Positions 1 through 64,000 of a DNA stretch of 64,000 nt are shown one piece after another (position 1 is the stretch's first letter; the number at the start of each line of letters is the position of its first letter). Origin of the DNA: an uncultured Pseudomonadota bacterium (GTDB lineage Bacteria; Oederibacteriota; Muellerivitia; Muellerivitales; Muellerivitaceae). The notes under the pieces are model-generated. The model saw only the letters and a list, made by a program, of their open reading frames with translations. It did no database searches and was not told the DNA's origin. The position numbers were made by a program, and so were the translations under genes. Where the stretch lies: the NCBI GenBank assembly GCA_963843375.1, contig CAWJKT010000009.1, positions 247,245 to 311,244 on the forward strand, given 5' to 3'.

Positions 1-2
1 CC

Positions 3-2223
3 ATGTTCGTCAATTATGTGCGGACCTACCAGACAGGCAAACCCACCCCCACACCGGTGGTCCAGTCCACCTGGCGGGTGCATTGCGGTGGGGACAATTA
101 CACCGACGGCGACGGCAACCTCTGGGTGGCGGACACGAATTTCACGGGGGGCTGGCCTTCCTACGGCAGTACGGCCGCCTCGGGTACGGTGCTTCCCACC
201 TCCAGGCGACTCGTTGCTTTACCAGTACCAAAGGTATGGGAACACGACGGGCGGGGAAACGGTCACCTATACCTTCAACGTGCACGCCGGCTCCACTTAC
301 CAGGTGGACCTGAAATTCGACGAGACCAATTCGACCGGGCCCAATCAGCGGCAGTTCAACTACTCGATCAACGGCGCGACAGAGGCCACGAACTTCGACA
401 TTTATGCCACGGCCGGAGGCGCCAACAAGGCTTTGGATGAGGTTTACAATAATATCTCGCCGAACTCCAGCGGCCAAATCGTCATCCAGTTCACCCAAGG
501 GGCCTATGGCAACCCGACAGTGGGAGCCATTCAAGTCATTCAGACTTCATCGACCTCTACGCCTACCCTAACATCCACGGCAACGTTCACTACGACCTCC
601 ACTCCTTCCAGGACAAGCACGCCCACCCTCACTTTTACCGGGACCTATACACACACCTTCACCCCCACCAATACTCCCACGGACAGCCCCACTTTTACCG
701 CCACAGTTACAAGAATGAATACGGCCACCAATACTGTGACCAATAGCCCCACCGCAACGGCCACCTCAACCCCCACGGCCATCCCGACCAAAACGCCGAC
801 GAGCACGGCCACTTCTAGCGTCACCAGCACGGCCTCCGCCACACCCACGAACACTTTTGGCAATACGGCCACGAATACCCCTGCTTCAACCCCCTCGAGT
901 ACCGACACCGGTACTTCTACAGCTACCGACTCAAACACCGCCACCAAGACGACCACTTCCACACCGACGAGCACGGCCACTTCCAGCCCCACAATTACCT
1001 CATCCTCAACGCCCACCAAAACGACGACGGCGACCCTCACGGATACCCTAGCCAACACGGTCACTCAAACCGCCACGGCAACCGATACTCCCACTTCCAC
1101 CATCTCAAACACCCCGATCAAAACCACGACTTTGACTCCCACGCTCACTCCCACAGCCTCCACCACTGCCACGGCTACCAACAGCTCGACGGTTACCCCG
1201 ATCTTCACGGCCACAAATACCCAGCCCCCCACAGCCTCTAATACTTCGTCCCTGACGGCATCGAGCACCCCCACGGAAACCTCCACCTTCTCAGTCACCC
1301 TCAGCCCCACTACAACACCCACCAATACCGGGACCATTCCTCCCGCCAATTCGGCCACCCCCACCCCCACCCTTACGCCCACCAGTAGCCCTACCACTAT
1401 CCCCACCAACAGCCCGACCAATTCACCCACGTTCACGCCGACTTTCACGCCCACGGCCTCCAGCAGCCCCACCGGGACTCCCACAGGCACCTCCACCAAC
1501 AGTCCCACTTCCACCACCACCCATTCCCCGTCCGTCACGCCCACCAATAGCTCATCGCCGACGCCTATGAATACACTCACTCCAACGCCAATTCTTACTG
1601 CCACTCTGACTCCGACGTTAAGCCCAACGAATACGGCTTTCACGGCGACTTTCTCGCCTACTGGAACGCAAACCAACAATGCAACGGGAACCCCCACGGC
1701 GACTCAGCTCACGAACACGCCCACCCCAACCCCCACGGTCACCTTCACCCCAACCTCCACCAATAGGAGTACCATGACATTTACGGTGTCAAATACTCCC
1801 ACGAGCGCGACCACTTACAGCCCCACATACCCTTTAACGAATACCCTCACTCCAACACAAACTCTTACCGTCACCATGACTCCGACATTAAGCCTAACGA
1901 TTGCGCCGACGTTCACTCCGACCCCCGCCATGACAGGAGTCGTGATTGGCCTCCCCTTTCCAAACCCCGTTTTCGGCGAAGGGCCCGTGTTTGTTCGGGT
2001 GCAGGCCGCTTCCGGCTCAAAGGTGGAATTAAGCATCTTTACGTCGGCCTTTCGCAAGGTCCTGGACATTCCCAGTCCCGTTCAGGGTGATAAAATGACA
2101 CTTAATTGGGATCTGGATGATGCTTGGGGAAATCCCGTGGCAAATGGCCTTTACTACCTGAGGGTTCAGGTTTCCGATCCGGTCATTACCTCCAAAATCC
2201 TGAAGGTCCTTGTCATTCGGTAA
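3..2223 (+). CDS. Secreted modular glycan-active protein, probably 5'-truncated by the window: GH16-type C-terminal motif, malectin domain, long Thr/Pro/Ser stalk, C-terminal FlgD-Ig/T9SS-like sorting domain; 1-bp frameshift near 200
   Basis: Frame +3 gives MFVNYVRTYQ (like the GH16 terminal MxVDYVRVYQ) then WRVHCGGDNYTDGDGNLWVADTNF (malectin start). Frame +1 continues GDSLLYQYQRYG..YQVDLKFDE..RQFNYSING (malectin end), then a TPT stalk and PFPNP...WDLDDAWGNPVANGLYYLRV. Confidence 0.75.
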   Translation, partial: CSSIMCGPTRQANPPPHRWSSPPGGCIAVGTITPTATATSGWRTRISRGAGLPTAVRPPRVRCFPPPGDSLLYQYQRYGNTTGGETVTYTFNVHAGSTYQVDLKFDETNSTGPNQRQFNYSINGATEATNFDIYATAGGANKALDEVYNNISPNSSGQIVIQFTQGAYGNPTVGAIQVIQTSSTSTPTLTSTATFTTTSTPSRTSTPTLTFTGTYTHTFTPTNTPTDSPTFTATVTRMNTATNTVTNSPTATATSTPTAIPTKTPTSTATSSVTSTASATPTNTFGNTATNTPASTPSSTDTGTSTATDSNTATKTTTSTPTSTATSSPTITSSSTPTKTTTATLTDTLANTVTQTATATDTPTSTISNTPIKTTTLTPTLTPTASTTATATNSSTVTPIFTATNTQPPTASNTSSLTASSTPTETSTFSVTLSPTTTPTNTGTIPPANSATPTPTLTPTSSPTTIPTNSPTNSPTFTPTFTPTASSSPTGTPTGTSTNSPTSTTTHSPSVTPTNSSSPTPMNTLTPTPILTATLTPTLSPTNTAFTATFSPTGTQTNNATGTPTATQLTNTPTPTPTVTFTPTSTNRSTMTFTVSNTPTSATTYSPTYPLTNTLTPTQTLTVTMTPTLSLTIAPTFTPTPAMTGVVIGLPFPNPVFGEGPVFVRVQAASGSKVELSIFTSAFRKVLDIPSPVQGDKMTLNWDLDDAWGNPVANGLYYLRVQVSDPVITSKILKVLVIR

Positions 2224-2282
2224 GACAAGTTTCACTGAAACCAAAAATATTTTTCTAATAAAATAAAATTAAATCGAATTCT

Positions 2283-2310
2283 TGTCCACGGCGGGGAGGT
2301 ATAGTAAACA
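2283..2310. repeat. Array site 1 (variant): TGTCCACGGCG-GGGAGG-TATAGTAAACA
   Basis: Left arm matches the consensus; spacer and right arm resemble the site at 10747. Confidence 0.75.
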
Positions 2311-2475
2311 ATAATTTTTTCAATACCTTGGCTGCTTCTTCATCCTCATCCTGAACAAAAAGCGCTATTTATTATCAATTTTATTGTTGCCTCCCCTCCC
2401 CCCCACTACTAAACTTCCTCATGCTAAATTCTTTTCAACACCTTTAACCGCCCAATTCGAGTCAAAGATATTTCA

Positions 2476-3738
2476 ATGAAGATTCAAATCGTAGGGCTTT
2501 TTTCGCTTCTCGTTGGAGTCGGCTTTTTAACCCTCGGTTGTCCATCCAAAAGTAACAGCCCTTCTAGCCCAGCTGCGCCGACTAATATTTCCACTCCAAT
2601 CATTACCAATACGCCGACCAACACTAGCACCAACACCGCCACGGGAACGGCAACGGGGACACCAACCAAAACCGCCACACCTACCAGCAGCGGCACGCCT
2701 ACCAATTCGCCAACGTCCACTCCCTCGGGCACCCCGACCAACAGCGCTACGAATACCGCGACCGCGACGATCACTAACACGCCGACGATTACCCCCACAT
2801 CCACCCAAACGGGTACACCAACGAACAGCGCTACTGTTACGCCGACCTTTACGATAACGAGCACAGCGACCGTTACCGCCACCAGCACACCCACCAACTC
2901 GCTTAGCGCTTTCGCGACTATTGGCAGCGATGGTAAAACTTTATTTAACTATCCCATGGGTATTCAATACCTAGGAGGTTATTTATGGATGGCGGATACA
3001 AATGGCCTTGGGTCCCCGAATTTTCAAGAATGGGTCACGAATGGAACCAGTCCCGTGACGAACATGACAATTTATAATGGATCGGCATCGTTTCAGGCTC
3101 CCTGGGGTGTGGGCATTGATTCCGCCACTGGAAATGTCTATGTGACGGATGAAGTTGCGGGTCAAATTGATGTTTTCAACTCCGCCGGGACTTACCTTAC
3201 CAATTTTGGAAGCACCTATTTAGACAAGGGCTTCTTGGGCGTGGCCTTAAACTCGGCGGGGACGACGGTTTATGCTCTCACGTCAGATTCTATTATTTAT
3301 ATTGTTTCCGTTACCCCCGGTTCGATCCCCACTTATACCCTTCAAACAGGCTTTGGCCAATCGGGGTCTGTAGCATCGTATAAGCTTCTTTCCCCTCAAA
3401 ATTTGAGAGTAGACGGAAATGGATATGTTTGGGTGGCGGATCAAGGAAACCATCGAGTGGCGGAATACACCGGAGCGGGGATTTATAACCTCACATCCTT
3501 TATTACGGTAACCAGCCTTGCCAATCCTTTTATGCCCTCGGATGTATTGGTGGACAGCTCTGGTAACGTCTACGCTACGGATAATGAAAATAATTATGTC
3601 GTGGAATTTAATTCATCCGGCACGCAAATAGGCCAATTTGGGGAGGGGATTTTATATGGACCCAATGGCATTACCACGGATGGGGCTGGTAATTTTTACG
3701 TAACAGATTCAAGTCCTCAAATAGTGGGGTTTCATTAA
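2476..3738 (+). CDS. Lipoprotein with Thr/Pro stalk and NHL-repeat beta-propeller
   Basis: Lipobox FLTLGC, TPT repeats, NHL-like repeats ([65 protein letters not shown]). Confidence 0.85.
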
Positions 3739-3763
3739 GAATTAACTCAGAAGAAAGTTGGTC

Positions 3764-5092
3764 ATGAAGTTATACCTCATAGGGCTTGTTTCGCTTCTCC
3801 TTGGGATAGGCTTTTTAACCCTCGGCTGTCCTGGCAAAAATAATCCCTCCAGCCCCTCTGCACCTGCTCCTGTGCAAGCTACGCCCACTTTTACACAAGC
3901 TTGCTGGGTGGGTACTTCCCCTACTTGTACTCCGTACGTTACTCCGATTGGTATAACAACCCCAACCGGTTATTACGTGACCGGCACTGTTAACTATACC
4001 GGCTCTCGAGGATCGGTTAATTCAACGAATTATTTGTACGTGGCATTAGCGAATTCCAGTTTTAATTTCGTCTCGGGCGAAGATATTGCCATGAATGGCG
4101 GGACCTATCAAATTTACGCTTCTTCAGCAGGAACTTATTATCTAGGGGCATTTTATATTAACGTTAGTGAACCGCATATTTATTATCCCTCTACTTGTAT
4201 AGAACCTGGGGCGGGAATCACCATAAATGGGGGGGTTGCAGGAATCGATTTGTCATTTGGGGATAGTTGCACCTTTAGTACGCCATCTCCTACTCTTGGG
4301 TCGTCGACTTTGACCGCCACTCCTACCAACCAAACACCTGTCGCCACGCTGACCTTTACTCCGACGATCACGCCTACCTTCAACTACACTTGGACGGCAT
4401 CCAACACGCCGACGAATACCTACCCGCCGGGAACGAATACTCCCACCCGTGTGCCCACCAACACACCCACTCCAACACCTACCGGCACTTTAATCATTAT
4501 TTATCCGACCGCTACACCGACGGAAACGGACACCCCCACCGAAACCGAAACTTCGACCGTCACTGATACGCCGACGGATACCTGGCCGCCAGGAACGGAC
4601 ACGCCCACGGCCCAAGCCACGGATACTCCCACCGAAACGCCCACGGACACGGAATTTGAAGTCGACATACCGACCGGCACCCCTACAGATACTGAAACCG
4701 ATACGGCTACCCACACGCCCACTGAAACTGTTACCCCTACTCCCACGGTCACCGACACATCCACGATTACCGATACCCCCACCAATACGCCGACTCCTGG
4801 CGCCACCTATAGTGTTTATTTCACGGCATCGGGAACTGCCGGTGTCGAATATGAAATTGTTTACAGTTCTGTTATTTCCGGAGCGGTTACCGCCGTTGTT
4901 TATACAGGCACTTTAAACGGTGGGAATTGGACCTCCCCGACAGTCGATTTTCCTGGAGATACCGAAGTTGGTATTTCCGCCGGGGGTGTTACCAGCACAA
5001 ATTCAATTACGGTAAACCTTTATGTCGACGATGTTTTGGAAGGGACAGGTACTAGCTCCAGCGGCGCACCCGTTTCCTATCTATTGCCTTAA
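3764..5092 (+). CDS. Lipoprotein, paralog of 2476 and 13032, with an Ig-like module and acidic Thr/Pro repeats
   Basis: [31 protein letters not shown] leader; [10 protein letters not shown] module; TETPTDT repeats. ATG at 3764 chosen over TTG at 3758. Confidence 0.8.
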
Positions 5093-5241
5093 AATTAAAC
5101 CAAAACCCCAACTAGCTAAGCGGGGGAAGTTCGGCAAACTTCTGCCAAGGTAGGTGGGGAATACCCCCCCCCTTATGTCTGCTTTATTATGTAGGCTCAA
5201 GATTTTAAAATCTCTATCAACTAAAATATCTTGAATTTTAT

Positions 5242-5269
5242 TGTTCCATACGGGGACCCGGATTGGACA
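5242..5269. repeat. Array site 2: TGTTCCATACG-GGGACC-CGGATTGGACA; group II intron insertion target
   Basis: Same spacer, B-type right arm; the intron starts at 5270. Confidence 0.8.
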
Positions 5270-6052
5270 GCGTGCCAGGATCAAGGATGCAGCAGCCAGC
5301 AGGTGCGGTTCGATATGAACCAAGTCCTGACGGGGTAACCGCCCGAGGGCCCCGAAGTCAACCTCCGTGGCAAAGTCGAGAGGCCTTGTCCGAAACGAGG
5401 TCATAAACCTTCGAAAGGAAGGGAACAATACTACAGTCCGTAACATGAAGTGAATCCTGCCGCGTCGTGACGAGTCCGCCGAAAGGCTATAGGGGAGGCC
5501 GAGCCGCGTGTCCAACGGCGAAGGCAACAATCTCATCCTGAAACGGGATTGGGTGGGGTAAATCCTCCGGCGTATTGGGAGCGGAATGTTGGAAAGGCTG
5601 GTGCATCAACCTGGGAGATCCTACCCGTTAAAAGAGCGGCTCCTATAAGGGCGACCGAAAGGGAGACGTGACGGGAGGAAGTCGGAGGGGGAAATAGTAC
5701 CGCTTAGAGGGGGAGGACAACAAAACCTCACCTGAGGGAAGGTCCCCTGCTTCAACCATGTGCCTTCAAGAAGGGTGGCGCTGGAGAATGCCGGAAACGG
5801 CTAATAACTCTGAAGGTCAAAAGCGCGTAATCTTCAACAAGCACTATGCCGAACGGCCAAGGGAAGTAGAACCTGTAAAGCCGTCGGAGAAAAGGTTGTC
5901 GGAAAGCCGTATGATCGAAAAGGTCACGTACGGTTTGATGAGGGGGCGTTGGAAACGAAGTGATGAGGGAACCTAGTTGGGGCACGGAACCGGAAACGGG
6001 GAAACAGATCAAGGGGCCCTCTGCACACAACCGCGCCAGCGCTCTACTCTAC
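5270..6052 (+). mobile_element. Group II intron lacking an intact IEP (internal ORF deletion)
   Basis: 5' GCGTG (GYGYG-like) followed by CCAGG 5275-5279, which can pair with CCTGG 5610-5614 at the end of domain I. D3-like GGAAGTCGGAGGGGGAAATAGTACC...GAGGGAAGGTCCCC. D5 AAGCCGTATGATCGAAAAGGTCACGTACGGTTT (~5904-5936, AGC triad). Long D6 ending GCGCTCTACTCTAC at 6052. Confidence 0.92.
5788..5963 (+). pseudogene. Remnant of the intron-encoded reverse transcriptase/maturase: N-terminus fused to C-terminus
   Basis: GGAG RBS then MPETANNSE; shifted frame 5820-5963 reads KARNLQQALCRTAK (IEP N-terminal motif)...VVGKPYDRKGHVRFDEGALETK* (typical IEP C-terminus reading through D5). No RT motifs such as YADD remain. 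Confidence 0.75.
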
Positions 6053-6171
6053 AACAAATAATGGGCCGAATCCTTTGGTGATCCTCATGGGCAATAGGGG
6101 GTTGATTCGATTACTCCCGCAGTTAAAAATAACCGCGAAAACGAAAACGTTTTTTTCCTAAGGAGAAAACC

Positions 6172-6942
6172 ATGAAACAACCCGTCGTTATTGTTACCGG
6201 AGCCAGTCAGGGCATTGGTCGTGCCACAGCCATAAGACTAGCCGCTGATTTTAAGGCCGTGGTTCTCGGGGCCCGGAACGAGGAGGGCCTCAACGAGACG
6301 GCCAAGTCGGTCCAATCCGCCGGAGCGGAGCCCCTGGTCCTGCCGCTGGATTTACGCCAGGGCGAAGCAGCCAAGACCCTCGTGGACAAAACTCTGGAAA
6401 ATTTCGGCCGGATCGACGCTCTGGTAAACATAGCGGGGGCCGTGCCCCAAATCGACCTTTTGGAAATGACGGACGCCCAATGGGACGATGGAATGGCGCT
6501 CAAACTTCACGGCGCCCGGCGAGTGACAATTCATGCGTGGGAAGCACTGAAAAAATCCAAGGGTTCGGTGGTATTCACCTCGGGCAACTCGGCCCTGGCG
6601 CCCAAGTCGGCCTTTGCCGCCGTAGCCGTCACCAATGCGGCCATTGTGGCCTTGGCCAAAGCCTTCGCGGAACGGGGGATCAAGGATGGCGTTCAGGTAA
6701 ATAGTGTCCTGCCCGGGCCTGTGTTCACCAATCGCCGAAAAACCTACATGGAAAAATACGCCCCCCTGCACAACATGACAGTGGAAGAGGCGCTTGAAAA
6801 ATTTCCCGCCGAGGCGGGCATTACCCGATACGGTCAGCCAGAGGACATCGCTAACTTGATGGCGTTTTTGGTTTCCGCGGAAGGGAAGTGGATGACCGGC
6901 TCGGCAGTTCGAATGGACGGCGGCGAGATCAAGGCGGTCTAG
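6172..6942 (+). CDS. SDR family oxidoreductase
   Basis: TGASQGIG Rossmann motif, LVNIAG, VNSVLPG, MTGSAVRMDGG; AAGGAG RBS. Confidence 0.92.
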   Translation: MKQPVVIVTGASQGIGRATAIRLAADFKAVVLGARNEEGLNETAKSVQSAGAEPLVLPLDLRQGEAAKTLVDKTLENFGRIDALVNIAGAVPQIDLLEMTDAQWDDGMALKLHGARRVTIHAWEALKKSKGSVVFTSGNSALAPKSAFAAVAVTNAAIVALAKAFAERGIKDGVQVNSVLPGPVFTNRRKTYMEKYAPLHNMTVEEALEKFPAEAGITRYGQPEDIANLMAFLVSAEGKWMTGSAVRMDGGEIKAV

Positions 6943-6988
6943 GGTAATCGCTTCATTGAAGTATCGCTGTTAATAGCGGTTTTCGCAT

Positions 6989-7016
6989 TGTCCACAATGG
7001 GGACCCGTCGTGGACA
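6989..7016. repeat. Array site 3: TGTCCACAATG-GGGACC-CGTCGTGGACA
   Basis: Direct sequence match to the consensus. Confidence 0.9.
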
Positions 7017-7072
7017 AAGAAAAAGTATCGATTTGGATTTTTAAATGGGGGCAATTATTGAAGTTGCAAATA

Positions 7073-9181
7073 ATGAAAAGTAATAAAAGAACGATTATCA
7101 AAATTATTTCGGGTTTAGTTTTAGCAGTTGGAATTTCTTGGGCTGCTGCTACCCCCACTCCAAGTGGCCAAAACCAGGCCGAAATCCTTTGGGATAGTTG
7201 GGGCGTTCCCCACATCTATGCCACCAATGACACCAGCCTCTTCAAGGCTTTCGGGTGGGCTCAAATGCATAATCATTCAAAACTATTGCTCCATGACTAT
7301 GCCTTGGCCCGGGGCAAGGGGGCCGAATTTTTCGGCCAAGATGATTTGGTTTCCGATCGGTCCGTTCGATTGATGGGTCTATATCCAATCGCCCGTCAGT
7401 GGTACGCGCAACAAACCCCAAGGTTCCGCGCCGACTTGGATGCCTTTGCCGAAGGTATCAACCTCTATGGGCGGAACCCCAAAAACGGTTTGGATGCTGC
7501 GTCCCTAAAAGTTTTGCCGGTTGATGGAGTGGATGTCATGGCTCATGCCATTCGGATTATTTGGCATTTTCAGAGGGATCTGTCTCACATTAAATCAGGT
7601 TTGTCGAACGGAGAGTGGCTGGGCTCCAACGGTTGGGCCATCGCGCCCTCTCATTCTGCGGATGGTCACGCTATGTTATTAGCCAACCCCCATCTTCCCT
7701 GGAATGGGGAAAGAACCCTATTCGAGGCCGAGCTCAATTCCCCGGATTATCAGTGTTATGGCTCTGCCATAGTCGGAATCCCGATTCTTTCCATTGCGTT
7801 CAACGAGTCAATAGGATGGACCCATACGGTTAACACGATCAATCCCTGCTCCTTATACCAGCTTACTCCCGATGGAAAGGGCTATCGTTTTGACGGAAGC
7901 CACTTCAATTTTTCAGCCCATGTGGAAAAAATAAAGGTTCTCCAGGCGGATGGTTCCCTTAAGTCGGAGGATTTACTAGTCCGTAACGCAATCCAGGGCC
8001 CAGTGATCGAGGACAAAGGCCAACTCAAGGCCATTCGGGTAGCTGGCCTCCAATGCGGTTCTTACTCTGGAGCCATGGAACAATGGTGGAAAATGGGACA
8101 AGCCCGAAATCTAAGCGAGTTCCAATCCGCTTTGCGTTTAATGCAATTACCCATGTTCAATACAATTTACGCTGATTCCGATGGAAACATTTTTCTTTTC
8201 GACGGGGGATTGGTTCCTAAAAAGGGAAATGGAGATTTCTCCTTTTGGACTCGGCCTGTTTCGGGGGACACGAAAGAAACGGTTTGGGCGGATTTCATGG
8301 ATTACGATTCACTGCCAATGGCTTTGAATCCAAAGGCGGGTTGGGTCCAAAACTCCAACAGCGACCCCTGGTACATGACCCAGCCAATCCTCGACGGCCA
8401 TCTATATCCGCCCGATATGTCCGACATCCATGGATCTCCAAGTTTTCGTGAACAAAGGGGTATCCGGATGCTGACGGAAAGCGAAAAAATTTCTTACGAT
8501 CAACTAATCGCCGATAAGTTCTCCACCCGAAGCGAAATGGCGGACCATCTGGTTGACGATTTGGTGACCGCCGCTAAATCCCGTGGCGGGGAAACACTTC
8601 TTCGAGCCGCCGATGTTTTACGGAAATGGGACCGGTGTTTTGAAGATGATAGCCGGGGGGCGGTATTGTTTGAAGCCTGGAAAAATAGGGATTTTGTAAG
8701 CGGATGGCCCCTTTCGGTTCCTTTCGATTCAGCCCACTTTTTAGAGACACCACGAGGCTTCGCTAATCCAGGAAGGGATGCCCAAATCCTTGAGGACGCC
8801 GCAAAGGAAACAGAGTCGAAATACGCGCGGATGGATATCACTTGGGGTGAGGTTCATCGATTCCGACGTGGCAAATTTGACTTTCCAGCAAACGGCGGAT
8901 CGCCTAATTTGGGAATCTTTCGTTCTGTTTGGTATGACATGGATAAGGACGGTAAATACCTCGCTAATGGAGGCGATAGTTACATTGAGGCCATTGATTT
9001 TTCAAAACCATTGAAGGCTAGTGTTTTGTTGGCCTATGGGAATTCAAGCGATCCTGTTTCTCCCCATTATGGGGACCAATTGGAATTAGATTCAAAAAAA
9101 GAACTTCGACCCGTCTGGTTTTATCGCCAGGATGCTGAAGCTCACACAGTCGAGAAGTCAGTGATTCCGGGAGTTGAATGA
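7073..9181 (+). CDS. Secreted penicillin acylase family (Ntn hydrolase; cephalosporin/AHL acylase-like)
   Basis: Signal peptide; WDSWGVPHIYA; catalytic GSNGWAIAPSHSADGHAMLLANPHLPW; QNSNS; GGDSYIEAIDFS. The longer ORF start at 7010 overlaps the repeat site, so ATG 7073 is preferred. Confidence 0.9.
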   Translation: MKSNKRTIIKIISGLVLAVGISWAAATPTPSGQNQAEILWDSWGVPHIYATNDTSLFKAFGWAQMHNHSKLLLHDYALARGKGAEFFGQDDLVSDRSVRLMGLYPIARQWYAQQTPRFRADLDAFAEGINLYGRNPKNGLDAASLKVLPVDGVDVMAHAIRIIWHFQRDLSHIKSGLSNGEWLGSNGWAIAPSHSADGHAMLLANPHLPWNGERTLFEAELNSPDYQCYGSAIVGIPILSIAFNESIGWTHTVNTINPCSLYQLTPDGKGYRFDGSHFNFSAHVEKIKVLQADGSLKSEDLLVRNAIQGPVIEDKGQLKAIRVAGLQCGSYSGAMEQWWKMGQARNLSEFQSALRLMQLPMFNTIYADSDGNIFLFDGGLVPKKGNGDFSFWTRPVSGDTKETVWADFMDYDSLPMALNPKAGWVQNSNSDPWYMTQPILDGHLYPPDMSDIHGSPSFREQRGIRMLTESEKISYDQLIADKFSTRSEMADHLVDDLVTAAKSRGGETLLRAADVLRKWDRCFEDDSRGAVLFEAWKNRDFVSGWPLSVPFDSAHFLETPRGFANPGRDAQILEDAAKETESKYARMDITWGEVHRFRRGKFDFPANGGSPNLGIFRSVWYDMDKDGKYLANGGDSYIEAIDFSKPLKASVLLAYGNSSDPVSPHYGDQLELDSKKELRPVWFYRQDAEAHTVEKSVIPGVE

Positions 9182-9200
9182 GAAAATAGGGGGCATGGCT

Positions 9201-9319
9201 TGTCCACGACGGGGACCCCTAAACCCTGAGTGGTTCGAGGGCCTCACCATCCGCGCTCAAAGGGTCGATGAACTCAGGGCAAATTATAGGTCGTCCAATC
9301 TGGGAACCCGTCGTGGACA
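9201..9319. repeat. Composite array site 4: A-left arm + GGGACC, 74-nt hairpin insert, then CGTCCAATCTG-GGAACC-CGTCGTGGACA (9292-9319)
   Basis: Direct sequence; insert has CCCTGAG (9224-9230) / CTCAGGG (9273-9279) inverted repeat. Confidence 0.85.
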
Positions 9320-9404
9320 AACCATTTGGGGCCTATCAACTGATTTTAGACGGGTTTTCGTTTTGAGGTTTTATGAAATTTATAGAGAGTGTATAATGAT
9401 TCCC

Positions 9405-9611
9405 ATGAAGACCAAGAAAAACGTCTTAACACTTATCAAAAAAATCGAGGCCCTTCCGGCCGACAAGATCAACGAGGTTGAGGATTTCGTAGAGTTCTTG
9501 GGTCACAAGGGCTCCGACAGGCAATTGACAAGGGCCGCCTCCAAACTTTCCGAAAGGTCGTTTGCCAAGGTCTGGGATAATCCCGAAGATGCCATCTACG
9601 ACAAGCTATGA
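9405..9611 (+). CDS. Antitoxin, DUF2281-like
   Basis: LIKKIEALPADKINEVEDFVEFL..VWDNPEDAIYDKL; overlaps the downstream PemK-like gene; TATAAT at 9392-9397. Confidence 0.75.
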   Translation: MKTKKNVLTLIKKIEALPADKINEVEDFVEFLGHKGSDRQLTRAASKLSERSFAKVWDNPEDAIYDKL

Positions 9612-9939
9612 TTTCGGGGATGTTCTCCTAGTCCCTTTCCCATTCTCCAACCAAACTGCCGTTAAGAAACGCCCTGCTGTTGTCGTCAGTTCAAGCACCT
9701 ACAACCTTTCTCGTCCTGACCTGATTATCCTGGCCCTTAGCAGCCAACCAGCAACTTCAAATGTGTTTGGGGGAACCAGCCTTTCCCACTGGAAAGGGGC
9801 AGGACTTTTGAAGCCTTCAGTTTTCAAGCCCATATTGGCCACGATTGAAAAGAGTTTGGTCATTCAAAAGCTGGGACGTCTTCATGCTAGCGATCAAAAG
9901 ACCCTCCAACAGATATTAAAAACAGTTATTCAGGTTTAA
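9589..9939 (+). CDS. PemK/MazF family toxin
   Basis: YDFGDVLLVPFPFSNQTAVKKRPAVVVS...GLLKPSVFKP. Confidence 0.88.
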   Translation: MPSTTSYDFGDVLLVPFPFSNQTAVKKRPAVVVSSSTYNLSRPDLIILALSSQPATSNVFGGTSLSHWKGAGLLKPSVFKPILATIEKSLVIQKLGRLHASDQKTLQQILKTVIQV

Positions 9940-9956
9940 CTTATTGCCTCTAAACC

Positions 9957-9984
9957 TGTCCAACCTGGGGACCCGGATTGGACG
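9957..9984. repeat. Array site 5 (B-type): TGTCCAACCTG-GGGACC-CGGATTGGACG
   Basis: Direct sequence; 18 bp after the toxin stop codon. Confidence 0.88.
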
Positions 9985-10079
9985 GTGTTTTGAGGCCGCC
10001 GATTCAACCTTTGGTGTTTGAAGGATTCTTCTTTAGTGATATCATAATGTCATAAGTGTTATCACTTTGGAGGTCCCCT

Positions 10080-10325
10080 ATGGTTCGTACTCAAATTCAA
10101 TTGACCAAAAAGCAAACCACCTCGTTGAAAAGAATCGCCCAGGAGAGGCATATCTCCATGGCCGAAGCCATCCGCCAAGGCGTTGATTTATTCCTAAAGA
10201 ATGGGATCATCAGTCCTGAGGAGCGCCGGAAACGGGCCATTGCCATTTCAGGGAAATTTCATTCCAAGCACACCGACCTTTCCATCCATCACGACAAGTA
10301 TTTGACTGAAGACTACGCCAAGTGA
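10080..10325 (+). CDS. Ribbon-helix-helix (CopG-like) antitoxin
   Basis: MVRTQIQLTKKQ..SMAEAIRQGVD..DLSIHHDKYL; GGAGG RBS; GTGATA/TATCAC inverted repeat at 10036-10065. Confidence 0.82.
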   Translation: MVRTQIQLTKKQTTSLKRIAQERHISMAEAIRQGVDLFLKNGIISPEERRKRAIAISGKFHSKHTDLSIHHDKYLTEDYAK

Positions 10326-10720
10326 CCACTTTCATTGACACGTCTTTTTTCATCGCTCTTTTAACGAAAGAAGACCGCTTCCACGCGAAAGCTGATCAAG
10401 CTTGGCGATCTTTACTTGAATCGGACGACAACCTGGTTTCCACCAATTACACGCTTTTAGAGACGTTCTCCCTGATCCAAAACCGCTTGGGTTTGGAAGC
10501 TGTTACCGATTTTCAAAGGGATGTTGTGCCGCTTCTATCTTTGGAATGGGTTGATGAAAACTGTCATGAAGCGGGACTTGCCGCCGTGTTGACCGCCAAG
10601 CGAAGGAATTTGAGCCTCGTGGACTGCGTCAGCTTCGAAGTTATGCGGAGGAACGGAGTTAAGAATGTCCTTACCTTTGACAAGCATTTTGGAGAACATG
10701 GATTTCATTGTTTGCCATAA
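10322..10720 (+). CDS. vapC: VapC PIN-domain toxin
   Basis: FIDTSFFIAL, STNYTLLET, LSLVDCVSF, TFDKHF. Confidence 0.9.
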   Translation: MTTFIDTSFFIALLTKEDRFHAKADQAWRSLLESDDNLVSTNYTLLETFSLIQNRLGLEAVTDFQRDVVPLLSLEWVDENCHEAGLAAVLTAKRRNLSLVDCVSFEVMRRNGVKNVLTFDKHFGEHGFHCLP

Positions 10721-10746
10721 AAGTTAAATGAATTGTTGGTATCTGC

Positions 10747-10774
10747 TGTCCACGACGGGGAGGTGTAGTGGACA
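10747..10774. repeat. Array site 6: TGTCCACGACG-GGGAGG-TGTAGTGGACA
   Basis: Direct sequence. Confidence 0.88.
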
Positions 10775-10804
10775 AGGGGTTTCCCCGGCCGACAAGCCAT
10801 TTAC

Positions 10805-10833
10805 TTGACGGTCCCTTTTCCAATGCATATAAT
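10805..10833 (+). promoter_or_regulatory. Sigma70-type promoter of the vapBC module, overlapped by ATGCATA operator repeats
   Basis: TTGACG (10805-10810), 17 bp, TATAAT (10828-10833). Confidence 0.75.
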
Positions 10834-10864
10834 TAATGCATATAGTTAATATGCATCCCAGGAG

Positions 10865-11077
10865 ATGAAAATGCGGACCACCCTTGAACTTTCCAACCAT
10901 TTGATCAAAGAACTCATGTCAGTGGAGAAATGGGCCTCCAAAACCCAGGCCATTGAGGCGGCCATCGACGATTTCGTCCGCCGGAAGAGACTGGATAAAC
11001 TTATTTCCGCCAGGGGACGCTTGAAGGTGAAAGACGTTTCCTCCGAATTGCGGAAGATGGAACTTCATGGCCGCTGA
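10865..11077 (+). CDS. vapB: VapB antitoxin
   Basis: MRTTLELSNHLIKELM..SKTQAIEAAIDDFVRR; overlaps vapC. Confidence 0.82.
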   Translation: MKMRTTLELSNHLIKELMSVEKWASKTQAIEAAIDDFVRRKRLDKLISARGRLKVKDVSSELRKMELHGR

Positions 11078-11456
11078 GATCCTGATTGACACATCGGTTT
11101 GGATCGACTATTTCCGCAAGCCGGACAGTGAAACCGGGGACAAGATCGTCAAACATTTGAAACGCGGTTCCATATCTACTTGCGGAGTCGTCGTTTTTGA
11201 GGTCTTGCAGGGGGCGGCGGACCAAGAAGAGTTTTCTTTCCTGGAAGAGAACCTAAAAGGCCTGCATTTTCTCGAGGCAAACGCAGAGGCGTTTTTTGAG
11301 GCGGGGAAGGTTTCCTACGATTTGCGCAAGCATGGTATTACGCTCCCGTTAAGTGACATTCTTATAGGCACTTTAGCCATGTCAAACCATCAAACGATTT
11401 GGACCAAGGACCAACATTTCAAAAAAATGAAAGGACTCCATCATCAGTTTTTTTAA
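11067..11456 (+). CDS. vapC: VapC PIN-domain toxin
   Basis: ILIDTSVWIDYF, VVFEVLQG, LSDILIG, WTKDQHF. Confidence 0.9.
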   Translation: MAAEILIDTSVWIDYFRKPDSETGDKIVKHLKRGSISTCGVVVFEVLQGAADQEEFSFLEENLKGLHFLEANAEAFFEAGKVSYDLRKHGITLPLSDILIGTLAMSNHQTIWTKDQHFKKMKGLHHQFF

Positions 11457-11465
11457 TTAGGCCTT

Positions 11466-11493
11466 TGTCCACGGCGGGGACCCGTCGTGGACA
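11466..11493. repeat. Array site 7: TGTCCACGGCG-GGGACC-CGTCGTGGACA
   Basis: Direct sequence; 10 bp after the stop codon. Confidence 0.92.
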
Positions 11494-11565
11494 GCCAGTT
11501 CCACAATATTCACATTCTTGCGAGACCAAATCATTGATGGTATAACAGTTATATATGGAGCCTAG

Positions 11566-11844
11566 ATGCGGTTTAAGTTCAATAGCAAAAAGAGTAATAG
11601 CCTCCGCCGGAACCGGGCACGCGGTATTGGTTTCGAGGAAGCTCAAAGGCTATGGGAAAGCCCTTACTATCTTGATCAACGTTCGGATTTACCCGAACAA
11701 TGGCGGGCCATCGGTTGGGTTGTTGAAAGGCTCTATACCGTGATCTACGAAGAAAGATCAGATCGCGATGGAGAGTATCTGCATCTTGTTACGCTGTGGA
11801 AGTCCACGAAGGAGGAGAGGAAGTTATATGAAAAGCACACATAA
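11566..11844 (+). CDS. brnT: BrnT family toxin
   Basis: FKFNSKKSNSL..RGIGFEEAQRLW..EQWRAIG..VTLWKSTKEERKLY. Confidence 0.85.
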   Translation: MRFKFNSKKSNSLRRNRARGIGFEEAQRLWESPYYLDQRSDLPEQWRAIGWVVERLYTVIYEERSDRDGEYLHLVTLWKSTKEERKLYEKHT

Positions 11845-12112
11845 GGCAAAAACGGTTCCAACGGCGGAGCAAATAGCCCAAATGGTCGATAAGGGGGAGG
11901 ACATCTCCAAACATTTCACGAACCACGGAAAAATGATGCCGGCCATCCGACGGGTCAATGTGGATTTCGCGGAAAACATGCTGCGGGAATTGGACAGTTT
12001 AGTCCGTGAGATGAACGTGAGCCGCCAGGCGGTCATTAAATCAATCCTTCGCCAGGGATTGGATCAGCATTATTTGGCTAAGAAGAAACGTCCCCACCTG
12101 ACGGCTCGTTAA
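11828..12112 (+). CDS. CopG-like antitoxin (BrnA partner type)
   Basis: DKGEDISKHF..RRVNVDFAENMLRELD..VSRQAVIKSIL; overlaps brnT. Confidence 0.82.
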   Translation: MKSTHKAKTVPTAEQIAQMVDKGEDISKHFTNHGKMMPAIRRVNVDFAENMLRELDSLVREMNVSRQAVIKSILRQGLDQHYLAKKKRPHLTAR

Positions 12113-12126
12113 TCATTTAAACCAGC

Positions 12127-12154
12127 TGTCCACGACTGGGACCCGTCGTGGACA
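12127..12154. repeat. Array site 8: TGTCCACGACT-GGGACC-CGTCGTGGACA
   Basis: Direct sequence. Confidence 0.92.
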
Positions 12155-12200
12155 GGGCAAACCATTGCGTTGTAACTATACTGTAGGGTATACTAAAAAC

Positions 12201-12472
12201 ATGCTCGTCATTTGGGATCCCCAGAAAGCCATTTCCAATCAAAAAATCACGGGGTCTCATTTGAAGAGGCTCAATCCGTATTGGAATCCGACGTTCAATT
12301 GGTGTTGGAGGATAGTGAACACCACGAACAAAGATTCATCGTGCTTGGGTATTCAAAGAAACTAAACCTATTGGTGGTGGTTTACGCTTACCGGGAAATG
12401 GATGTCATCCGGATCATCTCGGCCAGAAAAGCCACACGAAAGGAACGGGAAAACTATGAAAAAAGAATATGA
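12201..12472 (+). pseudogene. brnT: BrnT family toxin with a 1-bp frameshift in the A6 run at 12241-12246
   Basis: MLVIWDPQKAISNQK | NHGVSFEEAQSVL..EQRFIVLG..IRIISARKATRKER; one extra A restores the frame. Confidence 0.85.
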
Positions 12473-12713
12473 TTTTTCTAAAGCGAAGGTCCATAAAGGC
12501 CCTCTTTTAGCTTCCAAAGGTTCTAAGATTCAGAAAACCTTCCGGTTGGATGAGTCTGTTTACCATTGGCTTATCGAGGAAGGAAAAAAACAAGGAATCC
12601 CTTACCAAACTCTCATGAACTCCATTTTAAAGCGTTCAATGTCCGATAATTCAACCCTCGAAGAACGCGTTCGTAAAATCGAGCATAAATTAGGCCTGAA
12701 AAAAACTGGCTGA
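12456..12713 (+). CDS. brnA: BrnA antitoxin
   Basis: MKKEYDFSKAK..KTFRLDESVYHWL..GIPYQTLMNSIL. Confidence 0.88.
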   Translation: MKKEYDFSKAKVHKGPLLASKGSKIQKTFRLDESVYHWLIEEGKKQGIPYQTLMNSILKRSMSDNSTLEERVRKIEHKLGLKKTG

Positions 12714-12751
12714 TTTCCCTGGACGAATTAGTTTTTGTAAATCGAAGGCCT

Positions 12752-12779
12752 CGTCCACGACGGAGACCCGTCGTGGACA
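12752..12779. repeat. Array site 9: CGTCCACGACG-GAGACC-CGTCGTGGACA
   Basis: Direct sequence. Confidence 0.9.
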
Positions 12780-13031
12780 ATAAATGCTTCAATAATTTAA
12801 ATAAGTTTAAATTGCATGGTTTGTTTTAAAGGGCTGGGGGGGATTAACCGGAGCGGATTGGTCGCGGGCCCAAAATGGAAAATGGAGACTGGGCCCGTTT
12901 TTATTGAATAAAATCACCTTTTAATTTGTTGGCTAATTTCCTTGACTGTCACCTTTTTTGCTAATAAGATTCCCCCCAGTTAAATGGTTTCCCATGCTTT
13001 TCCCCTCCCCATATCATGCCAAGGTGGTCCC

Positions 13032-14297
13032 ATGAGATTTCGAATCTTAGGATTATTTTCCCTTTTGGTGGGAATGACTTTTTTAACCCTCGGTTGCCCA
13101 TCCAAGTCCAACAGCCCCTCCGGCCCTACCGCTCCCGCGCCGACTAATACGCCCGCCGTAACATCCACGCCTACCAACACCGCGACCATTACGTCTTCTT
13201 CCACCCCTACTGGAACACCCACCAAAACCGGCACCCCAACCCTTACTGGAACACCCACCAACACAGCCACTGCCAGCCCCACCGCCACGATCACCCCGAC
13301 ACCCACGATCACCGCGACCGCCACGATCACCAATACACCGACTGATTCCGCTACTTCCACCCAAACCGGAACGTCCACTGACACGGCCACAGTCTCACCC
13401 ACCGCCACGGTCACCAGTACCCCAACCAACAGCCTAAGCCCCACCCCGACGGGTACGCCGACCGATAGCCCCAGTCCCACTCCGACCGGCACACCGACCA
13501 ATACCTTCCAATTCACGCCCACGGCCACGCCTAGCGCCACCACTACCGAAACCCCCAGTTTGACTCCGACCAGCAGCCCCACACCAACTCCCAACTGCAC
13601 GGGTTCCTATTCCATATCCGGAAACGTGGATTACACGGGCTCGACGGTTTCGGGCAACAGCGTGGCGGTGCTTATCATTTCACAACCCGACCTTGGCGGC
13701 GGCAGCGGTGATGGTTGTAACCCATTCTCCTCCGTCCTCGGAACCACGCCTGGGAGCTATTCCTACAACATCTCCACTATTCCCTCGGGCAGTTTTTACG
13801 TTGTTGGGGTTTACGGAACATTCGGAAGCAACGGACCCAACCTGGGGGATTACGTTGGGGACTACGGCAACGATTGTCCCCTCACGGGTTCCACCTTGGT
13901 GGCCCTCTCCAGCGGCAATCCCAGCGCGAGCAATGTCGGCGTGACCTTCGGCAACACTTGGACGCTTTGGGGCATCAACGCGACCGTCAACTACAGCGGA
14001 TCACAAACCAACGGTGAAATCTATGTCGGGCTCTTTTCCGCGGTCAATGTTGGCGCCGGAACTTACACCCAAATTACGAATACCGGCGTCAATTCTTCGG
14101 GCCAGACAAAAACCCTCATCGATCAAATCAATAGCTGTGGCTCGACGGGCGCGTCCGTTTACGTGATTGGATGGTACGGCAGCAATCCCAACGGGCCGAA
14201 CGCGGGGGACAATTACGTTGAGTTCTCCACCACCGAGGTGAACAACCCAACGACGACGACAACCGTTAATATCAGCAGCTCCGCGACTTGGCCATAA
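13032..14297 (+). CDS. Lipoprotein with Thr/Pro stalk and two Ig-like modules (paralog of 2476 and 3764)
   Basis: [31 protein letters not shown]; SGNVDYTGS and NATVNYSGS modules. Confidence 0.82.
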
Positions 14298-14336
14298 GAT
14301 TGGCCAAGTTTTTTGGGGACTAACGCCTATGCCGAC

Positions 14337-14364
14337 AAAGCCCCGCCTCTGGCGGGGCTTTTTT
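14337..14364 (+). terminator. Rho-independent terminator
   Basis: AAAGCCCCGCC-TCT-GGCGGGGC-TTTTTT. Confidence 0.85.
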
Positions 14365-14561
14365 GTCTTCATGGAAGAAGGACCGGCAAGGGTGGGGAAT
14401 AATATTTGAACACCAAATCCGGAATCATCACCGAATAGAAAACCCTCAAAAGCACTTCCAAAAGATCGAATTTTGGCCGTCTATCCCGCTTTTATCGAAA
14501 GGGCTAATTTGCCCCAGGTTCTTTACGCCTCATTCGCTGAATAGTGAGGTGAAGAAAGGAC

Positions 14562-14589
14562 TGTCCACGACGGGTCCCCGTCGTGGACA
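14562..14589. repeat. Array site 10, inverted spacer: TGTCCACGACG-GGTCCC-CGTCGTGGACA
   Basis: Perfect 11-bp arms; spacer GGTCCC is the reverse complement of GGGACC. Confidence 0.92.
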
Positions 14590-14638
14590 GGGGAAATTTT
14601 GTTTAGTGAAGTCTGATTTTATTTTTTGGAGAAGAAAA

Positions 14639-15241
14639 TTGTCTTATCGAATAATACAGCCACCATTTACGCTAAAATTCAAGGAAATGCCAAAAACTGA
14701 ATTGAAAGCCTATTTTGATTGGTTTGTGTCTCAAATCCCTGAAAGATTATCTGTATTGGAATCTTCGGTGAATGAAACAAAAGGATTTGAAGATTGGTCG
14801 GCTAATTATTCTATATCTTCATTATCTTCATTAAAAAAATTAGGAAAATGGTTTGAAACTAAAGCCAATACACGGACAAGAACCAAACAAGAAATGGAGA
14901 AAATTAGAGGTAATTTCAATTTTCCTACTGAGATTTCAGATCAAGAACTGACGAATGAAACTTTTTCAATAGCAATTGATATTGGGATGTATTTTGCAGA
15001 GGTCTTGAGGAAAAAGCATAAAAATTTGCAATGGAACTTTATAACGAAAGGGCGAAAAGACTGGATTGATTATGGCCAACCTATTTTGATTGGGTTTGAC
15101 ATTATTGGTCTGAATCCAGTTCATATTATGGTTACATTGGCATATGGATTTGTAAAAAAGAGTAAGTCGGGGGAAAGATTAAGTGAACTCTTTTCAATTT
15201 GGTCCGGGAAAGCCAAGAAAAGAGCGAAGGGTCCAAATTAA
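14639..15241 (+). CDS. Hypothetical protein (AT-rich module)
   Basis: TTG start after GGAG; open frame MSYRIIQPPFTLKFKEMPK...; no family recognised. Confidence 0.65.
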   Translation: MSYRIIQPPFTLKFKEMPKTELKAYFDWFVSQIPERLSVLESSVNETKGFEDWSANYSISSLSSLKKLGKWFETKANTRTRTKQEMEKIRGNFNFPTEISDQELTNETFSIAIDIGMYFAEVLRKKHKNLQWNFITKGRKDWIDYGQPILIGFDIIGLNPVHIMVTLAYGFVKKSKSGERLSELFSIWSGKAKKRAKGPN

Positions 15242-15261
15242 CCTTTTTGTGATGAATCGGT

Positions 15262-15289
15262 TGTCCACGGCGGGGACCCGTCGTGGACA
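15262..15289. repeat. Array site 11: TGTCCACGGCG-GGGACC-CGTCGTGGACA
   Basis: Direct sequence. Confidence 0.92.
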
Positions 15290-15320
15290 ATGGAAACCTG
15301 GATTTGATTTCTATATCAAC

Positions 15321-15728
15321 TTACATCCAACCTGTCCGCCATTGTTGGCGCGATAGCCACACAAAGATCAGGATGATCAGCGGCGCCACCACATGCATTA
15401 CGGGTTCGCCGCCGTGAAGAAGGTATGAAGCCGATGCGCCCAACAGGTCAAAGGTAAAACCCGCATAAGCCCATTCTTTGAGGGTGCGGAATTTTTTACT
15501 GCCGAAAAGAACCGCAATACAGCCGAGAATCTTGGCCACTCCCAAAATAGTACAAAGGTAAGCGGGGTAACCCAAGGCGGTAATCCCTTGAACATTCTCC
15601 GGTGCAGCCATCAGCATCATCACTCCACCCGATCCCATGGCTGAAACCACCAAGAGCGTCTCGATCCAATAGAATATCTTCGCCATCGTCATGTATTTCG
15701 CTTTCATTTCCGCTACGTTCTTCGCCAT
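15321..15728 (-). CDS. DoxX-like family membrane protein
   Basis: LGYPAYLCTILGVAKILG..LKEWAYAGFTFDLLGASASY; AAGGAG RBS. Confidence 0.85.
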   Translation of the reverse strand: MAKNVAEMKAKYMTMAKIFYWIETLLVVSAMGSGGVMMLMAAPENVQGITALGYPAYLCTILGVAKILGCIAVLFGSKKFRTLKEWAYAGFTFDLLGASASYLLHGGEPVMHVVAPLIILIFVWLSRQQWRTGWM

Positions 15729-15756
15729 TTCACTTCTCCTTTGTTTTGATTCCTGC

Positions 15757-16230
15757 TTAAACTTTATTCACAAACGACTCGAACTTTTTAAGCTGATGAT
15801 TCCAGGCCAGGTCCGAATCCAGCTGTTTGCGGAAGGTCTTGGCGTTCTCCCCAAACTTTTCCAAATTCCGATGCTCCAGCTTGACCCAGGTTTTATCTTT
15901 CCCCTCGGATACAAAAGTGATTTCCACCTCGGTCGCGAAAGAAGGATCCAATTGAAAAGAGGCGGTGAGGTGCCACGCTAAAAGAATTCGATTCGGCTGC
16001 TCCCAGGCCAGCACCGTGGCCCAGTCACCCCGGGTGCCGTCTTCGGCTATTCCATAAAAACGGCCGTTCACCCTTGTCTCCAGAACCGCTTGTTTCAGTT
16101 GGGATTTGCCAACGCGGTATTCCCGGGGATACCAAGCGTCGATATTCTCCGTAAAGGCCGTGAAAGCCTCCAACAGGGGAATATTCACAAAAACCTGCTT
16201 CCGAATCGGTTCGATCATTGAGTCGGTCAT
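15757..16230 (-). CDS. SRPBCC (AHSA1-like) domain protein
   Basis: AFTAFTENIDAWYP..VLAWEQPNRILLAW..TEVEITF..TWVKLEHR. Confidence 0.88.
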   Translation of the reverse strand: MTDSMIEPIRKQVFVNIPLLEAFTAFTENIDAWYPREYRVGKSQLKQAVLETRVNGRFYGIAEDGTRGDWATVLAWEQPNRILLAWHLTASFQLDPSFATEVEITFVSEGKDKTWVKLEHRNLEKFGENAKTFRKQLDSDLAWNHQLKKFESFVNKV

Positions 16231-16556
16231 GGTTTTTCTTTCATTTTTTTATTTTTCTCCACGTATTCCTTGAACGCTCCCAAAGACTTGTCCCAAAAAC
16301 CGTCCAAATAGTCCCTCATGGTTTGAACTCCCTTGGGGTCCACCTGATACAGTCTTCGGGTGCCCCGCTGTTCTACCAACACCAACCCCGCTTCTTTCAA
16401 CACCTTCAGATGTTGTGAAACCGCAGGTCTGGAAACATGCAAGCCTTCGCTTAGCTCCACCACGGCTAACGGACGCTTAGCTAGGCGCTCAAATAACTCT
16501 CGCCGGGTGGGATCACCTAAGGCCTGAAATGCTTTCGCTATAGTTGGGTTAGCCAT
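16227..16556 (-). CDS. ArsR/SmtB family transcriptional regulator
   Basis: FQALGDPTRRELFERL..VSRPAVSQHLKVLKEAGLV..GTRRLYQ; start at 16556 inferred from the upstream operator. Confidence 0.9.
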   Translation of the reverse strand: MANPTIAKAFQALGDPTRRELFERLAKRPLAVVELSEGLHVSRPAVSQHLKVLKEAGLVLVEQRGTRRLYQVDPKGVQTMRDYLDGFWDKSLGAFKEYVEKNKKMKEKP

Positions 16557-16563
16557 ATCAACC

Positions 16564-16597
16564 GTAAGTATATACTTACCGATATGTCGATTGTCAA
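16564..16597 (-). promoter_or_regulatory. ArsR operator palindrome GTAAGTATATACTTAC (16564-16579) with TTGACA -35 on the minus strand (16592-16597)
   Basis: Perfect 16-bp palindrome directly upstream of the ArsR start. Confidence 0.7.
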
Positions 16598-16694
16598 GAT
16601 TCAATTATTGGAAGGGAAAGGTTGGAAATTAGACGGGAGTAAATAACATTTAAACGTGAGCTGGCCGTTACAATTGTAACGAAATGTAACTGGA

Positions 16695-16722
16695 TGTCCA
16701 CGACGGGGACCCATCGTGGACA
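16695..16722. repeat. Array site 12: TGTCCACGACG-GGGACC-CATCGTGGACA
   Basis: Direct sequence. Confidence 0.92.
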
Positions 16723-16832
16723 GAGAATAGTTTTGCAAAGAGCATGGACAAGTGGGATTGGGGCAGGAAGTTTCGAAAGGAATCGTAGAATTAAAACGGA
16801 AAAATATACCGAGGATGGTCGATTTGGACGTT

Positions 16833-17420
16833 CTAAAGCCCTAAGCCTTGAAGAAAGGCTTCTGATTCACGCTCGAACTGTTCTCGTATGTATGAAATGA
16901 GGGCCATACGCCAAACACCCTGCAAGTAAGTAATGATGACCTTGGTAATTGTGCCGGTGTCATAACTTTTAGGAAGACGCCCTGCTTTCTTATCTTCATT
17001 GATCTTGTCTTCGATCAGTTTTTGAGTTTGATTTATCCTGGTAATAATAGCTTTTCTTAATTCGTTATCAGCCATAACGTCTTCGGAAAGCATCCCAGCG
17101 AACATGCAAATATTAGAAGGGCATTTGGGATCATCGAGACTGTCAAACATGGCGCTTAGCATGGCCCGCATCCCAAGACTTGTACTCGGGGCTGATGTCA
17201 GGGCAAGGCTTCTTTTTTTGCCTTCGATCTCCCCATACCTCTTCAAACATTCGATATAGAGGCGCTTTTTGCTTTTGATGGTATTGTAAAAGGAACCTTC
17301 CCCGATCTTCATCGCCTTCAGAAGGTCTCTTAGCGATGCACCAGAGTATCCGTCACGCCAAAAGACGCGCATCGCTTGATCCACTGCCTTATCGTAATCA
17401 AACTCCACTTTTCTAGCCAT
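16833..17420 (-). CDS. TetR/AcrR family regulator
   Basis: MARKVEFDYDKAVDQAMRVFWRDGYSGASLRDLLKAMKIGEGSFYNTIKSK. Confidence 0.92.
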   Translation of the reverse strand: MARKVEFDYDKAVDQAMRVFWRDGYSGASLRDLLKAMKIGEGSFYNTIKSKKRLYIECLKRYGEIEGKKRSLALTSAPSTSLGMRAMLSAMFDSLDDPKCPSNICMFAGMLSEDVMADNELRKAIITRINQTQKLIEDKINEDKKAGRLPKSYDTGTITKVIITYLQGVWRMALISYIREQFERESEAFLQGLGL

Positions 17421-17568
17421 GTCTCATTTTACCTCTGCGAAATATCTGAAGCAATCTATTTGTAGCAAATGTGACAATATCATTTGACTGCCGTGCCATT
17501 ATTCTGTAGCATGTGCTATAGAATTTAAGCGGAGATATTTCCCACGATGTTGTGGTTAGGAGACGAAA

Positions 17569-18462
17569 ATGAACGAAAGTATATTGATAACAGGAGCAAA
17601 TATTGGGCTTGGGAAAGAAACCGCCCGACAGTTAGCCCTGAAAAAAGAAACAAAAAAGGTAATTCTTTTTTGCAGAAATCAAGAAAAAGCCGAGGCAGCA
17701 AAAAAGGACCTTGAGGAGAAAACGGGAAAAAAGATTTTTGAAATTATTATTGGGGATGTTTCGGATGCGAATTCTGTAAGAAAAGCAGTAGAAAAAATAA
17801 AGGACCCTATTGATGCCGTCATTTTAAACGCAGGTGGAATGGTTGGGAAAACTGCTGCGCAAATCACACCCTCTGGCATGAATAATTTGGCCGCGACTAA
17901 TATTTTAGGTCATGTGGTTCTAGTGGATGAGCTTCTAAAACAAGATAAGTTAAAAAAAGTAGTACTATTTGTAAGTGCGGAAGCTGTACCGGGAGTAAAG
18001 CCTCTCGGAATGAAACCAGTTTCAATGAAGACTTCCTCTGTGGATGAGTTTGCTGCGGTTCTTGATGGTTCATTTTTTGGTAAAAAGTTCGATGTAACCC
18101 AAGCATACGGATACGTTAAATATGTAGGAACGATGTGGACGTTATCAATGGCAAGAAAATATCCTGATCTCAAATTTGTTGTTATGAGTCCCGGCAACAC
18201 AAAGGGAACTCTGGCACCGGATAACTTGCCCCAGCCTATGAGATTTATGTTGAAGTACGTAATGATGCCTATTGTGTTTCCATTGATGGGTGGAATGGTG
18301 CACGAGATAGAGGTAGGTGTAAAACGCCTCGTCGATGGCATTTCGGATGAGCGATATAAAAGTGGCGTTTTTTATGCGAGTAAAGAGGGTAAGCTATCGG
18401 GGGACGTGGTTGACCAGAGCACGTTTTTTCACTGCTTTGAAAAATACTACATTTCAAGATAA
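17569..18462 (+). CDS. SDR family oxidoreductase, divergent from TetR; possible frameshift in the T6 run near 18424
   Basis: ITGANIGLGKETA, ILNAGG, YGYVK; an alternative frame extends the C-terminus to a TAG just before the next ORF. Confidence 0.85.
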   Translation: MNESILITGANIGLGKETARQLALKKETKKVILFCRNQEKAEAAKKDLEEKTGKKIFEIIIGDVSDANSVRKAVEKIKDPIDAVILNAGGMVGKTAAQITPSGMNNLAATNILGHVVLVDELLKQDKLKKVVLFVSAEAVPGVKPLGMKPVSMKTSSVDEFAAVLDGSFFGKKFDVTQAYGYVKYVGTMWTLSMARKYPDLKFVVMSPGNTKGTLAPDNLPQPMRFMLKYVMMPIVFPLMGGMVHEIEVGVKRLVDGISDERYKSGVFYASKEGKLSGDVVDQSTFFHCFEKYYISR

Positions 18463-18501
18463 CGCTGATAAAGCAATTCACCGGAATATTGTGGCCTAGC
18501 G

Positions 18502-19140
18502 ATGAAAAAAGTGTTGGGTGAGCTAACTTGGGCCGCTTCTTATGTTTTTCTTGTCCTGGGATTCCGGGCTTGTCTTCATGCAGAAACGTCAACAAGTGAG
18601 GAATTGCTGGCTACCTATCCCCCCGCACAGTTTAAATTGGATTTCAAGGATGATGGGGAGCAGGATACGCTGACATTGACCTGCAAAAAGGTCAAAGATT
18701 ATTCGGTGGATCCTGATACGAAAGAGAAAATCTCGGAGAAAAAGTTTGTTTGGTATCAATTTCACATGACCATTGTTTCGCCAAACCATGAAACCCTCTG
18801 GGATGATACCTATTCAATTAAAGACGAGGATTACAGCGGGCTTTTTGAAAACTTCGATACCCCCTTCCTAACGCCAGCGGTTTATATAAAAAAATATTTT
18901 TCAGTGAAATTCAACCACATTGTAAATTGGAAAATAAGTAAAGATGAAATCGATGAAGATTTAATTAAACAAAAAATCAAAGACACGAAAGTGAAGGTTC
19001 GGGTGGAAGATGTTGAAAAAGAGATTCTTACTGGCAAGCATACTGTCGTATTTTACCGAGGTGACTGGGCGGTGGACTTGAGGCAGGCGGTGTATTCAAA
19101 AAAGCTTCGTAGTGCGGTTGGCTTAGCATGCCCTTATTAA
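18502..19140 (+). CDS. Hypothetical exported protein
   Basis: N-terminal hydrophobic signal-like segment; no family recognised. Confidence 0.6.
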   Translation: MKKVLGELTWAASYVFLVLGFRACLHAETSTSEELLATYPPAQFKLDFKDDGEQDTLTLTCKKVKDYSVDPDTKEKISEKKFVWYQFHMTIVSPNHETLWDDTYSIKDEDYSGLFENFDTPFLTPAVYIKKYFSVKFNHIVNWKISKDEIDEDLIKQKIKDTKVKVRVEDVEKEILTGKHTVVFYRGDWAVDLRQAVYSKKLRSAVGLACPY

Positions 19141-19149
19141 GGCTACCCT

Positions 19150-19176
19150 TGTCCACGGCGGGGAGCCTTCGTGGAC
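19150..19176. repeat. Array site 13 (27 bp variant): TGTCCACGGCG-GGAGCC-TTCGTGGACA
   Basis: Direct sequence; one base shorter than consensus. Confidence 0.85.
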
Positions 19177-19291
19177 AAGGAAATAAGGCAATAAACGGAT
19201 AAATGAATATCACCCTTTTAATAGTGAATTGGATAATTGGCCCGTTTGGAATACAATCTGAATAAGCTAATGTAAGCAAAGGGGAACGGTC

Positions 19292-19525
19292 ATGAGTCTC
19301 GCCGTCAAAGTACCTGTGGACCTTGAAAATCTTATCCAACAGCTTTCCGTGAAAGACAAAATCAAGCTGGCCCACGAGCTCGAAAGGCAGACCCGGCGCG
19401 AACGTTGGACCCCCCTTCTCAACCGCATCCAAAAACGGACGGCCAAAAATCCGGTCACTGATAAAGAAATAACTGCGATTGTCAAAGAAGCCAACCGGGA
19501 ATTACATGGCAAAGGCCGTCGTTGA
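19292..19525 (+). CDS. Putative antitoxin
   Basis: Small basic ORF overlapping a PIN toxin; ..PVTDKEITAIVKEANRE. Confidence 0.7.
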   Translation: MSLAVKVPVDLENLIQQLSVKDKIKLAHELERQTRRERWTPLLNRIQKRTAKNPVTDKEITAIVKEANRELHGKGRR

Positions 19526-19919
19526 TACCAATGTATTGATTGGTATTCTTCTCGGAAGCCATAATTGCCTGGCGGTGCGCGAGGCTTTCCTGGATGGCCT
19601 TTTTGACATCCTCATTTCACCTGAACTCGCCGCCGAGTTCATCATCACCTGCCAAAAACCAAAACTTTCCAAACTCATTCATCCTGGTGATGTCGCGGAC
19701 ACGATGGAGCTTTTAAAAAGCGATGCGGATTGGGTTGCTCCAAAAGTTAAAATCTTCGCAATCCGTGACCCCAAGGACAATCCCGTATTGGAATGCGTTG
19801 TCGCAGGGAAGGCCGATTTCATCATTTCGGGCGACAAAGACCTACTCGATCTCAAATCTTTCCGGAAAATTAAAATTATTAATCCTCGGCAATTTTTAAT
19901 GCTTTTGAAAAGGGCTTAA
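19506..19919 (+). CDS. PIN-family putative toxin
   Basis: AVVDTNVLIG, RDPKDNPVLECVVAGKADFIISGDKDLL. Confidence 0.9.
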   Translation: MAKAVVDTNVLIGILLGSHNCLAVREAFLDGLFDILISPELAAEFIITCQKPKLSKLIHPGDVADTMELLKSDADWVAPKVKIFAIRDPKDNPVLECVVAGKADFIISGDKDLLDLKSFRKIKIINPRQFLMLLKRA

Positions 19920-19927
19920 CTCCGAGC

Positions 19928-19955
19928 TGTCCACGACGGGGACCCCAAAGGAACA
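19928..19955. repeat. Array site 14 (degenerate right arm): TGTCCACGACG-GGGACC-CCAAAGGAACA
   Basis: Direct sequence; 9 bp after the stop codon. Confidence 0.8.
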
Positions 19956-20021
19956 ATAGTTTAAAGGCAAAAGGGATAGTAATTTGTTTGATGCAAATTT
20001 GGTATCATGTATAATACCAAT

Positions 20022-20450
20022 ATGAAACCATTGAGAATTGTACTGGACACCAACATTCTCGTCTCCGCTTTAAGGTCGCGCCTAGGCGCTTCGCACCAGT
20101 TATTATTGGCGGTGGGCGACAAACGGCTTCAACTTCAACTATCAGTGGCGTTGTTATTGGAATATGAGGCTGCCATTAAAAATCCCAATAGCGGCATCAA
20201 CCTTTCGGCGGATGAAAAAGACGATATCCTGGATTATCTCTGCGGTGAAGCGAAGCACTGTAAAGTGCATTACCTTTGGAGACCTTGCTTGAAAGACCCG
20301 GGAGATGACATGGTCCTGGAAGTGGCAGTTGCTTCGGAAGCAAGTGGGATTGTCACTTTTAACAGGCGGGATTTTAAAGGGATTGAGGCTTGGGGCCTAA
20401 AGATTTATACACCCCAGGAAATTTTGAAGATTTTAGGAGGCCATAAATGA
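20022..20450 (+). CDS. PIN-family putative toxin
   Basis: IVLDTNILVSAL, LLEYE, LKDPGDDMVLEVAV, IVTFNRRDF; TATAAT at 20010-20015. Confidence 0.9.
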   Translation: MKPLRIVLDTNILVSALRSRLGASHQLLLAVGDKRLQLQLSVALLLEYEAAIKNPNSGINLSADEKDDILDYLCGEAKHCKVHYLWRPCLKDPGDDMVLEVAVASEASGIVTFNRRDFKGIEAWGLKIYTPQEILKILGGHK

Positions 20451-20686
20451 GTGCCATTAGCTTGAGATTACCGAATAACCTTCACCGTTCCGTCCGGGAA
20501 TTGGCGGGAAAGGAACATGTTTCGATCAATCAAATGATCACCTTGGCCCTTGCGGAAAAAGTCTCAGCCTTGATGGCGGATGAATATTTGGGCCGCCGGG
20601 CCAAGCGTGGAAGCAAGGCGAAATTCCTCAAGGCGATGGGGCATGTTGAAAAAATCGAGCCAGAGGCCAAAGACAAGTTACGGTGA
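20447..20686 (+). CDS. Ribbon-helix-helix antitoxin
   Basis: MSAISLRLPNNLHRSVRELAGKEHVSINQMITLALAEK. Confidence 0.85.
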   Translation: MSAISLRLPNNLHRSVRELAGKEHVSINQMITLALAEKVSALMADEYLGRRAKRGSKAKFLKAMGHVEKIEPEAKDKLR

Positions 20687-20742
20687 CCTTCTGAGGTTTC
20701 CTTGAATTGGTTAGGCGACAACTAAAGAATGATCTGGAAGGT

Positions 20743-20770
20743 TGTCCACGACGGGGACCCGGGGTGGACA
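20743..20770. repeat. Array site 15: TGTCCACGACG-GGGACC-CGGGGTGGACA
   Basis: Direct sequence. Confidence 0.9.
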
Positions 20771-20841
20771 ATATCAATTTGGGAAACGTTGTAAACATTT
20801 TGGTTCAAATCATTAATCCAAAAACAGGGAGGTATAAGAGC

Positions 20842-21519
20842 ATGAAAAATTATTTGAAAAACCTGGTGCTTTTGTTCTTGTTGTTGGTCCGCGTTGCGGG
20901 GGCCCAATCCGGCAACCTGCAACCAAATGATTTTGAAAATTCCGCAAAAGAACAACTAGTGTCCCTAAAGGAAACCGTTTCAAGTTTGACCAATGAAAAA
21001 GGAGATCTCAGCGACAGGCGCGGTGATTTGACTCTACGGATATTAAAGGAATATTTGAATGACAAGGCGGATGAAGCGACATCCCAAAAGAACACACAAG
21101 GAGCCGCTTATTACCAAAAAGAGAGCTTGGACCTTCAATCATTGCATGACGATATTTATGCCCATAGCATTAAAATTAGGGACCTCAACCATCAGATGGA
21201 AAACTTGCGTGTCGGTTTATACACCGAAGTCATTGATAGATTTACCCAGAGTTTTGAAAATGATAAAAACTCCAAAGCCGTCTCAATCCTCAAGGAATGC
21301 AAAGGTTTCCTTGAAAAGGCTCAATCCATTGTGGAAAAGAAATTTGAGCTGGCCCAAAATGCCACCGAGGTTAAGAAGAATGGTAATTTCCAAACCGTAC
21401 CCGATATCCGCAAGCAGATCGATGAACTTCAAAAACAATACGATAAGCTCATTTCGGACACCCAGGTGAAAATGAAACAAATTGGGTTGGATAAAAACAA
21501 TCCTCTACTCAATATCTAA
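20842..21519 (+). CDS. Hypothetical secreted coiled-coil protein
   Basis: GGGAGG RBS; signal peptide MKNYLKNLVLLFLLLVRVAGAQ; helical, K/E/Q-rich. Confidence 0.7.
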   Translation: MKNYLKNLVLLFLLLVRVAGAQSGNLQPNDFENSAKEQLVSLKETVSSLTNEKGDLSDRRGDLTLRILKEYLNDKADEATSQKNTQGAAYYQKESLDLQSLHDDIYAHSIKIRDLNHQMENLRVGLYTEVIDRFTQSFENDKNSKAVSILKECKGFLEKAQSIVEKKFELAQNATEVKKNGNFQTVPDIRKQIDELQKQYDKLISDTQVKMKQIGLDKNNPLLNI

Positions 21520-21662
21520 TCTCAATGTCGGTCGGTGATCGGGGAGGACATTTTTTGATTCTCATCCCAGGCTTCGGTCCGTTTCTCTCTTTTCCCCGTC
21601 CCCCAAAATCCCTAGTCAGAATCGCAAGTAGCGCCTTTTGAAATGTTGCAATGCAAGTATCT

Positions 21663-21747
21663 TGTCCACGGCGGGGACCCCGTTCGGCTCCCTTTGGTCG
21701 CTCAGGGCAAATTATAAGTCGTCCAATCTGGGGACCCTGATTGGACA
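21663..21747. repeat. Composite array site 16: A-left arm + GGGACC, 40-nt insert, then CGTCCAATCTG-GGGACC-CTGATTGGACA (21720-21747)
   Basis: Direct sequence. Confidence 0.88.
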
Positions 21748-21812
21748 GATGAGAAGTAAGAAATATCTCGCTTGGATTGAATTTAAAGGGATGAATCTAA
21801 AAGAGGCCTCCT

Positions 21813-22727
21813 GTGTTTAAGTTATCAATGATATCAATTTTTATTTTTGCCGCACAAATCACGTTCGGCGGAGAACTTCAAGCAATAGTTTATTGTAGTG
21901 GTACTAATGAGGATGATTTGGGGTTGTGTAGTATCTCGCCCGAAGGTACAAAGCACTCCTGCTTAAATGATCGAGATCATTCACTTTTAAATAATCATTA
22001 TTCCTCTCCAGCTTGGAAACCCAAAAGCAAAGAACTTGTGGTCGAATACGCAAAACCTGATGGGGATCGAATACTGGAATTAATTGATGGCCTTGGGAAT
22101 AAGATTCGCGAAGTTAACAAATCCTTTAATTTTATGAGACCCGTTTGGAGCCCCGATGGGAGCCACATTTATGCGTTGAAGTATGGGATAGGGCCACAAA
22201 TAGGACAATGGGATTCAAATGGGATGAACTTTAAATTTGTACCCATTGTGGGCGCGCCTAACAACACGAACGCCCCTAATAGCCAAGGTGATTTTCAAAT
22301 GATTTCTTTCAGCCCTTCAGGGAAAAGCGTCGCTTTGCTCAACTACGGGTTCAAACAGATCATTGTAGCTAGTGTGAAAGAACAACAATTTGTCGCTCAA
22401 AAAGAACTTCCGACGAATTTTAATTACGTGGCCCAGTCGGCATGGCTTGATGAGAGTCATTTGCTATTTGTCGGGAGGTTAAATCCGGGGGCTGCCAATC
22501 TTTGGGAACTGAACATTGGGGATGGTTCTACGCGTTTAGTGGAAATTCCTAACCTTTCGCTTCAGGATTACTTTGCCCTCTCGCCGGATCGAAAATCAGT
22601 TGTTGTTTGCGCGACAGAAAAAAATCAAAATTTGTGTTGGAGTCTTTGGGAGTATTTGTTGGGTTCTCCCGCGGCCAAGAGACTTACAACAAGAAATCTG
22701 GATTCCGGCCCTACCTGGGGGGACTGA
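21813..22727 (+). CDS. Secreted TolB-like beta-propeller protein
   Basis: Signal peptide; SPAWKP, RPVWSPDG, SFSPSG, ALSPDR, GPTWG repeats. Confidence 0.7.
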   Translation: MFKLSMISIFIFAAQITFGGELQAIVYCSGTNEDDLGLCSISPEGTKHSCLNDRDHSLLNNHYSSPAWKPKSKELVVEYAKPDGDRILELIDGLGNKIREVNKSFNFMRPVWSPDGSHIYALKYGIGPQIGQWDSNGMNFKFVPIVGAPNNTNAPNSQGDFQMISFSPSGKSVALLNYGFKQIIVASVKEQQFVAQKELPTNFNYVAQSAWLDESHLLFVGRLNPGAANLWELNIGDGSTRLVEIPNLSLQDYFALSPDRKSVVVCATEKNQNLCWSLWEYLLGSPAAKRLTTRNLDSGPTWGD

Positions 22728-22747
22728 GTATTAACGGTTGCAAAGCT

Positions 22748-22832
22748 TGTCCACGACGGCGACCCCGTTCGACTCGCTAAGCTCGCTCAGGGCAAATGAT
22801 AGGTCGTCCAATCTGGGGACCCGGAGTGGACA
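22748..22832. repeat. Composite array site 17: A-left arm + GCGACC, 40-nt insert, then CGTCCAATCTG-GGGACC-CGGAGTGGACA (22805-22832)
   Basis: Direct sequence. Confidence 0.88.
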
Positions 22833-22871
22833 GAAGAAAAAAGGATTGAATTTCTTGTTTAATGTCGCGAG

Positions 22872-23801
22872 GTGTTGATGCAATTCTTCAGAATAGATAA
22901 AAAAATCATCCTTTTAGTGGTTTATGCACTTCTGCAAGCCATTGGGATGAACCATGGTGTTTGGGCAGATCCGGCAGGCGTGTCCACTTCAAAAATTCAA
23001 AATGACGATCCCTGCGAAGACTTTATTCGCCAATGGATTGACGGGAAAAATAAAACCATTCCAATCAAATTACGTGAGAGGATTCAAAAATATTTAGGGA
23101 AGGAAGTTCTCTATCCTCCGCCCATTTCCACAAAAGAGGCTCCCTTTTTTCTTCCGAAACCTAATGAAATACGGGCTAGTTTTAAAATGGTGCCCTATGC
23201 TGATGCAGAATACCAATATAAGATCGATTCTGAATTTATAGCCGCGGGGGACATGGTTGAAACGAGATATGGGAAATCACCCGTCACCTTCATGCTACAT
23301 AACGTCTTTTCTTCATTCATCCAAAACCATACTTACTTCCTGGTGAATTATGAGAAAGACGATTCGGAAACGGACTCAACCGAATATTACAACCTCTATT
23401 TGCAAACATCCCCAAAAGCAGTAAGTGAATTAGTTCACGGCGCTTCCCATATTGACTTTTTCACTCTTGGAAAAAATTCACCCATATTTGTGGTGGAGGA
23501 AAGCCAAACATTTGATGCACATTTCAAAGGTGGATTTTATCAGGTAAGGGGAGATGGAACCTTAAAAGAGTTGCAAAACTTGGAAGCCTTTAAAGTAAGT
23601 TGGGATATCGCTGATTTTGAGGGAAATGGTAATTCGGAACTCATGGTAAGTGAGGAGATGGACGTCCCCAAACGACCGACTGATTGTAAGGGACATGGAA
23701 CCTGTTTTTTTCGCGAAATGAAGATCAAAAAATGGGACGGCGTCCAATACGATACGATCGCAGATTATTTCTACATTGAACCCTGTGATGTTGTTAGATA
23801 G
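22872..23801 (+). CDS. Hypothetical exported protein
   Basis: N-terminal hydrophobic segment; DFEGNGNSEL FG-GAP-like loop. Confidence 0.6.
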   Translation: MLMQFFRIDKKIILLVVYALLQAIGMNHGVWADPAGVSTSKIQNDDPCEDFIRQWIDGKNKTIPIKLRERIQKYLGKEVLYPPPISTKEAPFFLPKPNEIRASFKMVPYADAEYQYKIDSEFIAAGDMVETRYGKSPVTFMLHNVFSSFIQNHTYFLVNYEKDDSETDSTEYYNLYLQTSPKAVSELVHGASHIDFFTLGKNSPIFVVEESQTFDAHFKGGFYQVRGDGTLKELQNLEAFKVSWDIADFEGNGNSELMVSEEMDVPKRPTDCKGHGTCFFREMKIKKWDGVQYDTIADYFYIEPCDVVR

Positions 23802-23815
23802 AAATAAATTAAAGT

Positions 23816-23843
23816 TGTCCACGGCGGGGACCTGTCGTGGACA
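23816..23843. repeat. Array site 18: TGTCCACGGCG-GGGACC-TGTCGTGGACA
   Basis: Direct sequence. Confidence 0.92.
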
Positions 23844-23941
23844 TGCAAAATGGGGCTAGACCTGACATTTCACCGGATTGCCACGGGGCCCCGGGTTTGA
23901 TATAAGTATGGTAAGTAGTGCCATACTATTGGGGAGGCGAA

Positions 23942-24139
23942 ATGAAAATTACAACCCATATTGACGAAGCTCTCTTACGGCAGGCGAAACGCAAAACGGG
24001 TATCGTTTCTCAACGGGAAATCCTGGAAACCGGCTTACGTAACTTATTGGCGGATATCCAAAGAAAAAGTTTCGTGAAGGATTTTGATAAGTTCCGCCTT
24101 GATCTCACACTCAATTCACTCAAAGGATCCAGGGGTTGA
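23942..24139 (+). CDS. vapB: VapB antitoxin
   Basis: MKITTHIDEALLRQAKRKTGIVSQREILETGL; GGAGG RBS. Confidence 0.85.
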   Translation: MKITTHIDEALLRQAKRKTGIVSQREILETGLRNLLADIQRKSFVKDFDKFRLDLTLNSLKGSRG

Positions 24140-24570
24140 ATCAGCTTTATCTGATTGACAGTTCGGCCTGGATTTTTGCGTTGGGTTCCAGGCCCCTGGA
24201 GGCCATACGAACGCGGGTGAAAGAATTGGTGGAAAACAATCTTGCAGCCATTACCTCACCTATCTTCTTCGAGCTTGTTTCTTCCGAAAAATCTCAGGCC
24301 CATTCGACACTATTGGCGGCGCATTTATCGGCCCTTCACCCTTTCCCCTTATTGCCAAATGAGTGGGCGGAGGCGGCCGAGTGGACTAGAGAACATCGCC
24401 AAAAAGGGCGTAAATTAAAAACGGTTGATGCTTTGATTGCCTTTAAAGCGTATAAACACAATCTGACCCTGGTTCACGCTGATGCGGACATGGACAGGAT
24501 TGCAAGCCATTCCAAATTGGAAGTGGAAAGCTATGTCCGGCAGGTTCGCTCTGTCCATCGGAGCAGTTAA
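24136..24570 (+). CDS. vapC: VapC PIN-domain toxin
   Basis: LIDSSAWI, IFFELV, TVDALIA, LVHADADM. Confidence 0.88.
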   Translation: MNQLYLIDSSAWIFALGSRPLEAIRTRVKELVENNLAAITSPIFFELVSSEKSQAHSTLLAAHLSALHPFPLLPNEWAEAAEWTREHRQKGRKLKTVDALIAFKAYKHNLTLVHADADMDRIASHSKLEVESYVRQVRSVHRSS

Positions 24571-24573
24571 AGT

Positions 24574-24601
24574 TGTCCATGGCGGGGAGGCGAAATGAAA
24601 C
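24574..24601. repeat. Terminal array site 19 (left arm and spacer only): TGTCCATGGCG-GGGAGG-CGAAATGAAAC
   Basis: Left arm is near consensus; 4 bp after the vapC stop; the right part equals the vapB RBS region. Confidence 0.7.
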
Positions 24602-24676
24602 ACTTTTGTTCTAGAGGTGTCTACCACCGGAAGCCTTCGAGTGAATTGCTGATCGAACAAAAGGATTCGAAAAAAA

Positions 24677-24919
24677 GTGAAACCTGATCAAAATAAAAAA
24701 CCATCTCCTGTTTTGAGGACGGTCGTCGAGATGGGGTTCATTATTTTTCTGTTTTATTCTAATCTTTTGATGGGGGAATTTACCCAATCCAATAGCACGC
24801 AAGGAAAGAGTTTGTATTTGGCCATTAAAGATATATTTACGGTGACTAATTTTACGATTGCCATTGTTTCTGCGCTGATTGGTCATTTGATTTTTGAACA
24901 TTTCAGAAAGAAACTTTAA
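24677..24919 (+). CDS. Small hypothetical membrane protein
   Basis: Two hydrophobic segments; stop abuts the next start. Confidence 0.6.
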   Translation: MKPDQNKKPSPVLRTVVEMGFIIFLFYSNLLMGEFTQSNSTQGKSLYLAIKDIFTVTNFTIAIVSALIGHLIFEHFRKKL

Positions 24920-25836
24920 TGAATATCCTTGTAACGGGTGGGGCGGGATTTATAGGAAGCCACGTGGTGGATGCTTATATTGAGGCGGGACAACGGGTAG
25001 TGGTGGTCGATGATCTGTCTACGGGAAAAAAAGAAAATCTAAACCCCAAGGCAAAATTCTACCAAATGGACATCTTGGACGACAAACTCCAACATTTGAT
25101 GCAGGATGAAGGTATAGAACTGGTCAACCATCACGCGGCCCAGATCAAGGTGAAAGCTTCTTTGGAAGATCCCTATTTCGACGTTAAGGTGAATGTCCTG
25201 GGTTCGGTACTGCTTTTGGACCTTTGCAGGCGTGCGGGAGTGAAAAAGTTTATCTATGCCTCCTCGGGCGGTGCCCAATACGGTGAAATGGACAAGGTTC
25301 CATTTCCGGAAACGCACCTATCACGGCCTTTTTCGGTTTATGGTGCCAGTAAGTATTCGGTGGAAATCTACGCAGATGTCTTCGCCCAGAATTTTGGTCT
25401 GGAATATGTCATCTTGCGCTATGCCAACGTCTACGGCCCCCGCCAGGATGCTTTGGGGGAAGGTGGCGTAGTAGCCATTTTTACCCACAGCATGCTCCAT
25501 GGCGGGGAATTCGTGATCTTTGGCGACGGTTATAATGTGAGGGATTATGTGTATGTGGGGGATTTGGCTAGGGCCAACCTAATGGCCATCGACTATCCAC
25601 ACAATGATGTTTTTAATATTGGAACGGGTGTTGGAACCACAACGAACGAGTTATTTAAATTCTTAGCCAAGGCGACGGGCCATAAGCCGCCACCCAAAAG
25701 AACAGTGGCTAGGCTGGGTGATTTGAAAAAGAGTGTTTTAGATGTGTCTAAAGCCAAGAAGCTTTTAAAATGGGAACCCAGATTTGATCTTGCAGCTGGG
25801 TTAAAAGAAACGGTTGAATACTTCGAGAAGTTTTGA
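24919..25836 (+). CDS. NAD-dependent epimerase/dehydratase (UDP-glucose 4-epimerase-like)
   Basis: TGGAGFIGSH, YGASK, RYANVYGPRQ, RDYVYVGD. Confidence 0.92.
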   Translation: MNILVTGGAGFIGSHVVDAYIEAGQRVVVVDDLSTGKKENLNPKAKFYQMDILDDKLQHLMQDEGIELVNHHAAQIKVKASLEDPYFDVKVNVLGSVLLLDLCRRAGVKKFIYASSGGAQYGEMDKVPFPETHLSRPFSVYGASKYSVEIYADVFAQNFGLEYVILRYANVYGPRQDALGEGGVVAIFTHSMLHGGEFVIFGDGYNVRDYVYVGDLARANLMAIDYPHNDVFNIGTGVGTTTNELFKFLAKATGHKPPPKRTVARLGDLKKSVLDVSKAKKLLKWEPRFDLAAGLKETVEYFEKF

Positions 25837-25872
25837 ATTTTAAAAAATAAAATTAAGAATTGAAAATTAATC

Positions 25873-26913
25873 ATGAAAGCTATCATTCTCGTCGGCGGCC
25901 AGGGAACCCGCATGCGTCCATTGACCGATCATCTGCCCAAGAATATCGTGCCTCTTTGTGGTACTCCTTTCCTTACCTATCAGATTGAATATTTGAAAAA
26001 AGTCGGGATTAAAGAGATTGTCTTTTCGTTGGGCTATCGGCCCACGGATATTCGAAAAGTTTACGGAGATGGCAGGCGTCTAAAGGTGAAAATCCATTAC
26101 GTTGTCGAAAAAGAACCTCTAGGGACGGCGGGCGCAATCAAGAACGCGGAAAAGTTGGTGGCGGGCCATCAAGTTGTGGTGCTGAACGGGGATATATTGA
26201 CCGATATTCCGTTGAAAAAGATGATCGCCACTCATCGCAAAAACAATAATATTGCTACCTTGGGATTGTTCCGTGTGGAAGACCCGACCGCTTATGGTTT
26301 GGTTTTATTGGATTCGAAAGGCCAAATCACCCGCTTTCTTGAAAAACCGACGGCGGAGGAAGCCGTGACGGACACCATAAACGCTGGTGTTTATGTGTTT
26401 GAACCGGCTGTTTTCCGATATATCCCTGAAGGACAAAATTATTCCGCAGAGAGGGGATTGTTCCCGGGACTTTTAGCCGCGAAGGAACGTTTCGGAGGTT
26501 TCGTTTGGAAGGGTTATTGGCAAGACATAGGTACTCCCCGAAAATACCTGACTACCCAGTGGGATGTTTTAAATGGTTCTTTTAAGGTTATGGCCCCCTT
26601 TCAAACCAAGCGAAACAAAGTTTATTTAGGAAAGGGCGTAAAGATCGGGAAGGGTGTCCTTTTAAAAGGCCCCGCCTTGTTGGAAGAGGGTTGCGTGATA
26701 GGGGATGGGGCTGAAATTCTTCCTTACGCGGTTCTGGGGAAAAAATGTGTTATCGGCAAAAACAGCGTTGTTTCCAAAAGCGTACTTTGGGATAGGACAC
26801 AAGTAGGAAATGGAATCCGTTTGGAGGAAGTGGTTTTGGGACGCCATTGCCGGGTATCTGATCATTCCCGTTTGGGTCCTGGAAGCGTATTGGGCGATGA
26901 AGCGTATCTATAA
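25873..26913 (+). CDS. NDP-sugar synthase (mannose-1-phosphate guanylyltransferase-like)
   Basis: LVGGQGTRMRPLT..PK, EPLGTAGA, NGD, WQDIGTP, C-terminal hexapeptide repeats. Confidence 0.9.
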   Translation: MKAIILVGGQGTRMRPLTDHLPKNIVPLCGTPFLTYQIEYLKKVGIKEIVFSLGYRPTDIRKVYGDGRRLKVKIHYVVEKEPLGTAGAIKNAEKLVAGHQVVVLNGDILTDIPLKKMIATHRKNNNIATLGLFRVEDPTAYGLVLLDSKGQITRFLEKPTAEEAVTDTINAGVYVFEPAVFRYIPEGQNYSAERGLFPGLLAAKERFGGFVWKGYWQDIGTPRKYLTTQWDVLNGSFKVMAPFQTKRNKVYLGKGVKIGKGVLLKGPALLEEGCVIGDGAEILPYAVLGKKCVIGKNSVVSKSVLWDRTQVGNGIRLEEVVLGRHCRVSDHSRLGPGSVLGDEAYL

Positions 26914-26936
26914 TTTCAGATTCTGGACTTGAATCG

Positions 26937-27251
26937 ATGCCTCCAACAGGTTATCAAAAAGCTGCGGATTTGAAAAACCTTGAGGACGGCAAATCCATCG
27001 AGGTGGAATTAGGTCCCTTACCCCTTCTTCTGCATCGCCGGGGTGATCAAGTGTTTGCTACCGGGGTTTATTGCGCCCATCAGGATGTGCGCTTAAACCC
27101 AGCCAATTGCGCGGGTGATACCATCCTTTGCACGGCCCATGGATATCGTATGAATATCCGAACAGGGGCCTGCCTTAATGAAGACGACCTCTTTCTACCC
27201 ACTTATCCAACCTCTATCGAGAATAACGATGTCTGGGTGAAGTTGAGATAA
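26937..27251 (+). CDS. Rieske [2Fe-2S] ferredoxin
   Basis: CAHQ...CTAHG motif. Confidence 0.85.
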   Translation: MPPTGYQKAADLKNLEDGKSIEVELGPLPLLLHRRGDQVFATGVYCAHQDVRLNPANCAGDTILCTAHGYRMNIRTGACLNEDDLFLPTYPTSIENNDVWVKLR

Positions 27252-27255
27252 AAGG

Positions 27256-28942
27256 GTGATAGAATCTCGCCCACTTGTCCTTAGAAAGGAATTCCGTGTG
27301 CTATTCTTCAAACCCTTTGAAAGTTTTTTAAATATCCGTAAGTTATTTTTTGTTTTCTGTTTCATTTTGGCATCCACCGCCTTGGCGAAGCCAAAGGCTT
27401 TTGAATTATATCCGGCAACCAATGATGCCACACCTTCTGCTTATACAAAGGCGGCGCCTGAATATCCAACCAACGGTAAAAAATGGAAATTTTCCAAGGG
27501 CGCACTGGTCAACGTCAAGGTGGATGCTTCCCAGGTATCCAAAGCCATCACACCCTATCAGTTGGGCGGGAACATCGATTGGTGGGACGGCAAGGATTGG
27601 GCTCTTGATAAAGATCGGATCGAAAAGGTAAAGCAGGCGGGCATCAAGTTTTGGCGCTTCCCGGGGGGGAGCAGTTCAGACAGCTACCATTGGGACGGAA
27701 ATTACGGCAAACATCTGAAGGAAAGCAGCGGTGGTGACGCAACCCGCATGACCGGACCAGGCATGATTTTGACGGATGACTTCATCGAATTCTGCCGCCA
27801 AACCGGTTCGGAAGCCATTGTGACGGTCAATTATGCTGCCGCCCGCTACGCCAGTCCCCAATACGCGGCGGATATGGCCGCCCGTTGGGTGAAATATTTC
27901 AACGTCGACAAGAAATTCAAGGTCCGTTATTGGGAAGTTGGGAACGAAGTTTATGGCCCATGGGAAGAGGGTAACAAGATGCAGGGTGTTTCCCAACTGA
28001 CGGGGGAGGTTTATGGCAAGGATTTCAAGGTGATCGCCGCGGCAATGAAAAAAATTGATCCGGATATTTATATCGGCGCAGTCGCAGTGGACACGGATGA
28101 TGGCGCCGATTGGACAGGATTTCACTGGTGGATGAAGGGCCTCCTGCCTCAGCTTCAGGGCAAGGCCGATTACTTAATCCTTCATCAGTATTTTATGTGG
28201 CCGTTCAACGGCGATGCCTATACCAACCCGAAGAACGAAGTTCTTTTTGGAGACCTTCAAAAGTTGGAAAGCGCGAAGGAGGCCGAGGAAAAAATGGTCT
28301 ACAATTACGCTCCCGGGGAAATGGACATTCCAGTAGCCTTGACCGAGTTCAATTTGGTCAACGCCTCTCCCCCCCAAAGCATTCAACTCATTAATGGTCT
28401 TTTCACGGCGGAAGTTTTAGGTGAAGCTGCTAAGACGGGATATGTAGCCACCAACTACTGGGACCTAAAAAACGGGCTGGATGGAAAACTTAAGGGCGAT
28501 ATGGCTCTTTTGGCGTCGGGCGATTCTTCGGTGCCGGACAGCGACTCCCCGGCCTTCTTATTATTCTTTCGCCCTTTGTTCCCGTGCTTTTGGCGACCAT
28601 TTGGTCGCATCAGAAAGTTCCGATTCACAAGTCAAAGTCTATGCCAGTAAGTTCGCGGGCGGGGAAATCGGCTTGGTCATCGTCAATGAAGACTCCAAGG
28701 CCCGAACCCTCGCTTTGGACCTAAAGGGATTCAGCCCCCAAGGCAAACTGATGGGGTGGATTTTGACGGGCAAAGACCTTAATGGCAATCAAGTTTCCTG
28801 GAACGGTGTGAATGGTCCCCAAGGCGGCGGCGGGCCATTTCCCATCGATTCAATACCGGCCTACCAATTGAAATTTAATCCCCAAAAACCGGTTCGATTA
28901 AATATTCCGTCCGCATCAGCCTCTGGCGTTATTCTTTATTGA
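27256..28942 (+). pseudogene. Secreted GH51-like (clan A) glycoside hydrolase, 1-bp frameshift near 28540
   Basis: RFPGGS..YHW, YWEVGNE, LTEFN; the C-terminal half continues in the 28481-28942 frame (ATPRPSYYSFAL..), colinear with the paralog at 29007. Confidence 0.8.
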
Positions 28943-29006
28943 TTTCCGAGCTTTCTTCTGAAGGCCTTGGCGTTTCTGTTATTTTTTCCGTTCGAAAGGG
29001 ATTGTA

Positions 29007-30626
29007 ATGTTATTGCCACTGATTATTTTGTTCCTGCTGTTGAGCCCATTGGTCCAGGCTGCCGGTCCCAAGCCTTTTGAGCTTTGGCCGGTCACCAATG
29101 ATGCCGCCCCGACTACTTTTTCCAAAGTTGCGCCTTCTTTTCAGCCGATCGGAAAACAATGGAAGTTTGCCTATGGCCCCAAGGGTTCCGAAATAGAAGT
29201 GAAAATCGACGCAACCCAAGTTCTTCACCCAATCACGCCCTATCAATTTGGAAACAACCTGGCTTGGTGGGACGGCAAAGGCTGGCTATTGGATCCGGAT
29301 CGCATTGAAAAAGCGAAAGAAGCCGGAATCCGGTTCTGGCGATGGCCGGGTGGAAGCTCTTCGGATGTATATCATTGGGACAACAAATATGACCGGCCCC
29401 CCCAGAAGGAAACAAACCCCGCGCACATGAACGAACCTTGGGCTGTTTCTACGGACGATTTCATCGAGTTCTGTCGTCAGACGGGTTCGGAAGCCATTGT
29501 GACGGCCAATTACGCCTCGGCGCGCTACGCCGACGTGCAATATGCGGCGGACATGGCTGCCCGCTGGGTTAAATATTTCAATATCGATAAGAAATTCAAA
29601 GTCCGTTATTGGGAAATCGGAAATGAGCTTTACGGAAATTGGGAGCAGGGAAACACAACGGATGGAAAACCCCAACTGACGGGGGATGCTTATGGAAAAG
29701 ACTTTCAAGTCATCGCGGCGGCGATGAAAAAAGTCGATCCGGATATTTATATCGGGGCTGTAGCGTACGAGAAGGATGGAACAGGGGAGTGGGATGGACA
29801 CCATTCTTGGACAAGGACCCTGATGCCTCAATTGCAGGGAAAGGCCGATTTTCTGATTTTGCACCAATATTTCCTGTGGCCCTTTGATTCCTCGGGTCAA
29901 AACTTTACCAGCCCGACCAACGATGTCCTTTTGGGCAATCTGCATGGGCTGGATGACGATAAGGCCTCTTTGGCCAAAATGGTTGAGGCCTCGGCTCCTT
30001 CGGAAAGCGGACTGCCTGTGGCTTTGACGGAGTTTAATTTGATGAACGCCAACGGCCCCCAGGATATCGAGCTGATAAATGGTATTTATGATGCGGAAGT
30101 ATTGGGGGAGCATATCAAGGCGGGCTATGTAGCTTCCAATTATTGGGACTGGAAAAACGGTTTGGACAAAAAACTTGGTGGTGACATGGCCATGTTGGCT
30201 TCGGACGATCCCTCGGAAGCTGATGGCACCCCGCATCCCTCCTATTACACTTACGCCCTTTATTCCCGGGCCTTCGGCGACAAGATGATCGCCGCGGACA
30301 GTTCCGATCCTAGCGTGAAGGTCTATGCCAGCCGATTTGCGGGCGGGGAAGTGGGACTCGTCATTGTGAATGAGAATGAGAAAAACCAAACCCTGGTTTT
30401 TAACTTCAATGGATTTACACCCCAGGGAAAACTCATGGGTTGGGTCCTGACCGGTCAAGATTTGAATGAAAAACAGGTTTCATGGAACGGGGAAGCGGGG
30501 CCTTTGGGCGGGGGCGGACCCTTTCCCATCAACACGATTCCTCCTTATCGGGGCGCCTTCAAAACCGATAAGCCTCTTCAACTTCCAATTCAGGCCCGTT
30601 CAGTCACAGGAATTATTTTTTACTAA
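29007..30626 (+). CDS. Secreted GH51-like (clan A) glycoside hydrolase, tandem paralog
   Basis: RWPGGS..YHW, YWEIGNE, LTEFN; signal peptide. Confidence 0.82.
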   Translation: MLLPLIILFLLLSPLVQAAGPKPFELWPVTNDAAPTTFSKVAPSFQPIGKQWKFAYGPKGSEIEVKIDATQVLHPITPYQFGNNLAWWDGKGWLLDPDRIEKAKEAGIRFWRWPGGSSSDVYHWDNKYDRPPQKETNPAHMNEPWAVSTDDFIEFCRQTGSEAIVTANYASARYADVQYAADMAARWVKYFNIDKKFKVRYWEIGNELYGNWEQGNTTDGKPQLTGDAYGKDFQVIAAAMKKVDPDIYIGAVAYEKDGTGEWDGHHSWTRTLMPQLQGKADFLILHQYFLWPFDSSGQNFTSPTNDVLLGNLHGLDDDKASLAKMVEASAPSESGLPVALTEFNLMNANGPQDIELINGIYDAEVLGEHIKAGYVASNYWDWKNGLDKKLGGDMAMLASDDPSEADGTPHPSYYTYALYSRAFGDKMIAADSSDPSVKVYASRFAGGEVGLVIVNENEKNQTLVFNFNGFTPQGKLMGWVLTGQDLNEKQVSWNGEAGPLGGGGPFPINTIPPYRGAFKTDKPLQLPIQARSVTGIIFY

Positions 30627-30641
30627 TTGAGGGAGGGTATT

Positions 30642-32033
30642 GTGGATTCAATTCGTTTTGGAACCGACGGTTGGCGCGCCAAGATGTCCGAAACCTTTAC
30701 TTTTCCCAATATCCGCAGGGTGGCTTGCGGTTTGGGCATCACCCTTCGTAAGAAAAAAAAGGCTTCGAGCGTTTTCATTGGTTATGACACGCGGTTAAAT
30801 TCGGAGCGTTTTGCCAAGGCGGTTGCGGGTGTTTTGGCTTCCATGGGACACCGGGTCACCCTGGCCTCCCGCCTTTTGCCGACTCCCGCCCTTTCTTTGG
30901 CCGTGAAAGAGAAGAAAGCCGATGCCGGGATCATGATTACGGCCAGCCACAATTCAGGGGCCTATAATGGTTTCAAGATCAAACTGCCGCCGGGAGTTTC
31001 GGCCCCCTCGGAGTTCACTAAACGAGTCGAAAAAAACATTCCTGCCCAAGCACCCGAAGAGGGCCGCCAAAAGAAAATTAAAAGATCCGATTGGCTTTCC
31101 CTTTATTTAAAAGCCCTGAAATCCAAGGTTGACCTTCCCGCCCTTCGTCGTTCGGGACTCAAAGTAGTTGTGGATTCCATGCATGGAGTCGGGGAAAAAC
31201 ATTTCGAAAAGCTTGTTTCGGGAGAAAAGACCAAAGTTTTGACCCTTGCTGATCAGAGAGATGACGATTTTGGGGGACGCCAACCTGAACCAATCGGGCC
31301 GAATTTAACCCCTCTTTCCACAGCCATCCGGCAAAACAAGGCGGATATGGGATTCGCCACGGATGGCGACGGCGATCGGGTTGGAATGATGGATGAAAAA
31401 GGCGGGTTTGTGGATGTTCATAAGCTACACGCCATTCTCCTTTATCACCTTTGGGTCTGCCGGGGTCAGAGGGGAGCGGTGGTGAGGACAGTTTCCGGGA
31501 CTCTCATGGTGGAAAAGATGGCAAAACGATGGAAGATCCCTCTTTACGAAACTCCTATCGGTTTTAAAAATATCGGGGCGGTCATGTTGAAAAAAGACGT
31601 CCTTTTGGGCTTAGAGGAAAGCGGTGGCATCGCAGTCAAGGGTCATATTCCTGAGAGGGATGGGCTTCTTTCCGCGCTTTTGCTGATGGAAGCGCTGGTA
31701 ACGATGAAAAAATCGGTTACCGAGGCGGTCGCCTTTTTACAAGAGGAATTTGGACCCTTTTATTACAACCGGGTTGACATGGAAAACATTTCGTTTGATC
31801 GCCAACAAAGAATCCTAACCCGTTTGAAAAAAAAGACTCCTGCCCATGTGGCAGGCCACAAAGTTACCGGACTTCTGACTCTGGATGGCGTGAAACTTAA
31901 ATTTGAAAATGGCTGGCTTTTGTTCCGGCCCTCCGGCACCGAACCCCTTCTTCGCCTTTATGCCGAAGCCCCTTCTGAGGAAGAAGTTCAGTCGCTGCTT
32001 GAAGCGGCTAAAAAAGAGGCGCTTAAAAGCTAA
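30642..32033 (+). CDS. Phosphoglucomutase/phosphomannomutase
   Basis: FGTDGWR, ITASHN, DGDGDR, GLEESGG, RPSGTEPLLRLYAE. Confidence 0.95.
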   Translation: MDSIRFGTDGWRAKMSETFTFPNIRRVACGLGITLRKKKKASSVFIGYDTRLNSERFAKAVAGVLASMGHRVTLASRLLPTPALSLAVKEKKADAGIMITASHNSGAYNGFKIKLPPGVSAPSEFTKRVEKNIPAQAPEEGRQKKIKRSDWLSLYLKALKSKVDLPALRRSGLKVVVDSMHGVGEKHFEKLVSGEKTKVLTLADQRDDDFGGRQPEPIGPNLTPLSTAIRQNKADMGFATDGDGDRVGMMDEKGGFVDVHKLHAILLYHLWVCRGQRGAVVRTVSGTLMVEKMAKRWKIPLYETPIGFKNIGAVMLKKDVLLGLEESGGIAVKGHIPERDGLLSALLLMEALVTMKKSVTEAVAFLQEEFGPFYYNRVDMENISFDRQQRILTRLKKKTPAHVAGHKVTGLLTLDGVKLKFENGWLLFRPSGTEPLLRLYAEAPSEEEVQSLLEAAKKEALKS

Positions 32034-32174
32034 AGACGTTTCGCGATTGCCAAAGACCCTTTAAACAGCCGTAAAGACCAAACTATCAAATGTTTTTGCC
32101 CGTTGACGGGTCATACCCCCTCCCGTAAAATCGATTCTCGCCTGTTATTGTTCCAGCCTTTTGAAGGAGCCGGA

Positions 32175-33449
32175 ATGTTTTTTTCCAAAGAGGTTTTCTT
32201 AAGCGCAGCCCTCTTTTCGTTTTTTACCTTAAACGCTCTTTGGGCGGATCAGGAACAAAGCCAGTATTTTTTTGATAAGGGCAATATTTATAAGAACGAA
32301 AAAAGGATGGAAACGGCCATCCAGTATTATAAAGAATCCCTCGAACAGAATCCCTATAACGCCCAAGCGCATAACAATCTCGGGGAGCTTTATGCCCGGA
32401 AAAACATGATCGATGACGCCATGGTGCAATTCGACAAGGCGCTCGAACTCCAACCCGGGTATGTGGAGGCCCTTTCAAACATGTCCTTCGCTTATCTTCA
32501 AAAGAAGGGGTTTGTCCAGGCCGTCCTTTACGCCAAAAAAGCCTTGAAGATTGATCCTGAATTTGGCTCGGCCCATTACAACTTGGGAATGGCCTATTAC
32601 TTTATGGGTCAATATTCCGCGGCTCTTCTCGAATTGAAACTAGCGGTTCGGTCTTTCCCGGATAACGCTGAAATTTATGAGAGGTTGGGGGATGCCTACC
32701 GGGCACAAAGCCGTAATGAAGAAGCGGTCGCCTATTACCATCAGGCGATCCGGGTCGATCCCTTGGATGCCAGCTGCCGGTCCAAATTGGGGGATATTTA
32801 CCTGGACGAGGACGAGGAGAAAAAAGCGGTTGAACAGTACAAAGCTTCAGAGGATTTGGAGCCTAACAACATTGAATCACGTTACAAGATGGCGGACTAT
32901 TATGAAAGTATTCGGGATTGGGACAACGCCCGCAGGGAATATTTATTGATTCTCGCTACCGATGATTTACAGGCCCGTGCCCACAAACAAGTGGCTTTGA
33001 TTTTTGAGAGAAATGAACAAGTTGGCTTGGCGCTTTACCACTGGGACAAGTACCTGGAAATCGTACCGAATGATCCCGAGGCTAAACAGCATATTAGCGA
33101 TATCCGAAAGCCCATGTTGACGAAAAAACAAGCTGAGGAAATGGCGAAATTCGATAACAAACTCGCCCAATCCCATATGCTTCCAACCCCGACGCAAGTT
33201 CCCCCTTCTCAAAGCGCAAAACCATCTGCTCCGGTAGTTCAAAGCCAGGACACCACCTCCACGAATACAAGTGCCACCGTTCCGGACGCGTCTTCGGCCC
33301 AAAACCAACAGGCTGGTGCGTCCGCGTCCAATTCGCCGGCGCCCCCGCCCGCTGGAACAGCGCCGACACCCACCCCTTCCGCTCAATTAGTGCCGGTGCA
33401 AATTGTGATGCCCACTCCCACTTCCGAGATGGGCGTTCTTCCAAAATGA
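32175..33449 (+). CDS. Secreted tetratricopeptide-repeat protein with Pro/Ser-rich tail
   Basis: Multiple TPRs (AHNNLGELY, AHYNLGMAY). Confidence 0.85.
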   Translation: MFFSKEVFLSAALFSFFTLNALWADQEQSQYFFDKGNIYKNEKRMETAIQYYKESLEQNPYNAQAHNNLGELYARKNMIDDAMVQFDKALELQPGYVEALSNMSFAYLQKKGFVQAVLYAKKALKIDPEFGSAHYNLGMAYYFMGQYSAALLELKLAVRSFPDNAEIYERLGDAYRAQSRNEEAVAYYHQAIRVDPLDASCRSKLGDIYLDEDEEKKAVEQYKASEDLEPNNIESRYKMADYYESIRDWDNARREYLLILATDDLQARAHKQVALIFERNEQVGLALYHWDKYLEIVPNDPEAKQHISDIRKPMLTKKQAEEMAKFDNKLAQSHMLPTPTQVPPSQSAKPSAPVVQSQDTTSTNTSATVPDASSAQNQQAGASASNSPAPPPAGTAPTPTPSAQLVPVQIVMPTPTSEMGVLPK

Positions 33450-33562
33450 CGATGGTTGGCGACACCCGACTATCCGTTTTCAACAAATAATCGAAATTCA
33501 TGGCTTGAAAAATTGGTCCGGGATTATGAAGATTGCAGATAATAAATAAAATTGGAGAATCG

Positions 33563-34288
33563 ATGAAATTCGCCGTTTTGCTTCCGGTTTATAATGAGGC
33601 GCCCACCTTGGAAAGGGTTGTGAAAAAGTTAGATTCCTTTAAAGAGGCGGATATCGTCATTGTCGATGATGGTTCCACGGATGCGACTCCTTCCATTCTG
33701 GAACGCCTGGCGGTGAAGGCCATTATCCGGCACCCAGAAAACGTGGGTTATGGAAAGTCCCTGATGGATGGGTTCGATTTCGCCAAAACAAATGACTACC
33801 GCTATTGCGTAACCATGGATGCCGACGAACAACATGAGCCGGGCTTCATTCCCTGCTTACTTGAGCAGCTGGAAAAATTCGATATTGTTTCCGGGAGCCG
33901 TTACCTGAATCCGTTGCTTTCCTCGGATGCGCCGCCGCCCGAGCGTTTGGAAGTCAACCGGGTGATCACCGAGAAACTGCGCAAGCTGACGGGTTATAAC
34001 CTCACGGATAGTTTTTGCGGCTTCAAGGGTTATCGGGTTGATGGATTGAGGAAACTCCACTTGACCGAGACGAATTATGGATTTCCCATTCAATTTTGGC
34101 TCCAGGCGGCTAAAGCCGGATTGAGGGTGACCGAATGCGCTGTTCCCCTGATTTACAAAGACCATAGCCGCAACTTTAACAATCAATTTGCCAATCGAGA
34201 TGAACGTTTAAACCACTATTTACAGGTCATGGAAAGTGAAGCCGAAAAATTAGGCCTTTCTTCTTCTCTTTCCGCCGTAAAAAAATAG
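33563..34288 (+). CDS. Glycosyltransferase family 2
   Basis: PVYNE, VDDGSTD, GYGKS, MDADEQH, SGSRY, DSFCGFK. Confidence 0.92.
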   Translation: MKFAVLLPVYNEAPTLERVVKKLDSFKEADIVIVDDGSTDATPSILERLAVKAIIRHPENVGYGKSLMDGFDFAKTNDYRYCVTMDADEQHEPGFIPCLLEQLEKFDIVSGSRYLNPLLSSDAPPPERLEVNRVITEKLRKLTGYNLTDSFCGFKGYRVDGLRKLHLTETNYGFPIQFWLQAAKAGLRVTECAVPLIYKDHSRNFNNQFANRDERLNHYLQVMESEAEKLGLSSSLSAVKK

Positions 34289-34335
34289 AATAAGTAAGCT
34301 TTCCATCAAATACCGCCTGTACTAAAGGGTCTCTC

Positions 34336-35925
34336 ATGACCGCACCAACCGATAGGATCCCGAAAGGTCATGGAGAACTTTATTTTGACCCGCCCCTGGA
34401 CCAGTGGAAGGAAGAAGCGCTTCGTAACCGGGAAAGATTGGTAAAGGAGTCGTTTTGGGGACAATCGCCTCTCAAGGTCCGGGCCGCCATGAAACTTCCC
34501 ACCGACCATCCCTTGATCTTCTCGGGCCACCAGCCGGTTTTTTTCCATCCCGGTCTTTGGGTGAAATGTCTTGCCGCCAGCACCTTGGCCGAGGCCGTCC
34601 AGGGCACGGCCATCCACAAGGTAACGGATACGGCCCTGGTACCGGAACACCTTCACTATATTCCGGAAGTGGAGGATAACGGCAAATCCCGGAAGAAAAT
34701 TCTTGAGTTTTTCACCGGCAAGGACCTGAAACAACAGGAAAAAATAACCCCCTATTGTTTTCTTCCGGCTCCCGATCACACAGCTTTGGATAAGATTTTT
34801 TCGGACGCGCAGGTTTATTGTCCTTCCCCCGTCAAGGCCAACATCAAGGAATATGAGGAAAAAATATTAAAGGGCCTTCAAAAGAACGCCACCTGGAACA
34901 CTTTCCATCTTTCGGCGTTGCGCATACTGGACCAGCTTTGCGGAACCCAGCGACTTTATTTGGAAGCGAGTAAAATCTGGACCTTTGAGCCTTTTTATTT
35001 TTTTGTGGCCCAATGGCTCAGAAATCTGCCCGAACTGAACGATTGTTACAACCAATCCCTGGATGAATACCGGAAAAAATACGGCATCACCCATGATTTG
35101 GAACCTATGCCAAATCTTAAATTCGAGAATTGGTGGTTTGAGATACCCTTCTGGGGCGCTACGAAATACCATCAGCGTCATTCCCTCTGGGCCAAGAACG
35201 ACGGAAAACATATCATCCTGAAGATCAAGGGCGGGGAGGGCACCTATTCTTTATCTCTTGACGATCCCCAAAAGGACTTGAGCACCCTGAATATCTCAAT
35301 CTGGCCCAAAGCGATCCCGCAAACCCTTTTTTGCCGCATGTATCTTTGCGACTTTTTTATCCATGGGACCGGGGGGGCCGTATACGAGGAAGTAGGCGAC
35401 ATGATGTTTTCCAGGTATTTCAAACTGAAGCCGCTTTCTTTCGGCGTGGCGACCGGCACTTACCTGGTGGATCCGAAGGAAAGTCGCGGAGTGGATATGG
35501 TTCTTGCTTACGAGGAAAAAATACTGGCTTGGGAAAGGGCGCTGGAAAAAAATCCAGAATACTTATTTTCCAAACAAGAGGACTGGAAACGGGACTTGCC
35601 GGTTTTTATGCACCCGGCTTTTCAGGAATGCGCCAACAATCCCGCATTGCAGAAACTGGCCCTTGAAAAAGACCGATTAATAGGATTGCTCAAAGACCCA
35701 GCCCACCGTGGTCAGGCTTCCGCTAAAATAAAGGATGTTAATTTTGCCCTGTATAACAACTATACGGAAGTGCTAAAGGTCCTGGAAAAGGGTCTTTTGG
35801 ATGTTGGCAAAGTCAGAGACACGAAAGAAGTTCTCGCTTTCCGGGAATATCCTTTTTTCTGTTATCCCCCAGAAATCTTTACTGACATGAAGGAAAAGGT
35901 AAGGCTCGCCGCCCATCCAGCGTAA
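34336..35925 (+). CDS. Conserved hypothetical protein, possibly a distant BshC-like ligase
   Basis: SGHQPVFFHPGLWVK and FFIHGTGGAVY motifs; assignment is inference. Confidence 0.55.
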   Translation: MTAPTDRIPKGHGELYFDPPLDQWKEEALRNRERLVKESFWGQSPLKVRAAMKLPTDHPLIFSGHQPVFFHPGLWVKCLAASTLAEAVQGTAIHKVTDTALVPEHLHYIPEVEDNGKSRKKILEFFTGKDLKQQEKITPYCFLPAPDHTALDKIFSDAQVYCPSPVKANIKEYEEKILKGLQKNATWNTFHLSALRILDQLCGTQRLYLEASKIWTFEPFYFFVAQWLRNLPELNDCYNQSLDEYRKKYGITHDLEPMPNLKFENWWFEIPFWGATKYHQRHSLWAKNDGKHIILKIKGGEGTYSLSLDDPQKDLSTLNISIWPKAIPQTLFCRMYLCDFFIHGTGGAVYEEVGDMMFSRYFKLKPLSFGVATGTYLVDPKESRGVDMVLAYEEKILAWERALEKNPEYLFSKQEDWKRDLPVFMHPAFQECANNPALQKLALEKDRLIGLLKDPAHRGQASAKIKDVNFALYNNYTEVLKVLEKGLLDVGKVRDTKEVLAFREYPFFCYPPEIFTDMKEKVRLAAHPA

Positions 35926-35946
35926 TCCCTCTTCAGGAAAGATCCC

Positions 35947-36399
35947 ATGGAAAAACCTGTTTTAAAAATCGAAGTATTGCCTGGCCAAGAAGATTTGGGC
36001 CTCCCCTCCTATGCCACCGAAGGCGCCGCGGGATTGGATTTAAAAGCGGCCTTGCCCGAACCGCTAACCTTGAAGCCGGGCGAAAGGGGAGTTGTTCCCA
36101 CGGGACTTAAAATGGCCATACCCCAAGGGTTTGAAGGCTGTGTGCGGCCCCGCAGTGGACTGGCCATGAAGCAGGGATTGACCCTGACCAACGCGCCTGG
36201 AACCATTGATTCCGATTACCGGGGTGAGGTGAAAGTACTAGTCATCAATTTGGGCCAAGAGCCGGTGGTGTTGAAAAGGGGAGACCGAATCGCCCAGCTT
36301 CTCATTTCCCCCGTGGCCCAAGTCCAAGTGGTCAAGGTGGAACAGGTGAACGATACGGTCCGTGGGACGGGCGGATTCGGTCATACGGGTATTCAATAA
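35947..36399 (+). CDS. dut: dUTP diphosphatase
   Basis: AAGLDL, RPRSG, GTIDSDYRGE, RIAQL, RGTGGFGHTG. Confidence 0.97.
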   Translation: MEKPVLKIEVLPGQEDLGLPSYATEGAAGLDLKAALPEPLTLKPGERGVVPTGLKMAIPQGFEGCVRPRSGLAMKQGLTLTNAPGTIDSDYRGEVKVLVINLGQEPVVLKRGDRIAQLLISPVAQVQVVKVEQVNDTVRGTGGFGHTGIQ

Positions 36400-36432
36400 A
36401 AATATCTTTAGCTGCGAAAGCGCGTCAAGACT

Positions 36433-37491
36433 ATGAAAAGCATGAACGATATCCGTCCCGTGGGATTTAACCTGGGAGGCTGGCTTTCCCAATCGACCCT
36501 TGAGGACAAACACACCAAAAGCTTTATCAAAAAAGAAGATTTCAAAATCATGGCGGACTGGGGTTTTAATTCCGTGCGCCTGCCGGTGGATGGCGCCTGG
36601 CTTTTTGAGGATGGGGGACTGGGGGCCCTTTCCAAAAAACGGCTCGCCGTGTTGAAAAAAATTTTAAATTGGTCCAAAGAAGCCGGATTACTCACCATTC
36701 TGGATCTGCACCAGATTCCTTGGCATTCCTTCGCGAAGCCCGAACTTGAAAATTTGTGGAAAAACGAGGAAGATTTAGACACTTTTTGCCAAGCCTGGGT
36801 GGAGTTGGCCCACGCGCTAAAGAGGGTGGATACCCCGATCTGGTTTGATGTCTTGAACGAACCGACGGCCCGAAATTCCGATGATTGGAACCACGTAGCT
36901 TCCCGAATTTATCGTGCTCTTCGCATGGAAGACCCGAAAAGGGTTGTGATGATCGAGTCCGCTTTTTGGGGTTCCGCCCTCCGGTTGAAGGATTTAGCCG
37001 AATCGGTCCAGGGTCCGAACTTGGTTTATAGTTTTCATTTTTATTTGCCAATGCTGATCACGCATCAAAAGGCCCCCTGGTGGATGGACGGGAAGCCGTA
37101 CCAAGAGGAAGTGTCTTACCCCGGGCCTATTCCGAAAGCCCAGGAATATCTGGCTGGTGATTTACCGCCGGGTACTCGGGAGATTTTGGCTTTCGAGAGC
37201 GGTCAGCCCTGGAATAAGGAACGGCTGCGGGAAACGCTTAAGCAAGTGGCCCAGTTATCCAAGGAAGGAAACCGCCTTTATTGCGGGGAGTTCGGGGTCT
37301 TTGAAAAGGTGGCCCGGAAAACCCGGTTGAACTGGGTGAGTGATGTGGTAAGCCTGTTTTCCGAGATGAAAGTGGGTTGGGCCTATTGGAATTATAAGTG
37401 GCTGGATTTCGGGATTTGGCCCCCGGCAGGTGAGGGAAAAACGGGACCCTTGGACGAGGAAATGTTAAACCTATTGAAAGCGGGCACCTAA
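36433..37491 (+). CDS. GH5 glycoside hydrolase (endoglucanase-like)
   Basis: GFNSVRLPVD, ILDLH, LNEP, SFHFY, YCGEFG, GWAYWNY. Confidence 0.9.
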   Translation: MKSMNDIRPVGFNLGGWLSQSTLEDKHTKSFIKKEDFKIMADWGFNSVRLPVDGAWLFEDGGLGALSKKRLAVLKKILNWSKEAGLLTILDLHQIPWHSFAKPELENLWKNEEDLDTFCQAWVELAHALKRVDTPIWFDVLNEPTARNSDDWNHVASRIYRALRMEDPKRVVMIESAFWGSALRLKDLAESVQGPNLVYSFHFYLPMLITHQKAPWWMDGKPYQEEVSYPGPIPKAQEYLAGDLPPGTREILAFESGQPWNKERLRETLKQVAQLSKEGNRLYCGEFGVFEKVARKTRLNWVSDVVSLFSEMKVGWAYWNYKWLDFGIWPPAGEGKTGPLDEEMLNLLKAGT

Positions 37492-39810
37492 ATGAAATTT
37501 CGATTGGCTTTATTGGCAGCGGCCTTTTTGTTCGCGGGCTGCGGTGGACGGGAAATGGTAAAAACAGGGGGAAATCCCCCGGCGGTGGCCACTCCCATTA
37601 GTTCGGGGACTCCCTTGGCTTCCGGGCCAACGGTGCCAACCTTGGTGGATTTAAAAACCCCCGTAACGGACGCCGATTACCAACAAGCGGTTGCCGCGGT
37701 CGGGGCTTCTGATGTCGACCGGCATAACATCAACCAATTTCTCACCATCGCCCAATACCAATACAATCACGGTAATTTGGCGGACGCATTGAAGATCTAT
37801 CAAAAGACCCTTTTGGCTACTCAAGCCGCTACGCAAGGGGACAAAGCCCAATATATGGTCGGCCAAATTTATTATGAAAAGCAGGATTTTTTGCCGGCCC
37901 TGGCTTCTTTTCAAAATGTATTGTCCAACTACCCCCAATCAACCTATGCCATCCAGAGCCGGCAAATGATGGACTTCATGCTCAGTTATTCACTTAACTT
38001 GGAAGATTTGAAGCGTTACGTGGACAATTATCCCGATTCACCCCTGCAATGCTCGGCTCTTTTCCAACTGGGCAGTCACGAGGCTCAGGCGGGAATTCAA
38101 AACGATGCTATCGAACATTTAAACAAGTTCGTCCAGCAATGCCCCCAGCACCCCTCGGTGTCCGCCGCCCAGCTTATGCTCCAATCCATCCAAAGCCAGA
38201 CGCAAGGAAAGACCTGGAAGATCGGCGTTATGATTCCCCGGACCGGACGTTTTCAGGGTTTTGGTGATTCGGTCCTGAATGGCATTACCTTAGCGGTAGA
38301 ACAGGCCAACCAGTCCGGTGGTTCTAATAAACATATGGCAATTGTGGTAAAGGATACGGGAAGCGAAGGCATGAAGGCGGTGACCGAATTCCAGGATTTG
38401 GTCAAAGACGACAGTCTGGACGCCATCATCGGTCCGATTGCCCCATCGGATATCCAGGCGGTGGCAGCCTTGGCCAACGAGAGGAGGATCACCATGATAT
38501 GTCCCGCGGCCAGCCGGGAAGGCTTGTCGACCTTGGGACCTTACATCTTCAGCAACAGCATGACCAATGAAATGCAGGGAAAAGCCATTGCCCAATACGC
38601 GATACAACGCTTGGGTTTCAAGCGGTTCGCCATTCTGGCCCCCGACGATCTTTATGGGCAGACCCTTTCGGAAAGCTTTCAAAAAACGGTGGGTTCCATG
38701 GGTGCCACCGTGTTGGCCTCCGAGACCTACATCCCCGGTTCAACGGATTTCAAAAAGCAGTTAGTGGATATGGGGGGACAGGACCCCGAATCATCCAAAG
38801 AAAACGACCGGGAAAACGCGCGGCGTCTAGATGAATTGAAGTACAACATTTCCAAGGAAGTGGGAAAGATTTTCCTGAAGGTCAAGGATTTGTCCAATGC
38901 CTCCGGGGTCGCAGCTACTACTACGCCGGTGGCGGCTTTTGTTCCATTGGTGGAAAGCCTTTCCAATACGATTTGCCCCTCGATCGTTGGGGACATCAAT
39001 GCCGCAGTGAAGGACTCCTTGAAAAGCCAGACAAGCTATATCTTCCGGACCGACGATATCATCAAACAATCCTTGCAACGGCTGCCGATAGAGCTGAAAG
39101 GGACAACCGTAACCGCTTCGGCGGACCAATGGGCTGAAGTGGCGCAGGACATGCAAGCCTCGTTGATCATTACCGGCCATATTCTGGAACCCACGCCGGA
39201 AAACGACTGGGGTGCCTATCCCGCCTGGGACTACAACGTCCATTTTGAGGCTTTTTGGATGGATCCCAATAAGAACGCCATGGTGAAAATCTACCAGAGC
39301 AAAATCCCCTATAGCGTTTTCAAGCCGGCGTCCATGATTCGCGGCAACAACGGCTACCAGGCTCTTTATCTTCCGGCGCATTCAGCGGAAGTGCCCCTAT
39401 TGGTTTCTCAAGTGCATTATTATGACTTAAGCCCGGTATTTTTGGGCGGCCACCTTTGGGACAATGACACGATATTGCAGGAGGGGGCCAAGGACATGGA
39501 AGGCTCCTATTTCGTGACGGGATTTTTCGTGGATAGCCAGCAGGGAACGGTCAAGAAGTTCGTGGACGATTACATGAACAAATTCGCTAAACGACCGGAT
39601 TTGCTCGCGGCCCAGGCTTATGACGCGACCCGGTTGTTATTCCAAGCTGCAAACCTTTCCATGAACCGGGATGACATCCACAATAATCTCTTGCAGATCA
39701 AGGACTTCGACGGGGTCAGTGGTAAGACCAACTTCGGAGGCCAGGGCGAAGCGGATAAACTGGTGCCAATACTGCAGATCAAAGACGGGAAGTACCAACA
39801 GGTTCAATAA
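37492..39810 (+). CDS. Lipoprotein with TPR/BamD-like N-terminus and periplasmic-binding-fold (LpoA/LppC-like) C-terminus
   Basis: LFAGC lipobox, TPRs, KIGVMIPRTG, IIGP, AAQAYDA, FDGVSGKTNF. Confidence 0.75.
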   Translation: MKFRLALLAAAFLFAGCGGREMVKTGGNPPAVATPISSGTPLASGPTVPTLVDLKTPVTDADYQQAVAAVGASDVDRHNINQFLTIAQYQYNHGNLADALKIYQKTLLATQAATQGDKAQYMVGQIYYEKQDFLPALASFQNVLSNYPQSTYAIQSRQMMDFMLSYSLNLEDLKRYVDNYPDSPLQCSALFQLGSHEAQAGIQNDAIEHLNKFVQQCPQHPSVSAAQLMLQSIQSQTQGKTWKIGVMIPRTGRFQGFGDSVLNGITLAVEQANQSGGSNKHMAIVVKDTGSEGMKAVTEFQDLVKDDSLDAIIGPIAPSDIQAVAALANERRITMICPAASREGLSTLGPYIFSNSMTNEMQGKAIAQYAIQRLGFKRFAILAPDDLYGQTLSESFQKTVGSMGATVLASETYIPGSTDFKKQLVDMGGQDPESSKENDRENARRLDELKYNISKEVGKIFLKVKDLSNASGVAATTTPVAAFVPLVESLSNTICPSIVGDINAAVKDSLKSQTSYIFRTDDIIKQSLQRLPIELKGTTVTASADQWAEVAQDMQASLIITGHILEPTPENDWGAYPAWDYNVHFEAFWMDPNKNAMVKIYQSKIPYSVFKPASMIRGNNGYQALYLPAHSAEVPLLVSQVHYYDLSPVFLGGHLWDNDTILQEGAKDMEGSYFVTGFFVDSQQGTVKKFVDDYMNKFAKRPDLLAAQAYDATRLLFQAANLSMNRDDIHNNLLQIKDFDGVSGKTNFGGQGEADKLVPILQIKDGKYQQVQ

Positions 39811-39850
39811 AATTTAATCGCTATTATTGCATGTGCCATTTTATGCGGAG

Positions 39851-39880
39851 AAACAACCTCGGTTCATAGGTGGTTTTTTT
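39851..39880 (+). terminator. Probable Rho-independent terminator
   Basis: AAACAACCT..AGGTGGTTT followed by a T-run. Confidence 0.45.
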
Positions 39881-39965
39881 AGTTTGGAATTGCTGTTGGT
39901 TGACGTTTTGATACGGTCTCTTATACTCAATTCAATAGAATGAGAAGCCAGATAAAGGTTTAGAA

Positions 39966-40136
39966 ATGCCAAAAATTTTAGTAGAAATACCAAGCAGGTA
40001 TTTGAAACCCCTGGATAAAATAGCCCAGCAAAAAAAAACCACACGTCATGAATTGATTCTAAATGCTATCCGAATCTGCTTTAGGCCCAAGAAGACTTCT
40101 GAGGGATTTTTAGGAAAACGAAAAGATGGCAGATAA
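39966..40136 (+). CDS. Small ribbon-helix-helix (CopG-like) protein, 56 aa, missing from the ORF track
   Basis: MPKILVEIPSRYLKPLDKIAQQKKTTRHELILNAIRICF...; overlaps the hisS start. Confidence 0.6.
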   Translation: MPKILVEIPSRYLKPLDKIAQQKKTTRHELILNAIRICFRPKKTSEGFLGKRKDGR

Positions 40137-41574
40137 CACCAAATTCGGCCCGCCCAAGGGCATGCGCGACTGGCTTCCACAGGAAACTCTCTTGCGCCAA
40201 AAGCTTATCCGACTAATCGAATCCCATTACCAGCTTTATGGATTCCAGCCGATTGATACGCCCGTTATGGAAAACATTGAAGTTCTGCAGGGGAAGGGCG
40301 GGGGCGAGAATGAGAAGTTGATGTTTAAGATCGAAAAAAGGGGAGAAGAGCTTACTTCGGTTCTCCAAGCGTTCATGGAGAGTGCTGGAACCGAAAATGA
40401 AAAGCAAGCCGAAGCCCAGTTGAAATTGAAAAACGATATTACCGACATGGGTCTTCGCTTTGACCTCACGGTTCCCCTGGCCCGCTACTATGCCAACCAC
40501 GCCAATGAGTTGCCCAAGCCGTTGCGTTGTTATCACATCGGCCCTGTCTGGCGGGCGGACAAACCCCAGAGGGGCAGGTATCGTGAGTTCTATCAGTGCG
40601 ATATCGATATTATCGGGGGTTCCTCGGATGCCTATGAAGTGGAACTACTACTTGCTACCGATCGAGTCTTAAAAGAATTAAATATTGGAAAGTTCCGAAT
40701 TCGTATAAGTAGTAAAGAACTTATGCCGTTTTGGCTTTGGTTAAATGGAGTTTATCCTGGGAGCAATGAGCGGGCTCAAGAGATTTGCTTGATTTTGGAT
40801 AAAGTTGATAAGAAAGATATTGACGAAATATTTAATGAGCTGATGCCAATAATGCCAGAAGAACAACTTCGAGGGTTGAAAAAAATTATACTTGATTCGA
40901 AAAACGGACAAGTGATTTCAAAAGATAGAATGATGGAACGGTTCTACAATGGTGATAAAGATCTGGTTCTTGAGGAGAAGTTTTCTGAATTATTGAATCG
41001 GATTTTAGGGATCGTTTTGCGTGTTAAAGAAGTTAATCCTGATGCTAATGTTGTTTTTGATCCTATATTGATGCGTGGTTTTGACTATTACACTGGGCCA
41101 GTATTTGAGATCAACGTAGAAGACAAGGATTTTAACTTCTCCATTGGGGGCGGGGGCCGATACGATGGACTAATTGAAAAGTTAGGAGGGCCCAAGAATA
41201 CACCAGCGGTCGGGATTTCTCTGGGCTTCGAACGAATTTTGCTCGTTCTGGCAGAAAAGAGGAAGTCTGAAACCCAAGCACGTTATTCAAGGGTATTTAT
41301 CGTCAATAACGGTCAATCCGAAAAAGATATTCTGGCCCTTGGGGAGCAGTTGCGTTCGGAGGGTATTCAGGTGGAAACATCCCTGGAAAACAAGAAGATC
41401 GGTCAGCAGTTGGAAGCCGCACAAAAAAGCGGGATCGAGTATGCCATCATCGAATTCCAACCCGGCCACAAATCCTTCAAAGTTCGCCAACTTTCCACAA
41501 GACAAGACCGGGAAATGCCATTAGCGGAGCTTTACGACATCATGAAACGTCTTTCCCAAGGCGTGGATGATTAA
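40126..41574 (+). CDS. hisS: Histidine--tRNA ligase
   Basis: PPKGMRD, LRFDLTVP, RYREFYQCDIDI, RGFDYYTG, GGGGRYD, AVGISLGFER. Confidence 0.96.
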   Translation: MADNTKFGPPKGMRDWLPQETLLRQKLIRLIESHYQLYGFQPIDTPVMENIEVLQGKGGGENEKLMFKIEKRGEELTSVLQAFMESAGTENEKQAEAQLKLKNDITDMGLRFDLTVPLARYYANHANELPKPLRCYHIGPVWRADKPQRGRYREFYQCDIDIIGGSSDAYEVELLLATDRVLKELNIGKFRIRISSKELMPFWLWLNGVYPGSNERAQEICLILDKVDKKDIDEIFNELMPIMPEEQLRGLKKIILDSKNGQVISKDRMMERFYNGDKDLVLEEKFSELLNRILGIVLRVKEVNPDANVVFDPILMRGFDYYTGPVFEINVEDKDFNFSIGGGGRYDGLIEKLGGPKNTPAVGISLGFERILLVLAEKRKSETQARYSRVFIVNNGQSEKDILALGEQLRSEGIQVETSLENKKIGQQLEAAQKSGIEYAIIEFQPGHKSFKVRQLSTRQDREMPLAELYDIMKRLSQGVDD

Positions 41575-41655
41575 ATCGATGTATTGAGCGGTTAAAAAGT
41601 TGTGTTATTATACGGCTCCTTTTAGGGGCCTTTTTCATTTACAGGAGTTACGAAC

Positions 41656-43446
41656 GTGGCGGAAATGCTTGGCGGTTGGAAAAGATCACATAAATGCGGC
41701 GACTTGCGGGCGTCGGATGTCGGTAAAACCGTCACTCTGATGGGCTGGGTACACCACCGCCGGGACCATGGCGGCTTGGTATTCGTGGATTTGCGCGACC
41801 GTTACGGCGTGACTCAAATCGTGTTTGACCCACAATTGGCCGATAGGGTTCATAAACAATCCCATCTCATTCGCAACGAATGGGTTTTAGCTGTCAAAGG
41901 CGAAGTGACCAAACGCCCCGAAGGCACTATCAATAACAAAATTGCCACCGGTGAGATTGAAATCCGGTGTACCGAAGTGAAGGTTCTGAACGAGTCTCAA
42001 ACCCCGGTGTTTCCCATTGAGGACGACGTGGATGTTGCCGAAGAAACCCGCATGGAATATCGCTATCTCGATTTGCGCCGCGAGTCCATGAAGGGAAAAT
42101 TGATTGCCCGCCATAAGATGTCAATGGCCGCGCGCAATTACATGAGCGATGAAGGTTTTCTTGAAATTGAGACGCCGATCCTGATCAAGAATACCCCGGA
42201 AGGTTCCCGCGAATATGTGGTGCCGAGCCGTGTTAACCCGGGAAAGTTTTTCGTTCTTCCTCAGAGTCCCCAGCAATTAAAGCAGACCTGCATGATCGCG
42301 GGCTTGGACAAGTATTTCCAAGTCGCAAAGTGTTTTCGGGATGAGGACCTGCGCGCCGATCGCCAGCCCGAATTTACCCAGATCGACTGGGAAATGTCCT
42401 TCATCGATGAGGAGGATATCTACCGGGTCGGGGAAGGTCTCATGAAGGCCATTTTTAAAGGCGCTTTGGGTGAGGACTTGAAAACCCCTTTTCCCCGTTT
42501 GACCTATGCCGAGGCGCTCGGGCGTTACGGAAACGACAAGCCGGACCTTCGTTTTGACCTTCCTTTGGTGGATGTCACCGCCATCGCGGCCAAGTCCGAT
42601 TTCAAGGTGTTTAAGGACGTTATATCCCGTGGCGATGTCGTCAAGGCCCTGAACGCCAAGGGCTGCGCGGATTTCTCCCGCAAGGATATGGACGACCTGA
42701 CGGCTTTTGTCGGGAAATACGGGGCCAAGGGAATGGCCTGGTTTAAAGTCAAGGACGCAAAGCTGGATTCCAATATCACCAAGTATTTTTCGCCCGAGGT
42801 TCAAACCGAATTGTTGAAAGAACTCAAGGGTGAGGAAGGCGATCTCTTCCTTTTTGGGGCGGATCAATTAGCTACCGTGAACGAATCATTGGGAGCGCTT
42901 CGGGTGGAAATTGCCCGCCGAAAGGGTTTAATCGAAAAGGGTGCCAAGTGGGCCTTTACCTGGGTAACGGACTTCCCCATGTTCGGCAAGGACGAGAAGG
43001 GAAGGCTTTACTCTATGAACCATCCTTTCACCGCGCCCCGGGAAAAGGATGCGCCCCTCCTGGATACCGATCCGACCCAGGTGACGGCCCGGGCTTATGA
43101 CATGGTTTTAAATGGTTTTGAATTGGGCAGCGGTACAATCCGCATCCATGATTCCGCCATGCAATCCAAGATATTCAGCCTGCTGGATATCTCCCCGGAA
43201 AAAGCACAGGAGCGATTCGGCTTTTTACTCAAGGCCTTAACCTTTGGAGCCCCTCCCCACGGGGGGATGGCTGTTGGATTGGACCGCATCGCCATGCTTT
43301 TGACAGGCGCGCCAAACATCCGGGACGTCATTGCCTTCCCCAAAACAGCCAAGGCCACCGACCTTATGACCGGTTCACCTTCCGAAATTGATGAGGAGTT
43401 GATGAAGGAGCTCAAGATCAAGATCGAGCTGGAAGATCTTACCTAA
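41656..43446 (+). CDS. aspS: Aspartate--tRNA ligase
   Basis: RRDHGGLVFVDLRD, PQSPQ, FRDEDLRADRQPEFTQ, GAPPHGG, RDVIAFPK. Confidence 0.97.
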   Translation: MAEMLGGWKRSHKCGDLRASDVGKTVTLMGWVHHRRDHGGLVFVDLRDRYGVTQIVFDPQLADRVHKQSHLIRNEWVLAVKGEVTKRPEGTINNKIATGEIEIRCTEVKVLNESQTPVFPIEDDVDVAEETRMEYRYLDLRRESMKGKLIARHKMSMAARNYMSDEGFLEIETPILIKNTPEGSREYVVPSRVNPGKFFVLPQSPQQLKQTCMIAGLDKYFQVAKCFRDEDLRADRQPEFTQIDWEMSFIDEEDIYRVGEGLMKAIFKGALGEDLKTPFPRLTYAEALGRYGNDKPDLRFDLPLVDVTAIAAKSDFKVFKDVISRGDVVKALNAKGCADFSRKDMDDLTAFVGKYGAKGMAWFKVKDAKLDSNITKYFSPEVQTELLKELKGEEGDLFLFGADQLATVNESLGALRVEIARRKGLIEKGAKWAFTWVTDFPMFGKDEKGRLYSMNHPFTAPREKDAPLLDTDPTQVTARAYDMVLNGFELGSGTIRIHDSAMQSKIFSLLDISPEKAQERFGFLLKALTFGAPPHGGMAVGLDRIAMLLTGAPNIRDVIAFPKTAKATDLMTGSPSEIDEELMKELKIKIELEDLT

Positions 43447-45617
43447 ATCAGCTTGATTTGGAATGACTCGCAATAAAAGGGCTTATTCACTGCTCGGAAG
43501 GATTTTGGCAACCAGCCTTCCCTCATCAGTTTCTTTCCTTTGAATTTCGATTTCTCGCCTTGAATTTCATATTTCTTCGTTGGATTTAACCCGCGTAAAC
43601 GAATAGGTCTGGCCTTTACTCCTTTTTTAAAAGGCTTCACCTGGAACACAAAAAGCAGGGCCTCCGTTTGGGTATCGTTGACGAACATCCAGGAAGCACG
43701 ATTGGAATCGTAGGGGCTTTCCAGACGGTGAAAATCCCCGAATTGAACCAAGGGCCGGATTCTCTTGTATTGGACGATATAACCGATCACCTCTTTTTTC
43801 TCCTTCGCTGTCCACTTTGTCACATCCAATTCCAAACCGAAGTTTCCGGACATCGCCATCAGAGCCCGCCATTTTAGGGGGGTCTCCCGCTTCGTAATGT
43901 GATTAGGGGAGGCCGCGATATGGGCACCTTGGGTAATGGGGGGATAGCAAAATCCGGTGCCATATTGGATGAAAAGCCGGTCCAGACCGTCGCTGTTATC
44001 CGAAGTCCAGATTTGGGGATGATAACTTAGTATTCCAAGGTCAAAACGGGCCCCGCCGCCCGCGCAACCCTCAAAAAGGATATGGGGAAACCTCTTGTTG
44101 AAGCGGTCCATCAGTTCGTAAACCCCGAACATGTAGCGATGGCAAAGCTCGGTTTGACGGTCGGGGGACAGGACTTCGTTGCCCACCTCGGTGAGGGCGC
44201 GGTTCATGTCCCATTTCACATAGTCGACCTTAGCTTCCTCCAGCACCTTGCCGATCGTGTCGAAAAGATAATCCCTGATTTCCTTGCGACTCATGTCCAA
44301 GACTAATTGGGTTCGGAAAGTCAGGCGTTCCCGGCCCGGCACATGGAGGCACCAGTCGGGATGCTGTTCGTAAAGTTTGCTTTTCGGGGAGATCATTTCG
44401 GGTTCGATCCAAAGGCCGAACTTCATCCCCAGAGCCTGGATGTCTTCCGCCAGGGCCTTTATCCCCTTAGGCAGTTTCTTTCTGTCCTCAAACCAATCGC
44501 CCAGGGAACTGTCGTCCTTGTCCCTTTCCCCGAACCAGCCGTCATCCAAAACCATGAGTTCCACGCCCATTTCCCCGGCGGTTTTGGCGATGCGCAGGAT
44601 GTCATCATGATTAAAGTTGAAATAAGTGGCTTCCCAATTGTTGATCAGGATGGGCCGGGGTTTGTCCCGCCATTCGCCCCGGGTTACGCGTTTGCGGATG
44701 AAGGGATGGAAGTTGCGGCTTAACCCGCTAAAACCCGTTTTGGAATAGGTCATGACGCATTCGGGGGTGAAAAAGGATTTTCCCGGTTCCAGACGCCATT
44801 TAAAATCAAAGTCATTTAGGCCCATGCCTAACCGCAGCCATCCGTTGCGTTGAATTTCCGCTTCCAAAACCCAATTTCCGCTATAAGCCAGGGCCAGGCC
44901 GTAAACTTCGCCTTTTTCCTCGTCCGCCCCGCCCCGGGCGACCATGACATAAGGGTTCATTTCGTGGGAGGAAATACCGCGGCGGCTTTCCAGCCGAACG
45001 GTTCCTTGCAGGAGGGTCTGCTTTTGGAGGCGGCGTTCATGGGCCCAAGCGCCCGGAAAACTGATGAGTTGGTAATCACCCTCAGGTAGGTCGATTCCGG
45101 TGCTCATGAGTTTCAGGACATGGATGGTTTCAGATCCGTTATTTTGAAGAGCGGCCCGCTTGACCAAGATTCCCCATTCGGGATAGAGAGTGTAATAAAG
45201 GGTGAGATCGATGTTTTTGAATTCATCCCGCAAAATTATTCGAAGGGTTTCCGCTTCCAAGGAATTCTCCACGTAAGAACAAGGTCCCTCAAAGACGGGC
45301 TTTCCGGGAATGATTTCATGGGACAGGTAAGTGAAGTGGCTGATACGGGAACCATCCGAATGTTCCAGGCGAAAAGCCGGGTTCCGAAGGTCGTTGTGAC
45401 CGAAATCGGGGAATTCGCGGCGTTGGTTTTCCATGATGACGGTTGATTCGGAGGTTCGGGTTCTCCATTCGGTTAGCAGCTTTATCAAGGCGTGCGGTGA
45501 AAGAGAAGGGCCCCAATGGAGGTGATGCAAATCGCCCTTGGGGGATATTCCAAGGACGTAATAAAAACTTCCGTCCTCGATGAGGAAATAGTTTTGGTCT
45601 TGGTTGAAAGTGATCAT
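43443..45617 (-). CDS. Alpha-galactosidase, GH36
   Basis: INNWEATYF, VLDDGWFG, FGLWIEPEM, YVKWDMNR, EGCAGGGAR, WTSDN. Confidence 0.95.
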   Translation of the reverse strand: MITFNQDQNYFLIEDGSFYYVLGISPKGDLHHLHWGPSLSPHALIKLLTEWRTRTSESTVIMENQRREFPDFGHNDLRNPAFRLEHSDGSRISHFTYLSHEIIPGKPVFEGPCSYVENSLEAETLRIILRDEFKNIDLTLYYTLYPEWGILVKRAALQNNGSETIHVLKLMSTGIDLPEGDYQLISFPGAWAHERRLQKQTLLQGTVRLESRRGISSHEMNPYVMVARGGADEEKGEVYGLALAYSGNWVLEAEIQRNGWLRLGMGLNDFDFKWRLEPGKSFFTPECVMTYSKTGFSGLSRNFHPFIRKRVTRGEWRDKPRPILINNWEATYFNFNHDDILRIAKTAGEMGVELMVLDDGWFGERDKDDSSLGDWFEDRKKLPKGIKALAEDIQALGMKFGLWIEPEMISPKSKLYEQHPDWCLHVPGRERLTFRTQLVLDMSRKEIRDYLFDTIGKVLEEAKVDYVKWDMNRALTEVGNEVLSPDRQTELCHRYMFGVYELMDRFNKRFPHILFEGCAGGGARFDLGILSYHPQIWTSDNSDGLDRLFIQYGTGFCYPPITQGAHIAASPNHITKRETPLKWRALMAMSGNFGLELDVTKWTAKEKKEVIGYIVQYKRIRPLVQFGDFHRLESPYDSNRASWMFVNDTQTEALLFVFQVKPFKKGVKARPIRLRGLNPTKKYEIQGEKSKFKGKKLMREGWLPKSFRAVNKPFYCESFQIKLI

Positions 45618-45803
45618 GATGTCCGGATGGTTTAGGTTGGAGGAATTTTAACCCATGAACGTTTCAAGTTAAATAAACCCTTTTCCCTTTAAAGTGTTCT
45701 TTTCATGCCCTTTCACGATGCCTGCACTCGGCCTTGACGAGTTCTTTATTTGCTTCGATAATGATTCACGCGGTGGTTGAAACTACCCAAGGGGGCATAA
45801 GCA

Positions 45804-46349
45804 ATGAAATATTCGAAAATACTATTGGTTGCCGCGGTTATGGCCGGTTTTGTTGTGACCGGATGTACCGGACAAAAAAGGGTTGAAGGAACCGAAGTAC
45901 CCACCCAACCCCAAACCAATGACGTAACCATGCCGGCCCAAGCCATGCCGGAGGCTCCGCCCGCCCCCGAAGTGCCACCCGCGCCTGAGGCCCCGCCCGC
46001 CATGGCCGTTGCCACACCCGTCCCAACCGAAGCCCCGGCTCCTCCGCCGCCCCCGCCGGTTGCGACTGAGAAGGCTCTTGAGAAGTATATCGTGGTCAAG
46101 GGTGACACCCTTTGGGGCATCTCGGGCATGTCGATCATTTATAAGGATAATTTCCAATGGCCTTTGCTCTTCAAGGAGAACAGGGATCAAATCAAAGATC
46201 CGGATTTAATCTATCCCAAACAGGAATTCCTGATTCGAAGGGATTGGACCCAGGAAGACCTGGATAAAGCCCACAAGGACGCGAATGACACTCCGAAGTA
46301 TGTGCCTCACACCGCTCCGCGTGAAACCTTGCCGGTGGATTATTTCTGA
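45804..46349 (+). CDS. LysM-domain lipoprotein with Pro-rich linker
   Basis: VVTGC lipobox; YIVVKGDTLWGIS..IKDPDLIYP. Confidence 0.88.
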   Translation: MKYSKILLVAAVMAGFVVTGCTGQKRVEGTEVPTQPQTNDVTMPAQAMPEAPPAPEVPPAPEAPPAMAVATPVPTEAPAPPPPPPVATEKALEKYIVVKGDTLWGISGMSIIYKDNFQWPLLFKENRDQIKDPDLIYPKQEFLIRRDWTQEDLDKAHKDANDTPKYVPHTAPRETLPVDYF

Positions 46350-46385
46350 GTTGGGCGGCATTCAAGAATTTTAAGTTTGAAATTT

Positions 46386-46426
46386 AAAGACTCCCTTTTC
46401 TTGTGATCTAAGGAAAGGGAGTTTTT
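46386..46426 (+). terminator. Probable Rho-independent terminator
   Basis: ACTCCCTTT..AAAGGGAGT plus T-run after the LysM gene. Confidence 0.55.
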
Positions 46427-46452
46427 GTTTATTTGGCATTTATCCGCTTTAG

Positions 46453-47457
46453 TTGAATTTAATGGAGGAAATCTTGGTCCAGGCCGTGAGCCGTCGAATT
46501 ACTTTGGATGACCATCAGGAATGCGTGAGGTTGTTCGGGGAAAAAGACCATACCTTGAAGCTTCTTCAGGATTCCTTTGCCGTTACCTTGGTAGCCCGGG
46601 GCAACGAAATCATTCTTTCCGGCGAACCCCTGGAGGTTTCCCACGCCAGCCAAGTCATCGAAAAATTAAGACTCCATTTGAAAAAGGAAAACGAAGGTTA
46701 CCTGCAAGTCGGCTCGGTGAGGAAAATGATCGCCGAAACCAAAGGGGACAAGCCGGAGGCGGAAGAAGAGGTTCATGAGACCATCCTTGTATCCTCCCAC
46801 AAGAAACCGGTTTCCGCCCGTTCGGCCAACCAGCAAAAGTATGTGGATGCCATCAAGAAAAACGACATCGTATTCGGCATCGGTCCCGCCGGAACCGGCA
46901 AGACCTATTTGGCGATGGCGATGGCGGTGGCGTCTTTGAGGGAGGCGGAAGTGGAAAGACTGATCCTCACCCGCCCCGCTGTGGAAGCGGGGGAAAAACT
47001 GGGGTTTCTGCCGGGGGACCTGCAGGACAAAGTCGACCCCTATTTGAGGCCCCTCTACGACGCCCTTTATGACATGGTGGAGTACGACAAACTACAAAGG
47101 CTATTTCATCAGCGAACGGTGGAAGTGGCGCCTTTGGCCTATATGCGGGGCCGCACCCTCTCGAACGCCTTCATCATCCTTGACGAAGCCCAGAACACCA
47201 GTCCGGAACAGATGAAGATGTTCCTGACCCGCATGGGGAACGGTTCCAAGATGGTGGTCACCGGGGATGTCACCCAGATCGACCTGCCCCAGGGTAAAAG
47301 TTCAGGCTTAATTGAAGTCCAACAGATTCTTTCCAAAGTGAAGGGAGTGGAATTTGTCTTTTTCAGCCCCAAAGATGTGGTGAGGCACTATCTGGTTCAA
47401 CATATCCTTGAGGCTTACCACGTCCGCGACGAGCAAAAGAAGGATAAGTTGGTTTGA
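46453..47457 (+). CDS. phoH: PhoH family ATPase
   Basis: GPAGTGKT, LTRPAVEAGE, APLAYMRGRT, ILDEAQN, VVTGD, VVRH. Confidence 0.95.
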   Translation: MNLMEEILVQAVSRRITLDDHQECVRLFGEKDHTLKLLQDSFAVTLVARGNEIILSGEPLEVSHASQVIEKLRLHLKKENEGYLQVGSVRKMIAETKGDKPEAEEEVHETILVSSHKKPVSARSANQQKYVDAIKKNDIVFGIGPAGTGKTYLAMAMAVASLREAEVERLILTRPAVEAGEKLGFLPGDLQDKVDPYLRPLYDALYDMVEYDKLQRLFHQRTVEVAPLAYMRGRTLSNAFIILDEAQNTSPEQMKMFLTRMGNGSKMVVTGDVTQIDLPQGKSSGLIEVQQILSKVKGVEFVFFSPKDVVRHYLVQHILEAYHVRDEQKKDKLV

Positions 47458-47479
47458 TGATGAGCCAGCGGCCCTATTG

Positions 47480-47935
47480 ATGAAACTCTTGGTCAGGCAT
47501 AAGGGGATAAAACAGCCCCTGTCCGATGAAGTTCTTCGGAAATATTCCTCCCTTGTTTTAAAAACCGTGAAAGGCGGGGCTTTTGAAAAAAAAACCGAGC
47601 TTTCACTGGTGCTGACCAATGACAGGGAAATGAAGACGCTGAACAAAGCTTATCGAAACAAAGATGAAACCACGGATGTCCTTTCCTTTCCCCTTTTGGA
47701 GGGGAAAAAAATGAAATCCGGGTTGAAGGAAGCCATTCCCTTGGGGGATGTGGTTATCAGCCTTCCTCAAACCCGTCGGCAGGCCGCTAATCAGGGCAAG
47801 AAATTTAACGAAGAATTGGCCCTTTTGCTCACCCATGGAATTCTCCACCTTTTAGGCTATGATCATGTGACAAAGGCCCAGGAGAAAAGGATGTTTGGGC
47901 TTCAAAAGCGTCTTTTGAAGAAGTGGAAAACCTAA
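47480..47935 (+). CDS. ybeY: rRNA maturation endoribonuclease YbeY
   Basis: TDVLSFP, LGDVVIS, HGILHLLGYDH. Confidence 0.93.
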   Translation: MKLLVRHKGIKQPLSDEVLRKYSSLVLKTVKGGAFEKKTELSLVLTNDREMKTLNKAYRNKDETTDVLSFPLLEGKKMKSGLKEAIPLGDVVISLPQTRRQAANQGKKFNEELALLLTHGILHLLGYDHVTKAQEKRMFGLQKRLLKKWKT

Positions 47936-47942
47936 TCCTCGC

Positions 47943-49361
47943 ATGAATACCTACTTTTTATCGCATTTTATCGTCTTAGGGACGCTGGTCCTCGTTTCCA
48001 TGTTTTTTTCAGCGGTGGAAACTAGTCTTTTGTCCTTTCCAAGACTTCTTCTGCAGCGAAAAGCCCAGGAACCGGGCCTATTAGGCAATGCCTTCAAGGA
48101 ATGGCAGGACCATCCGAATCGCGTCTTGACCGCCATTCTTATCGGCAACAACACCGTTAATATCGCCGCCACGACCCTCGTAGCCTATATGGCCATTGAT
48201 TATGCGGATCTGCGCCATTTCAGCCGAGTGGCCGCCGGAACGGTGGCTTCCATAGCGGTGACTTTTGTCCTTGTCGTTTTCGGCGAAGCCATCCCCAAAA
48301 TCACGGGCCGCAGCCATAGTTCCGCCATGGCCAACTGGCTGATCATTCCCATTTACCTTTTTGACCGCCTTTTAACCCCCGTGACCTGGGCTTTCGGCAA
48401 ATTTGTGGGGTTGATCCTGCCCCGATTAGGCCAAGCCTCCCTTGTCCAGGTCACGGAAGAGGACGTCAAACAATTAATCGAGATGGGCCATAAAGCCGGC
48501 ACGATTCAGGAAGAAGAGCAAAAAATGATTCACTCCATCTTCAAGTTTTCCGATACCCAGGTGAAGGAAGTCATGATTCCCCGAACCGACATGTTTTCGG
48601 TGGATATCGCAACGCCCTTGGAAAAACTTTTGGACCAGGTGGTCCAGAACGGTTATTCCCGGGTGCCGGTTTATAAGGGGAACTTGGACAATATCGTTGG
48701 CATTATTAACACGAGGGATCTGCTTTCCATCTGGAAAAACCACGACCTCATCGTGCTCCAGGACCTGGTTCGCAAGCCCTATTTCGTTCCCGAATCCATG
48801 AGGGTGGACAGGCTGTTAAGAGAGTTCCGCAGGGGTCGCTTTCATTTGGCCATCGTGGTGGATGAATACGGCGGCACTGCGGGGCTAGTCACTTTAGAGG
48901 ACTTGGTCGAAGAAATCGTGGGTGAAATTCGGGATGAACATGAAACAGACGAAGAGAAAGCCATCAACCGGATAGACGACAGTTCCTGGGTTGTGGAGGC
49001 CGACGTGGCTCTTGACGAGGTGAATGAGTCCCTAGGACTCCATTTGACCCCCAAGGGCGAAGTGGCCAGCCTGGGCGGTTATTTAATGGAAACTCTGGGT
49101 AAGATGCCCAAGAAGGGCCGGGTGGTTGAAGACCGGGAGGCGATTTTTAAGATTTTGGAAGCTAGCGAGAAAAGCGTCGTGAAGGTCAAAGTCACAAAAC
49201 GGAAAACACCTTTGGCACCGGTGGAAAGTGAAGTTGTGGTATCGGTGACGAAGCCAAAGCGCAAAAAGGCAAAAGCTCCGGTTCCTGAAAGCTCCATCGT
49301 GGAAACGTCTTCCATGGAAAGTCCACGGGAGACGATTGTACCCAATGTGGAGAAGCATTAA
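47943..49361 (+). CDS. Hemolysin family CNNM-CBS-CorC transporter
   Basis: FFSAVETS, LIGNN, FGEAIPK, VKEVMIPR, AIVVDEYGGTAGLVTLED. Confidence 0.93.
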   Translation: MNTYFLSHFIVLGTLVLVSMFFSAVETSLLSFPRLLLQRKAQEPGLLGNAFKEWQDHPNRVLTAILIGNNTVNIAATTLVAYMAIDYADLRHFSRVAAGTVASIAVTFVLVVFGEAIPKITGRSHSSAMANWLIIPIYLFDRLLTPVTWAFGKFVGLILPRLGQASLVQVTEEDVKQLIEMGHKAGTIQEEEQKMIHSIFKFSDTQVKEVMIPRTDMFSVDIATPLEKLLDQVVQNGYSRVPVYKGNLDNIVGIINTRDLLSIWKNHDLIVLQDLVRKPYFVPESMRVDRLLREFRRGRFHLAIVVDEYGGTAGLVTLEDLVEEIVGEIRDEHETDEEKAINRIDDSSWVVEADVALDEVNESLGLHLTPKGEVASLGGYLMETLGKMPKKGRVVEDREAIFKILEASEKSVVKVKVTKRKTPLAPVESEVVVSVTKPKRKKAKAPVPESSIVETSSMESPRETIVPNVEKH

Positions 49362-49658
49362 GGTTTTTTTTCAACCGTAATCGGCTACCTTCCCGTTTAA
49401 AGGTAAAAAATGGGATTTTTTCCTTGGCCGGAAATTGTTTTTTGGGTTTGAGTAAAGTTATTCGTGAAACCTTGTGTTAAGGTATGGCAATTGACCTTGA
49501 GGGAAGAGAGGGGTTCGGGACTCTAGGAATGAATTCTCTCGACTTTTGAGGCGGTTGGAATAAAATTTTAAAACACTTTAGGGTTATCCGGGATGTGAAC
49601 GCGATTCTTTCGGTTCCCGTCCATAATTTTTAAATTTAATAAGTCCAAGGAGAAAGCC

Positions 49659-50261
49659 ATGATTCAGGATAAGAGGATTTTATTGTTATTTGCGGCCGGG
49701 CTGTTAGTGTCAACTGGAAGTTTATGGGCCGATGCGACCCCTGTTTCAACGACACCCACCGGTGTAGCGACGGTTGTTGCCGCGCCTGCCAAACATCAAA
49801 GCCCGGCTTATGCTGCTATGGTTGCGGCCAATGAATTGGCTGCGGCTGGCAAGACCGACGAGGCCATCGCGGCCTATGAAAAAATGGGCGTGTTGAAATC
49901 CAAGAGCATGGAGGGCTGGAGGCTCAATAACGAAGCCCATGCCTATCTGACCGCCGCCACGCCGGCCCCCGACAAGGCCGTGCCATTGTTGGAAAAGGCC
50001 ACCACCACCGACGACAGCAACTATGTGGCCTGGAATAACTTGGGCAGCGCCTATGAGCAGACTGGCGAACTGGAAAAGGCGAAGGATGCCTACCAGAAGT
50101 CCATTGATGCTGCCAAAGCGGCCAATGCCAGCTCAGCCAAGGCGGAAGGAAACCTGCAAGCCCTTCAGCCCCGTTTGGACAAGATGGACGCCAAGGATGG
50201 CGGATCCAAATCCGATGCGGATGCCGCCACTACTCCCGCTGCGGGAGACAGTAAGAAGTAA
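49659..50261 (+). CDS. Secreted TPR protein
   Basis: Signal peptide; AWNNLGSAY TPR. Confidence 0.8.
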   Translation: MIQDKRILLLFAAGLLVSTGSLWADATPVSTTPTGVATVVAAPAKHQSPAYAAMVAANELAAAGKTDEAIAAYEKMGVLKSKSMEGWRLNNEAHAYLTAATPAPDKAVPLLEKATTTDDSNYVAWNNLGSAYEQTGELEKAKDAYQKSIDAAKAANASSAKAEGNLQALQPRLDKMDAKDGGSKSDADAATTPAAGDSKK

Positions 50262-50283
50262 AAATTTAAATATCAATTCAAAT

Positions 50284-50346
50284 AAAAAAGCCCCGCCAAT
50301 GTTCGAAACGTGGGCGGGGCTTTTTTATTGTTTGGCCTGCCTTATG
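50284..50346. terminator. Bidirectional Rho-independent terminator between convergent genes
   Basis: AAAAAAGCCCCGCC...GGCGGGGCTTTTTT. Confidence 0.85.
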
Positions 50347-51362
50347 GAAAGGCGGCTGGCCTTTATTTTGGCGAATTCTCCGGTTGAGGCGTGGGTTTGG
50401 CCTTTGAATGTTTGGCCAGCTTTTGCGTCCGGAATGGAAATTCCCATCTGCGCCGCGGCGATACCCATGGTTCCTTTCATCGGGATGAAATAGACCGGGA
50501 TATATTTTTTGGAGTGGACCCTGCCCCGCCGGTCCATGCGATAGACATAGAGCACCTGGTTATGCTTAAAGGGCTGGCCGATGGGAATGATGATGCGGCC
50601 GCCGGGTTTGAGCTGTTTGAAGAGAGGCTGGGGCACGAACTGGGCCACGCAGGTAAACATGATGATGTCGAAGGGCCCTGCCTCTTTCCAGCCGTAATAG
50701 CCGTCTCCCACACGGGTGTGGACGTTGTTATAACCCAAGGGTTTGAAAATATGGGACACAGCCTTGCCCAGAGGGTTGATGATCTCGATGGAATAGGCGT
50801 CCTTGGCCACGCGGGAAAGCAGGGAGATGTTGTAGCCGCTGCCGGTCCCGATTTCCAACACCTTGTCCTTGGGACCGGGATGGGCCAATTGGGCCATGTA
50901 GGCCTGTCCTTCGTAGTCGCTCAAGGCCGAACCCCAGCCCAAGCCCCAGGTCCGGGGCGGGTATTCATAGGCGAACTTCGATAAATCGACCCCTCCCTGG
51001 TAATCGTAATGGAAGTATTCGCGCGGCAGGTCCTCGAAGGCTTTCAACAGCCGGGGATCGGCCCAGCCGAATTTGCGATATAGGTAGCGGCGGATATCCT
51101 TCAGCATCGCCAACTTGCGGTCCTGGAGCCGGTCAAATTCCTTGGCCGTCAGATCGGGTTGTCCGGCCGCTTTTTTTAAAGGCCTTGAGGAATTTTTTAT
51201 AGGTCCAGCCCTGCGCGCCCTTTCCTTTCTCCGGGTGGCTTATCGTGGGATTTATCGTGGATGCGTCCGTGGGGTCTGAGATGGATGTCCTGCGCCACCA
51301 AAGGAGCCCGAAAAGCAAAAGAGCCAAACCCAGTAAGAAAAATCAGGGATCTTGAGGTTCAT
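50325..51362 (-). CDS. pcm: Protein-L-isoaspartate O-methyltransferase with an N-terminal membrane anchor (frameshifts in the 5' part)
   Basis: KVLEIGTGSGY, GDGYYGW..GPFD, QLKPGGRIIIPIG; upstream frames join to an ATG at 51362. Confidence 0.8.
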
Positions 51363-53882
51363 GGGCGTTTCTCCCGGAATTCTCTGGTTTCGAAGGACCC
51401 GACGGAAAGGCTAAATAAGCCAGTCCATAGAGAGCGAAGCTCAGCAAAATCAGCGGGCGGTAACCTTCGGCAATGGCCAGAAGGTTGGCCAGAGGCGTGG
51501 CCACGACGGAAAAGGCCCCGTTCAAGGCCCAGGCCCAGGGGATCAAACTGCTTTCCCGGGGGAGGCGGCTTAATCCCAGCGGAAAGAAAAAGCCGAAGGG
51601 GAACGGACGCCAAGGCCGCCCAGACCCCCAGGAAAATACATTTGGCCGGGAAGCGGCCAGGAAAGAAGGCCTCCCAATGCCCAGTCCAGCAAGCCCAGGC
51701 TCAAGAGAAACCAGAGACCAAGGCTATGCCCGCGGGCCGCAGGCCATCCTTGGGCTGGCGCAGGAAAGACTCCGGAAAACCAGCTTCCCAAACCTGAAAA
51801 AACCAGCATGGCGCTGAAGGACCAGGGAAAAGGAGATCGTGCGGTCACCCAGGAAATAAGCTCCTTTTTCGATCAAGCACGATTTCAATAAAAAGAAAGC
51901 CCAAGCCCCAAGCAGGAAAAATAAACCAAGGTCTTTCCCAGTTGCGGCAGGGGCACGGCGCTTCGGGCGCGCCCCAGCAAAGGCAGGGCCAAGACCAGCA
52001 GGGCCCAAAGCAGGGATTGGGCCAGAACGGCCAGGTTGATGAGATAGCCGATTTCCTCGCGGGGAATCTGGGAGAGGTTGTTGAGGATTTCCCGCAAGTG
52101 GGACGGCCGCAGGATGGAGAAAAAGAAAGGCCTGTCCGGGTGGAGGGCTCCAGGTTGAAGAAATGGGATTTCAGGAAGTCCTGGCCCTGGCCGGAGAGAA
52201 GTTTGAGGCTGTCATCCATCAGGGAATCGCTGGCTTCCTCGGGCGCGGCCACCTGGTCGTTCGTTCCAGCCCAGACGGTGGGGGGGAGATCGTTGAAAAT
52301 TTCCAATTCCCCGGGTTTGATGCCGGGATAATAGGAGATATCGAAGGAACGGCTGTCGCAGAAGGATTTGAGCGAAGTCAGTTGATCCTGGGTCCAGGGG
52401 TCTTTGGATCACCAGAAGCCGGACATTCCAGGAGGAGCGGTAAAGGACTAGGTGGGAGGCGGGATCCTGGATGCCAAGGCTTTGAAGGGCTTCCCGGGCG
52501 GTTTCCAGGAGTTTGAGGGCATAGACCGTAAACTCACGGGTGCTGACCGGAAGGGAGACCAGCCCGCCTGGGTTCAAGGCTTTAAGTAGCTCTGCAAGGC
52601 TTCGCGGGTATAAGCGTATTTATTGGCATCGGCCTGACCCAGGAATTCGGAGGAGAGGTCAATGATGTCGAAACCCTTTTTTGAACCCGCCAAATAGGAT
52701 TCGGGAGCCTGGCGCAAAAGGGTGACGTTTGGGTTTTTGAGCCATGAGCCCTCGTTATGGGCCAGGGGTCCCCGCATGATTCCAGGATATTCGGGTCGCT
52801 TTCCAAGGCCACCAGTTCGGAGGCTTTGTAGGCCAGGGCCTCCCCCATCGCGGAAGCCGCCCCGGGTGCCGATCAAGAGCGCGCGGCTATTGGGCTTGAG
52901 GATATAAGGAAAGATATCCAGGCTGCCCTTGACGTAGGAAAGATCGGTCTTGGAACTCTTGGGAAATGATCCGATCCGGTTGCCGTCCAGGTACAGACCA
53001 TAGGCCAGGGGCGGCCCATCCACCTTCAGTAGGACGTAGTTGTTGGAAAGGTCGATATCCAGGCGTTCGGTGAAATTATCCAAAAGCATGTAATAGCCCC
53101 AGGGGGAGAAAATCCGCTGTTTCACATGGGCATCGGACACGTTCAAGGCGGGGGTGATCATCTTGTATTGGCAGAAATGGGACTTGTTGAACTTCACGGC
53201 GGCCGACCTCGCTTAACAGGAACACCAAGACAACGACCGGCGGACCATTTCCAGGCCTTGGCTTGGAAGCGGGCGCGGTATTGGGCCGCCAGGGAGGCCA
53301 AGGCCCAGAAGGGAAGCAAGGCGCAGAGCAGGTAAAAGGGATTGATCCAGAACATGGCCACCAACAATGCTAGGGCCCCGAAGCCCGCGCCCACCAGGTC
53401 GGCGGCGTAGACCGCTCCGATCTTCTCGTTGGTCAGGGCCAGGAAACTGAGGCTGATATAGAGGCCCGACAGGAAGAAGACCGGGAAAAGGGCGGCGTAG
53501 TATTTGGCGATGTTTTGGAACTGGTCCATCCAAAGATTCGTGTCCTGCAGTTCCAGGGGATTGAAGGGGTTCAGGGTGACCAGGTAAAAGCCCAGGCAGG
53601 CGAGCGGGGGCAAAATAAGCGGAATGAAGAAAAAGAAAGCGGTGGGCCCTGTTGGAAAAAGAAGTTCTTGAAGAGGCTTAAGGCCACACCGCTGGCGGAA
53701 TAACCGGCCATGGCGATGGAAATGACCCAGTAGCCATACTCGGACCAGCTGGCGATGGCGAAGTAACGGGTGAGCATGATCTCAAAACCGATACTGGCCG
53801 CGGAAACCGCGAAAAGGGCTACCAGCAATTGGGTGTTTGGCTTGGAAAGCTGGTAGCGGTTCTCAAGGCCTTGAGTTGACAT
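51343..53882 (-). pseudogene. Spermidine-synthase-like polytopic membrane methyltransferase, multiply frameshifted
   Basis: Fragments: FEIMLTRYF..EYGYWVISIAMAG, YAADLVGAGFG, LLIGTRGG, WAWALNGAFSVV; own AAGGA RBS before ATG 53882. Confidence 0.75.
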
Positions 53883-53896
53883 TTGTCTATCCTTCC

Positions 53897-56140
53897 TTAA
53901 GGACGAGCGGGCGAAGGGCCCGTGGCAGCCGATGTTGGTTGAGGGACTGGATGGAGTTGATCTGTTTTTCGGTGTTGAGGTGTCAGGCAGTCCTGCCGGG
54001 TAAATGGCGGATTGCCGAAGGAAATCCCGAATCACCTCATTGAAATGGTCCGATTCGTCCACGAACAAGGCGTGGCCTGAATTCTGGAAAAATTCCACCC
54101 GCGCCAGGGGATCCACCTGGGTCAAGTAATTGGCTTGAGATGTATATTTGAGAGTGACCGCATAAAGCAAGGGTACCTGGTTCATGATTTTGAGGCTGGG
54201 CTGCCACCTTTCGCCGGGGAAGGCGTTGTTCATCAAGGCCAGGGCGATATCGGTGGGAGGTTTGATGGCTTCGTCGCCGAGCTTCTTTAAAAAGTCCCCG
54301 GGAGGGGGTTTCTTGAACAGACCCCAGACAAAGCTGCGGATGGCCTTGGGCCGGTCGGTATTGAATTGTTCCAGGAAGCGCGCTTGCGAGGCCGTGGTGG
54401 CGGGGCTGGACGCGGCCCCCAGGGCCGAATCCACCAGAACCGCCGCGTAAAGGCGATCGGTTCCGAATTCCCCCATATAGGCCAGGACCTGGAAGCCTCC
54501 GTGGGACCAACCCACCAGGACCACCGAGGTCAATTGAAGGTGGTCCAGAAGCTCCTGGATGTCCCTAGCCTGGCGCAAAGGTTCATCTCCCTGGGGGGTA
54601 ATGTCGGACTCGCCTTGGGAACGGGGATCCAAAGCAATGACATGAAAGTCCTGGGAAAGTCCCTCGAATTGGTACTTCCAGATTTCGGCGGGCAAAAGCC
54701 AGCCGGGAATAAAGACAATGGCTTGGCCTTTGCCTGCCTCCAGGTAGTGGAGCTTTACTTGGTCGCTGGTGGTAAAAAAACCTTCCTGGACTGGATTTTC
54801 ACCGGTTTCATTCAGGGTTGGAATGGCTCGGTGGGGCGTTGGAGAGGGTGTTTCGATCGAGGTGGGTTTGGCCGACCCGTGAATTATTGAGGCCCAAGTT
54901 TGCTCTAGTTTAGTAGCAAATGAAGTTGAAGGGGTGGGAGACGCCATCCCTGAAAGCAACGGAGTTTCAATAATAGTCGGGGTCATTGGCTGGGTTGTGG
55001 GGATGATGAGACTTGGCGAAGCAGTTGCACTAATGCTTAGCTGCGGTGAAGTCAATGGAGCGACCGCGGCCACATGGGTTTCGGTGGAAGTAGCTGAAGC
55101 CGTTGGAGTCGGGGAAGCCGTTTCCGGAACCAAAGTCGGGGAAGGGGTAGCTACGGATAAAGGGGTGAAGGTGGAAAGAGGTGCCGTATTAGAAACGGGG
55201 ATTGGGGTTAAAGCGGTTTTGAGCGAAGCCGCATGGGACTTGGTCGAGGGCAAGCCCGCCGGATAAAGGGTAGCCTGGTGCAGGAAATCCCTTATCACCG
55301 CGTTGAAATGTTCCGGTTCGTCGGCGAACAAGGCGTGGCCGGAGTGGTCAAAGGTTTCTACCCGCGCCTGGGGATCCACCTGTTGGAGATAGGCGGCTTG
55401 CGTGGTGAACTTCGCAGTGATGGCGTAAAGAAGCGGTATTTGGCGCAGGGCCCGCAGGCTCGGCTGCCAATTATCCCCGGGAATGGTGTTGTCCAATGCT
55501 GCCAAGGCGATATTGGTTGGAACATGGGCCGCGGCAAGGGTTAATCTTCTTATAAAAAGCCGTGTCGGGGTGTTTCTTGAAAAGACTCCAAACATAATTC
55601 CGGTTGGCGTTATCCCGGTCGGTTTGAAAACTTTGAAGGAATGGGCTTTGCTGGGTACTGGGGGCGGAAGGGGCTCCCAGGGGGCTGTCGACCAGGACCA
55701 GGGCGTTGAGCTTGTCGTTGCCGAACTGGGCCAGGTAGGCGAGGGTGTCGAAGGCCCCCAAAGCCCAGCCCACCAGGACCACCGAGTCCAGATGCAGATA
55801 ATCGAGAAGTTCGCGGATATCCTTGGAGCGCCTCAGCGGGTCGTTGCCAAGGGCCGTCATGTCGGATTGGCCCTGGGAACGAGGGTCTAAGGCCACCACG
55901 TGATAGTCTTTGGAAAGTTCATGGAATTGCCGTTCCCAGATATCCTCCGGCATCAGCCAACCGGGGATGAATAGAATGGCTTCCCCCTGGCCCGCATTCC
56001 TGAAAGTGAAGTTTCACGTTGTCGCAAGTGGTGAAAAAGCCCTGGCGGGAGTTGTTTTGGGCGAAAGCGGGAATGGCCAGCAAGAGCATCAACATTGGAA
56101 CCGTTTGGGCGATTTTTTTAAGCCGGGCGCCGGAATGCAT
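53897..56140 (-). pseudogene. Secreted protein with two alpha/beta-hydrolase domains joined by a Thr/Pro linker, frameshifted
   Basis: Two copies of FIPGWL..ALDPRSQG.S..LVGW(S/A).G..SGHALF.DE; ORF pieces 55919-56140, 55471-55953 and 53571-55595. Confidence 0.78.
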
Positions 56141-56375
56141 CGAGCTTGTCCCTTTTCGATAGTGGAATGGTTTGGATGAACGAGATTGACGAAAAAGAGT
56201 CTACCATTCAGTATTTGGCATCAGAAAAACCTTTACACCCACAACCAAACAAGGCCTTATTATACTTGAGGCGTTATTTCATCCGTGAAATCCAACCTGA
56301 GACCTTCAGAACGACTGGACCCAATTGAGGTTCACGGGGTGAAATTTGGATGGGAAAAGGGGAAACGTCGAGGAA

Positions 56376-57131
56376 ATGAATTACTTAGACTGCCATAATC
56401 ATACCGCTGAATGGTCCGATGGGCGTCAATCCATCGAGCAAATCCTTCAACGGGCAAAGGAAGAAGGCGTCCGGGTGGGGTTGTCGGACCATGCGGGGCT
56501 CGGGGACTATCTTAATTCCAACGACCGGCTTTTAGCCTATTGCGATTTTCTTTCCCAATACCCCGTCGCCCGGGGATTGGAAATGGACTTGGGCCGCAGT
56601 TTCATCGTCGCTGACGAAACCCGCGGGAAGTTCGACTACATGATCGGCAGCATTCATGGCATTACCCTGAATGGTCTTCGCGTCGGTTTTAGCCCCCTGA
56701 TCAAATACCTCAAGGGCGGACTCCCGGATTACAATCCCGGCGCCCAAATCAAGGATTGGGACCAGTTTTTCAAAACCCACTTGGAAGTCCTAAAAAAAGA
56801 ATTCAGCGAACAAAACTACAGCATTCTGGGCCATTGCACCATGCTGCCCCCGCTCGCCCTAGGCAAACCTGAAGAGGTTTTTCCAGAATGGTGGGAGGAG
56901 GAATTGATCAGCACTTTGATCATGTATAACGTCGCCATGGAAATTTCCAATCGTTGGCTGACGCCTTATGAGCGCCTCATGAAAAAGGCCGTGGACGCGG
57001 GAGTCAAATTTTCAGTGGGATCCGACGGGCACGAGACCCTCAAAACTTGCGTTCTGGATTTCCCTAAAAAAATGATCGAGAAGTTCGGGGTGAAGCCCGA
57101 GAGGATTTTCGATATTCCCGCGCAAAATTGA
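56376..57131 (+). CDS. PHP-domain protein (histidinol phosphatase-like)
   Basis: DCHNHT, LSDHAG, IGSIH, ILGH, GSDGH. Confidence 0.88.
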   Translation: MNYLDCHNHTAEWSDGRQSIEQILQRAKEEGVRVGLSDHAGLGDYLNSNDRLLAYCDFLSQYPVARGLEMDLGRSFIVADETRGKFDYMIGSIHGITLNGLRVGFSPLIKYLKGGLPDYNPGAQIKDWDQFFKTHLEVLKKEFSEQNYSILGHCTMLPPLALGKPEEVFPEWWEEELISTLIMYNVAMEISNRWLTPYERLMKKAVDAGVKFSVGSDGHETLKTCVLDFPKKMIEKFGVKPERIFDIPAQN

Positions 57132-57141
57132 AGCCGCCTGA

Positions 57142-58058
57142 ATGAATTCCGATAAATTTGTTTGCGGCGCGGTGGCGATTCTGGGAAAGCCCAATGTGGG
57201 CAAGTCCACCTTCATGAATAAGGTCCTCGACCAGAAACTTGCGATTGTTTCTCCCGAAACCCCAGACGACCCGGGGTTCCATGGCGGGGATATTTCAGGA
57301 TGGTGATTCCCAAATCGTTTTTTACGACACGCCCGGCATCCATCAGCCCCACAACAAACTTTCCCAATATATGCTGCGCGAGGTGGAGAATGTCCTGGAC
57401 GGGGCGGACGCGGCCCTTTTTCTTATCGATGCCAAAGAGGGGTTGGGGGACGAGGATTATTTGGTGGCCGAATGGTTGAAGAAATTCGAAAAGCCCGTTT
57501 TGTGCCTTCTCAATAAGATCGACCAGGTTCCCGAGGGGCAGGGTGCAGGAACTTACGGGAAAGATCAAAGCGGATTTGGCGGGGGATTGGCTGCTTTTCC
57601 GCATGTCCGCTTTGTCCGGCAAAGGAGTGCCGGAAGTTATCCGTCAGCTTCAGACATTTCTGCCCCACCAACCAGCCCTTTTCCCTGAGGAGGATTTAAC
57701 CAATAAGACTCTTCGGGAATTTCCGCTGAAATGATTCGTGAGCAGTGTTTTCTACAATTGCAGCAGGAACTACCCTATGGCGTGGCGGTGATGATCGAGC
57801 AATTCGACGGAAAAAGCGCCGCCTGAGCCCGTCGTGATCAAGGCGACGATCTATGTTGAGAAAGACAGCCAAAAAGGAATCGTCATTGGGGCCGGGGGAA
57901 AACAGTTAAAGGCCCTGGGGACCGCTGCCCGGCAGGAGATTGAAAAATTGTTGGAACAAAAGGTTTTTTTGGAGCTTTGGGTGAAGGTCCTGAAGAATTG
58001 GCGTAAGGACGAAGATGTCCTCAAAAAATTGGGTTATGCGGTCGGGAATAAAAAATGA
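57142..58058 (+). pseudogene. era: GTPase Era, split by several 1-bp frameshifts
   Basis: [30 protein letters not shown]-domain [15 protein letters not shown]. Confidence 0.9.
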
Positions 58059-59099
58059 AAGCCGAACGCCTCAAAATCAAGATTGTATGCACCATCGGGC
58101 CGGCTTCACGGTCCGAACAAAAGCTTTCGGACCTGATGCGATCCGGAATGGGCATGGCTCGGCTTAACTTTGCTCATGGAACCTTATCCCAGCACGCCGT
58201 GGACATAAAACGCATCCGAAAAGTGGCGAAACGGCAGAAAACCCAATGTCCCATATTGGTGGACCTGCCGGGCCCCAAAATCCGTGTTGGCCATCTGAAA
58301 CATGAACCCCTTCATTTGCGTAAAGGTCATGTGGTTCTTTTAACGAGCCGTTCAACAACCCGGTCTTTGGATGAAATCATTCCCGTGGATTATCCCCAAC
58401 TCGCTCAGAGCGTCAAAGAGGGGGCGCTTGATTTATCTTAATGACGGCTTTATCCAACTGGCGGTGGAGGCGGTCGGAGCTTCCGGGGTGAAATGCAAGG
58501 TTTTGATCGGGGGAAGCCTGCTTTCCCACAAAGGCCTCAATATTCCAGAAGGTGAACTTTTCGTGGAACCCGTTACGGAGAAGGATCTCCATTACGTGGA
58601 TTTTGGTCTGGCCCATGGTATCGACTTGTTTGGGGTTTCTTTCCTGGAAAAAGCCGAGGATATTTTAAAAGTCAAGGCCTATGCCAAAAAGAAAGGCCGT
58701 AAGATCCATACCATCGCCAAAATTGAGCGGGCCGAAGCGGTTCGAAATTTGGATGAAATCTTGAAGGTGACCGATATGGTGATGGTAGCCCGGGGTGATT
58801 TAGGAGTTCAAATCCCGCTTGAAGAAGTTCCGCTGGTCCAAAAGCGCATTATCCAAAAGGCCCGTCACCGAAACGTGCCCGTGATCACAGCCACTCAAAT
58901 GCTTGAATCCATGGTGCATAACGTCCGTCCCACCCGGGCGGAAGTCAGCGACGTGGCCAACGCCATCCTGGACGGAACTAACGCCGTCATGCTTTCGGAA
59001 GAGACGGCCATCGGGGAATATCCAGTGGAGACGGTGGAAATGATGGCGAAAATCGCGCGCGCGGTTGAGCGTGATTTTTCGAAAACAAGGAGGAAATAA
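58055..59099 (+). pseudogene. pyk: Pyruvate kinase, frameshift near 58430
   Basis: KIVCTIGPAS, ARLNFAHG, DLPGPKIR; [32 protein letters not shown]. Confidence 0.92.
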
Positions 59100-59447
59100 A
59101 TGAGGATTATGGTTTATCAGAAACCCACTTGCACCACCTGCCGGCAGGTTTACCAGGCTTTGAAGGAAAGCGGGGTGGAAATGGAATCGGTTAATTATTA
59201 CCTCGAACCTTTATCCGAGGCTAAGTTGAAGGAACTGGTGAAGAAGATGGGCATCAAAGCCTCTGAATTGTTCCGCAAAAAAGAGGAAATCTATAAAAAG
59301 CTGAAACTGGCCGAGAAGGAAGTGTCGGACGAGGAAGCCATCGAGTTGATGATAAAAAACCCGGATTTAATGCAGCGGCCGATTGTCGAGAAGGGAAACA
59401 AGGCCATTTTGGCCCGTCCCGCCGAAAGGTTGAAAGAAATCCTTTAA
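59100..59447 (+). CDS. ArsC/Spx family (arsenate reductase-like) protein
   Basis: CTTCRQ, NPDLMQRPIV, ILARP. Confidence 0.88.
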   Translation: MRIMVYQKPTCTTCRQVYQALKESGVEMESVNYYLEPLSEAKLKELVKKMGIKASELFRKKEEIYKKLKLAEKEVSDEEAIELMIKNPDLMQRPIVEKGNKAILARPAERLKEIL

Positions 59448-59459
59448 ACCAAGCGGGCT

Positions 59460-60733
59460 TTAAATCTGAGAGACGTCTATGTCCGCGCAAAGGATGTGGG
59501 TTTTTCCGGTTTCTTTGTTGGTCAGAACCCCGGTATAGGTGATGCACAGGTTTCCGGAGGCCAGGGAGATGTAGGGCTCGGTTAAATAGCGGCTGAGGTT
59601 GTTATAGGTCATTCCGAAATAATATTCCTTCAAAGAATGGTCGGTTCCCCGGGGAGCGGGTTGGAAAAGGAATTGTTTTCGCGCCGAGAATTTCTTGAGA
59701 TTGCAAATGGTCTCGCTGATTTGAACGCCATCCTGGTTCAAAATGTAGAGGCATTCCAATTGGGGATATTTGGGAAAGAAGTTCGCCAAGCTTTTTTCGT
59801 GGTCGTCCCAGTCCACCTTGTCGAGTTCCTGGAAAATGGAATCGGCGATGGTCTGGCAACGGTTCCGGCAGTTCTTGTCCTTGTTCATACGTTCCGTCAT
59901 GATTCGCCGGTAACGGGAAGCCATGAAAACGATGCGGGCTTTCAATCCCAGGGTCGCCGAGTCGTTTTTTTGGGGTTTTGAAAAATAATTACCCTGCAGC
60001 ATATCAACCCCCAAATCCAAGGCGGCCAGGGCGTCTTCCTCGTTTTCGATCCCGTCGGCGACAACCAGGATTCCCAGTTTTTGGGACAGGTTCACCACGG
60101 TTCGAATCCCTCGCGTTTGTAGGGATCGTTGGCCATGCCCTGGACGAGAGAGCTTTCCAGTTTGACCACGTCCGGGTTCAAGTGGAGGACCTGGTTTAAC
60201 TTATCCCGGCTGTTGTTGATGTCTTCCAGGGCGATCAAAAAATTATTCCCTCTTTGGTTTTCGATGAATCTTTGAACCGCCATTTTGTCGGCCCCTTCGG
60301 ATTGGGAGATCTCAATCACGATCGTACTGGGGTCCAGATGATGTTCCTTGACTTTTTTAATTAAATAACCGGATCCGACGATGTCAGGGGTCAGGATAGA
60401 GGACTCGATGTTGAGGAAAAGAAGCAACCCCGGAATTTTGGATCGGATAAGGGTATAGCTTTCCAGGCTCTTGTCCCGGAAGAGACGGTCCAAAGCCAGC
60501 CGGGGTTCTTTGTCCTCCAAATGCTTGTAAATGTCCTGGGGCTCGATGAGTTTTTGAGTTTCCGTATCCACGCCCCGGCCCAGCGCTTCCAAGCCGACGA
60601 CTCCGATTTTTTTAATCGAAACGATGGGCTGAAAAAAGGAAGCGACGCTTTTTTGTTCGATAAGGTCTAAGGGTTGAATTAAGGGTAGTTCGGGACTTTC
60701 CAACGGTTTCTCCGGGAAGGTGAGGTTTTCCAT
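59460..60733 (-). pseudogene. EAL-domain phosphodiesterase with a C-terminal sensory domain, frameshift near 60095
   Basis: FFQPIV, GLEALGR, LFLNI, VIEIS, PDVVKL; second piece VADGIE..LQGNYFSKP, EPYISLASG. Confidence 0.8.
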
Positions 60734-61022
60734 GAAATCCTTTCCTATGGGTTTGGCCTTTGAAGATGCAATGGACGTGCCATTAAAAGCCAAGGAATCT
60801 TTGGAATGATTGAAGGTAAACGGTACATCTTTGTTCGTTAAAAAGTTGTTCGTTCTTTTGAATGGTGGGAATTCCAAACAAATTTAGCGCCGACAAGGGA
60901 TTTGTCCTCCCGGTTATTTTTAAAAAAGCCGTTGTGGAGGGATTTTGAATCTTTTTACGTGAAAAATAATCCGTTTAACGAAATTGTATGGTTCCACAAA
61001 AGAGAAATGAAAATTAAGAATT

Positions 61023-61703
61023 TTAATGTTTGTTTTTTTGGTCAAATTCGATTTCGCCGTCCTTGAGGCCTATCTGCCGTCCGGCCCGAGCCGCGTAATC
61101 CGGTTCATGGGTCACCATGAGAACGGTTGTTTTTTGTTCCCGGTTGACCCGCTCAAACAATGAAATCACTTTATCCCCGCTGACGGAATCCAGGTTGCCG
61201 GTGGGCTCGTCGGCCAAAAGGTATTTGGGGCGCATGATCAGGGCCCGGGCGATCGCCACCCTTTGGCGCTCGCCCCCGGAAATTTGCCCTGAAAGTTTTT
61301 TTCGGATATGTCCGATCTCGAAATCTTCCATCAACTGGACGGCGTATTTTCTGAGTTCCTCATGGCGGTTGGTTTTGCGGGCGGGGAAAAGGACGTTCTC
61401 CTCGCAGTCAAGCTCGGGCAAAAGGTAATGGAACTGGAAAACGAAGCCCATGTTCAGGTTTCGGAAGCGGTGAAGGGCCTTGGGGGAAAGGATCGTGCGT
61501 GTCCTGCCCGTCCAAAAGGAGGGTGCCGGAGGTCAGGGGGTCCAGGGTGCTGAGGGAATAAAGCAAGGTACTCTTGCCTGAGCCGGAGCGGCCCGGTGAT
61601 GGCCACGAATTCAGCCGTCGGCGATCTCAAAAGAGAGGCTTTTCAACACCACGGTCGGGGGCTGGCCGAAGGACTTGACGATATTTTTGGCGGTGAAGCC
61701 CAT
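61023..61703 (-). pseudogene. ABC transporter ATP-binding protein (LolD/MacB-type), frameshifted
   Basis: GSGKST, FVFQFHYL, ISGGERQRVAIARAL, LADEPTGNLD. Confidence 0.88.
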
Positions 61704-61704
61704 T

Positions 61705-62954
61705 TTAGCCCCCTTCGCTTCGAAGAATATCAATGGGCGCCATTCGGCTGGCGGCCCGGGCGGGGAGGAAGCCCGGCGAATAGCCCTGAAAGGAAAGCCA
61801 AAAGGAAACCGGACACATAAAAATAGTATGCCACGCGATCAGCATGTGATTGATTCGGGTGATGCTGACCCCGGCGGAAAAAGTGATGGTTTGGACATAA
61901 AGGCAAACCAGGGTACCCAAACCCAGACCTAGGATTCCGCCAATGAACCCAAGGATCAGCCCCTGGGAAAGGAACAATTGGATGATGTCCGGGGCTCAAA
62001 ACCCATCGACCTTAGGATGGCGATCTCTCCCCGTTTTTGCATGACCATCATGTTGAGGATGTTGTAAATGCCGAAAGCCGCGATCATCAGCACGACGAAA
62101 CTCAAGATATAGCGGATCATGTCCTGCATCTTGAAAACCTGGAAAAAATTGGCGTTGGCCTCGTCCCAGCTTTGGACATTCTCCCGGCTCAGGGAAGCCC
62201 ATTGATCGGCCACTTTTTTGGCCAGGGTGATGTCCTTCAATTTCACGATGATCTGGGAGACCTGGCCCGGGGTTTGGTTGGCCTGTTGCACATAATGGAT
62301 GGGGGCGTAGGCGGTGACATCGTCAACCTGGGTCATTCCCGTACTGAAAAACCCGGCCACTTTCGCCGGGATCACATCCCCCTTGATGTCGACGATATTC
62401 AAGGTGTCGTTGACATGGATCCCCAGTTTTTGGGCCAAGGACTCCCCGATGATGATTTGGAAACCGCCCTTGTCCAGATCCAGAAAATTCCCCACGGTCA
62501 TATCGTCTTGGACGTCCGTGGCCTGAACCTGTTTTTCCGCTTCAACCCCGATGAGGGTAATGGTCCGGGTCAGCTTTCCCCGGTTGACCAAAACCTGGGC
62601 GGTGATTTGGGGGGCGTAGGCCAGAACCGTTTCGTCCGCATCCAGGCGGTCGAACCAGCCTTGGGGATATTCCAGATGGGGCGGCTCGTCGTGGCTAACC
62701 GGGGGAACCACCCATTTCACGAGGGTATCGGGGAAGAAATAGGGGTCCAGGGAGTGTTCCTCGATCACCGGTTCCTCGGCCTTGATGCTGATATGGGCGG
62801 TCGTGTTGATGAGCCGTTGGATGAAATATTCCCGAAAGCCCAGCATCATTCCGGAAAGGATAAGGAAGGCCGCGGTGCCGAAAGTGATTCCCAGCAAAGC
62901 CAGGAAGGTTCTGCCGGGTTTCGACAGCAACTGCTTGATGGCCAGGAAAAACAC
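61705..62954 (-). pseudogene. ABC transporter permease (LolC/E, MacB-like), frameshift near 61975
   Basis: RTFLALLGITFG, IAAFGIYNIL..KRGEIAILRSMG, PARAASRMAPIDILR. Confidence 0.88.
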
Positions 62955-62960
62955 GGCTAT

Positions 62961-63747
62961 TTACCCGGCAGGATAAGCGTATCGCCTGCTTGGATGCTGT
63001 TATCCGCCACCTCGGCCCAGGTTCCATCGGTGGCTCCGAGTTTGACGGGGATTTTCTTCGGAATTCCGCCCGCGCAGGACCGTCACGCTACCTTTATCCA
63101 CCGCGACGATGGGGATTTGAAGGACATTGTCCTTCGCTGAAACTTGGATGGCCACATCGCAGGTCATTCCCACTAAAATTCCTTCTGGCAACCCCGGAAC
63201 CTCAATATTCACGTAGAATTCACCCTCTTTGGGATAAATGGCGGAAACCGTGCCCTCGAGTTTTTGCCCCCGGAGACTTTCGAAACTCAGGAAATGACTT
63301 TTGGCCGTCGCGTACCGGGATGGCGCCCGATTGCTCCAGCGAAACAACGACATAGGGATTTTTCAGGTCGGTCAAGGTCAGAACGGACAACTGGGGAAAG
63401 ATGGTCTCGCCTTCCTTATAAGGAAGGGAGGTGACAACGCCGTCAAAGGGGGCGCGGATCAGGTGATTGTCCACAAAAGAAACAAGGGGATCGTCTTTTT
63501 TAACCGCGGCCCCTTCATCGATATAAAGCTTTTTCAAGGTGTCCATGACCCCCAGTTTCAGGTCATAAGTGTGCCGGGCGGTGACGGTGCCGATTCCATA
63601 AACCGACTCCACCATGGGACCCAGTTTGGGATGGACTTCATTGGAGATGGATCGAAGCACGGTCACGGCGAAACCGCCCCCGAATAAAACCAAAACAGCC
63701 AGAAGCGACCAGCCCCAATATTTTTTAATCCAGGTAAGCATTTTCAT
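62961..63747 (-). pseudogene. Efflux periplasmic adaptor (HlyD/MacA-like), frameshifted
   Basis: N-terminal TM, IRAPFDGVVT, GTVSAIYP, ILVGMTCDVAI. Confidence 0.82.
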
Positions 63748-63870
63748 ATCTCCAAGATTATGGAATCTAACCGAACGATGAGATGATATAAATCATAAAA
63801 TAAAGAATATAGCCACCCCGCTTTTCGTCAGTGCTCCCGTTATAATAAGCCGAATTGAACGGAGGTTTTT

Positions 63871-64000
63871 TTGAATCCCTACTTTTTAATAGGCTTAACC
63901 CTGGCGGGTTTGGTGGTATGGACCTCCGGATCCTATTTCTTTTGGCGGATCAGCCGGACCAACAAAGCCCGGTTTGCCCACCGGGATGTCCAGCCCGCCT
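63871..64000 (+). CDS. 5' end of a membrane-anchored protein, truncated by the window
   Basis: GGAGG RBS, TTG start, hydrophobic MNPYFLIGLTLAGLVVW. Confidence 0.45.
   Translation, partial: MNPYFLIGLTLAGLVVWTSGSYFFWRISRTNKARFAHRDVQPA

Follow-up and report, generated by a model that had tools for sequence, protein, structure and literature searches.

What kind of system is represented by this row of small gene units separated by short palindromes, and which enzyme could move them? Here, we examined a stretch of 64,000 nucleotides (the window), in which positions 2283-24601 are the larger part of one chromosomal mobile-cassette array of about 29.3-29.6 kb, a row of about 20 swappable cassettes separated by a 28-bp palindrome (Table 1). 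All 22 junction coordinates listed by the first-pass annotation were correct, each being a 28-bp site or half-site (chance expectation 0): 18 are full sites, three are left halves and at 24574 a left half continues into non-site sequence. With a strict pattern (up to 3 mismatches) 11 sites were found in the window versus 0 in 100 shuffles, and with a weight matrix 18 full sites, again versus 0 in shuffles. As annotated before, the 39 kb past the array (window 24.6-64 kb) contained no site by either the strict pattern or the genome scan. A scan of the whole genome, as had been proposed, yielded 87 hits (about 85 sites) in at least 7 clusters, compared with 2 in a shuffled genome; the sites form clusters and are not spread through core genes.

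The left end of the array is not 2283, as first described, but C9:242535, 4.7 kb ahead of the window; its right end is window position 24601. At the same locus of the sister species the entire array is missing and one degenerate site is left, the flanks C9:225001-242542 and C9:272162-273087 being just 700 bp apart there. No recombinase gene was found in the window.

Table 1. Features of the array and its right flank (window coordinates; strand of a site denotes its polarity)
Feature	Position	Strand	Evidence or remark
Site, left half consensus, right half non-consensus (GGTATAGTAAACA)	2283..2310	+	weight matrix; right half and following 12 nt match site at C9:134162
Cassette: NHL-repeat protein gene (2476-3738), 444-aa ORF without assigned function (3758-5092)	2476..5092	+	
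Site with degenerate arms	5242..5269	+	weight matrix
ORF-less group II intron, directly 3' of site	5270..6052	+	Rfam: RF02003 61.6 bits (5312-5448), RF00029 45.1 bits (5902-6052); 3' end alignable to second intron
Short-chain dehydrogenase cassette gene	6172..6942	+	
Site	6989..7016	+	strict pattern, weight matrix
Penicillin amidase family cassette gene	7010..9181	+	
Composite: left half-site alone (9201-9219), 72-bp mini-element, full site (9292-9319)	9201..9319	+	full site by weight matrix; outer arms complementary to each other
MazF/PemK toxin cassette gene	9562..9939	+	
Site, B-type arms	9957..9984	+	weight matrix
RHH antitoxin and PIN toxin cassette	10056..10720	+	
Site, right half GGTGTAGTGGACA	10747..10774	+	strict pattern, weight matrix; right half identical to recombinase-proximal sites of metagenome loci L279, L280
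VapB and VapC (PIN) cassette	10865..11456	+	promoter-like site at 10805-10833
Site, perfect consensus	11466..11493	+	strict pattern, weight matrix
Cassette, BrnT-like and RHH	11494..12126	+	recurs in sister species' C2 array, other neighbours
Site	12127..12154	+	strict pattern, weight matrix
Cassette, BrnT and BrnA	12155..12751	+	recurs in sister species' C4 array (88% identity), other neighbours
Site	12752..12779	+	strict pattern, weight matrix
437-aa cassette gene, no assigned function	12984..14297	+	own intrinsic terminator 14337-14361
Site, inverted polarity (centre TC)	14562..14589	-	strict pattern, weight matrix
Site, perfect consensus	15262..15289	+	strict pattern, weight matrix
Antisense cassette: ArsR regulator, ORF without assigned function, DoxX-like protein	15321..16604	-	
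Site	16695..16722	+	strict pattern, weight matrix
Cassette: TetR regulator (minus strand), SDR/epimerase, 212-aa ORF without assigned function	16833..19140	.	
Site	19150..19177	+	strict pattern, weight matrix
Cassette: small ORF and PIN_3 toxin	19292..19919	+	
Site, right half CCCAAAGGAACA	19928..19955	+	weight matrix; right half similar to recombinase-proximal sites of G067, L277
Cassette: PIN_3 toxin and HicB/RHH antitoxin	20007..20686	+	
Site	20743..20770	+	strict pattern, weight matrix
Composite: left half-site alone (21663), 38-bp mini-element, B-type full site (21720-21747)	21663..21747	+	full site by weight matrix
Beta-propeller (PD40) protein cassette gene	21813..22727	+	
Composite: left half-site alone (22748), mini-element, full site (22805-22832)	22748..22832	+	full site by weight matrix
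309-aa cassette gene, no assigned function	22872..23801	+	
Site	23816..23843	+	strict pattern, weight matrix
Final cassette: PIN toxin and small ORF	23918..24570	+	
Terminal hybrid site: consensus left half fused to chromosomal, non-site sequence	24574..24601	+	array right end
First core gene past array	24919..25836	+	sister ortholog 93% identical, adjoins empty locus

The junctions had been read as two 11-bp arms around a 6-bp spacer. A 13-2-13 layout, TGTCCACGACGGG-GA-CCCGTCGTGGACA, describes the site better. GA is the sole built-in asymmetry of the palindrome, so the supposed spacer GGGACC, which is strictly conserved among sites, is itself symmetric except for its two central bases. The conserved unit spans 28-30 bp, with inner arms rich in G+C and flanks lacking conservation. 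The site at 14562 is reversed in polarity (centre TC). Each of 80 metagenome loci (235 sites in all) was uniform in polarity. Across 316 cassettes the site follows the stop codon at a median of 21 bp, in line with the 4-60 bp given earlier for most sites, and 92% of cassette ORFs have the polarity of their site. The perfect consensus folds into a 12-bp stem with a 4-nt loop (z = -5.2). No T-run was found 3' of the sites, only one of the 16 full sites scanned between window positions 6000 and 25000 was called terminator-like, and arm complementarity among 417 sites revealed neither covariation nor excess that would indicate selection on the stem. These sites are neither terminators nor REPs.

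The cassettes are mobile. Two neighbouring cassettes of the window (11466-12127 and 12127-12752) are found in separate arrays of the sister species, and homology stops at the sites. Among 328 cassettes we identified 69 homologous pairs, some of them 100% identical yet in differing contexts. The point of exchange was mapped with pairs that were at least 95% identical and differed in context. At the upstream site, differences lay at positions up to 11 in 4 of 7 pairs (two had none and one had them on both sides); at the downstream site, they lay at positions from 16 onwards in 6 of 9 (of the remaining pairs, one had none, one an extra single difference at position 10 and one differences on both sides). 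Sequence thus switches between near-identical cassettes at site positions 12-15, each edge of this interval being set by one informative pair, which indicates that exchange is site-specific and central; in pairs that are 88-95% identical, differences also occur in the right arm expected to move with the cassette. The left and right halves of 417 sites pair as shuffled halves do, i.e. they assort independently. The observation in the first-pass annotation is confirmed and its interpretation partly supported: a capture and shuffling array agrees with the absence of the array from the sister species, in which the shared cassettes belong to different arrays, while the proposed type of recombination site is not supported.

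The best candidate for the exchanging enzyme is a short serine recombinase of 275-283 aa. It has a Resolvase domain and a complete PF07508 domain, and lacks PF13408 (no zinc ribbon); its copies are about equal in length and 68-77% identical. The gene is under purifying selection (dN/dS 0.08-0.16, about 0.1, with synonymous sites saturated) and is linked to the sites. Ten copies were examined, five from 31 family genomes (4 genera) and five from metagenomes (5 unrelated samples). All ten have a site of opposite polarity after the stop codon, at 8-36 bp in nine and 114-164 bp in one; an array follows in eight loci, and the other two show proximal site(s) only. Gene-bearing genomes have 52-131 site hits versus a median of 14 in the rest (Mann-Whitney p = 0.001). 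In a set of 176 ORFs that flank arrays, the one site-specific recombinase family to recur is Resolvase, at 3' ends only; a group II intron reverse transcriptase appears twice. The suggestion that the array has its own recombinase is not supported for the window array, beside which there is none: the single copy in the genome (C9:137160-138005) lies 109 kb upstream and adjoins another array, so the window array would be served in trans.

On the other hand, the short recombinase may be just an unusual passenger at array ends. It is missing from 26 of the 31 family genomes, including the one with most sites (G018, 99% complete) and four others (G064, G066, G005 and G010; 89-99% complete) with 51-74 pattern hits each, in which one site may count on both strands. 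Natural small serine recombinases usually require accessory sites and carry out resolution only, and a bare 28-bp site is unusual as a target for free integration. We know of no experimentally studied serine recombinase that lacks the zinc ribbon in this way.

The best explanation, and in our view a probable one, is a serine-recombinase cassette array with central exchange, with the short recombinase as the likely enzyme. A cassette would run from a right half-site through a leader of ~50 bp, a gene or small operon and a further ~20 bp to the left half of the site that follows, and conservative site-specific recombination would excise, insert and reshuffle such units. Strands would be exchanged within GGGA, the central 4 bases of the palindrome; since the central GA is non-palindromic, it gives the site a polarity and the sites of an array point one way. 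A recombinase dimer is predicted to bind both 13-bp half-sites and cut at GA with a 2-base stagger, after which subunits would rotate and the DNA be resealed. The protein, restricted to this bacterial family, combines the catalytic and 'recombinase' domains of large serine recombinases without their zinc-ribbon and coiled-coil domain. Its gene is always convergent to an array, with the stop codon near the last site; the half of that site proximal to the gene is non-consensus, and the position is comparable to that of attI beside intI. The literature searched contained no published description of such a system, consistent with the earlier suggestion that it may be undescribed.

One alternative, which we consider unlikely, keeps the cassettes and the central exchange and assigns the activity to another trans-acting recombinase, chromosomal or plasmid-borne, with the short recombinase as a mere passenger prone to occupy array ends. 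In favour of this, the short recombinase is absent from most site-bearing genomes, plasmids are frequently missing from MAGs, and a different serine recombinase of 229 aa adjoins the L109 array and has two copies in G018. However, the short recombinase is linked to sites in all ten copies, from 4 genera and 5 unrelated samples, its gene is under purifying selection, its presence correlates with site number, and no second site-specific recombinase family recurs beside arrays.

A tyrosine recombinase acting on 11-6-11 core sites, whether a host enzyme of Xer type (cf. Acinetobacter pdif) or an island integrase of ~370 aa, is improbable in spite of the 28-bp length and strictly conserved GGGACC centre of the sites. 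In layout they agree with the 28-bp crossover site of serine resolvases, and exchange is confined to the 4 bases at the centre (positions 12-15), so this reading is unsupported; the 'spacer' is palindromic save for 2 bases, and only a serine recombinase is consistently joined to the sites. As the first-pass annotation stated, the sites are not dif-like: the host Xer-like gene carries a unique, AT-rich palindrome of its own that is dif-like and shows no relation to them. The ~370-aa integrases are confined to the same bacterial family, their copy number tracks the sites (rho 0.74) and a degenerate site lies within 3.5 kb of 3 of the 6 copies in this genome. But genome size accounts for this correlation (rho 0.78 and 0.81), these integrases lie at tRNA genes and are accompanied by excisionase genes, no site occurs within 6 kb of 15 further copies, and the co-occurring tyrosine recombinase sought beside the G001 arrays was not found there.

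Exchange might also depend on extruded stem-loops whose loop is cut by an HUH (RayT/Rep-like) or host hairpin nuclease before sites are joined. The exchange window coincides with the loop of the folded perfect consensus, group II introns, which are often located after stem-loops, target the sites, one end of L109 carries a RayT-like gene, and Y1 proteins of ~318 aa are common in the family. We regard this as very unlikely, given that arm complementarity lacks covariation or excess, that G000, G018 and G064 lack Y1 transposases, whose number does not follow that of the sites (rho 0.30), and that the RayT-like gene occurs in just 2 of 109 array loci. Hardly tenable is a REP-like or RNA 3'-end hairpin (terminator or stabiliser) on accessory genes, with ordinary island turnover producing the cassette pattern: the median distance past the stop codon and the orientation of most sites would fit, but T-runs are absent and terminator-like calls rare, the stem is not under selection, the sites cluster instead of spreading through core genes, and homology breaks precisely at site centres, which already contradicts it. 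An atypical integron, or an attC cluster that lost its integrase (CALIN), can be dismissed despite a cassette organisation and abundance of toxin-antitoxin cassettes as in sedentary chromosomal integrons, since no integron integrase scored above the curated cut-off in any of the 31 family genomes and the 28-bp sites, as previously recognized, are not attC (no R/L boxes, GTTRRRY motif, extrahelical bases or conserved flanks).

No described attC or pdif family fits the sites, although several known systems share features with this one. Acinetobacter pdif modules (XerC/XerD; PMC6449649, PMC13141974) also have 28-bp sites around small accessory modules, often toxin-antitoxin, that are shuffled between replicons with no dedicated recombinase adjoining; pdif sites, however, resemble the host dif and alternate in orientation, whereas the present ones are co-oriented, chromosomal and not related to the dif-like site of the host. 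Among small serine resolvases and invertases, those of Tn3 and gamma-delta exchange strands centrally in crossover site I of res, a dyad-symmetric 28-bp site that binds a dimer and takes its polarity from a central dinucleotide (PMC2602789). In contrast to res, accessory sites II and III are absent here, the sites bound cargo genes instead of resolving cointegrates, and the candidate binds DNA through a PF07508 recombinase domain instead of a small helix-turn-helix. The outer bases of resolvase half-sites start TGTC, as they do here, but G+C-rich inner arms like the present ones are not typical of resolvase sites. The best family matches of the short recombinase are CcrB and CcrA, far under their cut-offs, and its closest full-length relatives are integrases of ~520 aa (55-60% identity), mostly beside tRNA genes. 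SCC/SCCmec elements (CcrA/CcrB) similarly accumulate in tandem with repeated sites between them; unlike these, the present sites are of a single kind and not attL/attR pairs, and arrays occur at many loci and not at a single attB. Large serine recombinases distinguish attP from attB via the zinc-ribbon and coiled-coil domain, which the candidate lacks.

The closest parallels in organisation are those with integrons (PMC4889954): arrays of mostly single-gene, co-oriented cassettes, each terminated by a recombination site, many toxin-antitoxin cassettes, cassettes common to several arrays, some arrays without an adjoining recombinase, and a non-consensus site beside the recombinase gene. Group II introns home to the sites in both (cf. 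group IIC-attC introns, PMC3001079). On the other hand, there is neither IntI nor attC here, a simple 28-bp palindrome serves as the site and shows no sign of selection for a folded form, the candidate is a serine recombinase encoded convergently at the array 3' end whereas intI diverges from the 5' end, and each genome has many arrays. The array is thus integron-like in its working and made of unrelated parts.

Using the pattern TGTCCACGRCG-N6-CGYCGTGGACA with at most three mismatches, we found 11 matches in the window and none in 100 shuffles. A weight matrix derived from site copies genome-wide identified 18 full sites between window positions 2283 and 23843; the four other positions that the first-pass annotation had listed with them turned out to be left halves only. 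Neither pattern nor matrix had a match in the 39 kb of core genes downstream of the array, in line with the earlier reading of this region. The proposed matrix scan of the genome and its relatives gave 87 matches in the source genome (a 4.05-Mb draft in 32 contigs, in which the window is C9:247245-311244) vs 2 in the shuffled genome, forming at least seven clusters with uniform polarity within them. Among 99 genomes of the phylum, the site was limited to one family, of whose 31 members 28 contain it. Pattern matches range from 0 to 169 per family genome (one site may count on both strands), or 0 to roughly 85 sites, and the other 68 genomes essentially lack the site. In addition, 80 metagenome loci contained 235 sites, with uniform polarity inside each locus, and a search of known plasmids and phages did not find the site sequence. 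Coordinates of the features discussed here are collected in the table.

Locations of the array and associated features (C, contigs, C9 being CAWJKT010000009.1; L, fetched loci, many of them metagenomic; G001, sister species of the same genus)
Feature	Location	Remark
Array of the window	C9:242535 to window 24601	starts right after a core-gene stop codon
Left halves only	window 9201, 21663, 22748, 24574	
Inverted-polarity site	window 14562-14589	
Intrinsic terminator	window 14337-14361	3' of a 437-aa cassette gene
Mini-element, three copies	window 9220-9291, 21682-21719, 22767-22804	38-72 bp, each ending in CTCAGGGCAAATKATARGT
Group II introns at sites	window 5270-6052; L027:2165-4106 (= C9:135165-137106); L121, L242, L247-L251	window copy without ORF
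Second palindrome family	L109:2877-2904, L109:10992-11019; C6:18567, C6:57734 (source genome); L178:164; L120:1027	CTGTAACGCTTCG-NN-CGAAGCGTTACAG
Short serine recombinase	C9:137160-138005	source genome, 281 aa
Decayed recombinase-proximal junction	L027:1190-1290 (= C9:134190-134290)	the ~100 bp past site C9:134162
Xer-like gene	C10:182366-183469	
Palindrome at Xer-like gene	C10:182387-182414	ATTTCATATAA-CTATAA-TTATATGAAAT
tRNA-island integrase	C9:31181-32290; L260:6040-7146 (G001)	
Recombinase trio	C8:95063-98359	431, 340 and 423 aa
Y1-DnaA protein	L109:32-934	300 aa

Only 28-30 bp of the site are conserved. Information content falls to zero 1-2 bases beyond the 28-mer, and therefore attC-like flanks are absent. 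The site is a 13-2-13 palindrome, and its reverse complement differs solely at the central GA/TC; the one window site of opposite polarity is simply a site turned round. This site, the only inverted one of the array, lies 200 bp past the true intrinsic terminator of the 437-aa cassette gene, and the adjoining genes are not inverted. We also noticed a mini-element, each copy of which is flanked by a left half-site on one side and a B-type site (an arm variant) on the other. It had no match among the 273 loci fetched up to that search, and may represent a small RNA or a cassette that is empty or decayed.

The 316 distinct cassettes have a median length of 750 bp. The start codon lies a median of 52 bp behind the preceding site and the stop codon a median of 21 bp ahead of the following one, and the longest ORF shares the polarity of the site in 92% of cassettes. 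In the array of the window, toxin-antitoxin cassettes include VapBC-type pairs, two BrnT/BrnA pairs, MazF and PIN_3 with HicB/RHH, and promoter-like sites are present within some cassettes of this type. The other cassettes carry two short-chain dehydrogenases, a penicillin amidase, an antisense ArsR/DoxX unit, TetR, NHL and PD40 propellers and several unknown proteins.

Comparison with relatives revealed that these cassettes are mobile. In G001, the sequences flanking the array, C9:225001-242542 on the left and C9:272162-273087 on the right, are only 700 bp apart, and a degenerate site plus one unrelated ORF replace the 29.6-kb array; in a genome of another genus, the same gene of the right flank has a site 160 bp upstream. 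The left junction in the source genome is a hybrid of a chromosomal left half and a consensus right half, and the right end is its mirror image. The cassette order and content of relatives, whose comparison had been suggested in the first-pass annotation, differ from those of the window: two neighbouring cassettes (11466-12127 and 12127-12752) were found in two different arrays of G001, with similarity beginning and ending at the sites. Among 328 cassettes from the source genome, four relatives and the metagenome loci, we identified 69 homologous pairs, most of which had unrelated neighbours, and one pair was 100% identical in two arrays of G001. The absence of the array from its G001 locus, together with the recurrence of cassettes beside other neighbours and with homology bounded by sites, bears out the original proposal of a capture and shuffling array.

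The point of exchange was mapped by comparing cassettes at least 95% identical in different contexts. At upstream sites, differences fell solely at positions up to 11 in four of seven pairs (two showed no difference and one differed on both sides), and at downstream sites solely at position 16 or beyond in six of nine pairs (one had none, one an extra difference at position 10 and one differed on both sides). Given where these differences fall, each cassette moves together with the half-sites that adjoin it, a right half at its upstream end and a left half at its downstream end. The sequence switch sits within positions 12-15 (GGGA), each edge of this interval being set by one informative pair. 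Pairs that are 88-95% identical differ in the inner right arm too and are not fully accounted for by the model. The site has the layout of a serine-recombinase crossover site, i.e., a dyad of ~26-30 bp with an asymmetric central dinucleotide (here 13-2-13 with centre GA) to whose central positions exchange is limited. Homologous recombination between the 28-bp repeats, which would allow exchange along the repeat, was ruled out because the switch is confined to positions 12-15 and stays in these central bases in the informative pairs.

A role for the sites as folded structures was also considered. As single-stranded DNA, a perfect-consensus site folds well (z = -5.2). Across 417 sites with unique contexts, pairing between left and right arms equalled that of randomly re-paired halves, and fully complementary inner arms were observed in 18.2% of sites vs 16.9% expected. 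Thus, left and right halves combine independently of each other, as expected under the cassette model, and selection does not act on the stem. The CGACG inner arm was present in 57% of left arms vs 27% of right arms, and the left inner arm was far less variable, which implies that the two halves are not equivalent in function. Intrinsic terminators, which are G+C-rich hairpins with a T-run behind them, were excluded in the absence of a conserved T-run: of the 16 full sites in window 6000-25000, just one was called terminator-like, through a chance tail on the other strand, and bases downstream of the sites are not conserved. The REP/RAYT reading was ruled out since the sites cluster in accessory arrays and are not scattered in the core genome.

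It had been expected at first that the array would come with its own recombinase, probably of the tyrosine type. This part found no support, as the window is devoid of recombinases and no tyrosine family recurs at array ends. The 176 ORFs within 3 kb outside arrays are mostly assorted housekeeping genes. Of the site-specific recombinase families, Resolvase alone recurred in this set, and only at 3' ends; the reverse transcriptase of group II introns was seen twice. No tRNA remnant was found at the left junction of the array.

Several candidate enzymes were rejected or set aside. A 229-aa serine recombinase beside the array of L109, unrelated to the short one described below, belongs to a plasmid/phage resolvase family and was retained solely as a candidate for a second enzyme; G018 is the one genome of the 31 in the family that has it, in two copies, neither adjoining sites. 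The second family of 28-bp 13-2-13 palindromes brackets the L109 array and stands between its last site and this recombinase gene, and degenerate members lie 3' of the gene in G018. The ~370-aa integrases, with six paralogues of the tRNA-island type with excisionase genes in the source genome, have the same taxonomic range as the sites, and their copy number tracks site number (rho 0.74), a correlation that results from genome size (rho 0.78 and 0.81). They were rejected because the link to sites seen in the source genome was not reproduced in 15 further copies, none of which has a site within 6 kb. The tRNA-island integrase family, almost confined to this bacterial family, reaches 8 copies per genome; one protein is 100% identical between the source genome and G001, the species' core protein being 93% identical, which suggests recent transfer. 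Three adjoining tyrosine recombinase genes form a separate "recombinase trio" element, and similar trios are present in several relatives.

The host Xer was discarded as well, since its own dif-like palindrome is unrelated to the cassette site. This unique AT-rich 11-6-11 palindrome overlaps the start codon of the sole Xer-like gene and is likely, or at least plausibly, the dif site of this phylum in a XerS/difSL-like arrangement. No dif of the E. coli or Bacillus type was found, and the earlier statement that the cassette sites do not match dif agrees with both results. RayT/Y1 transposases do not track site number: PF01797 was not found in three genomes (G000, G018 and G064) and showed no correlation. 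A protein of L109 combines a Y1 (IS200/RayT-type) transposase domain with a DnaA C-terminal helix-turn-helix, and its ~318-aa relatives reach about 14 copies per genome in some members of the family. For the integron integrase (TIGR02249), nothing exceeded the 265-bit cut-off, the best scores being 47.5 bits in the source genome and 84.5 bits among the 31 family genomes.

A linked recombinase gene was found outside the window, 109 kb upstream. This 281-aa serine recombinase and its 278-aa counterpart in G001 are both convergent on an array, with 33-36 bp between the stop codon and the last array site. The 80 homologs in other phyla (53-60% identity) are all longer, most about 520 aa, and most adjoin tRNA genes. 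These longer homologs and the ending of the gene at a site led us to read it first as a dead, truncated large serine recombinase, a view that was dropped on the basis of the family census, the alignment and dN/dS. In the census of all 31 family genomes, the short form was also present once each in G067, G072 and G069, and hence in four genera; five more copies were located on unrelated metagenome contigs. The five genome copies are intact, collinear and 68-77% identical, with dN/dS of 0.08-0.16 (synonymous sites saturated). The short clade is represented in the protein database by 19 clusters (275-283 aa, 68-96% identity), sharply apart from longer relatives at 58% or less. It has the catalytic domain (PF00239) and a complete PF07508, and lacks the zinc ribbon (PF13408).

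All ten copies have an opposite-polarity site after the stop codon (nine at 8-36 bp, one at 114-164 bp), and in eight of them more co-oriented sites and convergent cassette genes lie beyond this proximal site. Genomes bearing the gene have 52-131 site matches, whereas the median of the others is 14 (p = 0.001). The recombinase-proximal half-sites depart from the consensus (e.g. CCCAAAAGGAACA and GGTGTAGTGGACA), and their types recur in the window at 19928, 10747 and 2283; no remnants of the gene were found after window sites 19928 and 24574. A stretch following site C9:134162 shows homology to the 3' end of the coding sequence of the short recombinase and is a decayed second copy of the recombinase-proximal junction; its first 22 nt are shared by window site 2283.

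In large serine recombinases, as known from integrase-attP structures, the recombinase domain touches the inner half-site and the zinc ribbon its outer part. By analogy, lack of the zinc ribbon would lead one to expect a site of about 26-28 bp for the short recombinase. In Tn3 resolvase, strand exchange takes place at the centre of a 28-bp site (PMC2602789). Twenty-six of the 31 family genomes, including G018, the richest in sites, have no short recombinase, and their arrays may be orphans, or they may depend on unbinned plasmids or on a different enzyme.

Group II introns of two lineages home to the cassette sites, with 11 intron reverse transcriptase genes in 8 array loci. Introns of the first lineage (8 copies bearing reverse transcriptase and the ORF-less copy in the window) start 0-2 nt past the right arm, and those of the second are inserted inside the site, at the boundary between left arm and centre.

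Integrons are the textbook platform for stockpiling and reshuffling genes. All known integrons rely on one clade of tyrosine recombinases and folded attC sites. On balance, we lean towards the view that the integron principle was invented independently in one family of a phylum of uncultured soil and peat bacteria: a minimal serine recombinase, descended from a tRNA-targeting large serine recombinase that lost its zinc ribbon, would capture cassettes at bare 28-bp sites, stack them, and excise and reshuffle them, acting in trans on many arrays per genome and using the gene-proximal site as entry point. If so, the cassette-array solution would have evolved more than once, here with a serine recombinase and a plain palindrome, and much of the turnover of accessory genes in this abundant, uncultured lineage of soil bacteria would be explained. 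The short recombinase would then be a naturally "deregulated" serine recombinase for which a 28-bp site is sufficient, and such a small enzyme with a short, simple target would be of interest for genome engineering.

Our literature searches found no description of such arrays. Like integrons and CALINs, they consist of co-oriented, one-site cassettes that move independently and are common to different arrays, but they have neither IntI nor attC. attC sites are imperfect hairpins of ~55-140 nt that contain extrahelical bases as well as R''/L'' and L'/R' boxes (RYYYAAC...GTTRRRY), whereas the cassette sites have no AAC/GTT boxes, uninformative flanks and arm pairing not above chance; their short conserved core, the missing boxes and the lack of IntI in the 31 family genomes uphold the first-pass annotation, in which they were not regarded as attC. 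The sites of pdif/Xer modules resemble the host dif and alternate in orientation between neighbours, unlike the cassette sites with their uniform polarity. REP/RAYT elements are palindromes scattered in core intergenic regions and accompanied by RAYT, whereas the cassette sites cluster in accessory arrays. Large serine recombinases of the phage integrase/Ccr type have a C-terminal zinc ribbon and coiled coil (PF13408) and use attP and attB sites that differ from each other; the short recombinase, at 275-283 aa vs about 520 aa for its full-length relatives, is missing PF13408. The homing of group II introns to cassette sites parallels that of the group IIC-attC introns of integrons. The system thus acts like an integron, yet by homology it belongs neither to integrons nor to pdif modules, REP/RAYT elements or large-serine-recombinase islands.

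Follow-up and report, generated by a model that had tools for sequence, protein, structure and literature searches.

Immediately downstream of a palindromic site in the analysed window (the whole stretch of DNA, 64,000 nt in length) lies a conserved element of 783 nt, and this arrangement raises the question of what the element is and whether it was directed to the site that precedes it. We consider it very probable that the element, at positions 5270-6052, is a non-autonomous, ORF-deleted, IIB-like group II intron, whose lineage in candidate division FCPU426 retrohomes to an intergenic palindromic repeat of 28 bp, inserting at its 3' edge. The following features of the window define the site and the intron.

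5242..5269, plus strand: target site, 28 nt, with a degenerate left arm (TGTTCCATAC), a loop (GGGGACCC) and a B-type right arm (GGATTGGACA)
5270..6052, plus strand: ORF-less group II intron with a IIB-like ribozyme, 783 nt, matching Rfam RF02003 (61.6 bits) and RF00029 (45.1 bits)
5270..5274, plus strand: intron 5' terminus GCGUG; variants in the lineage are UCGUG (the majority), CCGUG and GUGUG
5307..5321, plus strand: lineage-specific hairpin GGUUC-GAUAU-GAACC, inserted in a GGUG..AAGUCC motif and containing an internal GUGCG (5303-5307) that resembles a 5' splice site
5312..5448, plus strand: domain I core, Rfam group-II-D1D4-4 (RF02003), scoring above the gathering score of 49 (E = 4e-11)
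5902..6052, plus strand: domains V and VI, RF00029 match, scoring above the gathering score of 40
5904..5936, plus strand: domain V, 33 nt (RF00029); triad AGC at 5905-5907, bulge AC at 5926-5927
5940..6049, plus strand: domain VI, unusually long at about 110 nt (fold of -41.6 kcal/mol), in which the branch-point A at 6046 is bulged and lies 7 nt from the 3' end

Domain V folded at -14 kcal/mol (z = -4.0). The branch-point A6046 was bulged in the minimum free energy fold and was kept in all copies of the intron, among which domain VI had a conserved basal helix and a distal part of two alternative types. The stem of the 5307-5321 hairpin covaried among the copies, as GGCUU/AAGCC or in the form of a longer GGGAGUAGGCC.. 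hairpin; a distant relative (L037) had no such hairpin. The ORF list of the window contained no long ORF between the domain I core and the D5/D6 models.

To define the ends of the element, we compared homologous copies drawn from the window's own assembly, from 60 related genomes and from pattern scans (one genome per species; metagenome contigs), which together gave 77 unique junctions. At all 77, the conserved element started two bases 5' of GTGCCAG, directly after the ..GGACA of the site, and homology among the copies began at 5270 and stopped at 6052. The intron start at 5270 reads GCGTGCCAGG. Its terminus, GCGUG, corresponds to GUGYG except for C instead of U at position 2, and its 3' end is ..UAC; one copy (L007) has the canonical GUGUG 5' end. 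The first and penultimate bases covaried in 30 of 30 complete copies, 24 of which were of the U1..G type and 6 of the G1..A type, the window copy (G5270, A6051) being among the latter. We take this covariation to be the known group II first/penultimate contact, familiar from ai5gamma. It fixes both ends of the intron, at 5270 and 6052, and the Rfam D5/D6 match likewise places the 3' end at 6052.

The initial annotation had also started the intron at 5270, directly after the right arm; its coordinates were all correct, and the homologous mobile unit indeed begins there. It had further proposed that excision of 5270-6052 leaves a junction like those at other sites. The joined exons would read GGATTGGACA followed directly by AACAAATA, and sites that carry this arm and a comparable flank without an interruption (GGATTGGACAAAGAAA, GGATTGGACAAACCAAG) are present in the window's genome and in its relatives, in agreement with that proposal. 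A search for an orthologous empty locus with the joined flanks returned, from 31 family genomes, the site itself only; a scan of metagenome contigs for the exact junction returned nothing.

The site belongs to a family of 28-nt palindromes of the form TGTCCACGAC-GGGGACCC-GTCGTGGACA, with a right arm ending in GTGGACA or TTGGACA. It is not a canonical attC (R''/L''..L'/R', GTTRRRY). About 45 copies, clustered, were found in the window's genome, and the site was present in 28 of the 31 family genomes, with zero matches to a reversed control pattern. The site is therefore an abundant and conserved genetic target, as had been claimed from the window alone. Its role as a cassette recombination site is putative; no tyrosine recombinase was found within the window, the nearest one on the contig being about 215 kb away. 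The flanking ORFs (3758-5092 and 6172-6942) share the strand of the intron.

How the intron could recognise this site was suggested by a stem-loop in domain I.

5263..5269, plus strand: IBS1 UUGGACA, formed by the final 7 bases of the 5' exon (distal right arm), exact complement of 5509-5515
5503..5519, plus strand: EBS1 stem-loop from the fold, with stem GCCG/CGGC (5503-5506/5516-5519) and EBS1 UGUCCAA at 5509-5515

The hairpin presents a 9-nt loop (CGUGUCCAA) that contains UGUCCAA, and EBS1 and IBS1 are complementary at 7 of 7 positions in the window copy. A 7-mer complement would occur by chance somewhere in 783 nt with a frequency of about 5%. In the homologous copies, EBS1 paired and changed together with the last 7 exon bases wherever both could be read, giving the following combinations.

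EBS1 UGUCCAA with IBS1 UUGGACA (the window copy)
EBS1 UGUCCAC with IBS1 GUGGACA
EBS1 UGUCUAC with IBS1 GUGGACA (wobble) or GUAGACA (perfect)
EBS1 UGUCUAU with IBS1 AUGGGCA
EBS1 UGUCAUA with IBS1 UAUGACA
EBS1 UGUUCUU with IBS1 GGGGACA
EBS1 UUUACAC with IBS1 GAGUAAA

The stem under the loop covaried as well (GCCC/GGGC, ACCU/AGGU). The comparison of homologous EBS1 loops, covarying with the exon, thus confirmed that the complementarity goes beyond chance, and both the fold and the homologues bear out the earlier assignment of TGTCCAA as an EBS1 exactly complementary to TTGGACA. At position 7, the window EBS1 ends in A, not C, and so matches the TTGGACA arm variant found 5' of the intron; by this match, it is tuned to that variant rather than to the common GTGGACA. 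As RNA, canonical sites form a hairpin of -23 to -27 kcal/mol that buries IBS1, compared with -8.8 kcal/mol for the window site. At -7 to -10 kcal/mol, the duplex of EBS1 with IBS1 is far weaker than the canonical hairpin, so that splicing at canonical sites may be inefficient or require assistance.

We evaluated how consistently the lineage occupies the palindrome. Among the 75 junctions with enough 5' flank, 43 had a near-perfect 10+8+10 palindrome 5' of the intron, and the remaining ones lay mostly behind hybrid-arm, indel or already-split sites. The loop GGGTCCCC replaced GGGGACCC at about one-eighth of the junctions, so that the palindrome can be entered from either strand, with a strong bias. 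We infer that this bias reflects the direction of transcription or replication. Beyond the site, the outer flanks were unrelated between copies. Because the flanks were unrelated and the sites varied in the same manner as free sites, the copies represent independent insertions, not copied blocks of site plus intron.

Such blocks are the premise of an alternative, a passive association in which the site and the intron were duplicated together by whichever process multiplies sites or cassettes, the intron being an immobile relic that never targeted the site. The sites are themselves repeated and arranged in arrays, as this explanation would have it, and no cognate or close RT was found in the window's 80%-complete MAG, where the sole related protein was the 41%-identical intron-encoded protein (IEP) of a different intron lineage. 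However, the sites at the junctions differed, as free sites do, in the left arm, in loop orientation (GGGGACCC/GGGTCCCC) and in the inner right arm (GTC, ATC, TTC, GGA, AGA). EBS1 and EBS2 followed the differences in the exon, the first base of the 3' exon was under selection for A (see below), and some copies sat in sites that had previously been split by the other intron lineage. Together with the unrelated flanks, these observations make passive association very unlikely. In a narrower version, the window copy alone may now be a dead relic.

Homing of the lineage to the palindromic site, as proposed in the initial annotation, is thus supported by the palindromes, the independent flanks and the covariation of EBS1 and EBS2. 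The expectation that homologues have the same palindromic site as their 5' exon held for most of the 77 junctions. It did not hold for all, since roughly a dozen copies occupied other targets; the EBS sequences of these copies were changed to match the new exon.

The initial annotation had left the positions of EBS2 and EBS3 open. The former was located by covariation, and the following elements were assigned.

5471..5475, plus strand: candidate EBS2 CGAGU, a 5-mer directly 3' of GCGUCGUGA; its counterparts in other copies change together with the exon
5256..5260, plus strand: candidate IBS2 ACCCG, exon positions -14 to -10 (loop and inner right arm), forming 4 of 5 pairs with 5471-5475
6053..6053, plus strand: IBS3 = A, the first base of the 3' exon

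In a sister subfamily, EBS2 formed 5 of 5 pairs with exon positions -13 to -9, with compensatory changes in five variants (EBS2/IBS2 of AUGGG/CCCAU, AAGGG/CCCUU, ACACC/GGUGU, CAGGG/CCCUG and CUGGG/CCCAG). The pairing in the window copy has a central A-C mismatch and a register shifted by one, and for this reason its EBS2 is called a candidate. Two other segments were considered and rejected as EBS2. CGUCGUG (5464-5470), which could pair with the left arm CACGACG, did not covary with it, and a closely similar motif (GCGCCGUGA) is found in distant relatives whose targets are different. GACGGGG (5329-5335) proved to be one strand of a covarying helix (CGGGG/CCCCG versus CCAGG/CCUGG).

Of 28 complete copies in which the 3' flank could be read, 27 had A as the +1 base. 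At free sites this base is either A or G, and the difference points to selection for IBS3. An EBS3 U probably pairs with this near-invariant +1 A. The EBS3 partner itself was not located, as the lone copy with +1 C (L125) differed from its relatives at too many positions.

The position of the intron directly after a stem-loop is a hallmark of class C introns, and we therefore weighed the possibility that this is a IIC or IIC-attC intron that reads the hairpin shape of the site and requires a short IBS1 only. The IEP of the full-length relatives has no En domain, and the solved RTs that matched it best were those of IIC introns (7UIM with 224 bits and GsI-IIC with 220, versus 176 for T.el4h and 164 for LtrA). 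Against this stand the properties of the ribozyme. A shortened domain V and, as in the O. iheyensis intron, a CGC triad are criteria of class C; domain V of the window intron has an AGC triad and a normal length, and the ribozyme comprises about 750 nt excluding the ORF. EBS1 is 7 nt long and pairs inside the arm rather than after it, and a covarying EBS2 is present. Copies are also found at non-palindromic targets matched by EBS1 and EBS2 (for example, AATGACACGWATATGACA and ..GTAGAGTAAA), and the site of the window copy, degenerate in its left arm, forms a weak hairpin. Sequence-based pairing, the AGC triad, the 33-nt domain V and the large ribozyme together exclude class C and the IIC-attC type, and we rate membership in class C as highly improbable, in line with the initial annotation, which had noted the AGC triad and set the intron apart from that class. 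Exon recognition, as predicted from these pairings, is sequence-based and IIB-like. The nearest plasmid-borne IEPs were those of Leptospira (56%) and B. thuringiensis/mycoides (51%). In the literature that mentions the Rfam D1D4 families, we found no mapping of these families to IEP classes.

There is next to no chance that the intron begins instead at GTGCG 5303, in which case 5270-5302 would belong to the 5' exon or to some other element and TGTCCAA would be complementary to the site arm by coincidence: although GUGCG is closer to the GUGYG consensus than GCGUG is, and the Rfam domain I model starts just 9 nt past it, the 33 nt of 5270-5302 are conserved in every copy, with only the variable site upstream of 5270, most copies have GUGAG in place of GUGCG, the motif lies within the lineage-specific hairpin insertion that is missing in L037, EBS1 pairs and covaries with the 7 nt that end at 5269, and base 5270 and the penultimate base of the intron change together in every complete copy. 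This alternative 5' splice site, raised in the initial annotation, is ruled out as an internal motif 33 nt inside the conserved element.

The copies of the 5270-6052 intron fell into two size classes, one of 782-802 nt and the other of 1970-1988 nt. The IEP of the long form (about 1.98 kb) has RVT_1 and GIIM domains and a YADD motif. In the window copy, this RT/maturase ORF of domain IV is missing except for the N-terminal codons.

5788..5862, plus strand: RT remnant, the first ~25 IEP codons (MPETANNSEGQKRVIFNKHYAERPR), from the translation aligned with the full-length IEP; breakpoint after CGGCCAAG

A single breakpoint is common to all ORF-less copies. Its junction, CGGCCAAG joined to GG..AAAGGTTGTCGG, was read in the window copy and three others (L008, L010, L040), and a further copy (L006) has an additional small deletion. 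Judged from this alignment, the window intron derives by deletion from a 1.98-kb intron with an En-less RT. ORF-less copies with 79-93% identity to the window copy were found in at least five genomes of different genera. In three genomes (G025, G026 and G008), ORF-less and full-length copies coexist, with several ORF-less copies there; this points to spread of the lineage, as does a nearly identical 5' fragment behind another site in the window's genome (see below). The copies were mosaic: domain I of the window intron is nearest to one full-length subfamily (87-89%), and its D6 is nearest to the ORF-less copies of the other subfamily (93%).

These results support the following mechanism. As the covariation shows, EBS1 pairs with the seven terminal bases of the right arm, and EBS2 (5 nt) with bases of the loop and inner arm. 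The intron lands exactly 3' of ..GGACA and leaves the palindrome intact. The RT gene was lost through a single ancestral deletion inside domain IV. With this gene lost, help with splicing and mobility would have to come from an RT in trans, and that of the full-length relative presumably serves both functions.

In the literature searched, there was no description of this intron lineage nor of IIB-type pairing to a palindromic repeat. Several known systems resemble it in part. IIC-attC introns (e.g., S.ma.I2) and IIC terminator introns are likewise specialised on an abundant intergenic stem-loop of gene arrays; their IEP also has no En domain, and coding sequence is spared. The window lineage has a 7-nt EBS1 pairing inside the arm, a 5-nt EBS2, an AGC triad and a ~750-nt ribozyme; in IIC introns, by contrast, the ribozyme is compact (~400 nt), the triad is CGC, IBS1 measures 3-4 nt, EBS2 is missing and the hairpin is read by its shape. 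IIC-attC introns are oriented opposite to cassette transcription (PMC7923331, PMC12584367), whereas the window intron is co-oriented with the flanking genes and its site is not a canonical attC.

In Thermosynechococcus elongatus, ORF-less derivatives of the TeI3/TeI4 introns arose from one domain IV deletion and have shared breakpoints (Mohr et al. 2010; PMC2882425). As in the window lineage, remnants of the ORF ends were kept, ORF-less copies proliferated beside ORF-bearing "driver" copies, and there are families with diverged EBS sequences as well as twintrons (PMC2882425). T. elongatus is the closest documented precedent for trans-mobilised ORF-less introns with shared breakpoints (PMC2882425). 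However, its introns are CL2/IIB, encode En-containing IEPs and occupy many unrelated targets in one genome (PMC2882425), whereas the window lineage has an En-less IEP, an ORF-less branch spread across several genera and nearly all copies on one palindromic target. ORF-less introns are described in reviews as rare in bacteria (PMC4424553), and the present lineage is among the few bacterial cases in which such introns have multiplied across genera.

The class D intron RmInt1 of Sinorhizobium meliloti is likewise an En-less, IIB-type intron that homes by EBS1/2/3 to a repeated genomic target, ISRm2011-2, and has a high copy number (PMC1802570, PMC5010178). It differs in that its target lies within an IS transposase gene and is not a short palindrome, and in its canonical GUGCG 5' end. 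To our knowledge, RmInt1 has no abundant ORF-less lineage. IIB introns of halophile integrons and CALINs (UHB.I2, H.ha.F1/F2) also lie shortly 3' of cassette sites that form hairpins, in some cases within arrays that lack an integrase and contain many toxin-antitoxin genes (PMC7923331). Unlike the window lineage, for which dozens of independent junctions point to sequence-specific targeting, these introns occur as single or truncated copies, their flanking exons are not conserved, and no pairing of an EBS with the site was demonstrated for them (PMC7923331).

By analogy, the function of the window lineage resembles that of the IIC and IIC-attC specialists, and the intron would work like the En-less IIB retrohomer RmInt1, with a non-autonomous branch like TeI3. 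Specialisation on hairpin sites has hitherto been tied to the reading of shape by class C introns; here, it appears to be achieved by pairing of EBS1 and EBS2 with the sequence of the palindrome. The copies also provide a natural covariation series for EBS1, EBS2 and the first-penultimate contact, including its U1-G variant, of a kind that normally requires mutagenesis.

A second intron lineage uses the same site at another position. Its representative in the window's genome (C9:135167-137106) is 1940 nt long, has a canonical GUGCG 5' end, matches RF02003 with 119 bits and encodes the 41%-identical RT. It splits the site within the loop, with TTGTCCACGACG 5' and AGGAGCCATCGTGGACA 3' of the intron, and the left arm (CCACGACG) finds its complement in the EBS1 region of this intron (CGUCGUGG). 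The same position was occupied at 13 or more further junctions in relatives, and at several loci of one genome (G025) both lineages were found in one site, in tandem. Homing of two unrelated intron lineages to the 28-bp site shows that the site has long been abundant and stable in FCPU426 genomes, and this persistence bears on the nature of the cassette-like arrays.

A wider reading starts from the fact that both intron lineages, along with their non-autonomous derivatives, are tuned to a family-wide palindrome, at two different positions. It would make the introns part of an integrase-less, integron-like FCPU426 cassette system, in which ectopic reverse splicing and recombination between introns attach whole or half sites to new genes. 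We consider this unlikely. Creation of cassettes by IIC-attC introns at attC sites has been proposed, but we know of no case in which it was shown. If the wider reading were true, cassettes would be created or shuffled through introns.

The lineage was found only in MAGs of uncultured FCPU426 bacteria, recorded from peat, palsa and soil. Besides the intron described here, the window's MAG contained a 98%-identical, 134-nt 5' fragment of it behind another GGATTGGACA site and a further intron fragment of 71% identity.

The 28-nt palindromic site targeted by the lineage-1 introns, the group II family of the copy at 5270-6052, occurs at 2281-24604 in the window, on contigs C6, C9, C10 and C18 of the same genome, and in 28 of the 31 family genomes scanned. 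Its conservation spans 15 or more genera, and its copies form co-oriented clusters placed between short genes. No tyrosine recombinase was found within the window. At one locus (L003), a Phd/PIN-like toxin-antitoxin pair lies between two of the sites.

The first and penultimate bases of the lineage-1 introns (5270 and 6051 in the window) covary perfectly across all complete copies, with U1..G in 24 and G1..A in 6. Most lineage-1 copies therefore begin with U in place of the G that is near-universal in group II introns. Domain VI of the window copy (5940-6049) is about 110 nt long, roughly three times the usual size, and its distal part exists among the copies in two unrelated versions, suggesting that intron subfamilies have recombined.

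The palindromic site also hosts a second group II intron lineage, represented by a full-length copy beyond the window in the same genome (loci L004 and L079).

C9:135167-137106, lineage-2 intron, 1,940 nt, canonical 5' end GUGCG, match to the Rfam domain-I model RF02003 at 119 bits

Its encoded protein is 41% identical to that of lineage 1. This intron is inserted in the loop of the site, TTGTCCACGACG|..|AGGAGCCATCGTGGACA, and carries an EBS1, CGUCGUGG, complementary to the left arm. In relatives, lineage-2 introns occupy the same loop position at 13 or more further junctions. Both lineages occupy a single site in tandem at six loci of one related genome, G025 (L008, L028, L045, L095, L100 and L108), where the lineage-2 3' end (..CCTCGACCCTAC) is followed by GGGACCC(G/A)TCGTGGACA and then by the lineage-1 intron.

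An intron fragment 98% identical to the window copy is found on contig C18 of the window's own genome (59732-59930; L002 1501-1700). It ends after 134 nt at a poly-T run of about 35 nt, beyond which lies unrelated, GC-rich coding sequence; the break may reflect either a chimeric join in the contig or an insertion that came later.

At five loci (L029, L030, L125, L126 and L137), lineage-1 introns reside at a different, recurrent target, AATGACACG(A/T)ATATGACA, to which their EBS1 (UGUCAUA or UGUCUUA) and EBS2 (AGUGU) are retuned. In another related genome (G018 contig C42, L036 779-2661), a third group II intron is nested within an ORF-less lineage-1 copy, forming a twintron. The nesting point lies in domain II, equivalent to 5698/5699 in the window, and the inner intron has a separate D5/D6 match at 2577-2661 and an RT ORF split in two pieces.
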